A stretch of 64,000 bases of DNA. Origin: Candidatus Shapirobacteria bacterium. Lineage in GTDB: Bacteria > Patescibacteriota > Microgenomatia > UBA12405. The notes beneath the pieces are model-generated. The model ran no database searches. It saw nothing but the letters and a program-made list of their open reading frames with translations, and was not told the origin of the DNA. The DNA lies in contig JBAZYN010000001.1 in assembly GCA_041659325.1 (NCBI GenBank), positions 238,819-302,818 of the forward strand, written 5' to 3'. The position numbers were made by a program, and so were the translations under genes. Positions 1-64,000 of the stretch are shown here, one piece after another; position 1 is the stretch's first letter; every line of letters begins with the position of its first letter.

Positions 1-1
1 A

Positions 2-595
2 AACCAACTAGAAGCTCTAACATATATTACTACAGGTTGGCACAACCTTTCTAATCTCTTTGAAAGTACAAATTTACCCGAAGACCAAACCAGCAGTGCC
101 ATAAATGGTCTGAAAATTGTCCTAGAGCCATATTTTCCCAAACTAAGAAACCTAAATCGGATCGAATGTTTCGATATCTCCCAAATGGGTACAAATCATT
201 TTGTTGGTGCCATGGCTGTTTTTGAAGACGGAAAGCAAAGATTTGACCAGTATCGTAAATTTAAAATCTATTCCAAAGTTACTCCCGACGACCAGTTTAT
301 GATGAAAGAAATTGTTTTTCGTCGTCTAAAACACCCCGAATGGGGAACCCCCGACCTAATTGTTGTCGACGGAGGCAAACCGCAAGTCTCTTCCTGTCTC
401 ACCCTCACCGATACCCCATTATTTGGAATCGCCAAAAAACTTGAGACGATTACTATCAAGACACCCCAAAGCTGGATTGAAATCAATTTACCAAAAAACT
501 CCAACTCCCTTAAGCTCCTTCAAAACCTACGAAACGAAGCCCATCGATTTGCTAATAGATATCGAAAAGAATTAATGCAAAAATCAATTATATGA
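2..595 (+). CDS. uvrC: Excinuclease ABC subunit C (UvrC), C-terminal part; 5' end lies outside the window
   Basis: The reading frame is open from position 2. Its translation contains 'RIECFDISQMG', 'DLIVVDGGKPQV', 'LFGIAKK' and 'LQNLRNEAHRFANRYRK', which match the UvrC endonuclease-domain motifs IECFDISH, ILIDGGKGQL and IRDEAHRFA. The ORF stops about 10 aa after EAHRFA, so the C-terminal (HhH)2 domain is absent. Confidence 0.8.
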   Translation, partial: NQLEALTYITTGWHNLSNLFESTNLPEDQTSSAINGLKIVLEPYFPKLRNLNRIECFDISQMGTNHFVGAMAVFEDGKQRFDQYRKFKIYSKVTPDDQFMMKEIVFRRLKHPEWGTPDLIVVDGGKPQVSSCLTLTDTPLFGIAKKLETITIKTPQSWIEINLPKNSNSLKLLQNLRNEAHRFANRYRKELMQKSII

Positions 596-1269
596 AAATC
601 TCAGTAATTGTTCCTTGCTACAACGACGGTAAATACATTAATCACGTAATAGACCAATTAAGAAAATCAAAATTTGTCGGTGAAATAATTGTTGTCGACG
701 ATGATTCCGGTCAGGAAACAAAAAATCTTCTGCAAAAAATTAAAGGTATTAATCTGATTACTAATACCCGAAACATCGGTAAATCAAAAACTCTAAAAAA
801 AGGAGTTTTGGCCTCTAAATTCGATTATGTTGCTTTTATTGATAGTGACCTAACTGGTTTTACCTCACGTCACTTTGAAAGCCTCGTTAAACCGGTTCTA
901 GAAAATGTCTGCGACATTACTACCAGTGTCCGCGGAAAAGAAGCCTGGTATGGTATCCTTTCCGGATTTTCCATTGCCTACACCGGTGAAAGAGCAATGA
1001 AAAGAGAATTAATGACGAAAAACATCGATCTCTTTAACAATCATGGTTATATTATCGAGGCAGAATTTAATCGCCGATTTTTGGGTAAGACCCGAATGAA
1101 GGGGATCCTTTGGTCCGAAGTTGGACAACACGGTCAACCTGAAAAAAACGGTCTTCGTGGGTGGTTAGTCAACGGGCGCCAAGTAACTTCTTACCTCAAA
1201 TATCTTGGCCCCTTTGAGATGCTTCGACAACTTGTTCTTGTTAAGCTCCCGTCATACGTTCTAAACTAG
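592..1269 (+). CDS. Family 2 glycosyltransferase (GT-A fold)
   Basis: The N-terminus 'MKISVIVPCYNDGKYI' is followed by 'IIVVDDDSGQET', and the acidic 'FIDSDL' plays the role of the DxD motif. The start overlaps the uvrC stop as ATGA. Confidence 0.7.
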   Translation: MKISVIVPCYNDGKYINHVIDQLRKSKFVGEIIVVDDDSGQETKNLLQKIKGINLITNTRNIGKSKTLKKGVLASKFDYVAFIDSDLTGFTSRHFESLVKPVLENVCDITTSVRGKEAWYGILSGFSIAYTGERAMKRELMTKNIDLFNNHGYIIEAEFNRRFLGKTRMKGILWSEVGQHGQPEKNGLRGWLVNGRQVTSYLKYLGPFEMLRQLVLVKLPSYVLN

Positions 1270-2393
1270 GCCAGTAACTCTTTCATTTTATCCAATCCTG
1301 CTTTAGCGCGGTCTCCTTCAAAATGTTTCCTTGCTGGTTCCAATTTATCAATCAACCAGTCGCTTAAGGCATTTTTTAAATCTAGCGGAAATAGCTTTTC
1401 TCTCTCATAATCAGCAATCAATTCTCCAACGCTAGTATAGATAACATCTCCGCCAAATCTCTCCGGCCGATTTACCCTAAATTCACCGTTCTCCTGTCCC
1501 CAAAAGACCAACGACTCCACCCAATTGATTATCGGATTAAATCTAATTTCTTTTGGCGGGCCATAAGCTTTTTTCACCTTACCCCTAATTTCGTCAGGTG
1601 TATCGTGAATAAATACTGCAGAATTTGGCTTTGACTTACTCATCTTAAGGTCGATAGCCACCTCTTCGGCTTCTTGTTTTAAATCAACTGATTCCGGCCC
1701 GACTAATCCGGCAATTAGATTTTGGTGTAAAGCAATCGGAGCAATTACTTTACCCAACTTATTTTTTAGGGGGTTTATGGTCAATTTTTCTGCAACTTGT
1801 CTGGCTACCACGTGGGCTTTCCTCTGATCCATCCCGGCATGTGCCAAATTTACCCCCATCGTAAATATATCCGCTACCTGTAACGGTGGATAGAAAAGAG
1901 TTGCCATATCGACATCATTTCCCTGTTTTTTACCCATAATCGAAATAGACCTCAAGTTACGTGAAAGCGTTACATGCTTCCCCACCTCCATAAAGGTTTC
2001 CCAATGTTTTAAATTATTCTCGTATAGTTCTTTGCCGCTGATAAACTCAACCTGCCCCTCGTCAACTCCATGGCATTTCAAGGAAGCAATCAACGCCTGT
2101 TTAAAATAATTCTCCGAGGCCCACCGAATATCATCCCATTTCCCACCGAGCTTATTATTTAAAAATGTGTGGAAATCAGCCAAAAATACTTTGCACTTGA
2201 CACCGGCTTTCAAAAAGTCAGCAATTTTCCCCATCGACAAAAAACCGGTTCCCAAGTGGACCATGCCGGATATTTCAAATCCTATGTAATGCGTCAGAGG
2301 AGTATCTGTATCCATTAAACCTTTCAATTCATCAATCACCAGTACTTCCTGGCAGTTTCTTGTTATCAGTTCAATTTTTTCTTGTATATCCAT
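1266..2393 (-). CDS. tyrS: Tyrosyl-tRNA synthetase, archaeal/eukaryotic type (class I)
   Basis: 'GFEISGMVHLGTG' is a HIGH-like motif comparable to archaeal 'GFEPSGKIHLGH'. 'YPPLQVADI...GMDQRKAHVVAR' resembles 'YPIMQVNDI...GMEQRKIHMLAR', and 'KMSKSKP' is the KMSKS motif. The length of 375 aa fits the short archaeal-type TyrRS. Confidence 0.75.
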   Translation of the reverse strand: MDIQEKIELITRNCQEVLVIDELKGLMDTDTPLTHYIGFEISGMVHLGTGFLSMGKIADFLKAGVKCKVFLADFHTFLNNKLGGKWDDIRWASENYFKQALIASLKCHGVDEGQVEFISGKELYENNLKHWETFMEVGKHVTLSRNLRSISIMGKKQGNDVDMATLFYPPLQVADIFTMGVNLAHAGMDQRKAHVVARQVAEKLTINPLKNKLGKVIAPIALHQNLIAGLVGPESVDLKQEAEEVAIDLKMSKSKPNSAVFIHDTPDEIRGKVKKAYGPPKEIRFNPIINWVESLVFWGQENGEFRVNRPERFGGDVIYTSVGELIADYEREKLFPLDLKNALSDWLIDKLEPARKHFEGDRAKAGLDKMKELLA

Positions 2394-2474
2394 GGCTTAT
2401 TATAGTTTGAACTAAACTATTTGTCATTTTTTGATAAGTTCCCGCGCCCAAACTTTTCCAACTCAGCCCAAATA

Positions 2475-3200
2475 TTAATTGACCCTCTGGGCAAACACCA
2501 ACAGTCGCTTCCAGTCCGTCCCTATTGGCCAACAAGTCTGGAGAATCACTACTTCTTTTTCAGGGTCATTATATTTCAAATACTCAACTTCACCGGCAGA
2601 TACTACTTTTTTATCATATACCATATAGATATAAGAATTACCCGAATATCTAATCAAAAATTGATCCTCGTTTGTTAATTCACCCAATAGGTAGAACACG
2701 GCATTTTTCCTAACCATATCAAAGCCTTGCTGCGTTGAGTGAGCGAATATATAAGTCATATTGCCTGCTCCCGAACCCGGTGGGCTAGTATCTTTTGCCT
2801 GAGCCACCACATTGTTTTCCAAAACCCTTAGATACTCTGTTTTATCAAAAGGAGAAACACTCGCAATTACCTGTGATTCAGCCATAATCTTTGGTATTGA
2901 AATCAGATATTCCGAATCAATATACGCCGTAACCCCCACCCCCGGAGTCGGTGAGACGCTATAGGGTGGTGTTTGGTCTACCACCTGCTGAAACCCACGT
3001 GAAGCAAGATAATATCTTCCGGAAGCATATAGTATAGGCCAGTATAAATACACCAAAATTCCTGACGCTATAAAAAACAAAAAGTTACCAAAATAAAAAA
3101 CCATTTTCTTAGGTAATGGAGGATTGCTATAAATTACCCCCTTATTGGACCTAATCAGTACCCTTCGTTTTTTAGGAGTTACCTTAAAAAAATCAATCAT
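2475..3200 (-). CDS. Sortase-family transpeptidase (membrane anchored)
   Basis: There is an N-terminal TM segment. 'IFAHS' supplies a His and 'VILQTCWP' supplies the TLxTC catalytic Cys. A downstream Arg is present. Size and architecture fit class A/E sortases. Confidence 0.55.
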   Translation of the reverse strand: MIDFFKVTPKKRRVLIRSNKGVIYSNPPLPKKMVFYFGNFLFFIASGILVYLYWPILYASGRYYLASRGFQQVVDQTPPYSVSPTPGVGVTAYIDSEYLISIPKIMAESQVIASVSPFDKTEYLRVLENNVVAQAKDTSPPGSGAGNMTYIFAHSTQQGFDMVRKNAVFYLLGELTNEDQFLIRYSGNSYIYMVYDKKVVSAGEVEYLKYNDPEKEVVILQTCWPIGTDWKRLLVFAQRVN

Positions 3201-3351
3201 TAGTCTATTCTATCGATAGTTACTCGATTTGACAAAAGCAGAATGCTCCTTTAATATATCATCCTATGCAGCTGAAAACCGCGCTAAGCATAAATAAAAC
3301 CCGACTTTCTAGCCGGAGCATTGCTCTGTTATCATCTGCAAATTTTATTTG

Positions 3352-3420
3352 CCTCTCCTTTTAACTTAGGGTTTCGAAAATCCGCGAACCCCTAACGACA
3401 TACACAGAGAGGTTTTTTTT
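3352..3420 (+). terminator. Hairpin plus T8 run in the tyrS/sortase-greA intergenic region (terminator-like or 3' end of a small RNA)
   Basis: CCTCTCC (3352-3358) pairs with AGAGAGG (3406-3412). Inside it lies an inner GGGTT/AACCC stem at 3369-3391. T8 at 3413-3420 follows immediately. Confidence 0.3.
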
Positions 3421-3438
3421 GGCGTTTAATTAAAAAAT

Positions 3439-3903
3439 ATGACAAACAAAACACTACTAACCCAATCGGGTTTCAACCAGTTGAGTCAGGAGTTATTAAA
3501 TCTAAAACAAAAAGAGGAACATCTTGTAACCCAAATCGAAGAGGTGGCCCAGCCTGATGAATCAGGTGAAGATGGTTTGGCCACTCAACTTAAAGAAGAG
3601 CTCGAACTTGTATCCGGAAAAATAGAAAATCTCGAAGAAGCTTTGGAAATGTCTCAAATCATAAACGGAAAAACTCCAAAAAATGGCGTCGTTCAAATTG
3701 GCTCAAAGGTAAAAATTAAAATTTCCGGTAAAAAAGAATTAGAATTTAATATTGTCAGCCATCTTGAAGCAGACCCAAATCAAAACAAAATATCCGACCA
3801 ATCACCGCTTGGCCAAGCGTTAATTGGTTGCAAAATTCACGACGAGGTAGAAATTGAAGCCCCGATCGGCAAGCTAACATACAAAATCATCTCCATTAGT
3901 TAA
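3439..3903 (+). CDS. greA: Transcription elongation factor GreA
   Basis: An N-terminal coiled-coil is followed by the C-terminal 'ISDQSPLGQALIGCKIHDEVEIEAPIGKLTYKIISI', which corresponds to the GreA FKBP-like domain motif. Confidence 0.8.
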   Translation: MTNKTLLTQSGFNQLSQELLNLKQKEEHLVTQIEEVAQPDESGEDGLATQLKEELELVSGKIENLEEALEMSQIINGKTPKNGVVQIGSKVKIKISGKKELEFNIVSHLEADPNQNKISDQSPLGQALIGCKIHDEVEIEAPIGKLTYKIISIS

Positions 3904-3921
3904 TCTCGTGTAAAATTAATT

Positions 3922-6102
3922 ATGTCGGATGAAAAGCTAAACGATCTCCAGAAACAGCGCCTGGACAAATTCAAAAAATTACAGGACTCCGGAATCAATC
4001 CCTATCCGCAACCGAACCTCAAAACTAAACAAAGCTGTTCTGAGGTCTTAACAATGTTAGGCTCAAAAGTTACCGTTGCCGGTCGTCTCATGTCGCTTCG
4101 TGGCCACGGCCGTATCCTTTTCGCCGATTTACATGATCGCACCGGAAAAATTCAGCTTTTCTTTCAGGAAAAAATACTCGGCACCGAAAAGATTAAACAA
4201 ACCGAGCTCCTTGACTTAGGTGACATTATTTGTGCCTCAGGGGAGGTTATAAAAACTCAGGCAGGAGAGCTTACCATAAACGTTGACTCATTTGAACTGT
4301 TGGCAAAAAATCTTCGCCCTCTTCCTGAAAAATGGCACGGCCTCAAAGACATCGAAGATCGTTACCGCCAACGGTACGTTGATCTGATTATGAATCCTGA
4401 TATCCAAAAAGTTTTTGAAATCAGAACAAAAATACTCACTGAAATCAGGCACTTTTTAGACAACCGTGGATTTCAGGAAGTAGAAACCCCCGTCCTGCAG
4501 CCGGTTTATGGCGGCGCCTCCGCAAAACCATTTATCACCCACCACAATACTCTGGATATGGATATGTATCTTAGAATTTCTGACGAACTTTATCTAAAAA
4601 GACTGATCGTTGGTGGATTGGAAAAAGTCTATGAAGTCAGCCGCGATTTTAGAAACGAGGGAGTTTCCCGCTTTCACAATCCTGAATTTACCCAAATTGA
4701 GTTTTACTGGGCATATGTTGATTATGAGGTCTTAATGACATTCACAGAAGAATTAATCACCCATGTTATTAAATTAATCAAAGGCAACCTATCTTTTTCT
4801 TTCCAAGGACAAGACTTAGACTTTTCCCCTCCTTTCAAACGGCTTACTTTCAGAGACGCAATTTTTGATAAAACTCAGATAGACATTGACACTATTGACT
4901 CAATTGACCTGTTCAAAAAAATAATCAAAGACAAGAAATTAAAAGTCGATTTAAAAAATGTAATCGGAATTGGCGAGTGTTTTGACGTTTTGTACAAAGA
5001 ACATGTCCGTCCGTATATCATTCAACCAACATACATTACCGACTATCCCGCCGCCATGATTGCCCTTGCCAAAAGAAAAGAAAACGATCCTGAAAAGATC
5101 GCTTCCTTTCAGCTTCTCGCCGCCGGTACCGAGCTTCTAAAGGCCTACAATGAGCTAAATGACCCCAAGGACCAATATAATCGTTGGCTAGAAGAAGAAG
5201 CCCTTACAGAAAAAGGCAGTGAAATTGCCATGCAGATGGACAAAGATTATATTCGCGCCCTGGAATACGGCATGCCCCCCACGGCTGGATGGGGAATGGG
5301 TATAGACCGCTTCTCTCAATTTTTAACCGATCAGCCTACCATCAAAGACGTCATCTTCTTCCCGTCTATGAAAAACGAAGATGGCTCTCTCTCTAAGATT
5401 AATAACAAAGTATCTCCTGAATCTCATCCTCAATATCTTATCGACAAAAAACTACTCGAAGCCTATCCCTCCATTAAAACCGGCATCGCCATTATTGAAG
5501 GAGTTAGTGTTCAAAAAAGCAACGTCGAGTTGGATAAATTAAAGGAGATCACAGCTAAGAAATACAAAAACTATTCTTTAGATGACATTGATAAAATTTC
5601 ATCCATTCAAGCCTACAGAAAATTCTTCAGATCATTTGGAGTTGATCCGGCTTCTCGCCATCCATCGCCCGACGCTCTCCTTCGTCGCCTAATTTCAAAA
5701 AAAGGATTATATAATATCAACACCCTGGTTGATGCTTATAACGTCGCTAGTCTTGAAACTAACTTAGGCATGAGTGCTATGGACATGGCCCACCTTAATT
5801 TCCCCGTCACCCTTCGTTTCTCCCAGTCTGGTGAAAAGATTGTTCTCCTTGGAGGCGAAGAAACCAAAACCACTAAAACCGGAGAAGTTGTTTATGCCGA
5901 TAATCAGGGTTTAATCACTCTGGACCTAAATTATCGTGACTGCGACAAAACTAAAATAACTTCACAAACCAAAAATGTTCTACTTTACGTTGACGGTTGC
6001 CCGGGGATTTCTAGCCAAGAAATTGCTAACGCTCTGGAACGGGAAATTGAACTAATTCAAAAATTTTGCGGAGGGATAGTTACATTTAAAGAAATTATCT
6101 AG
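3922..6102 (+). CDS. lysS: Lysyl-tRNA synthetase (class II) fused to a C-terminal B3/4-type tRNA-binding domain
   Basis: The first ~490 aa carry class II LysRS motifs ('FRNEGVSRFHNPEFTQIEFYWAY', 'GMPPTAGWGMGIDRF'). The C-terminal ~230 aa ('YRKFFRSFGVDPASRHPSPDALLRRL...NTLVDAYNVASLETNLGMSAMD') resemble the B3/4 domain of PheT and of standalone B3/4 proteins. Confidence 0.8.
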   Translation: MSDEKLNDLQKQRLDKFKKLQDSGINPYPQPNLKTKQSCSEVLTMLGSKVTVAGRLMSLRGHGRILFADLHDRTGKIQLFFQEKILGTEKIKQTELLDLGDIICASGEVIKTQAGELTINVDSFELLAKNLRPLPEKWHGLKDIEDRYRQRYVDLIMNPDIQKVFEIRTKILTEIRHFLDNRGFQEVETPVLQPVYGGASAKPFITHHNTLDMDMYLRISDELYLKRLIVGGLEKVYEVSRDFRNEGVSRFHNPEFTQIEFYWAYVDYEVLMTFTEELITHVIKLIKGNLSFSFQGQDLDFSPPFKRLTFRDAIFDKTQIDIDTIDSIDLFKKIIKDKKLKVDLKNVIGIGECFDVLYKEHVRPYIIQPTYITDYPAAMIALAKRKENDPEKIASFQLLAAGTELLKAYNELNDPKDQYNRWLEEEALTEKGSEIAMQMDKDYIRALEYGMPPTAGWGMGIDRFSQFLTDQPTIKDVIFFPSMKNEDGSLSKINNKVSPESHPQYLIDKKLLEAYPSIKTGIAIIEGVSVQKSNVELDKLKEITAKKYKNYSLDDIDKISSIQAYRKFFRSFGVDPASRHPSPDALLRRLISKKGLYNINTLVDAYNVASLETNLGMSAMDMAHLNFPVTLRFSQSGEKIVLLGGEETKTTKTGEVVYADNQGLITLDLNYRDCDKTKITSQTKNVLLYVDGCPGISSQEIANALEREIELIQKFCGGIVTFKEII

Positions 6103-6114
6103 TTTCTGTAATTC

Positions 6115-6459
6115 ATGTCTATCCAAAAAATTGATCACACTTTTTCAGAGTCAGATTTATCAGAACTAACCACCTTTTTCCCTGATTATGTCAAATTAGT
6201 CGCAGATATTGATAAAAACATCCTCTATGGTGGATCCGAGTTTCACGCTGATATAGAAAAAATTTTGCTAGATCAAGGATCTATCCAGGCTTCTCTTTGG
6301 GGAGGGGGAGTCCACACTAAAACTAAAAAAATCGACTGTTTAGCAATTATCAATATTCGACCGGGAATTAATCCTGATCCTAATATCTTAGATTCAAAAA
6401 TACGGGATAAGTTTCTCAAAATTGTTAAGCTTTATTTTCCTGACTATAATTATGGATAG
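6115..6459 (+). CDS. Hypothetical protein
   Basis: A 114-aa ORF with compact spacing after lysS. I recognise no family. Confidence 0.4.
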   Translation: MSIQKIDHTFSESDLSELTTFFPDYVKLVADIDKNILYGGSEFHADIEKILLDQGSIQASLWGGGVHTKTKKIDCLAIINIRPGINPDPNILDSKIRDKFLKIVKLYFPDYNYG

Positions 6460-6721
6460 AGACAAAATTGAGTTATTTAATGTTTGTTCTGACCTCCGTC
6501 GGGCAATTATTGATTTAACCAGTAACCCAACCCAATCACCGGAGAACAACCATTTCATCCAAAACATCACCAATAACTTCCCTCGCTTGATAAAAATTGA
6601 CCCAAATATTAGCCATTATATAAAGCCATCCCAATTAAAAAACGACCATCTTCCCAATCGTCTTTTTGCAGAAAATTTATTAATGGCTAGCCTTCGCTTA
6701 CAACGTTATCTAGGTTATTAA
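6452..6721 (+). CDS. Hypothetical small protein (the ORF track starts it at 6422; an internal ATG at 6452 overlapping the upstream stop as ATGGATAG is more plausible)
   Basis: The ORF 'MDRDKIELFNVCSDLRRAIIDL...' shows no recognisable motifs. Confidence 0.3.
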   Translation: MDRDKIELFNVCSDLRRAIIDLTSNPTQSPENNHFIQNITNNFPRLIKIDPNISHYIKPSQLKNDHLPNRLFAENLLMASLRLQRYLGY

Positions 6722-6722
6722 T

Positions 6723-7322
6723 ATGCCTAATAGTCGCAAACCCTATTACGAAGCCGTCAAATCAATTCTTGAAACAAACATCTTCTACCATTCTTTAGCT
6801 CTTGAAGCCTGCATGGGTGGAATCTACGACTATCTCTCTTCTCAAAACCGGCTCAATCCGTTCGAACCGCCTAAAGACGATTGGCTTTTGGCCGGATTAA
6901 TTCACGATATTGACTATACACCTGAAATGAAAGACACCCATCCATCAAAAACCAATGAGGCTCTCTCAAAAAACGGTCTTTCGGTCTCTGACAACATCCT
7001 CCAGATAGTAAAAGCTCATGGGTGGCACTACCCCGGCGGAGTAGAACCCGAATCTTTTGCTCAATGGGCAATCTATTGTGCCGACAGTTTAACCGGTCTT
7101 ATTATTGCCGTTGCTCTGGTTTACCCCTCAAGAAAACTTTCAGACGTCAAAACGTCTTCCGTCCTAAAACGTTTTCTGAAAGAACCTAAGTTCGCAGCCG
7201 GCACCAGAAGAGAAGAAGTCAAATTATGTGAATTAGAAACTGGCTTAAACATTCCCCTGGAAAAATTTATCGAGATCTGTTTAACCTCAATGCAAAAGAT
7301 TGCCTCAGATATCGGTCTTTAG
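6723..7322 (+). CDS. HD-domain phosphohydrolase (YfbR/5'-nucleotidase-like)
   Basis: The pattern is H...H, then 'LLAGLIHDIDY' (the HD motif), then later 'KAHGWH' and 'CADSL' (a downstream Asp). Confidence 0.55.
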   Translation: MPNSRKPYYEAVKSILETNIFYHSLALEACMGGIYDYLSSQNRLNPFEPPKDDWLLAGLIHDIDYTPEMKDTHPSKTNEALSKNGLSVSDNILQIVKAHGWHYPGGVEPESFAQWAIYCADSLTGLIIAVALVYPSRKLSDVKTSSVLKRFLKEPKFAAGTRREEVKLCELETGLNIPLEKFIEICLTSMQKIASDIGL

Positions 7323-7409
7323 ATTAAATGATATACTCTGATATATTTATTAACTGCGATGATTCTACGGGTATTTATACAAAATTTTCTGTTAAAATAA
7401 TCCTATCAA

Positions 7410-8672
7410 ATGATCGATATTAATTTAGTCCGCCTAAGCCCTGAAATTGTAAGAAAAAACCTCATCCGGCGGCAAAAAGACCCAAAACTTCTTGATGATG
7501 TCGTTGCCATTGATGTCCAATACCGAAAAGTACTTCAGGAAGTTGAAGAATTAAGGGCAAAACAAAATTCCATCAACCGTGAAATCAAGGGGAAACCAAC
7601 CGATGAGCAACTAAAATCAGCAACTACCATTAAAGACCAATTAAAAGGTCTTGAAACCGCCCTCACAGGCTTCGAAAACCAGCTAAATAATGTTTTAGAA
7701 CTTTTACCAAACATGATAGCTAGCGATGTCCCCGACGGCAAAGACGACCAGGACAATGTGGTATTCAAAGAAATCGGAACTATCCCAAAATTTGATTTTA
7801 AACCCCTTGATCACGTAGATTTGGGAGAAAAACTAGACATTATCGATATTCCCCGCGCCTCAAAGATATCCGGCTCGCGATTTGGATATTTCAAAGGAAA
7901 GGGTGCGGTTTTAGAAATGGCAGTTATGTTTTACGCTTTCAGAAAATTAATCGATAAGGGTTTTACCGGCATGATCCCCCCGACCATGGTAAAAAGTTCT
8001 ACCGAATGGAAATGCGGCTATACCAGCAATCAAAATTTATTCAACGCTAGTTATTCCATTCCCGAAGACGACTTAATCTTTATCTCAAGCTCTGAGCACT
8101 CAGTTGTCCCATACCACATGGACGAAATCCTGGATGCAAATAAACTGCCGATTAAATACGTTAATTTCTCTCCCTGTTTCCGCCGTGAATCAGGTACCTA
8201 TGGCAAAGATACCCGGGGGCTTTTCCGGGTTCATTTTTTCAACAAAGTTGAAATGAATATCTTCACTTTACCCGACTACAAAATTTCAGATGCCATGTGC
8301 GAAGAAATGCTTGCCATCGAAGAAGAAATTATGCAGGAGCTAGGAATTGCCTATCGCGTCATGAAGTGTTGCGCCGGTGATTTACCTCAACCCAACCGAA
8401 GGATGTACGACATCAATTCGTGGTTTCCCGGCCAAAACGCTTTCAGAGAAACCCAATCATGCAGTAACTGCGGGGATTATCAGGCCCGTCGCCTAAACAC
8501 CAAAACAAAAATCAACAATAAAAATGAGTTGGTGCATATCCTCAACGCAACCGTGATCACAGACCGAGCCGTATTGGCCATTATCGAAAATTTTCAGCAG
8601 AAAGACAACAGTATCCTTATCCCAAAAGTCCTACAACCATTTACAAATTTTAACATTATTAAACCCAATTAA
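7410..8672 (+). CDS. serS: Seryl-tRNA synthetase
   Basis: An N-terminal coiled-coil arm is present. Class II motif 2 is 'FRRESGTYGKDTRGLFRVHFFNKVEM', and motif 3 is 'ETQSCSNCGDYQARRL'. Confidence 0.85.
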   Translation: MIDINLVRLSPEIVRKNLIRRQKDPKLLDDVVAIDVQYRKVLQEVEELRAKQNSINREIKGKPTDEQLKSATTIKDQLKGLETALTGFENQLNNVLELLPNMIASDVPDGKDDQDNVVFKEIGTIPKFDFKPLDHVDLGEKLDIIDIPRASKISGSRFGYFKGKGAVLEMAVMFYAFRKLIDKGFTGMIPPTMVKSSTEWKCGYTSNQNLFNASYSIPEDDLIFISSSEHSVVPYHMDEILDANKLPIKYVNFSPCFRRESGTYGKDTRGLFRVHFFNKVEMNIFTLPDYKISDAMCEEMLAIEEEIMQELGIAYRVMKCCAGDLPQPNRRMYDINSWFPGQNAFRETQSCSNCGDYQARRLNTKTKINNKNELVHILNATVITDRAVLAIIENFQQKDNSILIPKVLQPFTNFNIIKPN

Positions 8673-8694
8673 TTTAGCTTAGAGGAGCCACCCT

Positions 8695-8742
8695 CCCCGT
8701 TTTCCGTCTGTCATAAGCCGGAAAATCGGGGTTGGTTTTTTT
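8695..8742 (+). terminator. Rho-independent terminator after serS
   Basis: The stem CCCCGTTTTCCG (8695-8706) pairs with CGGAAAATCGGGG (8719-8731) around a 12-nt loop. TTGGTTTTTTT follows. Confidence 0.55.
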
Positions 8743-8749
8743 ATAAACT

Positions 8750-11422
8750 ATGCTATCTATTTTCAAAAATCTGTTTGACGATAATCGTCGCCGGGTCAAA
8801 TCATTCGAATCGATAATTTCAGAAATCAATAAGCTAGAGCCCATCATTTCCCAACTCTCAGATAAGGAATTGTCTGAAAAAACCACTTTTTTCAAAGATC
8901 AAATCAATAAAGGCAAAAAGCTAGATGAAATATTACCGGAAGCCTACGCGGTTGTTCGCGAATCAATAAAAAGAACCATCGGAGAAAGGGCATATGATGT
9001 TCAATTATTAGCCGCTATCACCCTCCATCAGGGAGCTATTGCCGAACAAAAAACAGGTGAAGGTAAAACTCACTCCGTTATCTTTCCCGCCTACCTTAAT
9101 GCCCTCACCGGAAAAGGCGTACATATAATTACTCCAAACGATTATTTAACCCGTGTCGGCGCCGGATGGTACCCCAAAGCCCTCCATTTACTGGGTATTA
9201 AAACGGCCTGTATCATCCACGAACAATCATACATTCTGGATCCCTCGTACAAAGATACTACCGAGACTTTTGATGACCGTCTCGCGCATTTAAGACCGAT
9301 CAGCCGACAGGAAGCCTATGCTGCCGATATTACTTATGGGACCAACAATGAATTCGGTTTCGACTATCTCCGTGATCATATGGTCAGTGATCAAAAAGAT
9401 GCCGTTCAGAGTAATCACAACTTTGCCATTGTTGACGAGGTCGACTTCGTTTTAATTGATGAAGCCCGTACCCCTCTAATTATATCTTCCCCAAACAATC
9501 AACCGACCGACAAATACAATAAATTTGCCAAAATAGCCGCTGATTTACAACCGACCGACTATGTAATCGACGAAAAATCAAGGTCAGCCACCCTATCAGA
9601 ATACGGAATTAGAAAAGTTGAAAGAGTAATAGGCGTCACCAACCTCTATGAGGAATCCTTTGAAACCATTCATTACATCGAAAACGCTATCAAAGCGCGG
9701 GCTTTGTTTCACAAAGACAAGGATTATGTCATAAAAGACGGCGAGATAATAATTGTCGACGAGTTCACGGGTAGGTTAATGTATGGTCGCCGATGGTCCG
9801 ATGGTCTTCATCAGGCGGTTGAGGCCAAAGAAGGCGTCACCATACAACGTGAATCACAAACTTGGGCCACCATCACTTTTCAAAACTATTTTCGTCTATA
9901 CGCTAAATTAGCCGGGATGACCGGAACTGCCAATACTGAGGCTGAAGAATTTAAAAAAATATATAACCTTGATGTTGTTTGTATTCCAACCCATCGGCCC
10001 TTAAACCGTACCGATGACCAAGATTTAATTTTCAAAACCCAAAGATCAAAATATGTTGCTATCGGTAACTTAATCGAAGAGCTACACAAAAAGGGCCAAC
10101 CGGTCTTGGTCGGTACCACCTCAATCGAAAAAAATGGAATTATTGATTCGCTCCTGACCAAAAAAGGCATCCCTCACCAACTACTAAACGCCAAAAATCA
10201 CCGCTCCGAGGCAGAAATAATTGCCAAAGCCGGTATAAAAGGTGCTGTCACAGTCGCCACTAACATGGCTGGTAGGGGAGTCGATATCATTTTGGGCGGA
10301 CCAAAAGAAAGTCAGGACCCCAACTCCTGGCAAAAAAATCATGACGAAGTTGTTTCACTTGGCGGGCTATACGTCATTGGCACAGAGAGACATGAGTCGC
10401 GCCGGATCGATAATCAGCTCCGCGGTAGAGCCGGGCGTCAGGGTGATCCTGGTTTTTCCCAATTCCATGTTGCCCTGGATGATGATCTCATGAGAATTTT
10501 TGGTGGAGAAAAAATTAGCAGTATTATGACCCGCTTTAATATGCCCGAAGACACACCACTAACCCATCCCATAGTTTCAAAAGTCATCGAACAAATTCAG
10601 GTAAAAGTGGAAGGTTATAATTTTGATGTCCGCAAAAGCCTGGTTGAATACGACGATGTAATCAACAAACAAAGAAAAATAATTTACGGCCTTCGGGACA
10701 ATACTTTGAAAAGAAGTTACGATAATCCCAATGCAAACAAGGACGAAGTTTTTAAATATCTTACAAATGAAATAAGCCAAATTACTTCAAACCACATGGA
10801 ACCTGAGACCGGAACCTATGATACCGAAAAAATTGTCCTTGAATTCTCCGAAATCCTCCCTATGGACGAAAGGGGTAGGGGCAAAGTAAAAGAACAACTT
10901 GCGAAAACCGATAATTCACAAGATTTTCTCCTTAAACTTCTTGACCATAATTGGAAGGAAAGAGTCAAGTTTTTTGGTGAAAATATCACTAGCTCAATTC
11001 TTACCTATTCAGTTATCTCTACCCTCGATCCGTTATGGGTAGAACATCTAACTGCCCTGGATGAATTGAGAGACGGAGTAAGGCTTCGGGGTTACGCCCA
11101 AAAAGATCCTCTTATTGAATATCGCAAAGAAGGTTATGAAATGTTCCAAAAATTAATGCGCCAGTTTGAATATAATTTAGCTCGAAAAATTTTCCGTCTG
11201 GAGCCTGTCTCCACCAACAATCCTACCGCCCCGCAAAACGCCACCGAACGCCGGGGAGAAGATATCAAAATGTCATCGCCCGTAGTCCAAAACGACTTGC
11301 CACTCACCCAAATGGGAGTCCAAACCGTACCCGTTTCTCCGGCAGGTCCCGGAAGAAACGATCCCTGTCCCTGTGGTAGTGGTAAAAAATACAAAAAATG
11401 CTGTTATCCAAAATTTGGCTAA
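8750..11422 (+). CDS. secA: Preprotein translocase ATPase SecA
   Basis: 'EQKTGEGKTHSVIFPAYLNALTGKGVHIITPNDYL' is the Walker A/DEAD-like motor region. The protein is 890 aa. The C-terminus carries a 'CPCGSGKKYKKCC' zinc-binding tail. Confidence 0.9.
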   Translation: MLSIFKNLFDDNRRRVKSFESIISEINKLEPIISQLSDKELSEKTTFFKDQINKGKKLDEILPEAYAVVRESIKRTIGERAYDVQLLAAITLHQGAIAEQKTGEGKTHSVIFPAYLNALTGKGVHIITPNDYLTRVGAGWYPKALHLLGIKTACIIHEQSYILDPSYKDTTETFDDRLAHLRPISRQEAYAADITYGTNNEFGFDYLRDHMVSDQKDAVQSNHNFAIVDEVDFVLIDEARTPLIISSPNNQPTDKYNKFAKIAADLQPTDYVIDEKSRSATLSEYGIRKVERVIGVTNLYEESFETIHYIENAIKARALFHKDKDYVIKDGEIIIVDEFTGRLMYGRRWSDGLHQAVEAKEGVTIQRESQTWATITFQNYFRLYAKLAGMTGTANTEAEEFKKIYNLDVVCIPTHRPLNRTDDQDLIFKTQRSKYVAIGNLIEELHKKGQPVLVGTTSIEKNGIIDSLLTKKGIPHQLLNAKNHRSEAEIIAKAGIKGAVTVATNMAGRGVDIILGGPKESQDPNSWQKNHDEVVSLGGLYVIGTERHESRRIDNQLRGRAGRQGDPGFSQFHVALDDDLMRIFGGEKISSIMTRFNMPEDTPLTHPIVSKVIEQIQVKVEGYNFDVRKSLVEYDDVINKQRKIIYGLRDNTLKRSYDNPNANKDEVFKYLTNEISQITSNHMEPETGTYDTEKIVLEFSEILPMDERGRGKVKEQLAKTDNSQDFLLKLLDHNWKERVKFFGENITSSILTYSVISTLDPLWVEHLTALDELRDGVRLRGYAQKDPLIEYRKEGYEMFQKLMRQFEYNLARKIFRLEPVSTNNPTAPQNATERRGEDIKMSSPVVQNDLPLTQMGVQTVPVSPAGPGRNDPCPCGSGKKYKKCCYPKFG

Positions 11423-12000
11423 TTTTAAAATTCATACTCATTACTTTCGTTATTTTAACCTCTCCCTGGTTTATACCACAACCACTTACAAACAAAATAT
11501 TTCTGCTTCTTACCACCTTATCGCTTTTTTTCTTTTTCAATTTCAAAACGTCAACACAAAAAATTATATTTCTCATCTGCTTTTTCGTTCTAGTTTATAT
11601 CCAAGTATCATCAACAGATATTGCAAATACATACAATTTTACCGACCATCAAAAATACATATACCAAAACCGGCTTAACCAATATCCCCCCTCTTTAGCC
11701 AGATTGGGTAACATTTTAGAAAATCGGCTTGACTCCCCAATAATCTATCGCTTACGCCAAAATTTCTTTGACAGTCTTGATCTTGTTAATTATTTTAAAA
11801 ACCTCTTTCTACCAACTTTATTCATCCCCTTTGTAATCGGTTTTAATAAATTTCTTAAACGCCCAAACAAGTTTATCGCTACTACAGCCGTCATTTCTAT
11901 CCTCCTACTGACAATAACTGGCCCCAATGGCTCCTACGGACCGCTTCTCATGTTTCCCTTCATTACTATAATAATTTCTCGCTACTCTCTTGAAAAATAA
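11398..12000 (+). CDS. Hypothetical small polytopic membrane protein
   Basis: A hydrophobic 200-aa ORF. It overlaps the secA 3' end by 25 nt in another frame, and it may be real or may have a later start. No family recognised. Confidence 0.3.
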   Translation: MLLSKIWLILKFILITFVILTSPWFIPQPLTNKIFLLLTTLSLFFFFNFKTSTQKIIFLICFFVLVYIQVSSTDIANTYNFTDHQKYIYQNRLNQYPPSLARLGNILENRLDSPIIYRLRQNFFDSLDLVNYFKNLFLPTLFIPFVIGFNKFLKRPNKFIATTAVISILLLTITGPNGSYGPLLMFPFITIIISRYSLEK

Positions 12001-13459
12001 ATTATTTTTATCAGCAATTCTCTTGTTCAGTTTCTTTCTGTATTCATATAAACTCAGCCAAATCCCTTCCGTCTATGTCGACGAGGCTGTAACCGGCTAC
12101 AATGCCTACTCAATACTAAAAACAGGAAAGGATGAAAATGGGAAATTATTCCCTATATATTTTCGTTTTTTCAACGCCTATTCTCCCGGTCTCTACACCT
12201 ATTCTATAGTTCCGCTTATAAAACTTTTTGGCCTCAACCCATTTTCTGTCCGCTTACTTTCAGTATTTTCCGGAGTTGTCTCGGTTTATATCTTTTACCG
12301 TTTAGTATTTATATTTTTAAAATCGGAAAAAAAATCATTAATAACCACCTCCTTTTATGCCATTCTCCCCTGGACTATCTTTAACAGTCGTCTCGGGTAC
12401 GAGGTTATGTATGCCGCCGCCATCTTTAACACCGGTGCTTATCTTGTATTTAAACTCCTACCAAATATTTCAAATCTCGGTCTTCTCCTAATCAGCCTAT
12501 CTACCTATGCTTCCCACAACCAGCGATACTTAGCACCTTTATTCATCATCGGCTATTTCATAATTATCAAGACCCCCAAAATAAAAACCCTGCTTATGCT
12601 TCTAATTTCTCAAATCCCGAATCTAATCTTGATGTTTACTCCTGCTTTCTGGGTAAAAAACAGTATCTTTTCCCTGAAATATATACTTTTACAAATTATC
12701 ACCTATATTTCGCCCAAGACCCTTTTTTTCGAACTACCCGATATTGATTTACAACACCAGATTCCCAAAATCTCCCTCCTTTATTGGTGGATGATAATCC
12801 CCTTAGTAACCGGTCTGAAAAAATTGACGCCCAGAACTCTAAAAGAACATCGCCTGCTAATTTTTTGGGCAATTATTTCTCTGGTTCCGGCTTCATTGAG
12901 CGGAGAATTTATATCCATCCAAAGGGCACTGCCTTTTCTTTTCCCCATCAGCCTAATCATCTCTTTGGGCCTTTCCCAAATTAATAGAACACTTCTACTA
13001 ATAGCATTCCCATATTCATTAGCCCTATTTCTTCGGTCATATTTTATATTTCTCCCAAAAGAGTTGGCCTTATCCTGGAATGAGGGATATCGTCAGCTTT
13101 CAGAATTTTCTCTTTCACATGGCCATGAAACAATTCTCGTCGACAATAGCCGCAACATCCGAAACTATATCCTACCGCTTTTTTATCAGAAATATGACCC
13201 AACTCTATATCAGCAATCGCTGGGAAAGAGTATTTCCTCACGTTATTACCAGGTACCACCTCAACTAAGCACCTACCATTATGGCAGTTTAACTTTTGCT
13301 CCAATAGATTGGAGCCAAATAGAAAATTATGACTATATTGTTTCCGATAGTTTATCTGTTTCGTCTGATCAGGCCCGAGAGCACAATCTTGTACTTTTTG
13401 AAACTATACTGACTCAAAACCACCAAATCTCCCAAGAAATATACAAGGTGGTAAAATAA
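11990..13459 (+). CDS. PMT/ArnT-superfamily (GT39/GT83-like) GT-C membrane glycosyltransferase, paralog 1
   Basis: An N-terminal TM is followed by the loop motif 'VDEAVTGYNAYSILKTGKDENGKLFP'. The protein has more than 10 predicted TM segments and a C-terminal soluble domain. Six further paralogs lie later in the window. Confidence 0.6.
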   Translation: MKNKLFLSAILLFSFFLYSYKLSQIPSVYVDEAVTGYNAYSILKTGKDENGKLFPIYFRFFNAYSPGLYTYSIVPLIKLFGLNPFSVRLLSVFSGVVSVYIFYRLVFIFLKSEKKSLITTSFYAILPWTIFNSRLGYEVMYAAAIFNTGAYLVFKLLPNISNLGLLLISLSTYASHNQRYLAPLFIIGYFIIIKTPKIKTLLMLLISQIPNLILMFTPAFWVKNSIFSLKYILLQIITYISPKTLFFELPDIDLQHQIPKISLLYWWMIIPLVTGLKKLTPRTLKEHRLLIFWAIISLVPASLSGEFISIQRALPFLFPISLIISLGLSQINRTLLLIAFPYSLALFLRSYFIFLPKELALSWNEGYRQLSEFSLSHGHETILVDNSRNIRNYILPLFYQKYDPTLYQQSLGKSISSRYYQVPPQLSTYHYGSLTFAPIDWSQIENYDYIVSDSLSVSSDQAREHNLVLFETILTQNHQISQEIYKVVK

Positions 13460-13465
13460 CAACCA

Positions 13466-14476
13466 GTGATTGATTACAAAAAGCCGTCATCAGAGATTCT
13501 AAGGGCAATAAAAAAGTCCAAACAAATTCTTCTTCATCTCCATCGTGGCCCCGACGGGGATAGTGTCGGAAGTGCCTTAGCCATGATGCACTACCTTACC
13601 TCCATTGGCAAAAAAGTTACCTTAATTAGCGGCGATTCTGACCCTCCGACCTATCTTTCTTCTCTCCCTGGTTTTAAAAAAATTAAAAACCAAAGTTTTC
13701 AGAAAACAAACCTAAAAAAATATGATTTATTTATCATCTTAGATTCCGGTGATCTAAACCAAATATCCAGTATTAGTGAAATTATTTTTCCAAAAAGTTT
13801 AAACACTGTCACTATTGACCACCACCATGCCAATCCCGGATATGCCAACATCAATCTTGTCGATAAAGACGCCCCTGCTACCTGCCAAATTATCTATAAA
13901 TTGTTCAAACTTTGGAAATTTGATATCACTCCGGAAATCGCTGTTTGTTTATATATCGGAATTTATCAGGACACCATGTTTAAATATCCAGGTACTTCAT
14001 ACATTACTTTTGAGATATGTGCCCACCTTACAAAACTCTATCCTGATTTCACCAAAATAGTTTTTGATATGGAAAACAGTAATCACCCTTCAAGGTTAAA
14101 GTTGCAGGGCATCGCCCTTAACTCGATCGAAACATATCTTGACGACCACCTTGCAATAAGTTCTATCTCCAATCAGGATATCGTGAACAATTCATTTACC
14201 ACCACCAACATTAGCGGAAACGAGATGGCCAATATTCTAAGATCTGTAACCGGTTGGACAATCTCTGCCCACATTATTGAATATCAACCAAACCATTGCA
14301 AGATCAGTCTCCGAACCAGAAATTCAGACAAATATGACGTCAGTAAAATCGCTATGGCAGTTGGAGTCGGAGGTGGACACAAAGCCTCTTCAGGGTCTAC
14401 TGTTGATCTTCCTCTCCCTGAAACCAAAAAACTCCTAGTTGATACTGTCAAAAAAATTTATCCTCGGCTTAAATAA
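13466..14476 (+). CDS. nrnA: DHH/DHHA1 phosphoesterase (NrnA-like oligoribonuclease / pAp phosphatase)
   Basis: 'GPDGDSVGS' is followed by 'LDSGD', the DHH motif in 'IDHHHAN', and the C-terminal DHHA1 'GGGHKASSG'. Confidence 0.75.
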   Translation: MIDYKKPSSEILRAIKKSKQILLHLHRGPDGDSVGSALAMMHYLTSIGKKVTLISGDSDPPTYLSSLPGFKKIKNQSFQKTNLKKYDLFIILDSGDLNQISSISEIIFPKSLNTVTIDHHHANPGYANINLVDKDAPATCQIIYKLFKLWKFDITPEIAVCLYIGIYQDTMFKYPGTSYITFEICAHLTKLYPDFTKIVFDMENSNHPSRLKLQGIALNSIETYLDDHLAISSISNQDIVNNSFTTTNISGNEMANILRSVTGWTISAHIIEYQPNHCKISLRTRNSDKYDVSKIAMAVGVGGGHKASSGSTVDLPLPETKKLLVDTVKKIYPRLK

Positions 14477-14479
14477 CCG

Positions 14480-16321
14480 TTACCGGCCATGCCTTTCCGC
14501 TCTCACCCGATCAACTTTTGTTAAGTATCGTTTTCTTAATCTGATATTTTTGGGTGTGACGTCTATCAGCTCATCACTATTGATAAAATCCAAGCTTTCT
14601 TCAATACTGTATTTGACCGCCGGTGCTAAAATGATTGCCTCATCGTTTCCCGAAGACCTCATATTTGTTAGTTGTTTTCCCTTGCACACATTAATCTCTA
14701 AGTCTCCCACCACAGGGCGGACCCCACAAACTTGCCCTTCATATACCGGTTCAGTCGGACCTACAAAGGTAACTCCTCTTTTCTGCGCTAGGTCAAGTCC
14801 AAAAGACAATGCTTTACCGCCTTCAGAAGCAATCATTGCCCCATTTCTCGACCGAGGGATTTCTTCACCCTTGACCTCGTAACCCAAAAATATCGTATTA
14901 ATAGAAGCCAACCCTTTTGTTTCCGTCATCAAAGCACTTCTCAAACCCAAACCATTTTTTTCACTTATCTTATAAACCATTTTTAGGTTACCTTTTTGAT
15001 CCGTAACCATATCAAGCATTTTGGCTTTTCTTTTACCAAGTTCTGCCGTAATCACACCCACATAGTCCTCAGGTGTCAAAATAGTCAGTTCGTTATATGG
15101 TTCACTCGTTTTACCGTCAATAGTCTTATAAATCACCTCGGGTTTACCCACCTCCATTGCGTATCCCTCACGGCGCAATTTTTCAATCAATATTGCCAGG
15201 TGCAATTCTCCTCTTCCGGAAACCAACACCCTGATACTGTCATCCGGGTCATCTTCGATTTTTAGTCCCAAATTGGTCTCAACCTCTTCGCGCAACCTGG
15301 CTTTCAATTCTCGGCTGGTTAGATATTTCGATTCATCTCTGGCAAAAACAGATGTATTGGGGCCAAAACTGGCTTTAATGGTCGGTTCGGTTACCACAAT
15401 TTCCGGCAAAGCAACCTGAAAATTAGGACTGGTTATGGTTTGCCCAATTTCAAGTTCATTAATCCCGGCCAGATATATAACTTCACCACTACCGGCCAAA
15501 TCATTTTCAACTTTTACGATACCTTCGTTGACATACATCCGCTCAACCTTATAATTTCCCAAAACTTTCTGATCCGGTTTAACCAAGGAGACGTAACTAC
15601 CTTTTTTTATTATCCCCTGATTAATCCTCCCCACCGCCAATCTCCCCAAATACTCATTTCTCTCAAACGCCGAAACCAACATCTGAAATGGCTTATCGGA
15701 ATTCCTGACCGCAGACGGAAAATACTCAATAATTGTTTCAAATAACGGTCCGACATCGCCGGGTTGGTCAAAACTATCCGGTATCTCTTTCCAGGTTTTC
15801 CCGTCTCTTCCGACAGCATAAATAATCGGAAAGTCCAAAAGATCCAAATCAGCTGCCAGCGATAAAAATAAATTTTCGGTATCAGCCACCACTTCTTTCA
15901 CCCTGGCGTCTTTTCTGTCAATCTTATTTATCACCAATATTACTTTCAACCCATAGTCCAAAGCTCTTTTCAAAACAAATTTGGTCTGCGACAGGGGACC
16001 CTCAGCCGCGTCAACAATTAAAAGCACTCCATCTGCCATATTAAGAACCCGTTCAACCTCGCCCCCAAAGTCGGCATGTCCCGGAGTATCGATTATGTTG
16101 ATTTTTATATCTTTATAGAAAACAGAGGTATTCTTTGACAAAATTGTAATTCCCTTCTCCCTCTCCAAATCATTGCTATCCATAATCCTGTCTATATTCA
16201 TTTCCTCCTGATTATCACGAAAAGTATGGGTTTGTTTCAACATCGCATCCACCAGAGTTGTCTTACCATGATCGACATGGGCAATAACGGCAACATTTCT
16301 GATATCACTAAATTTTGGCAT
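14480..16321 (-). CDS. typA: Translational GTPase TypA/BipA
   Basis: '[17 protein letters not shown]' is the G1 motif and '[14 protein letters not shown]' is the G3 motif. The 613-aa length and domain order are typical for BipA. Confidence 0.9.
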
Positions 16322-16379
16322 TCGTACATTATACCCCCAAAAACATGTTTTTACTCATATTAGGGGTTAAAATATACCA

Positions 16380-17138
16380 ATGACACTAAAAAAAATTACC
16401 ATTGGTTTATTTATCCTAATTTTATCCTGCATTAGTTGGCTAATTTTTGAAAACCCGACACGTTTTGAACAAAAATTTTCAAACACCGCCACAATTGTAG
16501 AAAATACCATCGACACCATTGCGCCCAAACCAACCAAAATCCTTAAAGACGGTCTACCAAACAGATATCTGATAGAAGCCCCCTTTGTCGAACAGGCACC
16601 GGAAAAAAACTGGGATCAACCCTGGCAGGATGCCTGCGAAGAAGCCGGGCTTCTCACCGTTGATTACTTTTACAAAAATATTACCCCCTCCCCCCAGGAT
16701 ATTAAGCAATCGATCCTTGACATGATTGACTACGAAAAACTCCAGAAGTGGAAAATAGACATAAATATCAACCAAATGCAACAAATTTCTGAAAAATATT
16801 TGGGCTATAACTCCGAAATTCTTATTAATCCAAGTGTTGAGGAAATAAAAAAATACATATCCAAAAATATTCCCATAGTTGTTCCCGCAAACGGTAAAAC
16901 CCTTTATCGGGAAAACAAACATTTTAAAAATGGTGGTCCGGAATATCACGTTGTTGTAATTCTAGGGTATAACGACGACAAATCTCAATTTACTGTACAC
17001 GATGTCGGTACTCAATTTGGAAAATATTTCCGTTACTCGTATAACCTACTTTTAGAGGCCAATCATAATCTCCCCGAATCAGGGAACAAAAAAGAAATTG
17101 ATTCCGGAAGCAAAGAAATGCTAATTCTGTTAAAATAA
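16380..17138 (+). CDS. Membrane-anchored papain-like (C39-like) peptidase-fold protein
   Basis: An N-terminal TM is present. 'NWDQPWQDACEEAG' is a candidate Gln...Cys pair. 'YHVVVILGYNDD' is a candidate His/Asp pair. The spacing resembles the peptidase_C39-like fold. Confidence 0.4.
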   Translation: MTLKKITIGLFILILSCISWLIFENPTRFEQKFSNTATIVENTIDTIAPKPTKILKDGLPNRYLIEAPFVEQAPEKNWDQPWQDACEEAGLLTVDYFYKNITPSPQDIKQSILDMIDYEKLQKWKIDININQMQQISEKYLGYNSEILINPSVEEIKKYISKNIPIVVPANGKTLYRENKHFKNGGPEYHVVVILGYNDDKSQFTVHDVGTQFGKYFRYSYNLLLEANHNLPESGNKKEIDSGSKEMLILLK

Positions 17139-17142
17139 CCCC

Positions 17143-17748
17143 ATGAACAAATTTTTAAGATTATTTTGTACCTCTTTTGTTATAATTTCCGCAACTTTAT
17201 TATTTTCTGCCTGTTCTCTCAAAAAAGAAGAAACAAACCCACTCCCTATGAACCAAGACGACCAAAATCAAGTTACCCCAAATATTTCACCGACTAATAC
17301 GGGAATATCTCAGGATGAGACCATTGTCGGGCTAAATACAAAATACGGCCAGATAGTAATTAAGCTTTATCAAAAAGAGGCTCCCAATACCGTCGCAAAC
17401 TTTCTTAAAAAAGTTGAAAGCGGTGCCTACAATGGTCTTACTTTCCATCGGGTTGAGCCGGGATTTGTAGTCCAGGGTGGTGATCCTGCCGGAAACGGAA
17501 CAGGCGGGGGAACCCAAACCTCAGAAATAAATACCTTGCCGTTCAAACGCGGATCAGTCGGCCTGGCCAGAGGTCCGATAAAAGAAAATTCAAATGATAG
17601 CCAATTTTATATATGTCTATCAGACGAATCATGTAGCCACCTTACTGGCGAATACGTCAACTTCGGAGAAGTAATTACCGGTATGGAATTTGTAGACAGC
17701 ATCCGCGTCGGTGACAAAATAATAGATCTTTCTTCTCACACCAAATGA
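17143..17748 (+). CDS. Cyclophilin-type peptidyl-prolyl isomerase, lipoprotein
   Basis: The lipobox 'LLFSAC' is followed by 'FHRVEPGFVVQGGDPAGNGTGGG...GSVGLAR', which is the cyclophilin core. Confidence 0.8.
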   Translation: MNKFLRLFCTSFVIISATLLFSACSLKKEETNPLPMNQDDQNQVTPNISPTNTGISQDETIVGLNTKYGQIVIKLYQKEAPNTVANFLKKVESGAYNGLTFHRVEPGFVVQGGDPAGNGTGGGTQTSEINTLPFKRGSVGLARGPIKENSNDSQFYICLSDESCSHLTGEYVNFGEVITGMEFVDSIRVGDKIIDLSSHTK

Positions 17749-18128
17749 AACCACTTATCCCATTCATTCTCATAGTTGTAGCAATTTTTGGATACTTCAA
17801 ATTTTTTAGCCCGAAAAAACCTACCGTTTCAGGTAGTACGGTTACCAACCCCGACCTGATTCTTTACTGGGGAGAAGGCTGTTCCCACTGTGAAAATTTA
17901 AAAAAATATATTACTGACAACAAAATCGAAGAAAGACTCAAAATCGAATACAAAGAAATATGGAAAAACGAATCCAATCTAAACGATCTAAAAGAAACCA
18001 TAAAATCATGTCCGGAAATTGATCCCTCCGCAGGAATTGGCGTCCCTCTGGTCTTTTTTACTTCAGAGAAAAAATGCATTCTCGGCGATACTCCGACAAT
18101 CGACAAGATTGAGCAAATGATAAAATAA
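17745..18128 (+). CDS. Membrane-anchored thioredoxin-fold protein (CxxC)
   Basis: An N-terminal TM is followed by 'YWGEGCSHCENLKKY', which is a glutaredoxin/thioredoxin-like CxxC motif. Confidence 0.5.
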   Translation: MKPLIPFILIVVAIFGYFKFFSPKKPTVSGSTVTNPDLILYWGEGCSHCENLKKYITDNKIEERLKIEYKEIWKNESNLNDLKETIKSCPEIDPSAGIGVPLVFFTSEKKCILGDTPTIDKIEQMIK

Positions 18129-18131
18129 ACT

Positions 18132-18545
18132 GTGGTAAAAAATACCCGGGTAAAAAAATATCATTTTTCCTTCCAAACTGTCATTAGACTCACTATCTTT
18201 TTATTGTTTATATATTTTATAATCACCCAAATTTCCAAGCAAAAACTTCCTGTCGACATGACTTTTAATTCAACCATTCTCGGCGAAAAAACGTCATCAC
18301 CATCAGCTCAATTATTTCTGAAAAACACTTTCGACATCGTCTACGATAAACTTCCTCCAAAAAGTCAGGAGACCATTAATAATCTCGATAATAACCCCCT
18401 AATCACTACTATTCAGGAAAAACTTGATTATGTAAAAAAAGAATCACTAAATTTTCCCCAAAAACAAATAAATGAGATCAAAAAATCCATAATAAATTCC
18501 ATTTATAAAAACATAATGGAAAGCATTAATACCGAAAAACAATGA
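18132..18545 (+). CDS. Hypothetical membrane-anchored protein
   Basis: A single N-terminal TM is present. The remainder is lysine/asparagine-rich. No family recognised. Confidence 0.35.
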
Positions 18546-19615
18546 TCGATACCACTCAGCTAATTAATAAAATCGAACTTCTAAAAAATAAACTAAAAAT
18601 AGAAGACAAAAAGGAAAATCTCCGTGACCTCAAAAAACTTTCTGAAGACGCCACCCTTTGGTCTGATCCCCATAAAGCTGCCAATTTGATGCAACAAATT
18701 TCAGCCATCCAAAAAACCATCGACCTCGTTTTCGATATCGAATCTGGGATCAAAGAACTGTCTGAATATCAAAAACTTTTTGAAAGTCAGCCGGATGCCA
18801 CCCTCGTCGGCGAACTCAACACACTTTTCGATGAACTGGAGAAAAAAATCAATACCTTGGAGTTGGAAACATTTCTTTCCGGAAAATATGATCCAAACGA
18901 TGCTATCGTCTCTATCCATTCCGGCCAGGGGGGGACAGAGGCCATGGACTGGGCCTCCATTCTGCAACGAATGTATATGAGATTTTTTGAAAGAAGAGGA
19001 TGGAAGTTTGAAGTTCTTGACTACACCCCGGGAGACGAAGCCGGAATCAAATCAATTTTTTTCAAAGTCACTGCCCCCTATGCTTTTGGATATCTCCGGA
19101 GAGAATCAGGGGTACATCGTCTAGTTAGGCTATCACCATTCAATGCCGACAGCCTTCGCCAAACCTCATTTGCGAAAGTCGAGGTTAGCCCAATAATTAC
19201 CGACAGTCAGGACTTCAAAATTAATCCCGAAGAAATCGAATTTGCCGCATATCGATCGGGGGGACACGGTGGACAAAATGTTAACAAAGTTAGTACCGCT
19301 GTCAGACTCGTCCACAAAACAACCGGAATCGCCGTCTCCTGCCAAAGCCAACGATCTCAGGAACAAAATCGCAACATGGCTCTTGAAATGCTAACCTCCA
19401 AACTCTGGGCGATAGAAGAGGAAAAACAACAACAGGAAAAAAAAGAATATAAAGGGGAAAACGTATTAGCCGGTTGGGGACATCAAATTCGATCATATGT
19501 TCTCCACCCATATAAAATGGTAAAAGATCTCCGTACCAGATATGAAACATCGGATACTGTAAGTGTATTAGATGGCAACCTCGACGATTTTATCGGAGCA
19601 GAACTAAGACTATAA
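18542..19615 (+). CDS. prfB: Peptide chain release factor 2
   Basis: '[16 protein letters not shown]' is the SPF tripeptide that marks RF2, and '[10 protein letters not shown]' is the GGQ motif. The ORF is continuous, with no +1 frameshift site. Confidence 0.85.
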
Positions 19616-19617
19616 AC

Positions 19618-20649
19618 ATGAAGAAAACTTTAACCGTAATTTTCCTCTTTGTTATCTCTTTCATATTAATAATCTCCCTCATTGTCGGTATCTTTATAAA
19701 AAATATATCCGACAAAACCAATCGATCGCTTTCATATTTTTTTCAAACCTATTCAACCGCACAAAAGAATAGACAAAATATCGCTGATGACTCCATTTCA
19801 ATTATGGTTTTTGGCTTGGACAGAAGAGATGATCTTTTAGAAAAAACTGAAGTTACAGACACAATAATTCTGGCAAATATCAACCTTAAAACCGCTAAAC
19901 TTAACCTCATTTCCATCCCCCGCGATCTTTGGTCTTACGACACCAACACAAAAGTCAACTCCATCTATCCTCTGTCCAAAGATAAACAAAATAAATTTCA
20001 ATTTATCCAGAGTGAATTCGAAAAAATCACTGGCCAAAAAATTACCAACACAATTGTAATTTCTACCGACAACCTGATTGACTTCGTACAACTTATCGGT
20101 GGTGTTGATATTTATTTAGAAAACGGGTTCATAGATGACAAATATCCCAATCCTGACTATGTGGCCAATCCTTCTCCCTTAATCCCGATATACAAGACCA
20201 TAAAATTTCCGGCCGGGAAAAACCACCTCGATATATCAAATATAACTGAATTTGTCCGCTCCCGCAAAAATGCCGAAACATCCGCAAATGGCGGCACTGA
20301 TATCGGTCGAATTTTACGCCAACAACTTCTAATTGAAGCCATTATACAAAAAATAAAAAACTCCGATTTCATAAAAAGCCCTAAAAACCTCATCCATCTT
20401 TACAATTTTTGGCGTCAGACTATTGAAACAAATATAAATGACTCCGACATCATTACTTGGGGGCTTCTATTGGACAAAAACGTAAAAAATATAACTATCC
20501 AAAAGACCACTGTCCCAACCGCAGAATACCCCGAAGTATCGGTTATCTACCACCCCTATCGGTTTATAAACACTCAGTGGGTATACATCCCCGAAGATGA
20601 AAATTATAAAAAGTTACACCAATTTATTGCCAAATCAATAGGTGAATAA
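19618..20649 (+). CDS. LytR-CpsA-Psr (LCP) family cell-envelope glycopolymer transferase
   Basis: An N-terminal TM is followed by 'IMVFGLDRRDD...TDTIILANI...LISIPRDL...VNSIY', which is the LCP core. Confidence 0.75.
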   Translation: MKKTLTVIFLFVISFILIISLIVGIFIKNISDKTNRSLSYFFQTYSTAQKNRQNIADDSISIMVFGLDRRDDLLEKTEVTDTIILANINLKTAKLNLISIPRDLWSYDTNTKVNSIYPLSKDKQNKFQFIQSEFEKITGQKITNTIVISTDNLIDFVQLIGGVDIYLENGFIDDKYPNPDYVANPSPLIPIYKTIKFPAGKNHLDISNITEFVRSRKNAETSANGGTDIGRILRQQLLIEAIIQKIKNSDFIKSPKNLIHLYNFWRQTIETNINDSDIITWGLLLDKNVKNITIQKTTVPTAEYPEVSVIYHPYRFINTQWVYIPEDENYKKLHQFIAKSIGE

Positions 20650-21346
20650 CCAGACAAAAGATTTTTATTACCAAATCCACGTCAGTCGTTACAAAACACT
20701 ATTTTGTGAAATTAAATCGCTAGGTCTACCCGAAAGGTCAAAGGTACTAGACATCGGCTGTTTCCCCCCCTACCTTTATAATTTTCTTAAAAAACAAAAT
20801 TTTGACGTCTATGGTATCTGTTCACCACATGAGGTTCTTAATCAACCCAAAGTCAGCGTTTTAAACATTGATACCGATAGCCTGCCTTACCGGGATGACC
20901 AATTTGACCTTGTGGTTATGTCTGAAGTCATGGAACATCTTACCGATAATCCTGTAAATATCATGTCAGAAGTTTATCGTGTACTAAAGCCAAATGGTTT
21001 CTTTCTCCTTACCACCCCTAACGTTCTCCGCACACAAAACGTTATTTCCCTTATAATCGGTAAAAATATTTATTTTTCTCTCGACCAACTCAAAAACTCA
21101 AGCCAAAAAACAGGGACAATTTATTTTCGTCACAACCGTGAATATACACTTGCGGAAGTCCTTATTCTACTAAAAAGCTCGTGTTTTTCAAAAACTATCT
21201 CAAAACACTTCATTTCCTACCCACCCTTTAGAACAAAAAACCACGCCGATTCTTTTTGGCTAAAAATCCAAAAATATTTAAACTATTGTCTTATGATGAT
21301 ATTCACGAAAAGAAAAGATACCTTGCTCATATTGGCTCAAAAATAA
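20642..21346 (+). CDS. Class I SAM-dependent methyltransferase
   Basis: 'VLDIGCFPPY' is motif I. 'FDLVVMSEVMEHL...VLKPNGFFLLTTPN' is the post-motif II/III region. The start codon is GTG and overlaps the upstream stop. Confidence 0.7.
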   Translation: MNNQTKDFYYQIHVSRYKTLFCEIKSLGLPERSKVLDIGCFPPYLYNFLKKQNFDVYGICSPHEVLNQPKVSVLNIDTDSLPYRDDQFDLVVMSEVMEHLTDNPVNIMSEVYRVLKPNGFFLLTTPNVLRTQNVISLIIGKNIYFSLDQLKNSSQKTGTIYFRHNREYTLAEVLILLKSSCFSKTISKHFISYPPFRTKNHADSFWLKIQKYLNYCLMMIFTKRKDTLLILAQK

Positions 21347-21401
21347 TTTTGTCTACTCCTTTATCTGCTATACTGAACTATTATTAGCTTATCCAAAATA
21401 T

Positions 21402-21887
21402 ATGGAAATCGTCAATCTTTCACCATCAGTTAATACTAGCTCACCAATCAAAAATGAAAAAATGATTACTGTCCCTATATTAGTGATAGTTTTGGCCCTG
21501 TCAATTACCGGAGGTTTTTTTGCCTCACGCTTAAAGCCAATATCTAATTCTCAAAACCAAAACCCCACTCAATCTGCAGATACCGTTGCAAATACCCCGC
21601 CTGACACCGCAGAAAAAGTCGAAGTTGGGAAAATTTACGGTAACCTCGAGAAAAATTTTAAAGACATCGCCACCGGAACACTAGAAAAAGGTAGTATCAA
21701 CGGAGAAGGAACCCATATCCTCAACCGTCCGGGTGGTAAATCACAGAGAGCCTCACTGACTTCCTCGGCCGTAGACCTTGATCTTTTTATCGGCAAAAAT
21801 GTCGAAGTAAGAGGAGAAACCAATTCTTCGACAAAAACCTCCTGGCTAATGGATGTTGGCAGTATTAAGGTACTCGAAAACCAATGA
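21402..21887 (+). CDS. Hypothetical membrane-anchored/secreted protein
   Basis: A TM helix is followed by a low-complexity Thr/Ser/Asn-rich region. No family recognised. Confidence 0.35.
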   Translation: MEIVNLSPSVNTSSPIKNEKMITVPILVIVLALSITGGFFASRLKPISNSQNQNPTQSADTVANTPPDTAEKVEVGKIYGNLEKNFKDIATGTLEKGSINGEGTHILNRPGGKSQRASLTSSAVDLDLFIGKNVEVRGETNSSTKTSWLMDVGSIKVLENQ

Positions 21888-22546
21888 AAGTAATATTCGA
21901 TAATGTTTCCAAAAATTTCGGAATAATTTCCGCCCTAAAAGACATCAACCTAAATATCGATAATGGCGAATTTATTTTTATCGTTGGTCCCTCCGGCGCC
22001 GGAAAATCTACCCTTCTCAAATTAATCCTGGGCCAAATCAGGCCATCATCCGGTTTAATCACCATCGATGATATTGATTTTGGTCATGCCAAAAAAAGCC
22101 AGATAGACAAAATCCGAAGAAAAATAGGCATCATATTTCAAGATTATCAGCTTATTGCCGATAAAAGCGTTGAAGAAAACATCTCCCTCGCCCTTGATAT
22201 AGTCGATTTTCCACCAACCGAAAGACAGTCCAGAATCGATGAAGTAATAAAAAAAGTTAATCTTTCTAGCCGTCGCTTTTTATTCCCCTCACAACTCTCG
22301 GGTGGGGAAATGCAAAGGGCTGCTCTGGCACGAGCTCTTGCCATCAAACCCAGCCTTATCCTGGCCGATGAACCAACAGGCAATCTGGATGTAGAAAACT
22401 CCTGGAACCTAATAAAGCTTCTTAAAGATGTTAACGAACAATACAATACTTCCATAATCATGACCACTCACAATCTCGATATTGTTGACTCCCTAAATAA
22501 AAAAATTATTAAACTCCGCAACGGAGAAATAGAGCAAAAGAAATGA
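21884..22546 (+). CDS. ftsE: Cell-division ABC ATPase FtsE
   Basis: '[14 protein letters not shown]' is Walker A. '[15 protein letters not shown]' is the ABC signature. '[12 protein letters not shown]' is Walker B. Confidence 0.85.
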
Positions 22547-23415
22547 GCACCATAAAAAACACCTGGCATCACATACGTCGGTCACCGTTCCAAAGCCTCA
22601 CCGCAATCCTAATTATGTTTATTACCTTTTTTTCACTTACTACTTTTTTAGTTATAAGCGACGGTATGGGCTCAGTCCTTAGATACTTTGAGACAAAACC
22701 CGAGGTGACCATATATTTGAAGGACGGACTGGACAAAAATACCATGGATAATCTTCAAAAAGAATTAGCAAATTACCAAAACGTTAAGGAGATAAAATTT
22801 ATATCCAAAGAAAAGGCTCTATCAATTTACAAGGAACAAAACAAATCAAACCCTATGTTGACAGAAATGGTAACCGCTAGCATCCTCCCCGCATCTTTCG
22901 AGGTCTCGGTATCCGATCCTTCCGTCTTGGAACAAATTGCTCAAAATTTTTCTGCCAAAACCAACGTCGTCGACGAAATAATTTACCAAAAAGACATGAT
23001 TACTTCACTTCTTAATTGGACCAATATTATCCGAAAAAGCGGCATCATAATAGTCTCTATCACGGCAATAATCTCCTTTTTCGTCACCTCAGTAATTATC
23101 GGTATGAAAATTACCAATAGAAAAGAAGAAATTCATATTAGTCGTCTGCTTGGAGCCTCAAAGCATTATGTTAAAAAATCATTTCTATTGGAAGGTATTT
23201 TTTACGGATTTTTTGGTAGTTTAACCGGCGGACTAATCAGTCACCTTCTTTTATATAAATTCACCCCCCAATTTAACACCTTTTTCCAACCAATTATCTT
23301 CATAAGAAATGACTATACTCTCTACGGCCTAATCCTCTTGATCGAAATATTCTTGGGCATGATTATCGGATACACCGCTAGTTGGTTTGGTACCAAAAGA
23401 TACATAAAATTCTAA
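22543..23415 (+). CDS. ftsX: Cell-division permease FtsX
   Basis: The protein has four TM segments with a large first extracytoplasmic loop. It overlaps ftsE as ATGA. Confidence 0.75.
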   Translation: MSTIKNTWHHIRRSPFQSLTAILIMFITFFSLTTFLVISDGMGSVLRYFETKPEVTIYLKDGLDKNTMDNLQKELANYQNVKEIKFISKEKALSIYKEQNKSNPMLTEMVTASILPASFEVSVSDPSVLEQIAQNFSAKTNVVDEIIYQKDMITSLLNWTNIIRKSGIIIVSITAIISFFVTSVIIGMKITNRKEEIHISRLLGASKHYVKKSFLLEGIFYGFFGSLTGGLISHLLLYKFTPQFNTFFQPIIFIRNDYTLYGLILLIEIFLGMIIGYTASWFGTKRYIKF

Positions 23416-23423
23416 GTTCGTCT

Positions 23424-24539
23424 ATGCAAATAAAAGCCTTAATATTTGGCGTATTTTTTATTATTATTTACTCTTTAAATTTTATCCCCAAAACTTTTGC
23501 CGCTTGTTCGGATGGTCGATGTGACAATCCGGAAGAATATGATAACTATATAAAAGAACTGGGGGATAAAGTTGTAGACCTTTCAAAGGCCAAAGACACT
23601 CTGGTCAACCAAATCAGCTATCTAAACTCTCAGATTCAACTTACCTTAGTCAAAATTACACAAACTGAAAACTCAATTAATACCCTGGAAAAAGAAATTG
23701 ACTCGCTTACCATAAAAATCGACAATCTCGACGTATATCTTAACCAACTCTCCTCAGCCTATATCCAACAAATTAACCAAAATTACCGGCTTCAGCGACG
23801 AAATTCTCAGCTAGAATTTTTTCTAAACGGCAATTTTAATGGTCTTTTGCAACAATACAAATATATTGCTTCTGTCCAAAAAAGCAGTCAGGAAACTTTA
23901 ATCAACATCGAAACGGTCCGGACCAACTATGATCTCCAAAAAGTCGCCAAAGAAAAGAAACAGGAAGAGCTAGAACTACTTCGAAAGACTCTTGCTACCC
24001 AAAAAATCAGTCTAGCTGGCCAAAAAACCACCAAAACCGGATTACTGGAAATTACAAAAAACGACGAGGCAAAGTATCAATCACTTAAAAAAGCCGCCGA
24101 AAACGAATTAAGCTCACTTTTAAAGGCCAAATTTACGGGTAAGCGGAATGTTAAAAAAGGAGAAGCGCTAGGCACTATGGGTAATACCGGATATTCTTTC
24201 GGGGATCATCTCCATTTCGGGTTATATGAACTCCACGAAGAAGATTTGAATAAGTGGGTTTACGCCAATGATATTGACCCATCTTCATACATGGACAACC
24301 ACAGAAAACCCATGGATGATCCGATTGAAATTACACAAGGTAGAGGTAATACTAAATACTCATACCTCTATTCAGACCGTTTCCACCATGGAATTGATAT
24401 GGTATCCAGTAATAAAACAATCAGGGCAGTCAATGACGGTGTTGCTTATTTCTTCAGAAACGCTGGCAGCAGTCTTGGTAACCATGTAAAGCTATTTCAC
24501 CCGGACGGCAAGATGACTCTCTACCTGCATATGCAATAG
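23424..24539 (+). CDS. Coiled-coil M23 (LytM-type) metallopeptidase, EnvC-like, with permuted motif order
   Basis: An N-terminal TM is followed by a long coiled coil. The C-terminal region carries 'GTMGNTGYSFGDHLHFGLY' (the HxH motif) before 'HHGIDM...VNDGVAYF...LGNHVKLFHPDGKMTLYLHM' (the HxxxD half). This order is reversed relative to canonical M23. The ORF track starts it at 23382, but an ATG at 23424 avoids overlap with ftsX. Confidence 0.7.
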   Translation: MQIKALIFGVFFIIIYSLNFIPKTFAACSDGRCDNPEEYDNYIKELGDKVVDLSKAKDTLVNQISYLNSQIQLTLVKITQTENSINTLEKEIDSLTIKIDNLDVYLNQLSSAYIQQINQNYRLQRRNSQLEFFLNGNFNGLLQQYKYIASVQKSSQETLINIETVRTNYDLQKVAKEKKQEELELLRKTLATQKISLAGQKTTKTGLLEITKNDEAKYQSLKKAAENELSSLLKAKFTGKRNVKKGEALGTMGNTGYSFGDHLHFGLYELHEEDLNKWVYANDIDPSSYMDNHRKPMDDPIEITQGRGNTKYSYLYSDRFHHGIDMVSSNKTIRAVNDGVAYFFRNAGSSLGNHVKLFHPDGKMTLYLHMQ

Positions 24540-24540
24540 A

Positions 24541-25167
24541 TTAAAATCCTCTGGCCAATTTTCGGAGATACAAAGCCAAAACACCACCTGATACTAATAG
24601 AGCAGTTTTTACGGGTAATGAATCATCGCCAGTCGTCGGAACCATTTTTTTAGCCACATAATAGGAAGCGTTGTCCTTATCATTTACATTGCCGGAAACG
24701 ACATTTACCTTGTTGGTTAATTTCATAGCAGTCACTCCGATTGATTCAACACCGCTAATCTTGGCTCGGATCACGTATGTTTTGCTTTGTCCAGGCAATA
24801 ATTTTTCCAAATCCCAGTTAATCGTATTTGAATTTTTATCAACTGATCCTGGGCTAAAAACTAACGATAGATATTGCGGTAATACGTCAGAAAAGGTCAT
24901 ACCGGTTAGATCTTCATTACCGGCATTTGTAACCACTATCTCAAATTCAATGGTATCTCCGTCCACAAAAGTATATTTCGAGCTTGGTATATTATCAAAC
25001 AGAATATTTTCCTTCATAAGTCTAATCTTCTTATCGATGGTCACTATTTTTTTCAGATCGTTTTGAGAATAATACTGCGCCCCAACACTCCCGGGATTAA
25101 AAAAACTGAAAACTAGACCAAAAGCCGCTGCTAGAATAAAACCGATTTTAATGTTTTTGTGTTCCAC
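24541..25167 (-). CDS. Secreted DUF11 ('conserved repeat domain') surface protein with C-terminal sortase-type sorting signal
   Basis: A signal peptide is followed by 'TFVDGDTIEFEIVVTNAGNEDLTGMTFSDVLP', which is DUF11-like. The C-terminus reads 'VPTTGDDSLPVKTALLVSGGVLALYLRKLARGF', which is an XPXTG-like motif followed by a hydrophobic stretch and a basic tail. Confidence 0.55.
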   Translation of the reverse strand: MEHKNIKIGFILAAAFGLVFSFFNPGSVGAQYYSQNDLKKIVTIDKKIRLMKENILFDNIPSSKYTFVDGDTIEFEIVVTNAGNEDLTGMTFSDVLPQYLSLVFSPGSVDKNSNTINWDLEKLLPGQSKTYVIRAKISGVESIGVTAMKLTNKVNVVSGNVNDKDNASYYVAKKMVPTTGDDSLPVKTALLVSGGVLALYLRKLARGF

Positions 25168-25250
25168 CTGCTTTTATTATATATATAAACTATTACAGGA
25201 CATTATATCTCAATTTTACCCCATGTCAAGTAGTCTGCTATACTTTCACT

Positions 25251-25976
25251 ATGCATAAAAAACTTCTCAAAGAACTATCAATATTTTTTCCATGCTACAA
25301 CGAGGAAAAAAACATATCAGATACGGTTGACAAAGCAGTCCCCGTTTTGAAAAAAATATCCGACCAGTGGGAAATTATATTGGTTAATGACGGTTCAAAA
25401 GATAAAACGCCCCAAGTTCTTGAAACTATCAAAAAAAAATACCCCCAAAACACTTCTATTATCACTCACAATCCCAATAGGGGATATGGGGCCGCTTTTA
25501 AAAGCGGAGTCTATAACTCAAGATACGAGTGGATTGCCTTTACAGACGCAGACGGTCAATTTGATTTTTCCGAAATTACTAAACTGATCAAAAAACAACA
25601 GACTACCGGTGCTGATTTAGTTATAGGATATTATTTAGGGAGAAAAGTCCCGTTTTACCGAATCTGGGGATCTTCTCTTTGGCAAATCGCTGTATTCATT
25701 CTTTTCGGTCTTAAAGTAAAAGATATCGACTGCGGCTTTAAACTCATTCGGAAAAAAGTAATCGACACCATTCCGAAGCTAGAGGCCGAAAGAGGGCCGT
25801 TTATATCAAGTGAATTCCTAATTAAAGCAAAAAAATCCGGTTATAAAATAGTAGAAATCGGAGTAAGTCATTTTAGTCGCACGGCCGGTGAAGCAACCGG
25901 AGCCAAACTAAACGTCATTCTGGCCGGATTCAAGGATCTGTTCCGGCTCTGGTACAAAATAAATTTCCAAAAATGA
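25251..25976 (+). CDS. Polyprenyl-phosphate sugar synthase (GT2; DPM1/ArnC/CsbB-like), cassette A
   Basis: 'FFPCYNEEKNI' is followed by 'IILVNDGSKDKT', then 'FTDADGQF' (DxD), and a C-terminal amphipathic/TM anchor. Confidence 0.7.
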   Translation: MHKKLLKELSIFFPCYNEEKNISDTVDKAVPVLKKISDQWEIILVNDGSKDKTPQVLETIKKKYPQNTSIITHNPNRGYGAAFKSGVYNSRYEWIAFTDADGQFDFSEITKLIKKQQTTGADLVIGYYLGRKVPFYRIWGSSLWQIAVFILFGLKVKDIDCGFKLIRKKVIDTIPKLEAERGPFISSEFLIKAKKSGYKIVEIGVSHFSRTAGEATGAKLNVILAGFKDLFRLWYKINFQK

Positions 25977-27469
25977 CCTTGTTTCGAAGAATCCTTGGTT
26001 ATGCTAAAACTGAAAAGACCCTAATTCTCATCCTTTTTCTTGCCGCCTTTTTCAGACTTTATGATGTTGGCGGCTATATGGAATTCTTGGGTGATCAGGG
26101 AAGGGACATGGTAATTGTCCGAGATTTCCTTAAAAACGGTAATCTTTTTTTTATCGGGCCTCAAACCAGCATCGGTAACATGTATCTCGGCCCGTTCTAC
26201 TACTACCTAATTGCCCCATCACTGCTTTTATCCGGATATAACCCCACAGGACCATCAATATTTATCGCCATTTTATCTATATTAACCGTTTTTCTGATTT
26301 ATAAAATTTCAAATAAATGGTTTAGCAAAAATACCGCCATTATTGCCTCAATTTTGTATTCTATTTCTCCGGTTGTAATTAAATACTCCAATTTCTCCTG
26401 GAATCCAAATGTAATGCCTTTATTTTCCCTGCTTTTTGTATATTTTATGGTTGAAGGTCTTACTCAAAAAAAATACCTCTATTTTATCTACGCATCTCTT
26501 TCCTATATTATGGCCATTAATTCCCATTATCTAGCCCTCCTTCTGCTCCCTCTTGCAGCAGTCTTGTGGTTTATCCACTTGTTCAAAACAAAGAAGATCT
26601 CCAAAGAGTTCTTCACTTTTACCATATACGCGATAGTAATTTTTGTGATTTCCCTGACTCCTCAGATATTATTTGACCTGAAACATCAAAACCAAAACTT
26701 AAACGCTTTAGTCAAGTTCTTTACCAACAGGGAAACCACTGTCAATCTAAAGGCTTACAAGACCCTCCCTAGCCTGATTCCTCTGACTAATCAGATCAAT
26801 TCCCGTCTCCTCCTGGGAAAAAACGAAACATTATCCCTACCGCTAACCGTCTTTATTTTTGTAGGCTCATTTCTGGTTTTTTTCAAAAAAAATACCAAAA
26901 GAACCTATTTCGTTGCCCTATTTCTGTGGTTACTTTTTGGCATCGGCGGGTTGGGACTGTACAAACAACATATATACGACCACTACTTTGGCTTTATCTT
27001 TCCGGTCCCATTTATTATTGTAGGCATAGTTTTAAGCTCGCTATTTGAATTCAACCGTTTGACCAAAATTGTCGGCTCGGCCCTGCTTCTCATTTTAGTT
27101 TATCTATCCGTTCTTGAAACACCCATCCAATACCCTCCAAACAATCAATTGCAAACTACACAAACTATCGTCAAATCAATTCTCGCTGAATCAAATAATC
27201 AACCTTTTAATTTTGCCCTTCTGGCAAAACAAAATTATGACCCGCCTTATAGGTATTATTTTTCCGAATATAACTCACAAATCTATCTTCTTCAAGATAA
27301 GATTACCGACCAACTTTTTGTAGTTTGCGAACCATGGCAGATAGACTGCCAACCGATAAACAACCCCGAATGGAATATTGCCGCCTTTGGGTGGGCAAAA
27401 ATTGACAAACAATGGCAAATAAACGGAATAACAATATTTAAGCTAACTCATAATGTTCCGAAAAATTAA
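25973..27469 (+). CDS. ArnT-like GT-C membrane glycosyltransferase, cassette A copy 1
   Basis: 'LGDQGRDMVIVRDFLKNGNLFFIGPQTSIGNMYLGPFYYYLIAP' can be compared with the ArnT 'DEARYAEI..M...GDW..P...G.PYFEKPPL.YW' loop. The protein is polytopic. Confidence 0.55.
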   Translation: MTLFRRILGYAKTEKTLILILFLAAFFRLYDVGGYMEFLGDQGRDMVIVRDFLKNGNLFFIGPQTSIGNMYLGPFYYYLIAPSLLLSGYNPTGPSIFIAILSILTVFLIYKISNKWFSKNTAIIASILYSISPVVIKYSNFSWNPNVMPLFSLLFVYFMVEGLTQKKYLYFIYASLSYIMAINSHYLALLLLPLAAVLWFIHLFKTKKISKEFFTFTIYAIVIFVISLTPQILFDLKHQNQNLNALVKFFTNRETTVNLKAYKTLPSLIPLTNQINSRLLLGKNETLSLPLTVFIFVGSFLVFFKKNTKRTYFVALFLWLLFGIGGLGLYKQHIYDHYFGFIFPVPFIIVGIVLSSLFEFNRLTKIVGSALLLILVYLSVLETPIQYPPNNQLQTTQTIVKSILAESNNQPFNFALLAKQNYDPPYRYYFSEYNSQIYLLQDKITDQLFVVCEPWQIDCQPINNPEWNIAAFGWAKIDKQWQINGITIFKLTHNVPKN

Positions 27470-28778
27470 TTCAAATGTTATCTTGCTGATAATTTTGTTG
27501 ATTTCCCTCTGCTTCAGAATCTATAAGCTCAATGAACTTTATAATTTTGACTGGGACCAGGAAGACGATGCCCAGAAAGTGACCGAAATGATCACCAGTC
27601 ATAAGCCCAGGTTGATAGGGCCAAGAGTTGCAAACGACAATGGATTCTTTGTCGGCCCATTTCATTATTATTTTTTAGTCCCTTTTTACCTTATTACCAA
27701 CAATAATCCAATCGCCGGTGCCTATGCATCAATATCTATAGGGTTAATTACGACTCTGGTTATATATGTAGTCTCTCAAAAAATATTCGGTGAAAATACC
27801 GCCCGTCTTTCCGCCCTAATTTATTCCCTACTACCATCGATTACCTCCTGGAACGTCATGTACACCGCTCCGCTATCACTTATTATATTTTATCTGTGCC
27901 ACCAACTTATTTCCGGAAAGAATAATCTTTTTCCTTTGTTGATTTTTACATATTCATTCTCAGCCACCACCCACCTTGTTCCCGTCTCTCTTTTTATCCC
28001 CATTATTATTTCTCTTTTGCTAGCCGATAAAAAACCTTCCTCAAAACAAATTATTTTAAGCCTGATACTTTCAATAATCCCCCTCATTCCCTTGATTATT
28101 TTTGACCTGAGACACCAATTTCTTAATATTAAAAACTTAATTAATTTTATATCCGTATCAAAAAATAATGACTATCCTCCGTATTTATTTTTAAGAAGTT
28201 ACTGGCGCTCAATCAATCTACTTTTTATTAAAATCCATTATTTAATAATTGTTGAAAGAATAGTGATAATTACGGCTGCTTTGACCTCCGTTTTTCTACA
28301 AAACAATAAAAAATATAAAATATTTATTTTCTCCTGGCTTTTGACCCCAATACTTATTTTGTCTTTTTATCGGGGAAATATTCCCGAATACTATTACGGA
28401 TCTTCCAACATTATAATCCCTATCCTCTTGTCTTTCCTGATTTCCAAAATATTGTCAGCAAAATTGTTGACCTTTTTTTCAGTCGCTTTCCTGACATTCC
28501 AAATTATAAATTTCCCTTCCACTCCGACTGGCATCACCCTAAAGGACAAAACGGAAGCAGTGTCTTTTTTAATTAACCAAAACCGGGATCCGATTTTTAA
28601 TGTCTCCTACGACCTCCCCTTAGGTTTTGATAACGGCTATGCATATCTTTTTCGTTATTTTGGCAAAGAACCACAGAACACCCCCGCTGGCCACTTGTAC
28701 TCCATTAGCCTTTCAACACGTCCCTCGACTGGGGAAATTGTTTATACAAACAACACTCTCAGCATTGTTCGAAAATAA
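27453..28778 (+). CDS. ArnT-like GT-C membrane glycosyltransferase, cassette A copy 2
   Basis: 'WDQEDDAQKVTEMITSHKPRLIGPRVANDNGFFVGPFHYYFLVP' belongs to the same family as the 25973 gene. It overlaps the upstream gene by 17 nt. Confidence 0.5.
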   Translation: MFRKINSNVILLIILLISLCFRIYKLNELYNFDWDQEDDAQKVTEMITSHKPRLIGPRVANDNGFFVGPFHYYFLVPFYLITNNNPIAGAYASISIGLITTLVIYVVSQKIFGENTARLSALIYSLLPSITSWNVMYTAPLSLIIFYLCHQLISGKNNLFPLLIFTYSFSATTHLVPVSLFIPIIISLLLADKKPSSKQIILSLILSIIPLIPLIIFDLRHQFLNIKNLINFISVSKNNDYPPYLFLRSYWRSINLLFIKIHYLIIVERIVIITAALTSVFLQNNKKYKIFIFSWLLTPILILSFYRGNIPEYYYGSSNIIIPILLSFLISKILSAKLLTFFSVAFLTFQIINFPSTPTGITLKDKTEAVSFLINQNRDPIFNVSYDLPLGFDNGYAYLFRYFGKEPQNTPAGHLYSISLSTRPSTGEIVYTNNTLSIVRK

Positions 28779-30325
28779 TGTCTACCATAAAAAAATTAAT
28801 AATCCCAATTCTCCTTCTCATTTTTAGCTTCTGGCAACTAAGCTCACTATCTGACAAAAGATGGCCAACCTCACACGATGGCGTTTTTCATGTCATTCGG
28901 ATCAGAGAATTTTTCTACGAGCTGTCTTCCGGCCACTTTCCTGTTCGTTGGGCCAGTAGGTTAGACAACGGCTATGGTATCCCATTGTTCAACTACATCT
29001 ACCCCGGCCCATACCTCCTCTCATCACTACCCATGTCATTTGGCATAAATGAGGTAAATTCTTATAAAATTACCATTTTTTTTGCATATTTTTTAGCGAT
29101 TTCCGGTTTCTTCTATCTATTTCGCCAAACCAACCGCTTTTTGGCCTTAATCGGTTCACTGATATATGGATTAACTCCATACGTTTTTCTAAATATTTTT
29201 GTAAGAGGGGCCCTGGGAGAAACAATCTCCATGAGTTTCATGCCCTGGGCTCTTGTAGGCATCCTTGAACGCAGAAAAATACTCACCGTTCTATCGCTCT
29301 CATTCATTCTAATCAGCCACAATTTCCTGGGAATTCTTTTTCTCTTTTTTTTGATTCTCTTTTTACTTTGGAATAAAAGACTAAACATTTTTACCGTTAC
29401 AACTATCCTATTGTCTCTTGGTCTTTCCGCTTTCTTTTTGCTACCAATGATTTTCGAAAGGCAATATATTGTTTCAGGCGCTAACAACAATTTTACCTTT
29501 AATTATCAGGAACATTTTCTTTACCTACGCCAGTTATTATATGGAAAATGGGATTACTGGTATTCCATCCCTGGGCCAAACGATGGCATGTCTTTTCAGC
29601 TTGGTTTTGCCAACATTATCATCCTGATACTATCAATCTCCACAATAATTTACAGAAAGAAAATTAACAATCTGTTTTATTTAACCGTTATTTATATTGG
29701 ATCCTGCATCCTAACTCAGGGATTTTCATTTCCGCTTTGGAAACTAATCAGACCTCTCCAAATAGTCCAATTCCCGTGGCGTTTTTTGTTTATAACCACT
29801 ATAATTTCTCCACTTTTATTTTTCGAAAACGCAAGTTATTGGATCAACAAAAAACGGACCATTACTCTCGCCGTTTCAATCGTAATTATCATCTTCGCCC
29901 TAATAAACGTCAGAAACTACCGCCGCCCTATGGATTTCCAATCACCGGAAAAATATAATGTTTATCTTGACCTTTATACCAACAAAACCACCACCGCCAT
30001 CCGCGAAGAAATATCACCCAAGTGGACTCTCAAAGAAAAATTCGCCGGCGACATTTCAAGCAGATTCACTATTTTCCCCGCTAATACAAATCTTTTTACT
30101 ATTCGCAAGAATTATTTTCCAACATGGAAACTTATCGATCTTTCAAAAAACATTGTTATTCCGATTGAGCCTGATGCCGATGGAAATATTACCGCCAAAC
30201 TCTCGGAGGGAACCTACCTGCTCAAAAACGGACAAACCCCCCTGGAGATAATTTCGAATTATATTAGCTTATTCTCCCTATTAGTTCTATTCGCCCCCTC
30301 ACTTCTCCGGGTAGCCAATAGATAA
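28778..30325 (+). CDS. YfhO-like GT-C membrane glycosyltransferase, cassette A
   Basis: The N-terminal loop is 'HDGVFHVIRIREFFYELSSGHFPVRWASRLDNGYGIPLFNYIYPGPY'. The C-terminal soluble region carries 'YFPTWKLIDLSKN...' and then a terminal TM. There are five further paralogs in the window. Confidence 0.5.
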   Translation: MSTIKKLIIPILLLIFSFWQLSSLSDKRWPTSHDGVFHVIRIREFFYELSSGHFPVRWASRLDNGYGIPLFNYIYPGPYLLSSLPMSFGINEVNSYKITIFFAYFLAISGFFYLFRQTNRFLALIGSLIYGLTPYVFLNIFVRGALGETISMSFMPWALVGILERRKILTVLSLSFILISHNFLGILFLFFLILFLLWNKRLNIFTVTTILLSLGLSAFFLLPMIFERQYIVSGANNNFTFNYQEHFLYLRQLLYGKWDYWYSIPGPNDGMSFQLGFANIIILILSISTIIYRKKINNLFYLTVIYIGSCILTQGFSFPLWKLIRPLQIVQFPWRFLFITTIISPLLFFENASYWINKKRTITLAVSIVIIIFALINVRNYRRPMDFQSPEKYNVYLDLYTNKTTTAIREEISPKWTLKEKFAGDISSRFTIFPANTNLFTIRKNYFPTWKLIDLSKNIVIPIEPDADGNITAKLSEGTYLLKNGQTPLEIISNYISLFSLLVLFAPSLLRVANR

Positions 30326-31506
30326 ACCAATATACCAATCAGCACCGCCCTACCCATCAGAAGTATTTGCCCGGACATATTTTGAATACTTAACGGAAGT
30401 TGGGACATTTCTCTTGCCGCCAAAAAAATCGCATAGTGGAGCGTTGGGTCAAACGAAAATAAAACACAAAACCATCCAAATATAGCTGCCAAATATACCA
30501 TCATCGATTCATTTTTTATTGCCCAGATGACCATCCACGGCATCAACCAAACCAACCATTGAGGGTGAAAATGGGTAAATGCCAAACTGGATAATAACCC
30601 GGCTCCAAAGGCAGTCAAGAAACTAATATTATTTTTCCAAAACAACAACAAAATTACGGAATAAGCAATAAAAAACCACGGAATAGCTGTACCTCCCGAA
30701 ATAGCGATACCGGCATAGGTACTCTTGTTGATTTGATCAGCAAACAAAGAAAAGGCTCTATAGGCCGGAGATCCAAGATACGGCAGTATTCCCAAAAAGT
30801 AAACCAACCCTCCGCAAATACCCGGGGCAATACCTCTCCAAAAATTCTTATTCCTCAAGATACTCTCCATCACCACAATTGGGATCAAAATCAATCCTAT
30901 TGGCTTAATCAAAGCTGAAATCGCCACCATAGCCGCCGTCAGGCAATATTTTTTGTTTTTTCTCGCCAAAAGTGCCAAAACTAGCCAAAAAGCAATCATA
31001 ATATCCACCTGACCCATCATCGAACCCACATAAATTCCCAGTGGATTAAATATCCACAAAATTTGTGCCAGTCGTTTTTTCTTTTGATCAATAAAAAATT
31101 TAGCCAACATAAACACGATCGCCAGATCGGCCACGATCATCGGAAGTTTGTACAACAAAAGCACCCAGTTTACTGACACACTATGAAGTATATCCCAATT
31201 AGTATTCACGATTCCTTCGGCAGTATCCAATATCAACCCCTTAAACGGTAAATAAAACAGCGATGGTAATATATAAGCCAGTGGTTGATAGTTAAAAATC
31301 ATTTTACTCGGCAAATACAAGACACTGCCGTCTTCATTAAACCTAACCGCCTGGTCATAAAACGACCAGATTTTCCCCTCGCCGGCAATATATTTTCCCG
31401 CCAAGGCAAATGCACCCAAATCCGAATGGTAGGTAGTAATAGCCAAAAAAACTCTCAGCGCGATACCGACCACCAACAGGATATAGAAAATTCTATCTTT
31501 AATCAT
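30259..31506 (-). CDS. DUF2029/GT87-like GT-C membrane protein (putative mannosyltransferase-type)
   Basis: It is polytopic. 'FNPLGIYVGSMMGQVDIMIAFWLVL' is shared with the paralog at 47033..48817. The ORF track extends to 31650, but the internal ATG at 31506 avoids a 100-nt overlap with the opposing GT2 gene. Confidence 0.45.
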   Translation of the reverse strand: MIKDRIFYILLVVGIALRVFLAITTYHSDLGAFALAGKYIAGEGKIWSFYDQAVRFNEDGSVLYLPSKMIFNYQPLAYILPSLFYLPFKGLILDTAEGIVNTNWDILHSVSVNWVLLLYKLPMIVADLAIVFMLAKFFIDQKKKRLAQILWIFNPLGIYVGSMMGQVDIMIAFWLVLALLARKNKKYCLTAAMVAISALIKPIGLILIPIVVMESILRNKNFWRGIAPGICGGLVYFLGILPYLGSPAYRAFSLFADQINKSTYAGIAISGGTAIPWFFIAYSVILLLFWKNNISFLTAFGAGLLSSLAFTHFHPQWLVWLMPWMVIWAIKNESMMVYLAAIFGWFCVLFSFDPTLHYAIFLAAREMSQLPLSIQNMSGQILLMGRAVLIGILVYLLATRRSEGANRTNRENKLI

Positions 31507-31551
31507 ATAGCTGAAGTATAACTCGAAAAGAGATTCTAGTATAATTAACCA

Positions 31552-32316
31552 ATGACAACAACCATTTCGATCATCATTCCCTGTTACAACGAAGAAGAAA
31601 ATCTTAAAAGGGGAGTCCTGGATGAGGTCAATGACTTTCTCCAAACTCAAAAGTTTAAATGGGAAGTTTTAATTTGTAACGATGAATCTACCGACAATAG
31701 CCTGAAATTGGTCCGTGAATTTGTCAATAAACACTCGGGGTTCCGTGTTTTAGACCTCCCTCATGGCGGTAAGCCTTCGGCCGTATGGGGCGGAATAAAA
31801 GAAGCTCAATATCCGCTTGTTATTTTCACCGACATGGACCAATCGACTCCCTTAAAAGAAATCAACAAACTTCTGCCATTTTTTAAGTCATATGATGTTG
31901 TTATTGGTTCCAGAGGTTCGCATAGGGAGGGAAATACATTTTTAAGAAAGCTGGGCTCTAAAATATTTCTTTTAATCAGAAAACTCATTTTACTTCACCA
32001 AATTAGCGACACTCAATGTGGTTTCAAGGCAATGAAAATTGATGTTGCCAAGAAACTATTTCCCAATCTCCAGTTCTTTAAAGAAAAGACAGGAAAGAAG
32101 GGGTGGCGAGTTTCTGCCTACGACGTTGAACTACTCTTTATGGCAGAAAAATGGGGATATTCGATTAAAGAAATTCCGGTTGAATGGAAAAATGAAGACA
32201 CCAGCACGACCAAGGGAGATCTAAATGCCCGTTACAAGAAAGAATCAATCCAAATGGCACAAGAAATTTGGAGGGTTATGAAAAACAATCTGAAGGGTGT
32301 ATATGACCAAAATTAG
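31552..32316 (+). CDS. Polyprenyl-phosphate sugar synthase (GT2; DPM1/ArnC/CsbB-like), cassette B
   Basis: 'IIIPCYNEEENL' is followed by 'VLICNDESTDNS', then 'FTDMDQST' (DxD). 'QCGFKAM' is typical of the DPM1/GtrB family. Confidence 0.7.
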   Translation: MTTTISIIIPCYNEEENLKRGVLDEVNDFLQTQKFKWEVLICNDESTDNSLKLVREFVNKHSGFRVLDLPHGGKPSAVWGGIKEAQYPLVIFTDMDQSTPLKEINKLLPFFKSYDVVIGSRGSHREGNTFLRKLGSKIFLLIRKLILLHQISDTQCGFKAMKIDVAKKLFPNLQFFKEKTGKKGWRVSAYDVELLFMAEKWGYSIKEIPVEWKNEDTSTTKGDLNARYKKESIQMAQEIWRVMKNNLKGVYDQN

Positions 32317-33820
32317 AGGGATTCTTCTATACCGATTTTTAACAGTCTCTCTGATTATAGGACTATATTTAGCAACTCGTTTCCAAAATCTCACTTTTAT
32401 TCCTGTATTTGGGGATGAAGCCATATACCTACGCTGGAGCCAAATTATAAAAAATGTTGAAACCCTTAGGTTTATTCCTCAAACTGATGGAAAACAACCA
32501 CTATTTATGTGGATCACGGTGATCTTTTTCAAATTTATCAAAGATCCCCTGGCTGCGGGAAGGACTTTATCGGTACTATCCGGGTTCGGAACGATGATTA
32601 TCCTTTTTGTCACATATTCTATTATTGAAAATTATCATTCCAACAATACCCATCCCCTCAAATTTATTTTCGAATCAATTAACAATCATTTTTTCGTTTC
32701 TCTTATACCGTGCATCATCTACATTTTTCTGCCTTTCTCGTTTTTTTTCGACAGGATGGCCCTACCTGATAATCTCCTTTCATTTTTTGGCATCTTATCT
32801 CTCTTTTTAAGTCTACTACTTTCCAAATTTAGACGCTTAGACCTAGCCTTGCTCCTCGGTTTCGCTCTCGGACTGTCCTGGCTTACCAAATCACCGGCCA
32901 TATATTTTATTGTCCTGTCGGTACTGACTTATGTTTTTTATCTTTCCAAAAACACAAAAACAATAATTCTGCCTGTCATTTCAGTTGTTCTTGCCTTCAT
33001 CATCTACAACATCCTCCGACTTGGTCCGCAATTTCATATGATTGCCTTAAGAAACAAAGACTACGTCTGGACTCTTTCGGAAATTATTCGGCATCCACTC
33101 GATCCTTTGGTTCCACACCTGTGGGATGTTGTACACATATTTTCTCTATATATCTCGATCCCGCTATTCCTAATTGTTTTCCTCTTTTTACAAAATAAAT
33201 TTAAACGCGACCAACTAGTTGTTTTTTTCTGGTTTATATTACCTCTGATTGCCTCTGCCGCCATGTCAAAAGTTTTTACAGCCAGATATATTCTCTTCAC
33301 CCTACCACCATTAATTATTCTTATTTCTCGTGGCGCACAAAGCTTCGTTAGTAATAGCCGTTTTAAAATATTAACCTTTTTGCTGTTGTTTACAATAAAT
33401 TTATCCACCATCTATCAACTATCCTACAAGCCCTTCTATGCCAAACTACCTTCCACCGAACAGGGCTATCTCTCAGATTGGACATCGGGGTGGGGAATAA
33501 ATGAAGCGGCAATATTCTTGAGAGAAAGAGCCAAAGTTTCTAACGTAATTGTTGGGACCGAAGGTTATTTTGGCACTTTACCCGACGGTCTCCAGATCTA
33601 CACCCAAAACACTTCTCAGTTAACCGTCTTTGGTGTCGGATTGGGTTTTAATTTTATTCCGGAAAAACTTATTGATGCCAAAAATCACGGCGATGAAGTC
33701 TATCTGCTCATAAACAAATCCCGAAATAACCTCCATTTTATGGAAATGGAAAAGATAAAACTAATAAAAAGTTTCCCTAAACCACAAAACGACTCTCTCG
33801 ATCTATACCAAATAACCTAG
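32297..33820 (+). CDS. ArnT-like GT-C membrane glycosyltransferase, cassette B copy 1
   Basis: 'VFGDEAIYLRWSQIIKN...' follows an N-terminal TM. The protein is polytopic and has the same architecture as the gene at 25973. Confidence 0.5.
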   Translation: MYMTKIRGILLYRFLTVSLIIGLYLATRFQNLTFIPVFGDEAIYLRWSQIIKNVETLRFIPQTDGKQPLFMWITVIFFKFIKDPLAAGRTLSVLSGFGTMIILFVTYSIIENYHSNNTHPLKFIFESINNHFFVSLIPCIIYIFLPFSFFFDRMALPDNLLSFFGILSLFLSLLLSKFRRLDLALLLGFALGLSWLTKSPAIYFIVLSVLTYVFYLSKNTKTIILPVISVVLAFIIYNILRLGPQFHMIALRNKDYVWTLSEIIRHPLDPLVPHLWDVVHIFSLYISIPLFLIVFLFLQNKFKRDQLVVFFWFILPLIASAAMSKVFTARYILFTLPPLIILISRGAQSFVSNSRFKILTFLLLFTINLSTIYQLSYKPFYAKLPSTEQGYLSDWTSGWGINEAAIFLRERAKVSNVIVGTEGYFGTLPDGLQIYTQNTSQLTVFGVGLGFNFIPEKLIDAKNHGDEVYLLINKSRNNLHFMEMEKIKLIKSFPKPQNDSLDLYQIT

Positions 33821-33821
33821 T

Positions 33822-35054
33822 ATGAAAAAAATTGGATTTTATTTCCTGATACTTGGTATTTCAGTCATCTATCTTTTGCTAAGAATAAACCGTCTAAATG
33901 AAAATATTGAGTTTAGGCTCGATCAGGGTATTCACTTGCTGGAAACATACCAAATGGTTACTAGCAAAAAAATCAGCCTAATCGGCCCGATGGTCACATC
34001 AAAAAGCCGCGACGGACGAAACTTCTATATCGGTGGAAATTATTACTATGCCCTGGCAATACTTGGCATAGTTAGTGAGTGGGATCCCGTAAAAATAACC
34101 GCTTTCTATAATTTTATCGAACTTACTTTCATAATCTTTTTTATATTTTGGCTTCGTTCAAGATTTAACCCCAATTCCGCCATCATTATCTTTGTTTTTT
34201 TAACCTCATTCTGCTATCTGATCACTCATAGCCGTTTTTTTTGGAACCCGCATTTCCTTATTCCTCTGGGGATATTAGTCACATACTTTATCGATCAATT
34301 TTACCAAAGGCAACAAAACATCTTTTTGCTATTGGCCGCAATAACACTAGGAAACGCCGTGTCATTTCACTACTCCGCGCTAGTATGGACCATTCCGATA
34401 GTCGCTTTCATAATTTTTACAAAATCCAAATCGATCTGGCAAATTCCACTATTCTTATTAGGAACAACGGTTGGAGCCTTACCAATAATAATCTTCGAGT
34501 TAAGACATAATTTTTACAACATAAGAACAATTTTTTTTATTTTTACTCATTTTGAAGAAAACAGGGGATTAACTCCACACTATTTCGTATATCCCACCCT
34601 TATCTTTATTTTATGGTTTTTTGCCTATTTCCAAAACAAATTCAAAGTCAAAAAATACTTTATTATCGCTTCTACCTTTTTCTTATTTCTAATAGGTTTA
34701 CTTATTCCTCCGGTAAGTCCGCTCGACAACCTTTCCGGCTGGGATTACCCATCTCAAAAAAGGGTTGTAGACATTATCACAAAAAACATCTGCCCTGAAA
34801 ATTATAATATCGCCTCCACTGTCGGTGGTGATACCAGATCTTATGACATTAGATATCTGCTTACCATCCGCCACTGCCCACCCAAGGAGGTAGAAACATA
34901 CTCTGACAATCAAACTCTGTTTCTGGTTGCGCCGCCTGACCGGCCTCCGGAGACAGAAAAGGTTTGGGAAGTATCTTCTTTTAAACCGTTTAAAGTTACA
35001 AATCAGCAGGAAATCAATAACCAAATTATTCTTTACCGGCTCGATAAAACCTAA
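33822..35054 (+). CDS. ArnT-like GT-C membrane glycosyltransferase, cassette B copy 2
   Basis: 'RLDQGIHLLETYQMVTSKKISLIGPMVTSKSRDGRNFYIGGNYYYALAIL' can be compared with the 27453 gene's 'LIGPRVANDNGFFVGPFHYYFLV'. Confidence 0.5.
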   Translation: MKKIGFYFLILGISVIYLLLRINRLNENIEFRLDQGIHLLETYQMVTSKKISLIGPMVTSKSRDGRNFYIGGNYYYALAILGIVSEWDPVKITAFYNFIELTFIIFFIFWLRSRFNPNSAIIIFVFLTSFCYLITHSRFFWNPHFLIPLGILVTYFIDQFYQRQQNIFLLLAAITLGNAVSFHYSALVWTIPIVAFIIFTKSKSIWQIPLFLLGTTVGALPIIIFELRHNFYNIRTIFFIFTHFEENRGLTPHYFVYPTLIFILWFFAYFQNKFKVKKYFIIASTFFLFLIGLLIPPVSPLDNLSGWDYPSQKRVVDIITKNICPENYNIASTVGGDTRSYDIRYLLTIRHCPPKEVETYSDNQTLFLVAPPDRPPETEKVWEVSSFKPFKVTNQQEINNQIILYRLDKT

Positions 35055-35077
35055 GCCATTCATAGTAAAATATAATC

Positions 35078-36793
35078 ATGTTGTCCAAATTAACTAAAAA
35101 ACGATTCTTTTGGCCAATCTTAGTTTTCATCTGTACAATTCCCGCCTTTTCCTTTCTTCTCAAACCAGGTTACTACATCATGCATGATGACATGCAGCCC
35201 ATCCGACAACTAAGCTTTGAGCAATGCTTAAAAGATGGGCAGATACCGTGCCGCTGGTCACCTTATCTCGGTTACGAATATGGCTATCCACTTTTCAACT
35301 ATTACCCCGCACTACCCTATGCCGTTGGTCAAGTATTCAGAGTTTTGGGATTTTCTTTTTTGACTTCGATTAAATTAACCGCCATCCTTCAATTTATATT
35401 CTCTGCTCTCTTCATCTACGTATTTGCCAAAGATATATTTGGTAAATTAGGAGGATTTTTATCATCTGTTTTTTATACATATGCTCCCAATCACGCCTTA
35501 AATATTTATGTCCGCGGGGCAATGAACGAAGCTTGGGCATTGGTATTTCTTCCCCTAATTTTGTTTTTTGCTCATCGGGCAATAACAAAAAACAAAACTT
35601 GTTATTTCATCGGTTTATCGCTTTCTCTTTCCTTTTTAATGCTATCCCACAATCCCACAGTTTTGACCTTTATCCCGATTCTGGTTACCTTTTGTCTTTT
35701 TTGGATATACAAATCAAAACATTTCCGGCCGGAATATTTTCTGAAATTAGCTTTAAGTGGGTTATTTGCCATATGTCTTTCCGCCTTTTTCACTCTTCCT
35801 GTTCTCTTCGAATCAAAACTAGTCCAAATAGAAACAATGTTTACCAATTATTATCACTACACTGCCCACTTTGTTTCTATTTTCCAATTATTTATCAGTA
35901 ATTTCTGGGGAGATGGAGGCTCAATTTGGGGTCCCAATGACGGAATGTCATTTATGGTCGGATATCTCCACTGGTTTTTGCCTGTGCTTATCGTTTTTGC
36001 CGTTGTTTTTATTACTTATAAAACAAAGAAAATAGATACTGTTTACATTTTTACCACTATTCTTATATCCACGGGACTATTCACCACCTTCATGTCCCAC
36101 GAACGCTCGACCTTCCTATGGCAGTTATTTCCCGTAATTCAAAAAGTTCAATTCCCCTGGCGGTTTTTAAGTCTCACCTCTCTTTTCTCTTCCATTTCTA
36201 TCGGAATTATTCCTCTAATACTTTCAAAATATATAAAACTCAAAACGGTTGTTATTATCACCGGCACAATTGCACTTATTACCTTTGCAATTAATTTCAA
36301 CTATTTTCATCCCGTTAGAAGCGGACCAGTATCCGATTTGGAAAAATTCTCAGGTGAAAGTTGGCGTCTACAAACTACCGCAAGCATTTACGACTATTTA
36401 CCGAAAACAGCCTCGATGGCGGCAAAAAAACCAGCTACCAAATTTATTGACTCAATAAACCCCCCATCCGATTACATTATCACTGGACAAAAACAGGGGA
36501 CAGATTGGCTATTTTTCAACCTTATCCTTCAAAAAGATTCTGAAATTATCATTTCCCAACTCGCTTTCCCAAACTTTGTCATTACCGACAACAACCGCCA
36601 AATTAATTACACCATTGATCCTGAACTTGGTCGCATGGTTGTCAACCTCGAAACGGGAAATCATCAACTATATATTAAACTTAAAAACACACCTATAAGA
36701 ACTGTTGGCAACATAATATCGCTTTTAAGTTGGTTATCTGTTCTCGTTTACCTTTCTCTGAATCTATGGAAGAGATCAATATCGAAGAAATAA
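35078..36793 (+). CDS. YfhO-like GT-C membrane glycosyltransferase, cassette B
   Basis: 'MHDDMQPIRQLSFEQCLKDGQIPCRWSPYLGYEYGYPLFNYYP' is the family N-terminal loop. The C-terminal domain and a terminal TM 'RTVGNIISLLSWLSVLVYLSL' are present. Confidence 0.55.
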   Translation: MLSKLTKKRFFWPILVFICTIPAFSFLLKPGYYIMHDDMQPIRQLSFEQCLKDGQIPCRWSPYLGYEYGYPLFNYYPALPYAVGQVFRVLGFSFLTSIKLTAILQFIFSALFIYVFAKDIFGKLGGFLSSVFYTYAPNHALNIYVRGAMNEAWALVFLPLILFFAHRAITKNKTCYFIGLSLSLSFLMLSHNPTVLTFIPILVTFCLFWIYKSKHFRPEYFLKLALSGLFAICLSAFFTLPVLFESKLVQIETMFTNYYHYTAHFVSIFQLFISNFWGDGGSIWGPNDGMSFMVGYLHWFLPVLIVFAVVFITYKTKKIDTVYIFTTILISTGLFTTFMSHERSTFLWQLFPVIQKVQFPWRFLSLTSLFSSISIGIIPLILSKYIKLKTVVIITGTIALITFAINFNYFHPVRSGPVSDLEKFSGESWRLQTTASIYDYLPKTASMAAKKPATKFIDSINPPSDYIITGQKQGTDWLFFNLILQKDSEIIISQLAFPNFVITDNNRQINYTIDPELGRMVVNLETGNHQLYIKLKNTPIRTVGNIISLLSWLSVLVYLSLNLWKRSISKK

Positions 36794-38220
36794 AACAAAA
36801 AACCACCACCAACGTGGTTTTTTTATCTCTAAGAAACATCGGTCTTCAGGCAATTTCCACCATTGGTTTTTTCCTATTAACCATTCTATTGGGCACCGGG
36901 GAAGTCGGTTTATTTGCCATAGTCGCCGAATCTGTCGGTATATTAGGATATTTTTCCGATATCGGCCTTGCTTCAGCTCTTATTCAACAAAAAAATGACG
37001 TCACCAAAGAGGATCTTCAAACTACTTTTCTAATCCAACAGATACTAGTAATAGTCAGTCTGATAGTCATCTCTCTTATTTTTTTTCGACTAAGCGCCTC
37101 AAGATCCTATGGTCTCAAAGAAACTTGGATTTTCGTCTCTTTATGTTTTGCCTTTTTTACTGCCTCTTTAAAAACAATACCATCGGTACTGCTTGAGAGA
37201 AAACTAAACTTTAAATTGATATCCACTGTCGATATCGCTGAAAATATCAGTTTTTATCTCGTCGCTGTTGTCTTCGCATTTTTTCACTTTGGTGCCTACT
37301 CATATGCAATCGCTACTTTTTTTCGAAGCATTTTGGGTCTGGTACTAATTTATCACTTCAGCTCCTGGCCAATCGGTTATTCCTTTTCAAAAACTGCCGC
37401 CAAGCGTTTATTTAAATACGGTATACCTTTTCAGTTAAATTCATTTATAGCCATGGCAAAAGACCGTCTGTCAAATCTTTTGGTTGCCGGAATTATCGGT
37501 AGAGACAGCTTTGGCATTCTTTCCTGGGCTCAAAAAGGACCAAGAATCCCTCTAAGTTTTATGGATGCAATTATGAGAGTCACTTTTCCCACCTTTTCAA
37601 GGTTGCAGGACAAAACCGATCTCCTAAAACGTTCTTTAGAGAAATCACTTTATTTTATTGCCTTATTTGTTTTTCCGGCCCTGGCCGGTATTAGCTTAAT
37701 CGCCCCGGATATTATAAAAATAATCCCTAAATATACAAAATGGTCACCGGCCATATTTCCCCTATATCTCTACGCCGTCTCATATGCAATCGCCGCCGTT
37801 ACTTCTCCGATAACCAACGCTTTTAATGCTATTGGCAAAATCACCACCACCACCAAACTTATGATTATGTGGACAATTCTAACTTGGATTTTTTACCCCC
37901 TGTTAAGCCTTCGATATGGTTATATTGGTACTTCATATGCCGCAGTAATTGTGGGATCGAGCTCCTTTGTCGTTTGGATAATTGCCCACAATATTTTTAA
38001 AATAAATATTCTTAAGATTATCCTTCATCCATTTATTTCGACCATACTTGTCATTGTCAGTCTCATATCTCTTCAGCAACTACCGCTAGCCCCTCTTTCA
38101 CTTCTTATCAGCAAAATAATCATCGGAACTCTGGTTTATCTTTGCTATCACCTAACCGTCAGCCGTAATGAAGTTAATTGGTTTATCTCCCAAACTAAAT
38201 GGTTTTCAAACAAAAAATAG
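36766..38220 (+). CDS. Wzx/MOP-superfamily lipid-linked oligosaccharide flippase
   Basis: 'NVVFLSLRNIGLQAISTIGFFLLTILLGTGEVGLFAIVAESVGILGYFSDIGLASALIQ' is the polysaccharide_biosynthesis-protein N-terminal signature. The protein has about 12-14 TM segments. The ORF track starts it at 36730, but an ATG at 36766 is more plausible. Confidence 0.6.
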   Translation: MEEINIEEIKQKTTTNVVFLSLRNIGLQAISTIGFFLLTILLGTGEVGLFAIVAESVGILGYFSDIGLASALIQQKNDVTKEDLQTTFLIQQILVIVSLIVISLIFFRLSASRSYGLKETWIFVSLCFAFFTASLKTIPSVLLERKLNFKLISTVDIAENISFYLVAVVFAFFHFGAYSYAIATFFRSILGLVLIYHFSSWPIGYSFSKTAAKRLFKYGIPFQLNSFIAMAKDRLSNLLVAGIIGRDSFGILSWAQKGPRIPLSFMDAIMRVTFPTFSRLQDKTDLLKRSLEKSLYFIALFVFPALAGISLIAPDIIKIIPKYTKWSPAIFPLYLYAVSYAIAAVTSPITNAFNAIGKITTTTKLMIMWTILTWIFYPLLSLRYGYIGTSYAAVIVGSSSFVVWIIAHNIFKINILKIILHPFISTILVIVSLISLQQLPLAPLSLLISKIIIGTLVYLCYHLTVSRNEVNWFISQTKWFSNKK

Positions 38221-39878
38221 GGATAGCTATATTTATTTTTTTGTGTTCACTTTTCCTCTCACTTCCCATCATCCGAAGCGGCATTTCTTACGATTTTGGA
38301 ATTGGTTTCTGGGGACCAAACGCCCATGACATGATCTGGCATCTGAGCCTTGTCAACCATCTGAAAAACCCTTTTCAAATACCTCTGCCAACTTTTTCCG
38401 GGCAACTTTTAAAAAACTACCACCCATTTTACAATATCTTGGTTTCATATCTGTCCAAAATTTCCGGCATCAGCCCCTCTCTTTGGCTATTTCAAATTAT
38501 GCCTCTACTCATGTCGTTTTCCATTCTCTACCTTAGCTACAGTTTGGGGGAAAAAATCACCGGTAAAACTCATGGCGGACTTCTCCTTGTCTTTCTAAAT
38601 ACTTTTGCCAACTCTTTCGGTTGGATTATAACCCTTATCCGCTCCGGTACATTTGGAGGAGAATCCTTATTTTGGTCGATGCAATCATCAAGCACTCTGA
38701 TCAATCCACCCTATGCACTATCACTAATCTTTCTTCTCGTCCTAATCCTAATCCTTTATCAGCATCCTTACCACCAACATCTTTCCGCCCAAAAACTGGT
38801 CATCGTCGGTCTCATCCTCGTCCTCTGTCCTATCACAAAATCATATTCCGCCATCCCTCTCTATGGATTTTTCTCTGTCTTTAGTCTGGCTGCCTTAAAA
38901 AATAAAAACTTCCAGCCAATAATAATGCTTGCGATATCACTGGCATTAGCCGCACTTCTCTTTTCTATATACAACAAATCATCGGTTAGTTTATTAATAT
39001 ACAAACCGTTTTGGTTTATCAACTCCATGATCGAGTCAAAGGACCGTCTCTACCTCCCGGTAATTGCCAATATGCGCTATACCCTGGAAGCAGCAAATAG
39101 AATTGGTCCGCGCCTGATAGGTCTATATCTGATAGGCTTCGCCAGTTTTGTTATCGGTAACTTTAGTTGGCGAGTTATCGGGTTCTTGTCGCTCAGTCAA
39201 AAACAAAATAAAATTCTTGCCGCCATTATCTTGCTTTTAACATTAATTCCGACATTTTTTATCCAATCAGGCACAAGTTGGAACACCATTCAATTCCTTT
39301 ATTACGCCTTATTTTTATCAAACATTCTTCTGACTATCCATATCACCACCAATCTTCAAAAAGTTTCCATCAAAATCCTTTTATTCTTAGTTCTGACTAC
39401 CTCACTTCTTAGCAATATCGATTTCATCCAAAATTATACCGGCAACCCTCCTCCTACAGCTATAGATAGAAATGAGCTCGAAGCAATAAGTTTTTTAAAT
39501 AAACTTCCGCCAGGAACCATCCTTACCTACCCCTTTGACCAATACTCAAAACTTATCCACCCATCCACACCTCTGCCGATATATCTTTACGAAACTACCT
39601 CGTATCTGGCCGCCTATACCAAGCACCAGACATTTGTTGACGATTATATGAATCTTCAAAATTCAGGTTACAACTGGACCGAAAGACTGGATAGTTCAAA
39701 AAAGTTTTTTGACCAGAAATCAATATACCAAGACAGGGGATTCTTGGTTAACAATGGTATCGATTATATCTACCTGGCCGGATCCCAAAAAAATAAAACC
39801 GATCTGAAAATAGATCAGTTATACATAAAAAATATTTTTGAAAATCCGGAAATTATCATCTATAAAGTGGAAAGATGA
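38199..39878 (+). CDS. Unclassified large polytopic membrane protein (possible GT-C / polymerase-like)
   Basis: The 559-aa protein has many TM segments. An N-terminal loop reads 'GIGFWGPNAHDMIWHLSLVNHL'. It sits between the flippase and a GT2 block. Confidence 0.35.
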   Translation: MVFKQKIGIAIFIFLCSLFLSLPIIRSGISYDFGIGFWGPNAHDMIWHLSLVNHLKNPFQIPLPTFSGQLLKNYHPFYNILVSYLSKISGISPSLWLFQIMPLLMSFSILYLSYSLGEKITGKTHGGLLLVFLNTFANSFGWIITLIRSGTFGGESLFWSMQSSSTLINPPYALSLIFLLVLILILYQHPYHQHLSAQKLVIVGLILVLCPITKSYSAIPLYGFFSVFSLAALKNKNFQPIIMLAISLALAALLFSIYNKSSVSLLIYKPFWFINSMIESKDRLYLPVIANMRYTLEAANRIGPRLIGLYLIGFASFVIGNFSWRVIGFLSLSQKQNKILAAIILLLTLIPTFFIQSGTSWNTIQFLYYALFLSNILLTIHITTNLQKVSIKILLFLVLTTSLLSNIDFIQNYTGNPPPTAIDRNELEAISFLNKLPPGTILTYPFDQYSKLIHPSTPLPIYLYETTSYLAAYTKHQTFVDDYMNLQNSGYNWTERLDSSKKFFDQKSIYQDRGFLVNNGIDYIYLAGSQKNKTDLKIDQLYIKNIFENPEIIIYKVER

Positions 39879-39896
39879 TAAAATAACCTATCTCTT

Positions 39897-40832
39897 ATGC
39901 AAAACCAACCTCTAATTTCTGCCGTAATTAATATCAAGAATGAAGCGGATTCCCTCAAAAAATGTCTGAAATCTATTAAAAATTTTGCTGATGAAATTAT
40001 CGTTATCGACATGTACTCCACCGATAACGGTAAACTAATTGCCGAAAGTTTTGGCGCCAAAGTTATCCAATACCGACCGGTAAAGGTGGTAGAAATTGCC
40101 CGAAATTTTGCATTATCAAAAGCTAGCGGGAAATGGATAATACTTCTGGACCCAGATGAATATCTTAACAAAACACTAAAAAGGGAGCTTACCAGGATCA
40201 CCCAAAGGCAAGATGTGGATTTTGTCAGAATACCTAGAAAAAATATTATTTTTGGTAAATGGATCAGGCACTCCAATAGCTGGCCGGATTATCTTATCCG
40301 TTTTTTCAAAAAAGGCTCCGTAACCTGGAAAAAGGAAATTCATAGCCAACCGGAAACCAAGGGCAATGGGATTAACCTCCTCGATAGTGAAAAACTAGCC
40401 ATCAGGCACAACAACTACAAAACCGTATCTCAATTTGTCTTCCGGGCTATGCGTTACAGTGGAGTTCAGGCAGACGAATTGAAAGAAAATGGTTATAAAG
40501 TTAAAATAGGCGATTTTATCCTCAAACCTATTCAGGAATTTAATAGCCGCTTTTTCTCCGCCGAAGGCTACAAAGACGGGGTCCATGGACTCATTTTTTC
40601 AATTTTACAGGGCTTTGCCATCTCCCTTATCTATATCCGACTCTGGGAAAAACAGGGAAGCCAGGACAAGCCCATGCCAAAGGACTCATTTGTTTCCGCC
40701 AGCCAGGAATCTACCTATGAATATAGCTATTGGTTTACCAGATACTTCAGACAAGAATATTCCAAAAATATCTTTAAAATAATAATAATCAGATTAAGAA
40801 ACACCCTGGATAGGTTTACAAAAAATTTTTAA
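39897..40832 (+). CDS. Family 2 glycosyltransferase
   Basis: 'ISAVINIKNEADSLKKCLKSI' is followed by 'IIVIDMYSTDNG' and 'ILLDPDE'. Confidence 0.7.
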   Translation: MQNQPLISAVINIKNEADSLKKCLKSIKNFADEIIVIDMYSTDNGKLIAESFGAKVIQYRPVKVVEIARNFALSKASGKWIILLDPDEYLNKTLKRELTRITQRQDVDFVRIPRKNIIFGKWIRHSNSWPDYLIRFFKKGSVTWKKEIHSQPETKGNGINLLDSEKLAIRHNNYKTVSQFVFRAMRYSGVQADELKENGYKVKIGDFILKPIQEFNSRFFSAEGYKDGVHGLIFSILQGFAISLIYIRLWEKQGSQDKPMPKDSFVSASQESTYEYSYWFTRYFRQEYSKNIFKIIIIRLRNTLDRFTKNF

Positions 40833-40834
40833 CC

Positions 40835-41749
40835 ATGGTTAGAATCGCAATTTTGATTCTCAACTGGAAGCAGCCGGAATTGACCATTCAGACCCTCGAC
40901 TCCTATTTAAAAATCAAACATAAGAATTTTGAATATAAAATTTTTTCCATCGACAATGGATCAGCCGATGGATCATTTAAAAAATTAAAATCTCTCTACA
41001 AAAACAACCCACAATTAACAATCTTGAAAAACCCTACAAATATTGGATATGTTCCGGCTTTCAATAAGGAAATTAAAAAAAAATTAGACTACGATTACAT
41101 TCTTGTCAGCAATAACGATATATTGGTCGATCCATACTTCTTAGAAAATTTAGTCACTGCGGCTTTACAATCAAACTTCGACATCTTGGGACCAAAAATC
41201 TACTTCGCCCCCGGGTATGAATATCATAAACATCGCTACACTCCCAAAGAAATCGGAAAAGTCATCTGGTTTGCCGGGGGCAAAATGGATTGGGCTAATA
41301 TTATCGGCAGCAACATAGGAGTCGACGAGGTAGACACGGGGCAACATGATCAAATCAAAACCAACATAGATTTTATCACCGGCTGTTGCATGTTGGTTAA
41401 ATCCGGGGTATTTAAAAAAATTGGACTCTTTGACAAAGACTATTTTATGTACCTTGAAGATGTTGACTTTTGCCAACGAGCCAAAAAATCCGGTTTCCGA
41501 CTTGCCTATATCCCCCAGGCATTTATCTGGCATGTCAACTCAGGCTCTTCTTCAAGTGGTTCATCGCTTCAGGACTATTTCATCAGCAGAAATCGTCTTA
41601 TTTTTGGTCTAAAATATGCAAACCTTCGGGCCAAATTTGCCCTTATCCGAGAATCAATCAAAATTTTTCTGACCTCAAAATCATTTTGGAAAAAACAAGC
41701 CGTCTCTGATTTTTACTTGAACAATCTTGGCAAAGGAAGTTGGAAATGA
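40835..41749 (+). CDS. Family 2 glycosyltransferase
   Basis: 'IAILILNWKQPELT' is followed by 'SIDNGSADGS' and 'VSNNDILV'. Confidence 0.7.
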   Translation: MVRIAILILNWKQPELTIQTLDSYLKIKHKNFEYKIFSIDNGSADGSFKKLKSLYKNNPQLTILKNPTNIGYVPAFNKEIKKKLDYDYILVSNNDILVDPYFLENLVTAALQSNFDILGPKIYFAPGYEYHKHRYTPKEIGKVIWFAGGKMDWANIIGSNIGVDEVDTGQHDQIKTNIDFITGCCMLVKSGVFKKIGLFDKDYFMYLEDVDFCQRAKKSGFRLAYIPQAFIWHVNSGSSSSGSSLQDYFISRNRLIFGLKYANLRAKFALIRESIKIFLTSKSFWKKQAVSDFYLNNLGKGSWK

Positions 41750-42534
41750 AAAAAATATCCTTATCAATCATCATCTTGGCCGGCAATGAAGAAAAGATAA
41801 TCAAAAACTGTCTGAAAAGTTGTACCTGGGCAGACGAAGTTGTTTTGGTTGCCGCCAATTCAACCGACAGCACGGTATCCATTTCAAAACAAATAATCCG
41901 AGACATTGTTATTGTCAAAACTACAGATGAATACAATAAGAATTTTTCCAAGTGGAGAAACCTTGGGTATAAGAAATCAAAAGGGGATTGGATCTTCTAC
42001 GTTGACGCAGATGAAGTCGTCACTCAAAATCTAAAAGACGAAATACTATCAACAATTACAAACCCATCGGCTTCATACTATGTAGTTCCACGGGCAAATC
42101 ATTATCTGGGAAAAAGAGTTTACTATGGCGGCTCATACCCCGACTATGTAAAAAGACTATACTACCGCCCCAAATTTAGAGGATACACCGGATACCTCCA
42201 CGAAGAACCGATTGTCTCGGGATCACTAGGTTTTCTTAAACACCATCTTGAACACTATACCCACCGAGACCTGTCATCAATGCTTGATAAAACTGTTGTT
42301 TGGACGGATATGGAGGCAAAAGCACTACTCGCAAACAATCACCCCCCAGTTGTTTGGTGGCGTTTTTTGAGAATGATGTTTACAAAAATGTGGGAAAGAC
42401 TAATAAAACAACAAATGTGGCGTGACGGAAATGTCGGCTGGATTTCTGTAATCTTCGAGATGTATGATACCTTTATTATATATGCCAGACTCTGGGAGCT
42501 ACAACAAAATGACCAAAAAAGCAGCCATCTATGA
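41740..42534 (+). CDS. Family 2 glycosyltransferase (KdtX/WaaE-like)
   Basis: 'LSIIILAGNEEKIIKNCLKSCTWADEVVLV...STDSTV' is followed by 'YVDADE'. Confidence 0.65.
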   Translation: MEMKKISLSIIILAGNEEKIIKNCLKSCTWADEVVLVAANSTDSTVSISKQIIRDIVIVKTTDEYNKNFSKWRNLGYKKSKGDWIFYVDADEVVTQNLKDEILSTITNPSASYYVVPRANHYLGKRVYYGGSYPDYVKRLYYRPKFRGYTGYLHEEPIVSGSLGFLKHHLEHYTHRDLSSMLDKTVVWTDMEAKALLANNHPPVVWWRFLRMMFTKMWERLIKQQMWRDGNVGWISVIFEMYDTFIIYARLWELQQNDQKSSHL

Positions 42535-43681
42535 TCCCTATTTAGACACTTTGGGGGGAGGTGAACGTTATTGTTTGTCTGTGGCAGAAATCCTTTTAAA
42601 AAACGGCTATAGTGTTGATTTGTTTTGGTCAGGAGACCGTTCTCTGATCAGTCGCGCCCAAGACAGATTTTCGCTTTCCATAGACAAGATAAATATCGTT
42701 CCCGATATTTTTCACATCCATAAAGAAAGAATAGACCTTGCCCTGGACGGACAGGAATTACCCAAAATCACCAGCAAAATAATTCCTCACAAAAATATTT
42801 ATCAAAAGGCCAAATCAATTTTTGAAAAATATCAGATAACCAAAAAATACGATTTGTTTTTTTATCTGAGCGATGGAAGCATCCCCATTATTTTTTCAAA
42901 AACCAACATCCTGCATGTACAGGTCCCATTTCTCCCCAAAAGATCACCTCTTCAAATACTCACCGACAATATCAAGCTATTTTTATTTAAAATAATTATC
43001 TGCAACTCGGAATTTACCTCCAGATTTACACAAAGTCACTTAAAAACAAACAAATTTATCCTTTACCCGCCGGTGGATATCCAAAAGTTTAGCTCATCTG
43101 ATAAAAAATCAGATATTATTTTGTCCGTAGGCAGATTCGACAATATCTTAAACGCCAAAAAACAGGATGTCTTGATTAATTCTTTCTCAAAATTATCACC
43201 CAAAAACCCCGGTTGGAAACTGATTTTAGCCGGCGGTAGTCTGGAAAAACCCGAAAATAATTCTTATCTAAAACACCTTAGATATATCTCAAAAAATCTC
43301 CCTGTGGAATTCTTAATTAACCCTGATTTTACTACACTAAAAAATACATATTCTGCCTCCAAAATATATTGGCACGCTGCCGGCTACGGAGTGGATGAAA
43401 ACATTAATCCCCAAAACACCGAACATTTTGGAATAACTGTGGTCGAGGCCATGTCATCCGGACTTGTCCCTATCGTCGTCGCAAAAGGAGGACTACCGGA
43501 AATTATCTCCGATGGAAAAAATGGCTACCTCTGGAGTACCACCGCAGAACTAATAGCAAAAACCAACCTTTTAATTGCCTCTCCAAAAATTCAAAAAAAT
43601 ATGTCTCAGGATGCTCTTCTTTCCTGCGAAAAATTTTCCAAAGAAAATTTTGAGAAAAAATTATTGTCGATCATCAACTAA
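42509..43681 (+). CDS. Family 4 (GT-B) glycosyltransferase
   Basis: 'EHFGITVVEAMSSGLVPIVVAKGGLPEIISDGKNGYLW' is the GT4 EX7E region. The ORF track starts it at 42464, but the ATG at 42509 ('MTKKAAIYDPYLDTLGGGE') is more plausible. Confidence 0.75.
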   Translation: MTKKAAIYDPYLDTLGGGERYCLSVAEILLKNGYSVDLFWSGDRSLISRAQDRFSLSIDKINIVPDIFHIHKERIDLALDGQELPKITSKIIPHKNIYQKAKSIFEKYQITKKYDLFFYLSDGSIPIIFSKTNILHVQVPFLPKRSPLQILTDNIKLFLFKIIICNSEFTSRFTQSHLKTNKFILYPPVDIQKFSSSDKKSDIILSVGRFDNILNAKKQDVLINSFSKLSPKNPGWKLILAGGSLEKPENNSYLKHLRYISKNLPVEFLINPDFTTLKNTYSASKIYWHAAGYGVDENINPQNTEHFGITVVEAMSSGLVPIVVAKGGLPEIISDGKNGYLWSTTAELIAKTNLLIASPKIQKNMSQDALLSCEKFSKENFEKKLLSIIN

Positions 43682-43682
43682 A

Positions 43683-44555
43683 ATGAAAATTTCTGTTATT
43701 GTTACCAACTGGAATGGACTCAATTTACTTAATAAAAATTTTATCAATGTAATACAATCCAGCCCCGAAGCCGAAGAAATCATTCTAGCCGATGATGCTT
43801 CCGAAGATGGTAGTGTGAAATACATAAAAAGTCTCCGGCCAAAATATCCACAAATAAAATTAATCACCAACTCGGTTAATATGGGTTTTGGGAAAAACAC
43901 CAATCGTGCCGTTAGTCAGGCCAAAGGAGAGCTAGTTGTGCTTCTCAATAGTGACATTACCCCGGAAAAAAATTACATAAAAAACGCCCTCCTTCACTTC
44001 AAAAATCCTAAAGTATACGGGGTTGGTTTCTCTGAACGGGGTAACGAAAATTGGGCAAAAATATATTGGAAAGAAGGTTATATTCAATATGAACCCGGGA
44101 GAGAAATCGACAAGACTCACATCACCGGTTGGCTATCCGGAGGCGGCTGCATTCTCAGGAAGGACATTTTTATAAAACTTGGCGGATTTGACGAAATTTA
44201 CGCCCCATTTTATTCCGAGGATCTGGATATTGGCTATCGGGCATGGAAGTCAGGATATATTTTATTGTGGGAGCCCAAATGTATCATCCGCCATAAACAT
44301 GAATCAACTATGTCAAAATTCCCCAAGAGATTCTCGGACTATGTTAAAGAAAGAAACCGTCTTCTCACCGTATTAAGAAATATTACCGACCCGCAAATGA
44401 TCAGGCAAAATAAACTAACTCAAATATTACGTGTTTTGTCCGGACCAAACTATCTCAAAATCATCCGTGCTGCCAAAAGACAGATCGGGAAATTTCCCTC
44501 CCAAATCGTTTTTCCAAAATTAACAGATAAAGAAATTTTTGATCTGTTTAAATAA
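43683..44555 (+). CDS. Family 2 glycosyltransferase
   Basis: 'MKISVIVTNWNGLNLL' is followed by 'ILADDASEDGS' and 'LNSDI'. I chose an internal ATG that directly follows the upstream stop. Confidence 0.7.
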   Translation: MKISVIVTNWNGLNLLNKNFINVIQSSPEAEEIILADDASEDGSVKYIKSLRPKYPQIKLITNSVNMGFGKNTNRAVSQAKGELVVLLNSDITPEKNYIKNALLHFKNPKVYGVGFSERGNENWAKIYWKEGYIQYEPGREIDKTHITGWLSGGGCILRKDIFIKLGGFDEIYAPFYSEDLDIGYRAWKSGYILLWEPKCIIRHKHESTMSKFPKRFSDYVKERNRLLTVLRNITDPQMIRQNKLTQILRVLSGPNYLKIIRAAKRQIGKFPSQIVFPKLTDKEIFDLFK

Positions 44556-44589
44556 AACCACCTTATTGTCCGTTATACATAAACAAAAT

Positions 44590-45402
44590 ATGCCTGAATT
44601 ATCGATAATCGTTCTTACCTGGAACACCTCAGAAATTACAAAAAAGTGTGTTTTAAGTATTAAAAGATCTTTAGAAAATAAAATTGACTATGAAATTATC
44701 GTCGCAGATAACGGATCTACTGATAACACTCAGCAAGTCTTTAAAGACCTAAAATTTGTAAAATATATCAAACTCTCGAAAAACTATGGATTTTCAAAAG
44801 GCAATAATCTGGCGGCAAAATACGCAAAAGGCAAATATATCCTATTTCTCAATTCCGATATGGAATTATTAAATAGTCGGCTTATCGACATGCTTCGTCA
44901 CATTAAACTAAATCCCATAATAGGTCTTATCGGTCCAAAATTTCTAAATGTTGATCAAAGCCCACAGGGATCCGTTTTCCCCCCCCAAACTATTACAAAT
45001 GCCTTCAGAGAATTTTGGTTGGGCCAAAAATCATACTCCAAGTACACACCGGCAACAGATAAGCCAATTGAGGTCTGGGCCGTCTCCGGCGGTGCTGTCA
45101 TTATTGACCGCAGTCTTTTTGAAAAAATCGGTGGCTGGGACACAAGGTATTTTATGTTTTACGAAGACCTGGAATTGTGCCGCCAAATCAAAAAGCTAAA
45201 TTATAAAATATTTTTTTACCCTCAATGCTCACTTGTCCATCATCACGGCGCCAGCGGAAAGAATCTGGCAAGCAATATTAACCAATGGAGACGACTAATT
45301 CCGAGTTCAAAAATATTTCATGGACTCGCAAGGCATTTTTTAATCAACTCTACAATTTGGTCGGGTCAAAAATACCAAAAAATAAAAAGGTTGTTTGGCT
45401 AG
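44590..45402 (+). CDS. Family 2 glycosyltransferase
   Basis: 'MPELSIIVLTWNTSEIT' is followed by 'IVADNGSTDNT' and 'FLNSDMEL'. Confidence 0.7.
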   Translation: MPELSIIVLTWNTSEITKKCVLSIKRSLENKIDYEIIVADNGSTDNTQQVFKDLKFVKYIKLSKNYGFSKGNNLAAKYAKGKYILFLNSDMELLNSRLIDMLRHIKLNPIIGLIGPKFLNVDQSPQGSVFPPQTITNAFREFWLGQKSYSKYTPATDKPIEVWAVSGGAVIIDRSLFEKIGGWDTRYFMFYEDLELCRQIKKLNYKIFFYPQCSLVHHHGASGKNLASNINQWRRLIPSSKIFHGLARHFLINSTIWSGQKYQKIKRLFG

Positions 45403-47036
45403 TAATTTCCTTCATCTTTTTCGACCAAATAAAACAAGGGTAGTCCGTCAAAATCCCTGATCGTTTTCACTGTTTTTATACCACTGGGAGGATCCTTGCT
45501 CCAATCCCAATCACCTCCTACATTTTTTTCCTGTGAAATCAAGTATAAAACACCACTATTCATTTTATTACTTTCCAACCTACCATAAAAATCGACAAAG
45601 CAAACCGCCGGACTGATACAGAAGCCGTCAAATCCATCAATCTGTTTGTCCATTTTGTCCACCACTCCAAAAACACTGGCGGGATCCACTTTGTTCCAAA
45701 ACAAAAATCTGATCAACGACGGCTCATATGTATTATCCATTAATACTCTGTCATATTTTGGATAATTATTGGCAATGTATAACATCGCCTCTTTGTAGCC
45801 ATAATGCCACCATCTGGAGCTCTGGTCCCTATAAAAATTCCAATAATAATATTGGAAATTACAAAATTCAAAAATCAAAATACACATAGCTGCTACCCAC
45901 CATCCTCTGGTTAAGTTAGCAAATCCCAATCCGGCAAAATACATTAACGGATATATCATCAAAAACAATCTGGAGGCATGATTATATCCATCGATTGTCA
46001 AACTCGACGGTATCGGCGCCAATAACAGTAATCCCAACAACCAAAAATCAGCTACCACCTTCTTTTTTCTGGTCATCGTCACCAACAATCCCACTATCAC
46101 TAGTGGAGCCATTATCCAATACAAATTCCCCACCTGCCTCAGTGAGTGTCTAAATGTTATATCACCATTTCTAAACAGAAAATCGGGACTAAAGGCATTT
46201 AAATAGTTAAATAATATTTTCTTGCCCACCACAACATATTTGTTATAAAAAACCTTGGAAATCATTGCATTACCTGAAGCCTCCCGGTACTTGGCCATCT
46301 CTACCACCACCTGTCCGTCGGCAAACACAGAAAATTTACCGAATCTGTCGGCGGCATGACCGTAAAAAATCTGGTAAATCATCGGCAAAGAAAATACTAA
46401 CCCGACAAGAAACAATATCAAATATTGCTTCTTGCTTGCCCGAAAGACGATCAAAGTCATTAGCGCCAATAGCGGCACATAAATATTGGCCGTATTATAA
46501 GTATAAAAACCAAGGCTCAGCAAGAACCCGCTTAAAACAGTAAAATAATATCCGCTCCTTTTTAGTCCTAAAATCAAAAAATATGCTCCCCATATCAGCA
46601 AGGAGGACAGCAATGTCAACTCAAAACCAGCCCGGCTATATTGTATATGCCAGGGAGAAACTGTAATAAAAAATATTACCGCCACAATTACTTTCTTTCG
46701 GATATTTAGAAGCTTCAATGATAAAGCAAACCCCGAAATCCCCAAAATCCCAAAAAATGACGAAACCATTCTTACTCCGAATTCATTTAGCCCAAAAATT
46801 TTTATAAATGGAACCATCGCATACATTAACCCCGGAGCCCTCCATTCAGAAAAACTATGAATATATGCCGGTATTAGATTCCCTTTATAGTCCCTTCCCG
46901 TCATCAATAGAGAATAAGATTGATATCCTGCATCCAATTCGTCCCCAAACAACTCCAGATAGTCTAATCTATAAACCCTCAAAAAAACCGCTAGAACCAT
47001 TAATGCCACCATCATTAGAACAAATTTCACTTTCAT
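45399..47036 (-). CDS. PMT/ArnT-superfamily (GT39/GT83-like) GT-C membrane glycosyltransferase, paralog 2
   Basis: 'LELFGDELDAGYQSYSLLMTGRDYKGNLIP' is the family motif. The C-terminus carries 'YYYWNFY...WWHYGYKEAM'. The start ATG overlaps the stop of the upstream minus-strand gene as ATGA. Confidence 0.6.
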   Translation of the reverse strand: MKVKFVLMMVALMVLAVFLRVYRLDYLELFGDELDAGYQSYSLLMTGRDYKGNLIPAYIHSFSEWRAPGLMYAMVPFIKIFGLNEFGVRMVSSFFGILGISGFALSLKLLNIRKKVIVAVIFFITVSPWHIQYSRAGFELTLLSSLLIWGAYFLILGLKRSGYYFTVLSGFLLSLGFYTYNTANIYVPLLALMTLIVFRASKKQYLILFLVGLVFSLPMIYQIFYGHAADRFGKFSVFADGQVVVEMAKYREASGNAMISKVFYNKYVVVGKKILFNYLNAFSPDFLFRNGDITFRHSLRQVGNLYWIMAPLVIVGLLVTMTRKKKVVADFWLLGLLLLAPIPSSLTIDGYNHASRLFLMIYPLMYFAGLGFANLTRGWWVAAMCILIFEFCNFQYYYWNFYRDQSSRWWHYGYKEAMLYIANNYPKYDRVLMDNTYEPSLIRFLFWNKVDPASVFGVVDKMDKQIDGFDGFCISPAVCFVDFYGRLESNKMNSGVLYLISQEKNVGGDWDWSKDPPSGIKTVKTIRDFDGLPLFYLVEKDEGNY

Positions 47037-48817
47037 ATCCAATAAACAATCGATAAGCCAGCCACCACCATCCACCACCACCAAAAATGTGTCGCTTTAT
47101 TCCATATATCTGTTAATTCAGGAGAAGTCTGACCATATAAATTTACGGCCAAACGATTCTCCTGGTCCATTCCGATCTTTAGTAACCCGTCGTTTACAAC
47201 CACTTTTTGTATTGAAATTTTTAGAGTCTCGGAATTTCTCATTACCAACGGAACATCAACCCTCAGCCACGTGTTTGCCCCGGCGTTAAATCCGCTAAAC
47301 TCTTTCTCAAATGTGTTTCCATTGCTGTCCGAAACAACCAATGTACCGATATCTTTTGAGTTAAGGCCGGGATTGTCCAGAAATATTTCAAAATATTTTA
47401 AACTTGATACAGAATCATATACCCACTCCCGACTTACTATTCCCTCTATCGGTACCCTCGTTTCACTCAATCCGGATGGACTTTTTTCAATAACTTGTAA
47501 ACTGCTAATAAATAAAACCAGTAGGATCATCAACAGCCACGGTAAAAGTATTAACCATTTCGGTAAATCTAATTTTGTTTTATTCTCTACATTATCTTTT
47601 TTTATTTTTTGTCCCAAGAACCAAACCGCCACCCCAGCCAACACACTCTGACAAAGATTAATCAACCCACTAATATTAATAACTCTATTCCTGGCAAATT
47701 CGGATATTGTCGGATAGTTAATCAAATTCGGGCTAATCGGCGCCACCAACCCCCAACTAAGAAATTTATCATCAAAACCAAGAGTCAAACCAATCCACGA
47801 CATCAAAATCAATAAACCAACAATTATTTCAACTTTGGTAATCTTTTTGGTCGCGAATATGATTGAAGCAAATGGTGACAACCATAGTAACCATTGAGGA
47901 TTAAAATGACTAAAACCCAAGATAACCAAAGAGCTCTCCATAATCATCAGACAACCAAAAGATAATTTTTTACCAAAACGGTTGCTCACTGCCTTTAATG
48001 CCACCACCACCAACAGTAACGGTACTATCATTATCTCTTTACCAAAACCAATCGAAATATTTGAGACGAACATTCTCTGTGACAACCCGGAGTTCAACAC
48101 CGCCTCAGTAAAATAACTTTTCCCTATCCAGGGCAACAATATCAACCCGTAAACCATCATCACTCCGAAAAACTTCAGCACCAACTTATAGATACTTTTC
48201 TCCCAAGCCAACAAAAACATAATCACCCATATAATAGGATATGTTTTAACCCCTGCTGCCAACCCCCAAAACAGCACGGCAAGCCCCCACCTCTCGTAAC
48301 ATAATATTCCTGAAAGAAACAAAATTATTGCCACTATATCATTTTGACCCATGACCACCAAAGAGAATAAGGTTATCGGGTTAAAATACCAGATAAGGGC
48401 CGCTCGTAAAGCTTTTTTTTCGTTACCACAATATTTCTTTACAATTCTGTATATCAACCAACCACTTACTAAACCCAAAATCAGCAACGGAAATTTCGCC
48501 GCCAAATTATATCTCAAGGAGTTAACATCAAAACTTGCCTCTGCGCTACCACTCTCAAGCCACTGATCAAAACCACTCCCTCCGATAAATTTTGAAATTG
48601 GATAATGAACCTTCAACCACCAAAAGTGAGCCGGTGGATAGTGAAAATCCGGTATATCTAGTTTGTGAGCATCTATATAACCATAGACATCCCATACTTT
48701 TCCGTTCCCCAATGACGGATACCTTAAGGTCAACTTTGTATCAGGATGATAAGTAAACGGAGCCACTAAAAAATAAACCACCATCGCCAAAAGTATTATT
48801 TTTTTCATATTATTCAA
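47033..48817 (-). CDS. DUF2029/GT87-like GT-C membrane protein, paralog 2
   Basis: 'FNPITLFSLVVMGQNDIVAIILFL' can be compared with 'FNPLGIYVGSMMGQVDIMIAFWLVL' in the 30259 gene. The protein has a long C-terminal soluble domain. Confidence 0.45.
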   Translation of the reverse strand: MNNMKKIILLAMVVYFLVAPFTYHPDTKLTLRYPSLGNGKVWDVYGYIDAHKLDIPDFHYPPAHFWWLKVHYPISKFIGGSGFDQWLESGSAEASFDVNSLRYNLAAKFPLLILGLVSGWLIYRIVKKYCGNEKKALRAALIWYFNPITLFSLVVMGQNDIVAIILFLSGILCYERWGLAVLFWGLAAGVKTYPIIWVIMFLLAWEKSIYKLVLKFFGVMMVYGLILLPWIGKSYFTEAVLNSGLSQRMFVSNISIGFGKEIMIVPLLLVVVALKAVSNRFGKKLSFGCLMIMESSLVILGFSHFNPQWLLWLSPFASIIFATKKITKVEIIVGLLILMSWIGLTLGFDDKFLSWGLVAPISPNLINYPTISEFARNRVINISGLINLCQSVLAGVAVWFLGQKIKKDNVENKTKLDLPKWLILLPWLLMILLVLFISSLQVIEKSPSGLSETRVPIEGIVSREWVYDSVSSLKYFEIFLDNPGLNSKDIGTLVVSDSNGNTFEKEFSGFNAGANTWLRVDVPLVMRNSETLKISIQKVVVNDGLLKIGMDQENRLAVNLYGQTSPELTDIWNKATHFWWWWMVVAGLSIVYWI

Positions 48818-50477
48818 TCGTAATTATACTCGCAGTGTCATAAAGTACGTTTTTGATTTTTTTAATTTTTGCTCCGGGAATCATCTCAATCTCAGAAACG
48901 TGGACATCAGAAGACGTCCAAAAAGCCACATTTCTTAAATTTTTATCAACCGGCCAATCAACTTTTCGAAAAATATATTTATCGAAATTAAAGTTGAGAT
49001 TTCCACATACTCCCGGTTTTGGCCTCAAATAAGAAAAACTTTGAAAAGTTGTCGGGTCGAACTGCTGATAAAACAACAGGAAAATGTAGCTCTGTGCGTG
49101 TGGGCTATCAATTATTATCTGATCATATTTATCCTGAATACTCTCCAAATAAGGCATACCTTCTTTATATCCACCCGGCTGGTATGTACCATTATTTTCA
49201 TAGGATGAATACAGCAGCTCATTATTAATTGTATATATTATTGATACCGCTATTATCGTAACAAAGCCAACCAACAACCCTTTTTTAACATTAGGGGACT
49301 CTACTATACTATTTATGCTCCTAAATACCTGATACACCCCTAGGGCAACAATAATCTCCAGAGCAGGATAAATATTTAAAGACCGCAACGGGTGGTACCA
49401 ATTCCATGTCGCCGCCGCCGGAGCAATCCCGGCTACTATCCAGTAAATTAAAAATCGTAAATTGAAAGATCTTAAAATTCTTTTTATTAAATACAGAAAA
49501 CCAAAAATAAAAAATATGCCCTCTAACCAACCAAGCATCCCCATACCCACAATAAACATTGGTGACATTTCCACCCACTTAAAAATCCTCTCATTTAGAT
49601 TAATAGGGGAAACATATGAAAAAATATGACCACTTATGATCCCGCCCAAATAATATAGGGAGCTTATCGGATTGGTTATCTCATTCGGTGCATATGGATA
49701 AAACCTGGAGAAAACATTTTCTTGCTTAAATCTTGTTAATACATTTCCACCGGTGTTGGCCAATAAAATAGGGACACAAAGAATTACCAGGCCGACAAGT
49801 GGTAACACTTTTTGATAATTTTTATTTATGTATTTCGATAACTCTTTTAATAAATTCTTTTTTAAAACTAGTTTTATGGGGTCCAGTGCCCAAAAGACCA
49901 AAAACATCGGCGCGCTAAGCCGGGCGGAGTGGTAACTATAAATAGAAAGTGCAAAAAACACCGTCGACCAAAAAACTTTAATTTTACTTTTTGTATTAAT
50001 TAAAAACCAGCATCCGGCAATAAAAAAAGCTGCCGACAAATTAGCCTCAAAAGCAGTTCGGGAAAAATGAATTCGCCAAGGTTGAAAAGACAATATTGCA
50101 AAAGTCAACAACAATAAATTTTTATTCCGAATAAATGTTTTCAAAAACAGAAACAAAAATACCAAAGATACTACGCCTACCACTGCCGATACCATCCTTA
50201 CCGCAGAATCATTTAACTCACCAAAATATATAAATGGAATTGTTAGATAAGAGTATAAAGCCGGTTTAAAATCATTAAATGACCTCAAAGACAATGGTAG
50301 TAGATTCCCATACTCATCCTTACCGGTCTTCAGCAAACTATAAGCGTTGTACCCCAAAGCCGCTTCATCATAACCCAATGATGCCGGAGATTTATCTAGA
50401 CCGACAAATCGAACAAACGCTGCCGCTAGTAGAATAATTGACACAAAAATAATTAAAAAAGATTTTCGGCTTATCAC
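48810..50477 (-). CDS. PMT/ArnT-superfamily (GT39/GT83-like) GT-C membrane glycosyltransferase, paralog 3
   Basis: 'LGYDEAALGYNAYSLLKTGKDEYGNLLP' is the family motif. Confidence 0.6.
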   Translation of the reverse strand: MISRKSFLIIFVSIILLAAAFVRFVGLDKSPASLGYDEAALGYNAYSLLKTGKDEYGNLLPLSLRSFNDFKPALYSYLTIPFIYFGELNDSAVRMVSAVVGVVSLVFLFLFLKTFIRNKNLLLLTFAILSFQPWRIHFSRTAFEANLSAAFFIAGCWFLINTKSKIKVFWSTVFFALSIYSYHSARLSAPMFLVFWALDPIKLVLKKNLLKELSKYINKNYQKVLPLVGLVILCVPILLANTGGNVLTRFKQENVFSRFYPYAPNEITNPISSLYYLGGIISGHIFSYVSPINLNERIFKWVEMSPMFIVGMGMLGWLEGIFFIFGFLYLIKRILRSFNLRFLIYWIVAGIAPAAATWNWYHPLRSLNIYPALEIIVALGVYQVFRSINSIVESPNVKKGLLVGFVTIIAVSIIYTINNELLYSSYENNGTYQPGGYKEGMPYLESIQDKYDQIIIDSPHAQSYIFLLFYQQFDPTTFQSFSYLRPKPGVCGNLNFNFDKYIFRKVDWPVDKNLRNVAFWTSSDVHVSEIEMIPGAKIKKIKNVLYDTASIITIE

Positions 50478-51850
50478 TACCTGATGGCTAAACCTATATC
50501 ATTGCCATACTGATTAGCAATCGTGTCCCTCAATCGTTTATGCGCCATAAAACTCCACCCCTGGTTCTGAGCAATTTCTTTCCAATTCTCATCAATATCA
50601 TTGTTAAATTTCGGCCCGACGAACTCACCTGCAAATCCGGCATAAATACTATTCCCAACCAAAATATCGCTTTTCGCATTAAAATTATTAAAGATAATAT
50701 TTGGTTGATCGCACTTCTCTCCCAGATAAAACCGACAATAAGCTTTCGTGTTTCCGATTAGTGTAGTAACCTGAATCCTCGAGTACAAAGATATATCCAC
50801 TGCTCGTAAATTTTCAAACCAAAATTGATATGCCAAAGGTCTGTTGTCAAACCAATACTCTCTCCTGACCGTCATATCATAAAAATTAATCCCAAAACTG
50901 TATATGGTTAAAATACCGAATGCTATCAAAAAAAATCCCGCCAATCCGTATCCTTTTATTCTCGAACTATCCAAATTAACCACCGCTTCCGATAATGTAA
51001 TAGATATTGGCAACATTATAAATACCATTCTCAGCCCCTTGTCGCCCGAATAACTCAAATAATCAATCAGAGAAATAATAAGACAAATAATCAAAAATTT
51101 TGTAGTCTGTTTATTCTTTATTTTCATCAAAAAATAAATTCCGAAAATGCACAAATATATTTCCGGCCAATAAAACATTACGATCGATTTTTGTTCCATC
51201 GGGTGAACTTCCTGAAAAAAAAGTGTTTCTACATCAAAAAATGGTAATATTTCTTTTATCACATTCCTGTAAATAAAAAAATATTTGTTGTAGCTCACTC
51301 GACGCAACCAAAGTGGCGTCATTATTCGAGGAGATAGGGTATCTTCACTCGATATCCTGATAGTAACTTCATCCTGCGCTCCCCCGAGAGACAGTTTTGA
51401 TAATATCGTAGGCCGATTGTTGAAAAGAATCAGATTGGCACCTAAAACCAATACAATTAGGCCCAGACCAATCGCTACAAATCTAACATTTTTTAGATAT
51501 ACGAAGAAAACATATAACGAGCCGATAATTACAAATAACTTTGCTACAATCAGCGGATGTATTAACCATAAAGCAAAAAAGGTTGGCGAAATCAGTACAA
51601 ATATGCACGACCACAAAACCACATTTTTAGAAATATATTTTGAGGCCAACTTATACCAAATCCAAAGATAACCACACGAGACTAAAAAAGTCCCAAACCG
51701 TAGCCCCCACAAGGACAAATCCCCGCCGATATTAAAAATATTTAATATTTTGAGCTGCTCTTCACCGGGGGGATAACTAATTTCTCTCGCTACAATAAAC
51801 TCGATCACCGTAATCAAAAGAAAAATAACCACTACCAACCATTTTTTCAT
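50477..51850 (-). CDS. Unclassified polytopic membrane protein in the GT-C cluster
   Basis: The 457-aa protein has multiple TM segments. The C-terminal region resembles the tails of the GT39-like paralogs. No N-terminal DE motif is present. Confidence 0.35.
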   Translation of the reverse strand: MKKWLVVVIFLLITVIEFIVAREISYPPGEEQLKILNIFNIGGDLSLWGLRFGTFLVSCGYLWIWYKLASKYISKNVVLWSCIFVLISPTFFALWLIHPLIVAKLFVIIGSLYVFFVYLKNVRFVAIGLGLIVLVLGANLILFNNRPTILSKLSLGGAQDEVTIRISSEDTLSPRIMTPLWLRRVSYNKYFFIYRNVIKEILPFFDVETLFFQEVHPMEQKSIVMFYWPEIYLCIFGIYFLMKIKNKQTTKFLIICLIISLIDYLSYSGDKGLRMVFIMLPISITLSEAVVNLDSSRIKGYGLAGFFLIAFGILTIYSFGINFYDMTVRREYWFDNRPLAYQFWFENLRAVDISLYSRIQVTTLIGNTKAYCRFYLGEKCDQPNIIFNNFNAKSDILVGNSIYAGFAGEFVGPKFNNDIDENWKEIAQNQGWSFMAHKRLRDTIANQYGNDIGLAIR

Positions 51851-51879
51851 TAGCTTTAGTATAAAATATATGGTGTCAA

Positions 51880-53514
51880 ATGGAAACTAGGCGCCTTTAT
51901 CTTATATTTATCATTGTTTTAGCTTCATTTTTACGATTTGGGAAGCTCACCTCCCTTCCACCTTCATTATTCTCCGACGAAGTCGATGCCGGTTATCAGG
52001 CATTAACTTTCACCCAAAAACAAACTGACTATTTTGGTAACAAATTTCCTACTCATTTTCACTCGTTCTCTGACTGGCGCACCTCACTCCAAATATATTC
52101 AATCTCTATTTTTCAGAATATTACTAAAAACCACGAAATTTCAGTCCGCCTGCCCTCAGCATTTTTTGGAATTTTTTCAGTTTTTGTACTTTATTTGATA
52201 ACCAAGTCACTAATTCCGACGCTACTGCTTGCAATTTCGCCGTGGGCTATTCACTACAGCCGCACTGGTTTTGAAGTTTCCGGCATGGTTTTGGTAATTT
52301 TATTGGGAATTTATTTTTGGCAACAGTTTCTAAAAACAAATAAATATGTTTTCATTTTTCTTTCGGCCTTTTCTTTTTGTTTATCGCCATATTATTACAG
52401 CACGGCAAAACTTTTTTTACCAATCCTGGCCATTTTGATCTTCTTAATCTGGAAAAAAGAAATAATGAGAATCGGCGTTAAAAAATTATTTCCCGTGGTG
52501 TGTTTTTGTCTTCTGATTCTATCCCCGTTAATTTCTGACACTGTCTCCGGCCGTTCCGGATTTCGTTTCTCATACATCAGCATTTTTACGCAACCCCATC
52601 GGGAACAGGTTGTTGACTCACTCCGGTATCAGGACATTCTCATGGATCACCCAAACCAAATCGGCGTAAAAACACCCCTCCTGTCTTATGTCTTTCATAA
52701 CAAATTACAGATTCCGGCTAAACGATTTATGGAAAATTATATCTCCTCGTTTTCCACTGAATTTCTGATAATCAGGGGAGATGCTAATTCCCGTCATGGC
52801 TTCGGAGGCCACGGACTTATATACCTAATTGATTATTTCCTAATTTTAATCGGGATTTTCGCCACCTTTATCCCTAAAAATAAATTATCTCTCCTCTTCC
52901 TGGGATTATTGCTGACCTCTCCAATCCCCTATGCCCTGACGCGGGATTCAAATTCTCCTCATGCCACCAGACTAATTCTTATGCTGCCATCGATCATCTA
53001 TTTTACCTATCTTGGGATAAACCATTTACGTTCTCAAAACCGACATGTCTTCTACCTCCTGCTAACTTTATATCTACTATCCCTTATAAACTTTGGACAT
53101 TATTATTACTACCACTATCCTCAGGATAGCGCCCGATATTGGCACACCGGCATGAAAGAAGCCATTCTTGCTTCCAATTTTTACTGGGATAACCCCATTG
53201 TATTTTCCGACAGCTACGAACCTTTTCTTCCATTTTTTCTTTTTTACAAACCCCACGAGCTTGACTCAACATCTCTCACTACAAATTTGGTAGAAATTAA
53301 CAACCCCTCTTTTTCCGGTCAAAGCTTGGACAATACATATTATTTTGGGCATATAAATTGGTCAAATTTATCACAATTCCCAAGTAATTCAGTTTTTGTT
53401 GTACCAAAATCAGAATATGATGGACAAAATATTCAGAACACCGTTATTAAACAAGTTATAAATAAGCGATATCTAAACCAGGAAGAATTCTATTTAATCA
53501 CCTTTAACCAATGA
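51880..53514 (+). CDS. PMT/ArnT-superfamily (GT39/GT83-like) GT-C membrane glycosyltransferase, paralog 4
   Basis: 'FSDEVDAGYQALTFTQKQTDYFGNKFP' is the family motif. The C-terminus carries 'HYYYYHYPQDSARYWHTGMKEAI'. Confidence 0.55.
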   Translation: METRRLYLIFIIVLASFLRFGKLTSLPPSLFSDEVDAGYQALTFTQKQTDYFGNKFPTHFHSFSDWRTSLQIYSISIFQNITKNHEISVRLPSAFFGIFSVFVLYLITKSLIPTLLLAISPWAIHYSRTGFEVSGMVLVILLGIYFWQQFLKTNKYVFIFLSAFSFCLSPYYYSTAKLFLPILAILIFLIWKKEIMRIGVKKLFPVVCFCLLILSPLISDTVSGRSGFRFSYISIFTQPHREQVVDSLRYQDILMDHPNQIGVKTPLLSYVFHNKLQIPAKRFMENYISSFSTEFLIIRGDANSRHGFGGHGLIYLIDYFLILIGIFATFIPKNKLSLLFLGLLLTSPIPYALTRDSNSPHATRLILMLPSIIYFTYLGINHLRSQNRHVFYLLLTLYLLSLINFGHYYYYHYPQDSARYWHTGMKEAILASNFYWDNPIVFSDSYEPFLPFFLFYKPHELDSTSLTTNLVEINNPSFSGQSLDNTYYFGHINWSNLSQFPSNSVFVVPKSEYDGQNIQNTVIKQVINKRYLNQEEFYLITFNQ

Positions 53515-55175
53515 AAAACCCGCTACCTTTCTTTAAAAATTATTTTTGGATTATCCTGGTAATTTCCATTAGTTTTTTTTCTTTTAATTCATTGCTAAAA
53601 AGTGGCTATATTCCCATGTATGACGACATGCAACCAATCAGACTTCAGCAACTTGATAAATGTATAAAGGATGGGCAAATACCTTGTCGCTGGACACCAG
53701 ATCTGGGTTATGGCTACGGTTATCCGCTCTTTATTTTCTATTCTCCCTTTGTGTATTATGTCATGGAGATTTTCCACCTTGTTGGGTTTTCAATCCTTAC
53801 TTCAATCAAAATTGGCTTTTTGCTTAGTTTTGTTTTTTCTGCTCTCACCATGTTTCTTTTGGGAAAAATACTTTGGGGAAACCTGGGCGGTCTTGTCTCT
53901 TCCGCTTTTTACATATACGCCCCTTTTCGGGCAACCGATGTTTATAGTCGTGGCGCGGTCAGTGAATTTTGGGCACTTGGATTTTTCCCTTTAATTCTTT
54001 GGTCAATTTTGAACTTTATTCAAAATCCCACCAAAAAAAGAAATAGCCTTTATCTTTCACTTTCGCTTGCCGGTCTTTTACTTACTCATAATTTATCCTC
54101 AATTGCTTTTGCCCCGGTAGCGATAACCTGGACCCTTGTCCTTCTTTCCTATTACAAAAAATGGCAAATTGTCCCTCGGTTGTTTTTAAGTGTTTTTATT
54201 GGCGCTTTATTGTCGGCGTTCTACATCGTCCCTCTGATAGTGGAAAAATCCCTTGTTCACCTTGACAGTATGACGTCGGGATACTTTAATTATCTAGCCC
54301 ATTTTACTTCGATAAGACAACTATTTTTCCGGGGCCACTGGGGTTTTGGCAGCAGCGAACTTGGTCCGTACGACGATGCCTCTTTTGGCATCGGAATTAT
54401 CCACTATCTTTCCCTAATCGTCACTATCGTGTTGTCTCTTAAAAATCAAATTTTTTCTAAAAACAATTTAGTTAAAATTACCCTTCTTTTTTTTACTTTT
54501 ATTTTCGCGTCTTCAATTTTTCTTACTCATTCAAAATCTTCTTTTGTCTGGCAAACATTCACTTTCTTAAAATATTTTCAATTCCCTTGGCGCTTTCTGA
54601 CCCTCTCGATCCTCTCGGGTTCAATTCTCGCCGGTTTCCCTATTTTTCTACTAAGAAAAAACAGTAAATCTGCCGTTTTCTACACAATATTTTTTATTTT
54701 TGTTGTAATCTATTTCAATGTTGGTTTTTTCAGACCATCAGAATATATCAAAATTGACGATCAACAAAAATTGTCGGGAAAAAGTTTAGAACGACAAGTT
54801 ACCGCCAGTATCTACGATTACCTTCCGATTTTTGCCCAAGCGCCTCCCTCAACCCCAGCTCCAAACCTACCCCAGATCATAAGTGGCAGTGCCCAAATAA
54901 TTAGTTACACCAAAGGCACTGATTGGCAAAAGGGAAGTATCATTTCCAATGAAAAAAGTACCATTCAACTTCCGGTATTTTACTATCCTGGCTTTAAATT
55001 ATGGCTCAATGGTCAACAAACAGACATTTCTTATGGTAATAATCTTGGGCTAATTACTTTTAATGTTCCGGCAGGGGAGAGCCAATTTTATCTCAAACTA
55101 ACTCGAACTCCGGATAGAATAATTGGCGATATTTTAACCATTATTGGTATACTAATCCTAATCTTTTATGTCTAA
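53511..55175 (+). CDS. YfhO-like GT-C membrane glycosyltransferase
   Basis: 'MYDDMQPIRLQQLDKCIKDGQIPCRWTPDLGYGYGYPLFIFYSP' is the N-terminal motif. The C-terminus has 'YYPGFKLWLNGQQTDISYGNNLGLITFNVPAGESQFYL' followed by a terminal TM. Confidence 0.55.
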   Translation: MKNPLPFFKNYFWIILVISISFFSFNSLLKSGYIPMYDDMQPIRLQQLDKCIKDGQIPCRWTPDLGYGYGYPLFIFYSPFVYYVMEIFHLVGFSILTSIKIGFLLSFVFSALTMFLLGKILWGNLGGLVSSAFYIYAPFRATDVYSRGAVSEFWALGFFPLILWSILNFIQNPTKKRNSLYLSLSLAGLLLTHNLSSIAFAPVAITWTLVLLSYYKKWQIVPRLFLSVFIGALLSAFYIVPLIVEKSLVHLDSMTSGYFNYLAHFTSIRQLFFRGHWGFGSSELGPYDDASFGIGIIHYLSLIVTIVLSLKNQIFSKNNLVKITLLFFTFIFASSIFLTHSKSSFVWQTFTFLKYFQFPWRFLTLSILSGSILAGFPIFLLRKNSKSAVFYTIFFIFVVIYFNVGFFRPSEYIKIDDQQKLSGKSLERQVTASIYDYLPIFAQAPPSTPAPNLPQIISGSAQIISYTKGTDWQKGSIISNEKSTIQLPVFYYPGFKLWLNGQQTDISYGNNLGLITFNVPAGESQFYLKLTRTPDRIIGDILTIIGILILIFYV

Positions 55176-56178
55176 AATTAGACTAGTACTCTTTTTTTCC
55201 ACCTTGTTTATCATAGGATTTCATCTTCAATTTTCGGCCCCTTCACCCCAAATACTCCAACAAACCGAACAATGTTTCCAAGACGGCCAAATCCCTTGCC
55301 GTTTCCTCCCGAATGTGAACAATGGCTATGGTTATCCCTATTTTACAAGAGAGTCACCCTTTCCTTATTATTTATCCCTAGTCTTTCGAATTTTTGGATT
55401 AAATTATTCATTGAGTCTGGTTATCTCAACCGTTATCGTTTTAGCCGGAACCACCTACCTTCTCAAAAAAATATTGTTTCAAAAAAATCATCTCTTATCA
55501 ATCCTGGCCCCATTAGGTATCAGCCTATTGTTTTTTTACTTTTCAAATGTTTACTTTCTTTTGCCATTTTGTTTATTAATTATTTTCAATACTTCAAATC
55601 CTTTTCTAACCGCCTTAATGTTCGCCTTATTAATTATTTCTAGTTCAAAATTGACACTTGTTCCCTTAATTGTTTTTATAATTATTGTTTTAACACTTTT
55701 GTTTACCCAAAAAAAATCATTTTTGTTGTTGTCAATTTTTTTTGGGCTATTGCTTTCTTCTTTCCATTTGGGCCCAATGCTATTTGACAGATTACCACCA
55801 CTGTCCGGACTTACTTTCTTAAAAAGCTATTATCTTGAACCGTCTGTAGTTTACGGCCGGGCAAATATTTCCCAATACAAAAAAAGGACCAATTTTTGGC
55901 GATTTACGATAAATGTCCCCGCAAACCAATCTTCTGTTATCTCAGTTCCTATCGCTTATTATGATGGTTGGACCGTTCTGCTAAATCAAAAAAAAATAAA
56001 CCCTAACAATCCGGTACTGCTCCAACCCATTGAGTTAACTATTCCCCCGGGAAATCATACTGTAGCTGCCTTTCTTGAAGAAAGCAAAAACCATCTCTTT
56101 TTTAACTCTTTAAGTATAATCTCTTTTATCTCCATTTTTATTTTTACCTTTCCCAAGCATGATCCAAAAAATTCTTAA
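55168..56178 (+). CDS. Shortened YfhO-like paralog (middle region missing)
   Basis: It has both the N-terminal 'CFQDGQIPCRFLPNVNNGYGYPYF' motif and the C-terminal 'YYDGWTVLLNQKKI...PPGNHTV' motif. It is only 336 aa, against about 555 aa for its neighbours. Confidence 0.45.
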   Translation: MSKIRLVLFFSTLFIIGFHLQFSAPSPQILQQTEQCFQDGQIPCRFLPNVNNGYGYPYFTRESPFPYYLSLVFRIFGLNYSLSLVISTVIVLAGTTYLLKKILFQKNHLLSILAPLGISLLFFYFSNVYFLLPFCLLIIFNTSNPFLTALMFALLIISSSKLTLVPLIVFIIIVLTLLFTQKKSFLLLSIFFGLLLSSFHLGPMLFDRLPPLSGLTFLKSYYLEPSVVYGRANISQYKKRTNFWRFTINVPANQSSVISVPIAYYDGWTVLLNQKKINPNNPVLLQPIELTIPPGNHTVAAFLEESKNHLFFNSLSIISFISIFIFTFPKHDPKNS

Positions 56179-57841
56179 AAACCACATATTTTGGATTATA
56201 ATTTTTATTGCTGCCCTTTGGCAGGGAAAATATCTTTTTAATTCGGGGTTTTATACTTTTTCAGACGAATCTCATATCGCCAATCTCCATCAAATGGTTC
56301 AAGCCTTAAAATCCGGCCAATTCCCTCCTCGTTGGGCCCCAAACTTCAGTTATAACTTCGGTCATCCATTTTTCATTTTTTATTATTTACTTCCGTCTTA
56401 TTTCGGTAGCTTTTTAAATATATTCTTAGGCCTAAGTCTAATTTGGTCACTGAAAATTACCTTTTTTATATCAACTTTGGGTTCAGGACTTGCTATGTAT
56501 TTTCTTTCCCGCCAATTTTTTACCAAAACCGTCTCAACCGCCGTGGCCCTAATTTATCTTTTTACCCCGTATCGGGCAGTAGACCTCTATGCCAGAGGTG
56601 CTGTCGGGGAATTGTTTGGCTTTCTTTTTATGCCTTTGGTTTTTTTAAGTTTTATTCTTCTGATAAAAAATAAAGATAAAAAATATTTTGCTTTTGCTGT
56701 ATTTTCACTTTTCTTTCTTATTATTTCCCACCAGTTAACATTGATTATATTTTTTCCGTTTCTTCTATTTTTGTCTATTACTTACATCTATTTTTACTAC
56801 CCACCCCAAAAAGCAAAATTTCCTTTTTTAAGAATATTTTGGGCCATTTTGCTCTCCTTTTGTCTCGCAACATATTACTTAATCCCGGCTATTTTTGAAA
56901 AAAAATACATGCAGGGGGGGACTCCTTTTAACCCCATAGATCATTTTCCATTCATAAAACAGTTAATAATTCCTTACTGGGGATACGGTGCCTCAGTTTG
57001 GGGCCCTACCGATCAACTTTCGTTTAATATCGGTATCGCCAATCTCATTGGAGTAATTTTAATTATTCCTTTTGCTATTTTCTCTCGCAATATTAAATAC
57101 AAGAGTGTCATCGTCAGTCTTTTATTATGTTTTTCTATCGCCGTTTTTATGATGAATATTCGTTCTTGGCCTCTTTGGCAGATTGTCCCCATTGCCTCGT
57201 ACATCCAATTTCCCTGGCGATTCCTAATTCTAACTACTTTTACCACTCCTCTACTAATTGGCTTCCTTTCTCTCAAAAAAAACTTCTCCTGGCTACCGAT
57301 AGTTCTGGCTGTGGTAGCTACAATCAGTACCGCAAACTATTTTCGGCCTCACAAAATTTTGAATGTTGACGATAACTATTTTTTAAATCGATTTTTTATA
57401 AATCAAAACACTCAACGCGATCCGTCTCTTATTTCCAGTGAATATCAATTAAACTCCGAAGATTACCTGCCATTGACCAACTGGACGATCAAGCGACCAA
57501 CAAGTCTTCTCTCAAAAATTGATGTTGCCCCCGAAGTCACTGTTTCAAATATAAAATATCTTTCAGAAATCTCGCTTAGTTTTACTGCCAAATCAGCAGC
57601 ACCAACAATAATTAAAATAAGTAACTACTATTATCCCGGTTGGCAAGCAAAAATTGATGGTCAGATTACTCCGGTTTTCCCGGTTGATGATACCGGTAGA
57701 ATTGGTATTAATATGTCTGCCGGTGAACACCAGGTTTTTCTCGAATTTAAAAACACACCTCTTCGTACTATCGCCGACGCGATTTCTCTTTTAACTATAG
57801 TATTTTTTGCTATCTATCTTGTCTATGAAAAACATTCATAA
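56159..57841 (+). CDS. YfhO-like GT-C membrane glycosyltransferase
   Basis: 'ANLHQMVQALKSGQFPPRWAPNFSYNFGHPFFIFYY' is the N-terminal motif. 'YYYPGWQAKIDGQITPVFPVDDTGRIGINMSAGEHQVFL' follows, then the terminal TM 'AISLLTIVFFAIYLVY'. Confidence 0.55.
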   Translation: MIQKILKNHIFWIIIFIAALWQGKYLFNSGFYTFSDESHIANLHQMVQALKSGQFPPRWAPNFSYNFGHPFFIFYYLLPSYFGSFLNIFLGLSLIWSLKITFFISTLGSGLAMYFLSRQFFTKTVSTAVALIYLFTPYRAVDLYARGAVGELFGFLFMPLVFLSFILLIKNKDKKYFAFAVFSLFFLIISHQLTLIIFFPFLLFLSITYIYFYYPPQKAKFPFLRIFWAILLSFCLATYYLIPAIFEKKYMQGGTPFNPIDHFPFIKQLIIPYWGYGASVWGPTDQLSFNIGIANLIGVILIIPFAIFSRNIKYKSVIVSLLLCFSIAVFMMNIRSWPLWQIVPIASYIQFPWRFLILTTFTTPLLIGFLSLKKNFSWLPIVLAVVATISTANYFRPHKILNVDDNYFLNRFFINQNTQRDPSLISSEYQLNSEDYLPLTNWTIKRPTSLLSKIDVAPEVTVSNIKYLSEISLSFTAKSAAPTIIKISNYYYPGWQAKIDGQITPVFPVDDTGRIGINMSAGEHQVFLEFKNTPLRTIADAISLLTIVFFAIYLVYEKHS

Positions 57842-59414
57842 GATAATATTCAGTCTAATAATTCTATTCTCCATATTTTTTCGCCTTTGGCATTTAGACT
57901 CTCTACCTTCCAGTCTAAACTGGGACGAAATATCCCATGGATATAATGCCTACTCACTTTTAAATACCGGAAAAGACCAGTGGGGGACTTCCTGGCCGAT
58001 TTTTAATTTTCGTGCTTACGGTGATTACCCCACCACCCTAAACATGTACTTAACCATACCGTTTGTCGCCCTACTTGACCCAAACGAATGGAGCGTCCGA
58101 CTTCCCTGTGCTATCGCCGGAATAATTTTCGTAATTCTTTCCTATTATCTCGGGTTGCTAATTTTCAAAGACAAAAACAAAGCTCTTTTACTAATGTTTT
58201 TGGTCGCCATCAGCCCTTGGACATTATTTCCCTCAAGAGCGGTTTTTCAATCCACTATCGCTTCAACTATAATGCTTGCCGGAATTGTTTTAATCATGTC
58301 CAAGTTCTCGATATGGGGTTTTGCTTTATTAATCCTCTCGATGTTTGCCTATCACAACACCAGAATTATAGCCCTACCACTGGGGTTGTCGGCCATATAT
58401 CTCTACGGCTTTAAAAATAAAAACAAGAAAAGCATCCTTTATCTAGCCATTTTTATCGCCGCGGCTATACCCTCCCTTGTTAATTTACTATCGCCGGGTT
58501 CCCGCGCCCGCAGTCAATGGGTGGGGATTCTTTCTCCGGCCGCGATCAATCAAATCAACGAAAATCGCCGGCTCTTCACCGGTCATCCGCCGCTAAACAG
58601 AATTATCAACAATAAAATTACCTATTTTGTTCCCCGGTTTTTTCAAAATTACCTCAATCTCTTTAACCCCGTCCCTTTATTTTTCACCGGGTCAAATCAA
58701 TTTCAATTTAATGTAGCCAACCACGGTTTACTCTTCACTGTTAGTCTGCCTTTTTTCTATCTTGGGTTAATAAAATTTTCAAAAAAAATAAAAGCCAATC
58801 GGCATTTTCAATTTATGGCTATTTGGTACCTTTTGGCCCTTCTCCCGGCTGCTTTAACTACCGGAGATTTTCCCACCATCCGAGCCGTCACCGTTTTACC
58901 CCTGCCCTTCATTTTAATAATCCTCGGGCTTGAATACCTTCCGAATATTATCCCGGTATTTACGATAATTATTATCATTCAATTTGCTCTCTATTGGCAA
59001 AAATATCAACAATATAATGTAAATTATTCGTCCTCTTGGCAATACGGTTATAAACAAGTCGTCGAATTTATCAAAGACAAATATCCTGAATATCAACAAA
59101 TTATTTTAACCAAAAAATATGGCGAACCACACGAATTTATCCTTTTTTACTGGCCATGGGATCCCGCGAATTTTCAAGATAGAAACCCGGTATGGAACTA
59201 CCATTCCTCGTGGTACTGGGTCGATGCTTTTGACAAATTTGTATTCATAAACGACTGGGAAATCAAAGAAAAAACCTCGAAATTAACCCAAAAAACTTTA
59301 CTTATCACCTCACCCGGAAACTACTATCCCGAAAACAGCCAAAAACTATCCACCATTAATTTTCTCAATGGTCAACCGGCGTTTGACATCATCACCTATG
59401 AATCTGAAAACTAA
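57825..59414 (+). CDS. PMT/ArnT-superfamily (GT39/GT83-like) GT-C membrane glycosyltransferase, paralog 5
   Basis: 'NWDEISHGYNAYSLLNTGKDQWGTSWP' is the family motif. I chose the internal ATG at 57825. Confidence 0.6.
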   Translation: MKNIHKIIFSLIILFSIFFRLWHLDSLPSSLNWDEISHGYNAYSLLNTGKDQWGTSWPIFNFRAYGDYPTTLNMYLTIPFVALLDPNEWSVRLPCAIAGIIFVILSYYLGLLIFKDKNKALLLMFLVAISPWTLFPSRAVFQSTIASTIMLAGIVLIMSKFSIWGFALLILSMFAYHNTRIIALPLGLSAIYLYGFKNKNKKSILYLAIFIAAAIPSLVNLLSPGSRARSQWVGILSPAAINQINENRRLFTGHPPLNRIINNKITYFVPRFFQNYLNLFNPVPLFFTGSNQFQFNVANHGLLFTVSLPFFYLGLIKFSKKIKANRHFQFMAIWYLLALLPAALTTGDFPTIRAVTVLPLPFILIILGLEYLPNIIPVFTIIIIIQFALYWQKYQQYNVNYSSSWQYGYKQVVEFIKDKYPEYQQIILTKKYGEPHEFILFYWPWDPANFQDRNPVWNYHSSWYWVDAFDKFVFINDWEIKEKTSKLTQKTLLITSPGNYYPENSQKLSTINFLNGQPAFDIITYESEN

Positions 59415-60990
59415 AATAATTCTAAGCATAATCACTGTCATCGCCTTTGTTCTCCGTTTTTATCAAAGCGGCAACTACCCACCCCTACTTTGGGACGAAG
59501 CTGCCATTGGCTACAACGCCTATTCCCTTACCGAAACGGGAAAAGATGAATATGGAGTTACTCTACCACTCATCTTTAAATCTTTCGGAGATTTTAAACC
59601 GGGTTTATATATTTATTTAGCCGCCCCTTTCATCAAACTTTTTGGGTTAAACGAAATCGCGGTCAGACTACCATCAATAATCATCGGCTCATTGTTACCA
59701 CTTCTTCTTTTTTTTACCATTAAAACAATCTATCCGAAATCAAATAATCGTGCTTTAATTGCTACCACTATTCTTGCACTCAATCCGTTCAACATTCATT
59801 ATTCCCGTATGGCCTGGGAAACGAATGTCCTAACCTTTGAGCTTCTGCTTGCCGCTCTATTTTTCATAAAAAATCGACATCTTCTCTCTGCCTTCATTTT
59901 TGGGCTTACCCTCTACACCTACCAAGCCGGAAAAATGACGAGCATTTTAGTAATCATCGCCTTATTCTTTACTCATCTCAGTTTAATAAAACAGCAAATA
60001 AACAAATTGACACTAAAATTTATCCTGCCTCTGGGATTAATGGCCATTCCAATTTTATTTGGCCTAATATTTAACCAAAACAGTAACCGGTTGGAAGTAA
60101 TCAGCCTAACCTCGTACCCCAGATCAGATGAAGAAACGGCTCAAATTATCAACGAGTCCGGTTTAATCGATTACACAATTTTTCATAGCCAACCGTCTTT
60201 TTTTATCCGAAGTTTTTTGGGGCGTTACTTTAACCATTTTTCCCCCCGCTTTCTTTTGTTCGAAGGGGATTGGCAAAACCCCCGCCACTCAGCTCCCTAT
60301 GTCGGCGTAATTCTCTATCCCTCAATCATTTTCCTGCTAATCGGCCTGTTTTCAAAACCAAATAAATTCTTTCTCCTCTGGCTTCTTCTGGCCCCAATTC
60401 CTGCCGCCCTCACCAGAGACCAGCTTACTGCCACCCGATCCATGTCCATGTCAATTCCTTTGGTCTTCTTTGTCGCCAGCGGAATTATAATTACAGTTCA
60501 AAAATATAATTCCAAACTGATTAATCTCGCCATATTATCTGCTTATTTACTCTCCTTTATTTACTACTCTGATCTGTATTTAAACCACATGGTCAAAAAA
60601 TCACCCAATGATTTTCTCTACGGATACAAACAAGCCGCTCAATACATTTCGAAAAACCAATCAAAGTTCGACCAAATTTATTTTACAGACTTTTACGGTC
60701 AACCATATATCTACTATCTTTTTTACTCACATTATTCCCCAGTTTCATACCAATCAAAAGCAAACTTAACCCAAACCGGGCCTGATATCGGAAAAGTAGA
60801 AAAAATAGATAACATATTATTCAAAGGCCCCGACTACAACGGCGTTAAAAGCATTCCGCACACCCTCAGTATCTTCTCCCACGATGAAATTTTAAGGCAG
60901 GGGATAGATCTGAAACCCGACTTTAATAATTTTTTCAAACTTAGCCCTATCAATAATATTTCCACCTTTTATGCCTACGAAACACCATAA
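59398..60990 (+). CDS. PMT/ArnT-superfamily (GT39/GT83-like) GT-C membrane glycosyltransferase, paralog 6
   Basis: 'LWDEAAIGYNAYSLTETGKDEYGVTLP' is the family motif. I chose the internal ATG at 59398. Confidence 0.6.
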   Translation: MNLKTKIILSIITVIAFVLRFYQSGNYPPLLWDEAAIGYNAYSLTETGKDEYGVTLPLIFKSFGDFKPGLYIYLAAPFIKLFGLNEIAVRLPSIIIGSLLPLLLFFTIKTIYPKSNNRALIATTILALNPFNIHYSRMAWETNVLTFELLLAALFFIKNRHLLSAFIFGLTLYTYQAGKMTSILVIIALFFTHLSLIKQQINKLTLKFILPLGLMAIPILFGLIFNQNSNRLEVISLTSYPRSDEETAQIINESGLIDYTIFHSQPSFFIRSFLGRYFNHFSPRFLLFEGDWQNPRHSAPYVGVILYPSIIFLLIGLFSKPNKFFLLWLLLAPIPAALTRDQLTATRSMSMSIPLVFFVASGIIITVQKYNSKLINLAILSAYLLSFIYYSDLYLNHMVKKSPNDFLYGYKQAAQYISKNQSKFDQIYFTDFYGQPYIYYLFYSHYSPVSYQSKANLTQTGPDIGKVEKIDNILFKGPDYNGVKSIPHTLSIFSHDEILRQGIDLKPDFNNFFKLSPINNISTFYAYETP

Positions 60991-62563
60991 TTATCTTCTA
61001 ATCACCATATTATTAATGGCCACTATTCTTCGTTTCTACAAAATTGGTTCCTACCCCAGCCTAAATCCGGACGAAGCCGCCCTGGGATACAACGCCTATT
61101 CACTGCTTGAAACCGGAAAAGACGAGCACGGTGCCTCCTGGCCTCTTCATTTCAAATCATTTGGTGACTACAAACCCGGCGGGTATGTTTATCTTGCCTT
61201 GCCTTTTATAAAAATACTCGGTCTCACCCCACTTGCAGTTCGATTACCAAACCTTATCCTTTCTATTCTCGCCATTTATTATTTATCCAAACTCGTTTTC
61301 CTTCTATTCGAGTCTAAAGGTCCGAGGTTGAATCGTTCAAAAGCTCAAAACCTATCGCTTTTGAGCTCTGCTGTTCTGGCTCTCTCCCCCTGGCATATTC
61401 ACTTTAGCAGGGGAGCCTGGGAGGCCTATAGTGCCCTAAGTCTGATCATTATCGGTATCTATTTTTTCTACTCACATCTTAAAAATCTCAAAAACTTCCA
61501 TCTCTATCTATCCGTTATCCTTATTTCTCTTTCGCTATATTTCTACCACTCGGCAAGAATTTTAGCTCCTCTAATCGGGCTGTCTCTGGTGACAATTAAC
61601 TTCAAAAGACTAACTCGATCAGGTATCAGAAAATTATTAATACCAATAATTATTACCATTTTATTGGCTCTACCGGTACTATTTTCCTTTGTCAGAAACG
61701 GCGGCGCCGCCCGATTTGGCGGTGTCGGACTAACCGCCGATCAGGGACCAATTTGGCGGTCAAACGAGCTACTGAATCAACACAACAATGTTAAGTTAAT
61801 TAATCGGGCCATGCACAATAAGCGGATTCTTTATTTCCTCTCCTGGGCACAAAAATATACTTCCCACTTCGATTTAAATTTCCTATTTTTAAATGGTGAT
61901 GAAGTTCCCCGATCAAAGGTACCGGAAATGGGCCAACTTTATCTTTTTGAATTACCCTTTTTAATTATTGGAATCTTTTTCTTCCTCAAATCCAGGGCAA
62001 TTAACAAAAAGACAAAAACCCTTATTCTCTCATTTTTACTTTTCGCTCCTCTGGCCTCATCTTTAACCTTTCAGGCTCCTTCCGCCCTCCGGTCTCTCCC
62101 GATGACTATTCCGTTATCAATCTTAATTGCCTACGGCCTTTATCATTTTTTTAAATGTCGTCCGCTTCTCATATTAATTGCTTTCTGCTCGCTACTTTCT
62201 ATCTTCTATTACCTCGATGCCTATTTTGTTCACTCACAAAAACGTTATCCATATGCCTGGAATCTCGGTTTTGACCAAATAGTCTCCCTGGTAGAGTCAC
62301 AAAAGAATAATTATCAAAACATATTTTTTACCTCTCGGTATGACCAACCGTATATTCTTTACTTATTTTTTTCCAAATACCCACCGCAAAAACTGCAATC
62401 TCAAATTAAATTAACCCCAAAAGACCAATACGGTTTTTCTACCGTCGATAGAATTGACAACATTACCTTTATAATTCCCACCGAAATTCCCTCCTCGTCT
62501 ATGGTCATCGAAGCTTCTGATTTCCAATTAACCGGCCAAAGCTTTAAAATATACACTAAATGA
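60971..62563 (+). CDS. PMT/ArnT-superfamily (GT39/GT83-like) GT-C membrane glycosyltransferase, paralog 7
   Basis: 'NPDEAALGYNAYSLLETGKDEHGASWP' is the family motif. Confidence 0.6.
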   Translation: MPTKHHNYLLITILLMATILRFYKIGSYPSLNPDEAALGYNAYSLLETGKDEHGASWPLHFKSFGDYKPGGYVYLALPFIKILGLTPLAVRLPNLILSILAIYYLSKLVFLLFESKGPRLNRSKAQNLSLLSSAVLALSPWHIHFSRGAWEAYSALSLIIIGIYFFYSHLKNLKNFHLYLSVILISLSLYFYHSARILAPLIGLSLVTINFKRLTRSGIRKLLIPIIITILLALPVLFSFVRNGGAARFGGVGLTADQGPIWRSNELLNQHNNVKLINRAMHNKRILYFLSWAQKYTSHFDLNFLFLNGDEVPRSKVPEMGQLYLFELPFLIIGIFFFLKSRAINKKTKTLILSFLLFAPLASSLTFQAPSALRSLPMTIPLSILIAYGLYHFFKCRPLLILIAFCSLLSIFYYLDAYFVHSQKRYPYAWNLGFDQIVSLVESQKNNYQNIFFTSRYDQPYILYLFFSKYPPQKLQSQIKLTPKDQYGFSTVDRIDNITFIIPTEIPSSSMVIEASDFQLTGQSFKIYTK

Positions 62564-63384
62564 AAAGACAAGCTACCATATCCGTCACTCTGGCAACCTA
62601 TAACGAAGAAAAAAAAATTGGCAAGTTTCTCGACTCAGTTTTCAGCTGGGCCAACGAAATAATCCTAGTTGACGGCCACTCCCAGGACAAAACCCTCTCA
62701 ATCGCCAAAAAATATAAAAACATAAAGATTATCGAAACCGATAACAAGCCGATTTTTCATATCAACAAACAGCTCGGCATCGATGCTTGTAAAAGCGATT
62801 GGATACTTCAGCTGGATGCCGACGAAATTGTCACCCCGGCACTACTTCAGGAAATTAACCAACTGCTTTCAAAGAAACCAAGCGACATCAGCGAAAATGG
62901 ATTCTGGATTAACCGCTCAAATTACTTTCTTGGAACTTTTCTAAAAAAAGGCGGTCAATATCCGGACTCCACCCTCAGACTTTACAAAAAGGGCATGGGG
63001 CGCCTTCCCTGCAAAGATGTCCACGAGCAGGCCGAAGTAAAAAATCCCGTAGGCCATTTGACAAACGATCTGCAGCACTTTGCCGACATTTCATTTTCCC
63101 GATACCTTTTAAGAGCCAACCGTTACACTACACTTTTGGCACAGGAACTTTCTCAACAAAAATTAAACATTAATTTTGTTAATTTTTTGACTTACTATTT
63201 GATAAAACCGCTTTGGTGGTTTCTAATGGCTTTTTTTCGTCACCGCGGTTATGTTGACGGGTTTCCGGGATTCGTTTTTGCCTATTTTTCGGCTCTGCGT
63301 TTTCCTATTGCCTATACCAAATATTGGGAGCTCCAAAAAACCAACCGTTCTATAAACATGTCAGATGATTGGGACACAAAATGA
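62560..63384 (+). CDS. Family 2 glycosyltransferase
   Basis: 'ISVTLATYNEEKKIGKFLDSV' is followed by 'IILVDGHSQDKT' and 'LQLDADE'. Confidence 0.7.
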   Translation: MKRQATISVTLATYNEEKKIGKFLDSVFSWANEIILVDGHSQDKTLSIAKKYKNIKIIETDNKPIFHINKQLGIDACKSDWILQLDADEIVTPALLQEINQLLSKKPSDISENGFWINRSNYFLGTFLKKGGQYPDSTLRLYKKGMGRLPCKDVHEQAEVKNPVGHLTNDLQHFADISFSRYLLRANRYTTLLAQELSQQKLNINFVNFLTYYLIKPLWWFLMAFFRHRGYVDGFPGFVFAYFSALRFPIAYTKYWELQKTNRSINMSDDWDTK

Positions 63385-63998
63385 AAAAAAATGTCAAAAT
63401 TGCCATCGATATCTCTCCTCTAAATGACGGAAACATTACCCGCGGCGTTGGCCACTACACTCAGCACTTAGTCTCGGCCATCCAAAAGGAAGTCAAAACA
63501 AATCCAAAATACGTCAATTATCAAATAGATCTCATTAAAAATTCAAAATTAGAAATTAAAAATTACGATCTAGTCCACTACCCCTATTTTGATCCTTTTT
63601 TTCTCACTCTACCCCCACAAAATAAAACTCCGTTTCTGGCTACAGTTCACGACTTGATACCACGTCAATTCAAAACCCACTTCCCGGTAGGCATAAAGGG
63701 AGAAATTAAGTGGTTGATTCAAAAACATCGCCTTCGCCAGGCAAAATATATAATTACCGTTTCCCATTTTTCCAAATATATAATCAATGATTTAATCGAA
63801 TATCCCAAAGACAAAATATTTGTCACTTATGAAGCGGCAGACGATAATTTTAAACCACGCACCGATAAAAATCTTTTGTCAGAGATTAAAGCAAAATACA
63901 ATTTACCCGATGAATTTGTGCTTTATGTCGGCGACCTCAATTGGAGCAAAAATATACCCAAACTAATCGATGTCTGTCTAAACCTAAAAATCCCTCTC
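63381..63998 (+). CDS. Family 4 (GT-B) glycosyltransferase, N-terminal part (3' end lies outside the window)
   Basis: The frame is open from the ATG at 63381, which overlaps the upstream stop as ATGA, through to the window edge. 'VKIAIDISPL...RGVGHYTQHL...VHYPYFDPF' and 'FVLYVGDLNWSKNIP' are typical of the GT4 N-terminal domain. This gene is not in the ORF track because no stop lies within the window. Confidence 0.55.
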   Translation, partial: MKKNVKIAIDISPLNDGNITRGVGHYTQHLVSAIQKEVKTNPKYVNYQIDLIKNSKLEIKNYDLVHYPYFDPFFLTLPPQNKTPFLATVHDLIPRQFKTHFPVGIKGEIKWLIQKHRLRQAKYIITVSHFSKYIINDLIEYPKDKIFVTYEAADDNFKPRTDKNLLSEIKAKYNLPDEFVLYVGDLNWSKNIPKLIDVCLNLKIPL

Positions 63999-64000
63999 GT

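Follow-up and report, generated by a model that had tools for sequence, protein, structure and literature searches.

Conserved ArnT/PMT-like GT-C paralogs in a probable envelope-glycosylation island of Candidatus Shapirobacteria

Genes of the locus

Positions 45399-62563 of the window (the whole stretch of DNA that was analysed, 64,000 nucleotides) are filled by 11 long ORFs, four on the minus and seven on the plus strand. Six of these (P1-P6) are mutual paralogs with pairwise identities of 25-36% (BLASTP and alignment), and together with a seventh gene at 11990-13459 (P7) they make up one GT-C family. P1 (45399..47036, minus strand) encodes 545 aa when read from its ATG (47036) and P2 (48810..50477, minus strand) starts with GTG, while P3 (51880..53514), P4 (57825..59414), P5 (59398..60990) and P6 (60971..62563) are on the plus strand, the last three as a P4-P5-P6 triple. 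P5 matches PF02366 (1.2e-10, 41.8 bits) and PF13231 (8e-9, 36.3 bits), and P3 matches PF13231 above the cutoff (29.3 bits). P2 and P6 are not matched by any Pfam model, and P1 (PF13231, 22.6 bits) and P4 score below the gathering cutoffs; P4 was placed by alignment, and P2 and P6 by the family alignment and their orthologues. P7 (11990..13459, plus strand, 489 aa) was recognised by BLASTP, by its translation and with a family HMM (356 bits). It is 25-30% identical to P1, P2, P4, P5 and P6 over >450 aa and is found immediately 3' of secA and a 200-aa ORF. NCBI holds a protein 100% identical to P5 under the name 'phospholipid carrier-dependent glycosyltransferase'; enzymes of this type are known and have been annotated before, and what we describe is a new member only, a real yet fairly ordinary finding.

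The initial annotation had described two blocks carrying six of seven paralogs as arrays. The six are indeed mutual paralogs, but five genes for other membrane proteins are interleaved with them, so that the array is not a pure one. Between P1 and P2 lies a gene for a GT87-like polytopic membrane protein of a different GT-C group (47033..48808, minus strand, 591 aa; PF09594, 35 bits, cutoff 25), which has a paralog at 30259-31650 on the minus strand (BLASTP). The first gene of the minus-strand block (50477..51850, minus strand, 457 aa) has no Pfam match and encodes a divergent relative of the C-terminal half of the family (hhalign against family residues 255-443, 95.5%, E=1.5e-8); its first loop is truncated, an orthologue alignment revealed a conserved YPPxE[ED]QL in place of the DE...GY...KP loop, and it is invariably paired with P2. 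The plus-strand block includes a PTPS_related/YfhO-like polytopic membrane protein with the acidic motif YDDMQP (53511..55175, plus strand; PF10131, 28.8 bits), putatively a separate GT-C group, with paralogs at 35078, 28778 and 56159 (BLASTP). The last of these is a second full-length copy (56159..57841, plus strand, 560 aa), similar by BLASTP to 53511, 35078 and 28778, whose orthologue in one relative (L001) is 36% identical and inverted in orientation. A shortened copy between the two (55168..56178, plus strand, 336 aa; BLASTP and ORF list) lacks both the acidic motif and ~200 residues of the central part, and it has no counterpart in L001 or in a second relative, L083; judging from its sequence this gene, which is outside the P1-P7 family, is probably a degenerate or decaying duplicate. 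Copy number in the PTPS_related/YfhO-like segment differs between relatives.

The interval probably forms the right half of an envelope-glycosylation island of ~38 kb (25251-63384), with P7 located outside it. The window contains ~19 GT-C-like genes of four groups (Pfam, BLASTP and profile comparison), and the island also encodes a Wzx-type polysaccharide flippase (36730..38220, plus strand; PF13440 2e-43, PF01943 3e-21), a GT4 and several GT2 enzymes, namely one at 25251..25976 and six further ones. The former (plus strand; PF00535) resembles polyprenyl-phosphate sugar synthases, with ArnC (8e-16), DPMS 5MLZ (1e-12) and GtrB 5EKP (2e-11) as its best PDB matches, and is likely the maker of a lipid-linked donor; a paralog with 29% identity lies at 31552-32316 (BLASTP). 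At the right-hand end of the island, a GT2 gene (62560..63384, plus strand; PF00535 7e-20) shares an ATGA overlap with P6, and in L001 the P6 orthologue is likewise trailed by a ~275-aa PF00535 GT2 gene. No GtrA-type flippase was seen and no arnA, arnB or arnD homologues were found within the window, which encodes an LCP ligase and a sortase outside the island, as well as a C-terminally anchored DUF11 surface protein. The host, Candidatus Shapirobacteria (Microgenomates/Patescibacteria), is a tiny-genome, groundwater-type bacterium, and the sequence comes from a MAG.

Gene layout and a divergent spacer

The two blocks, initially described as convergent, are in fact divergent, as their starts at 51850 and 51880 point away from a 29-nt spacer (51851..51879); the sole convergent junction (45399-45402) is a 4-nt overlap between the stop of P1 and that of an upstream plus-strand GT2 gene. 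When computed with sensible start codons, the minus-block junctions are a 4-nt overlap (ATGA, 47033-47036), a 1-nt gap (48809) and a 1-nt overlap (50477), and the plus-strand overlaps measure 4, 8, 20, 17, 17, 20 and 4 nt at 53511, 55168, 56159, 57825, 59398, 60971 and 62560. The reported overlaps of 1-20 nt therefore exist at nearly all junctions, with the one gap as the exception, but overlaps also occur at 17 of the window's other 26 same-strand junctions, so that the array is not exceptional in this respect.

Two -10-like boxes stand back to back in the spacer, with TATACT belonging to the minus-strand gene and TAAAAT to the plus-strand gene, and the spacer motif 'TTAGTATAAAATA' is kept in three other species (L033, L034 and L045). 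Of the 20 unit-first genes in the window, 13 have a -10-like box no more than 22 nt from the start, vs 5 of 31 internal genes (5.9% of random 22-mers contain one), while a consensus promoter scan was barely above shuffled sequence (72 vs 58.5 +/- 7.3). Based on box statistics and conservation, the spacer is likely a bidirectional promoter whose mRNAs would have no leader or a very short one. The earlier proposal of operons is thus plausible, with both blocks beginning at the spacer, and we suggest that two divergent operons may be expressed from this region. As none of the 51 genes in the window is preceded by a Shine-Dalgarno motif, internal cistrons would probably be translated via termination-reinitiation at the overlapping stop/start junctions.

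Conservation, first-loop motif and fold of the family

Full-length 1:1 orthologues exist elsewhere for each of P2-P6, and the best matches of P1 are weaker (~35% identity). Orthologue identity is 45-61% in L001 and 76-81% in L083 (50% and 78% for P2; 46% and 76% for P3), compared with 25-36% among the paralogs. Nonsynonymous divergence is low (pN 0.11-0.21 vs a saturated pS of 0.70-0.74; dN/dS ~0.05 for P4). Using the family HMM we found 42 loci of at least 20 kb with 3-7 family members, 40 of which have a tandem run of at least three, and the P4-P5-P6 order is fixed in dozens of Patescibacteria genomes/species. With identities of just 25-36% between them, the paralogs did not arise by recent duplication, and the orthologues of the individual paralogs, the fixed order of the triple and a pN far below pS argue that all seven are maintained, as had been proposed when they were said not to be decaying duplicates. 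We therefore consider it probable that the seven 'DE...GY' proteins, all of a single ArnT/PMT-like family, are paralogs of ancient origin, each conserved in its own right.

A long loop motif had been reported as invariant in all six clustered copies. The expression DE[AVI]..GY[NQ]AYSL[LT].TGKD[EQ].G is matched by four ORFs only, P2 (50307-50369), P4 (57924-57986), P5 (59494-59556) and P6 (61070-61132). P7 (DEAVTGYNAYSILKTGKDENG, 12080-12142) is off by one residue (...AYSIL...), P1 reads DELDAGYQSYSLLMTGRDYKG and falls into a 'DE.D.GYQ...DY.G...EWRAP' subfamily, and P3 carries DEVDAGYQALTFTQKQTDYFG at 51976-52011. From their sequences, we read the P1 and P3 motifs as degenerate but subfamily-specific versions, themselves conserved subfamilies; P3-like sequences are present among 50%-identity cluster representatives. 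The D-E pair itself lies ~6 residues past TM1 in all seven members, so that its conservation, also claimed initially, was borne out by the alignment and the P7 translation. Across an 82-sequence set, most members of which are 23-39% identical to P5, E34, D50, Y73, R90, R137 and R347 do not vary, and conservation reaches at least 90% at D33, G38 and Y39.

An AF2 model of P5 (pLDDT 86.3, pTM 0.86) places the D-E pair at the head of the first extracytoplasmic helix past TM1, in agreement with its proposed correspondence to loop 1 of PMT/ArnT. Foldseek returned ArnT 5F15/5EZM first (E 3e-5), followed by STT3, PglB, Pmt4, ALG12 and ALG9; matches at E<=0.01 are GT-C enzymes without exception, with global TM-scores of only ~0.48. 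The 82-sequence profile has ArnT 5EZM as its sole PDB match (E=1.1e-4), with the family K-P placed on the E-K-P of ArnT, and small family profiles gave no match to solved enzymes. Together with the PF02366 and PF13231 matches, these results substantiate the assignment to PMT/ArnT-like GT-C proteins, each of which is probably a polytopic enzyme of the membrane whose C-terminal domain is extracytoplasmic. ArnT (GT83; Cupriavidus metallidurans 5EZM/5F15, E. coli b2257) shares with the family the GT-C fold, a C-terminal extracytoplasmic domain, and a first external loop that is short and contains an acidic pair as well as an aromatic (R/G)Y..A and an (E/D)-x-K-P element (PMC5377068), although identity is only 11-12%. 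Against E. coli ArnT, hhalign pairs GY with RY and FGDFKP with YFEKP (P=0.0017), but with a probability of only 16% and the D-E shifted by two residues; the family has DE-x3-GY[NQ]A and FGD[FYW]KP where ArnT has DE-x-RYA and YFEKP. In ArnT, both Tyr43 (RYA) and Lys69 (YFEKP) of the first periplasmic loop are required (PMC5377068).

Possible roles of the seven paralogs

Based on sequence and the structural model, P1-P7 are most likely polyprenyl-phosphate-sugar-dependent transferases whose targets, outside the membrane, would be envelope glycans or secreted proteins. The main alternative to a glycan acceptor would be O-glycosylation of secreted proteins, and a possible though clearly less favoured explanation is a true PMT-type system, in which paralogs or heteromeric pairs (cf. 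yeast Pmt1-Pmt2) modify Ser/Thr-rich regions of different Sec-exported surface proteins, e.g. pilins, S-layer or sortase-anchored proteins. The DE motif in loop 1 is a hallmark of PMTs and its mutation impairs activity (PMC8698208, PMC12705809). As in PMTs (GT39; yeast Pmt1/2/4, actinobacterial Pmt), P5 has the Pfam PMT domain, and its D-E pair, which comes right after TM1, falls within this PF02366 match. An N-terminal profile aligns D-E, weakly (E 0.21 and 2.4), to 'FDEVHFG' of two solved Pmt4 proteins, with the same R-x12-DE-x3-G spacing (manual count). The PMT match of P5 and the position of P7 downstream of secA favour a protein acceptor, the sortase and the DUF11 surface protein are compatible with one, in streptococci GT-C enzymes act together with GtrB to glycosylate membrane proteins in regions rich in Ser/Thr (PMC12041528), and eukaryotic PMTs likewise occur in multiple paralogs and act as paralog dimers (PMC12705809). 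Against this, the first loop (~36 aa) is far shorter than in PMTs and has ArnT-like GY..A and KP elements, neither MIR nor PMT_4TMC domains were detected (Pfam), and among solved structures ArnT is the closest and alone gives a significant profile match in the PDB, whereas Pmt4 ranks 11 and Pmt1-Pmt2 (6P25) 23 (E=0.4) in Foldseek. For these reasons the initial filing under GT39 is not supported. The Wzx, GT4, GT87-like and many GT2 neighbours are, moreover, typical of glycopolymer synthesis.

The closeness to ArnT in structure, profile and first-loop motifs (RYA, YFEKP; PMC5377068), and the ArnC-like GT2 in the same island, would also fit lipid glycosyltransferases that decorate membrane lipids or lipoglycan anchors (e.g. 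glycolipid phosphates) and shift surface charge, as is known for ArnT acting on lipid A. We regard this as unlikely, as the window is without arnA, arnB and arnD homologues, and ArnT is a single gene while seven conserved paralogs and ~12 more GT-C-like genes are ill-fitting for a single lipid modification. Neither is a lipid A acceptor expected in this host, since CPR bacteria are generally held to be without LPS and lipid A. That the paralogs are redundant or decaying duplicates, or the MAG mis-assembled, with only one or two functional enzymes, is very improbable and for the seven family members largely refuted, as the degraded motifs of P1 and P3, the truncated neighbour at 55168-56178 and the variable PTPS_related/YfhO-like copy number are outweighed by the age of the duplications, the orthologues, the conserved motif subfamilies, the low pN and an identical gene order in dozens of independent assemblies.

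For the favoured polyprenyl-phosphate-sugar-dependent transferases, the best analogue of the fixed P4-P5-P6 triple amid further GT-C genes is the mycobacterial emb operon (EmbC-EmbA-EmbB, GT53; related Aft/Mpt), a single operon of homologous GT-C paralogs, 40-46% identical, which use a polyprenyl-phosphate sugar outside the membrane with distinct acceptors, AG vs LAM (PMC7341804). The Emb proteins, however, belong to a different GT family and are much larger, with carbohydrate-binding modules; beyond the GT-C fold the likeness is one of organisation only. In Gram-positive multi-component transmembrane systems (CsbB/GtcA/YfhO, GtlA/GtlB, Csd pairs), a GT-A making C55-P-sugar and a flippase (GtrA- or Wzx-type) are combined with a PMT_2- or YfhO-type GT-C, by which teichoic acids or wall polysaccharides are decorated (PMC8035078). 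All three component types occur in the window, but those systems are small (2-3 genes, one GT-C per modification) compared with an island of ~19 GT-C-like genes in which no flippase of the GtrA type was seen.

We propose that the ArnC/DPMS/GtrB-like GT2 enzymes of the island would load sugar onto polyprenyl phosphate in the cytoplasm, that the lipid-linked sugar would be flipped across the membrane, possibly by the Wzx-type flippase, and that on the outer face each GT-C paralog would then transfer this sugar to its acceptor by an inverting reaction. Activation or positioning of the acceptor may fall to the D-E pair, where the first external loop begins, while the polyprenyl phosphate may be gripped by the conserved Tyr together with the Arg residues and the K/R-P element. 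Most likely the paralogs would have different donor sugars, linkages or acceptors and, by analogy with the mycobacterial emb/aft or Gram-positive transmembrane systems, they may form a line of extracytoplasmic enzymes that assembles or decorates an envelope glycopolymer.

Layout and expression signals of the array

Eleven long open reading frames (ORFs) are packed into 45399-62563. Six of them belong to one ArnT/PMT-like GT-C family (P1, 45399-47036(-); P2, 48810-50477(-); P3, 51880-53514(+); P4, 57825-59414(+); P5, 59398-60990(+); and P6, 60971-62563(+)), with the clustered copies being 25-36% identical to P5. The initial annotation placed six paralogs in two blocks here, and this holds, but BLASTP and Pfam place the five interleaved ORFs outside the family: one is GT87-like, two are PTPS_related/YfhO-like, one is a shortened copy of the latter and one encodes a 457-aa protein. 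All-against-all BLASTP also recovered the seventh copy that had been reported, P7 (11990-13459), which carries a near-strict form of the family motif (AYSIL) and lies directly 3' of secA. Its setting is a housekeeping stretch (8750-13459(+)), with secA and an overlapping 200-aa ORF before it and a DHH-family gene after it.

The two blocks of the array had been described as convergent, but are in fact divergent, with their first genes starting 29 nt apart, the minus-strand one at 51850 and the plus-strand one at 51880; the sole convergent junction, at 45399-45402, faces the upstream GT2 gene. If the most sensible start codons are assumed, successive genes overlap by 4 nt (ATGA), are separated by 1 nt, overlap by 1 nt and then overlap by 4, 8, 20, 17, 17, 20 and 4 nt. 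The proposed overlaps of 1-20 nt are thus mostly present, with the exception of one gap, but they are not peculiar to the array: genes also overlap at 17 of the 26 remaining same-strand junctions in the window, and overlap is therefore a property of this genome.

No Shine-Dalgarno-like motif was found upstream of any of the 51 genes in the window. A generic scan for sigma-70 promoters and terminators gave results near the shuffled expectation, and promoter prediction became informative only as a targeted count of -10-like (TATAAT-like) hexamers within 22 nt of the start codon. Such hexamers precede 13/20 genes that head a unit and 5/31 internal genes, compared with 5.9% of random 22-mers. They mostly sit at -12 to -7, ending ~7 nt upstream of the start codon (for example at 1266-2393(-), 14480-16321(-), 31552-32316 and 51850/51880), and as a rule the mRNAs of this genome appear to be leaderless or nearly so. 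In the 29-nt spacer, TATACT lies at -13 relative to the minus-strand gene and TAAAAT at -18 relative to the plus-strand gene, and three other species share the core of the spacer, TTAGTATAAAATA. Based on these boxes and the spacer, the genes plausibly form two divergent operons in which translation reinitiates where cistrons overlap.

The window as a whole has ~38% G+C, and tRNA and Rfam scans of it were empty. Plus-strand GC skew is negative in every 2-kb bin across 1-64000 (-0.06 to -0.31), regardless of gene strand, while AT skew flips with gene orientation; C thus exceeds G on the strand that bears most genes, which is unusual. Two gaps, 6103-6722 (620 nt) and 17749-18541 (793 nt), hold no ORF of at least 150 aa, tRNA or Rfam match and are long for such a tightly packed genome. 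The gene at 3922-6102(+) encodes a 726-aa class II aminoacyl-tRNA synthetase with tRNA-synt_2 and OB anticodon domains and a C-terminal B3_4 domain, a domain that normally belongs to the beta subunit of PheRS.

Fold and first-loop motif

The AlphaFold2 model of P5 (pLDDT 86.3, pTM 0.86) begins with a transmembrane helix (residues 3-26) and, immediately after it, a helix (32-47) with D33-E34 at its N-terminus; the rest comprises a membrane domain of several helices and, at the C-terminus, an alpha/beta domain (410-530). When the model was compared with the PDB using Foldseek, ArnT (5F15/5EZM) ranked first and second, followed by STT3, PglB, Pmt4, ALG12 and ALG9, and 19/19 matches at E<=0.01 were GT-C enzymes; as modelled, P5 has the fold of the GT-C superfamily. 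The C-terminal domain in isolation (own model pLDDT 68) gave no Foldseek match better than E=0.9.

Sequence profiles lead to the same enzymes. A profile of 82 sequences, most of them 23-39% identical to P5, matched ArnT 5EZM in the PDB (E=1.1e-4), with K67-P68 falling on the E-K-P of ArnT, whereas smaller PDB queries (a 6-sequence profile, a 45-sequence profile and the N-terminal half of a single sequence) gave chance matches only. In the hhalign alignment to E. coli ArnT (P=0.0017), GY pairs with the RY of 'DETRYAE' and FGDFKP with YFEKP. An N-terminal profile aligned 'P..L.wDEa..GY' of the family with 'P..vvFDEVHFGkF' of two Pmt4 entries, 9E61 and 9I5K, although weakly (E 0.21 and 2.4); its four matches at E<10 include ArnT and both Pmt4 entries, all three of them GT-C enzymes, and no PMT or ArnT entry gave a different register. 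In Pfam, P5 matches PMT (PF02366, 1.2e-10, 41.8 bits against a cutoff of 22.7) over a region that covers the DE motif, and also PMT_2 (PF13231). PF02366 falls below its cutoff for P4 (20.3 bits) and does not match P1, P2, P3 or P6; PF13231 is above cutoff for P3, P1 and P4 have sub-threshold Pfam matches only, and P2 and P6 have none. Taken together, the model, the profiles and Pfam agree with the initial placement of the DE pair as the acidic motif of PMT/ArnT loop 1.

The family was initially labelled GT39/PMT-like. An ArnT/PMT-like GT-C assignment stands, but a strict GT39 assignment does not, since the first loop is short and ArnT-like and neither PMT_4TMC (PF16192) nor MIR (PF02815) was found at E<=0.01 in P1-P6. 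The nearest relative in both sequence and structure is ArnT (GT83). A flippase-associated role was rejected, as the sole NCBIfam match, to TIGR03663/Agl23, was sub-threshold (44.8 bits against a cutoff of 126).

The loop motif was reported to be invariant in the six clustered copies. A six-frame search with the corresponding expression, DE[AVI]..GY[NQ]AYSL[LT].TGKD[EQ].G, found complete matches in four ORFs only (P2, P4, P5 and P6), while P1 and P3 retain just DE...GYQ and a later D..G; the D-E pair itself is kept in all seven paralogs of the window. The family comprises 28,570 clusters at 50% identity with E<=1e-3 (6,225 at 1e-30), and many of the cluster representatives share the degenerate motifs of P1 and P3, which therefore mark subfamilies rather than decay. 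In the 82-sequence alignment (P5 numbering), E34, D50, Y73, R90, R137 and R347 are invariant and conservation reaches at least 90% at D33, G38 and Y39; in the P1 and P3 subfamilies, Arg takes the place of Lys67. Loop-1 DE is a hallmark of PMTs and its mutation impairs activity (PMC8698208, PMC12705809), and in ArnT, Tyr43 (RYA motif) and Lys69 (YFEKP) of the first periplasmic loop are needed for function (PMC5377068). The counterparts of these ArnT signatures in the family are variants, GY[NQ]A for RYA and F(G/S)D(F/Y/W)(K/R)(P/A) for YFEKP.

The glycosylation island and candidate acceptors

The array forms the right half of an envelope-glycosylation island that extends from 25251 to at least 63384; this reduced genome carries ~19 GT-C-type membrane glycosyltransferases in one island. 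The island holds three proteins of a second PMT_2 group (25973, 27453 and 33822; homologous to the P family, hhalign E=7e-16), a further DE-bearing relative (32297-33820, E=7e-10), four full-length YfhO/PTPS_related-like and two GT87-like proteins, one GT4 and, apart from the two ArnC/DPMS/GtrB-like genes described below, six GT2 genes. Neither the YfhO-like nor the GT87-like neighbours matched anything in the PDB, and a 559-aa membrane protein (38199-39878) proved unrelated to the P family. [quoted passage not shown] These two genes offer a context for a polyprenyl-phosphate-linked sugar donor.

The best-supported reading of these analyses is polyprenyl-phosphate-sugar-dependent, inverting GT-C transfer outside the membrane: each paralog would transfer a sugar at the outer face of the membrane, and the P paralogs would differ in the donor, linkage or acceptor for which they are specialised. 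It is backed by three precedents, namely the emb operon, in which three homologous GT-C enzymes have distinct acceptors (PMC7341804), Gram-positive multi-component glycosylation systems, which combine a GT-A enzyme, a flippase and a GT-C enzyme (PMC8035078), and protein O-glucosylation by GtrB/PgtC2 in streptococci (PMC12041528).

The genomic surroundings speak for a glycopolymer of the envelope as the acceptor. At the island border lies the gene for a DUF11 surface protein that has a membrane anchor at its C-terminus (24541-25167(-)), and a sortase (2475-3200(-)) and a LytR-CpsA-Psr (LCP) ligase (19618-20649(+)) are found elsewhere in the window; all three fit a Gram-positive-like envelope and provide candidate glycosylation substrates and a candidate polymer-attachment enzyme. 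Protein O-glycosylation is a serious rival to the glycopolymer, given that P5 gives a PMT-like signal and that P7 is a neighbour of secA. Modification of lipids in the manner of ArnT is less likely: the family shares the short first loop of ArnT but, unlike in the arn operon, no homologues of arnA, arnB or arnD are present among the 51 genes of the window, and CPR bacteria are not known to have LPS or lipid A.

Maintenance of the copies and implications

Another Shapirobacteria genome (GCA_028685145.1, L001) carries full-length 1:1 orthologues of P2-P6 and of the 457-aa protein at 38-61% identity, far above the identities between paralogs, and a closer relative (L083) carries orthologues at 76-81% identity (63% for the 457-aa protein). 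Between the window and L083, pN is 0.11-0.21 and pS 0.70-0.74, and with dS saturated (pS ~0.72) dN/dS can be estimated only roughly, as a kind of upper bound. When one genome per GTDB species was scanned with the four strict-motif paralogs, at least 576 related loci were identified in Shapirobacteria, Woesebacteria and other Patescibacteria. Of these, 42 span at least 20 kb and hold 3-7 family members each (median 5), in a tandem run of three or more in 40/42; by best-hit assignment P4-P5-P6 is the recurring order, and 12 loci have the same full pattern as the window, P2(-) P3(+) P4 P5 P6. Many TPA-assembled MAGs with a Shapirobacteria-type cluster (~60% identity) are titled 'uncultured Gammaproteobacteria bacterium' (L003, L007, L008 and others) and are most likely mislabelled.

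Orthology, conserved order, pN well below pS and the recurring P1 and P3 motifs together indicate ancient duplications with purifying selection on each copy, bearing out the earlier view that the seven members are not decaying duplicates. Recent duplication, pseudogenisation and mis-assembly of the seven are excluded by paralog divergence, orthologues, gene order and pN/pS.

Two genes within the array differ from the full-length copies. The 457-aa protein (50477-51850(-)) has no Pfam match, and its homology is confined to the family's C-terminal half (hhalign 95.5%, E=1.5e-8). Its first loop is cut down to a conserved YPPxE[ED]QL; it always accompanies P2, with a 1-nt overlap between them, and may be a non-canonical or accessory subunit. 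The 336-aa shortened PTPS_related/YfhO-like copy (55168-56178(+)) lacks ~200 central residues and the acidic motif, is missing from both L001 and L083, and is probably a decaying duplicate outside the P family. The P3-P4 gap varies in its PTPS_related/YfhO-like content, the window having three such genes, L001 two in inverted orientation (4959-8275) and L083 one (6828-8438), while the flanking P genes stay fixed in all three.

The cluster is real and conserved, yet its enzyme type is known: P5 is 100% identical to an NCBI protein, encoded on a 573,898-bp contig of a Candidatus Shapirobacteria MAG and named 'phospholipid carrier-dependent glycosyltransferase', and hundreds of orthologues ~60% identical come from Shapirobacteria and related MAGs. 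In our search of the literature on GT-C or PMT arrays of CPR/Patescibacteria, no publication on this cluster came up.

CPR/Patescibacteria rely on surface contact with their hosts, and little is known about the composition of their envelopes. The ~19 GT-C genes, with seven paralogs under purifying selection and three in an order fixed across dozens of species, point to an elaborate extracytoplasmic glycan chemistry, and the cluster supplies concrete candidates with predicted catalytic residues for expression, glycan and glycoprotein work. We speculate, tentatively and with the odds leaning against it, that the P4-P5-P6 triple, P2 with its truncated partner and ~12 more GT-C-like genes form a clade-wide, emb-like extracytoplasmic assembly line, possibly of hetero-oligomeric GT-C complexes, that makes an undescribed Microgenomates-specific glycopolymer or glycoprotein coat. 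If true, few biosynthetic investments in these reduced genomes would be larger than this assembly line, at ~6-7% of the ~0.57-Mb contig, and it would provide a handle on the interaction of CPR cells with their hosts.
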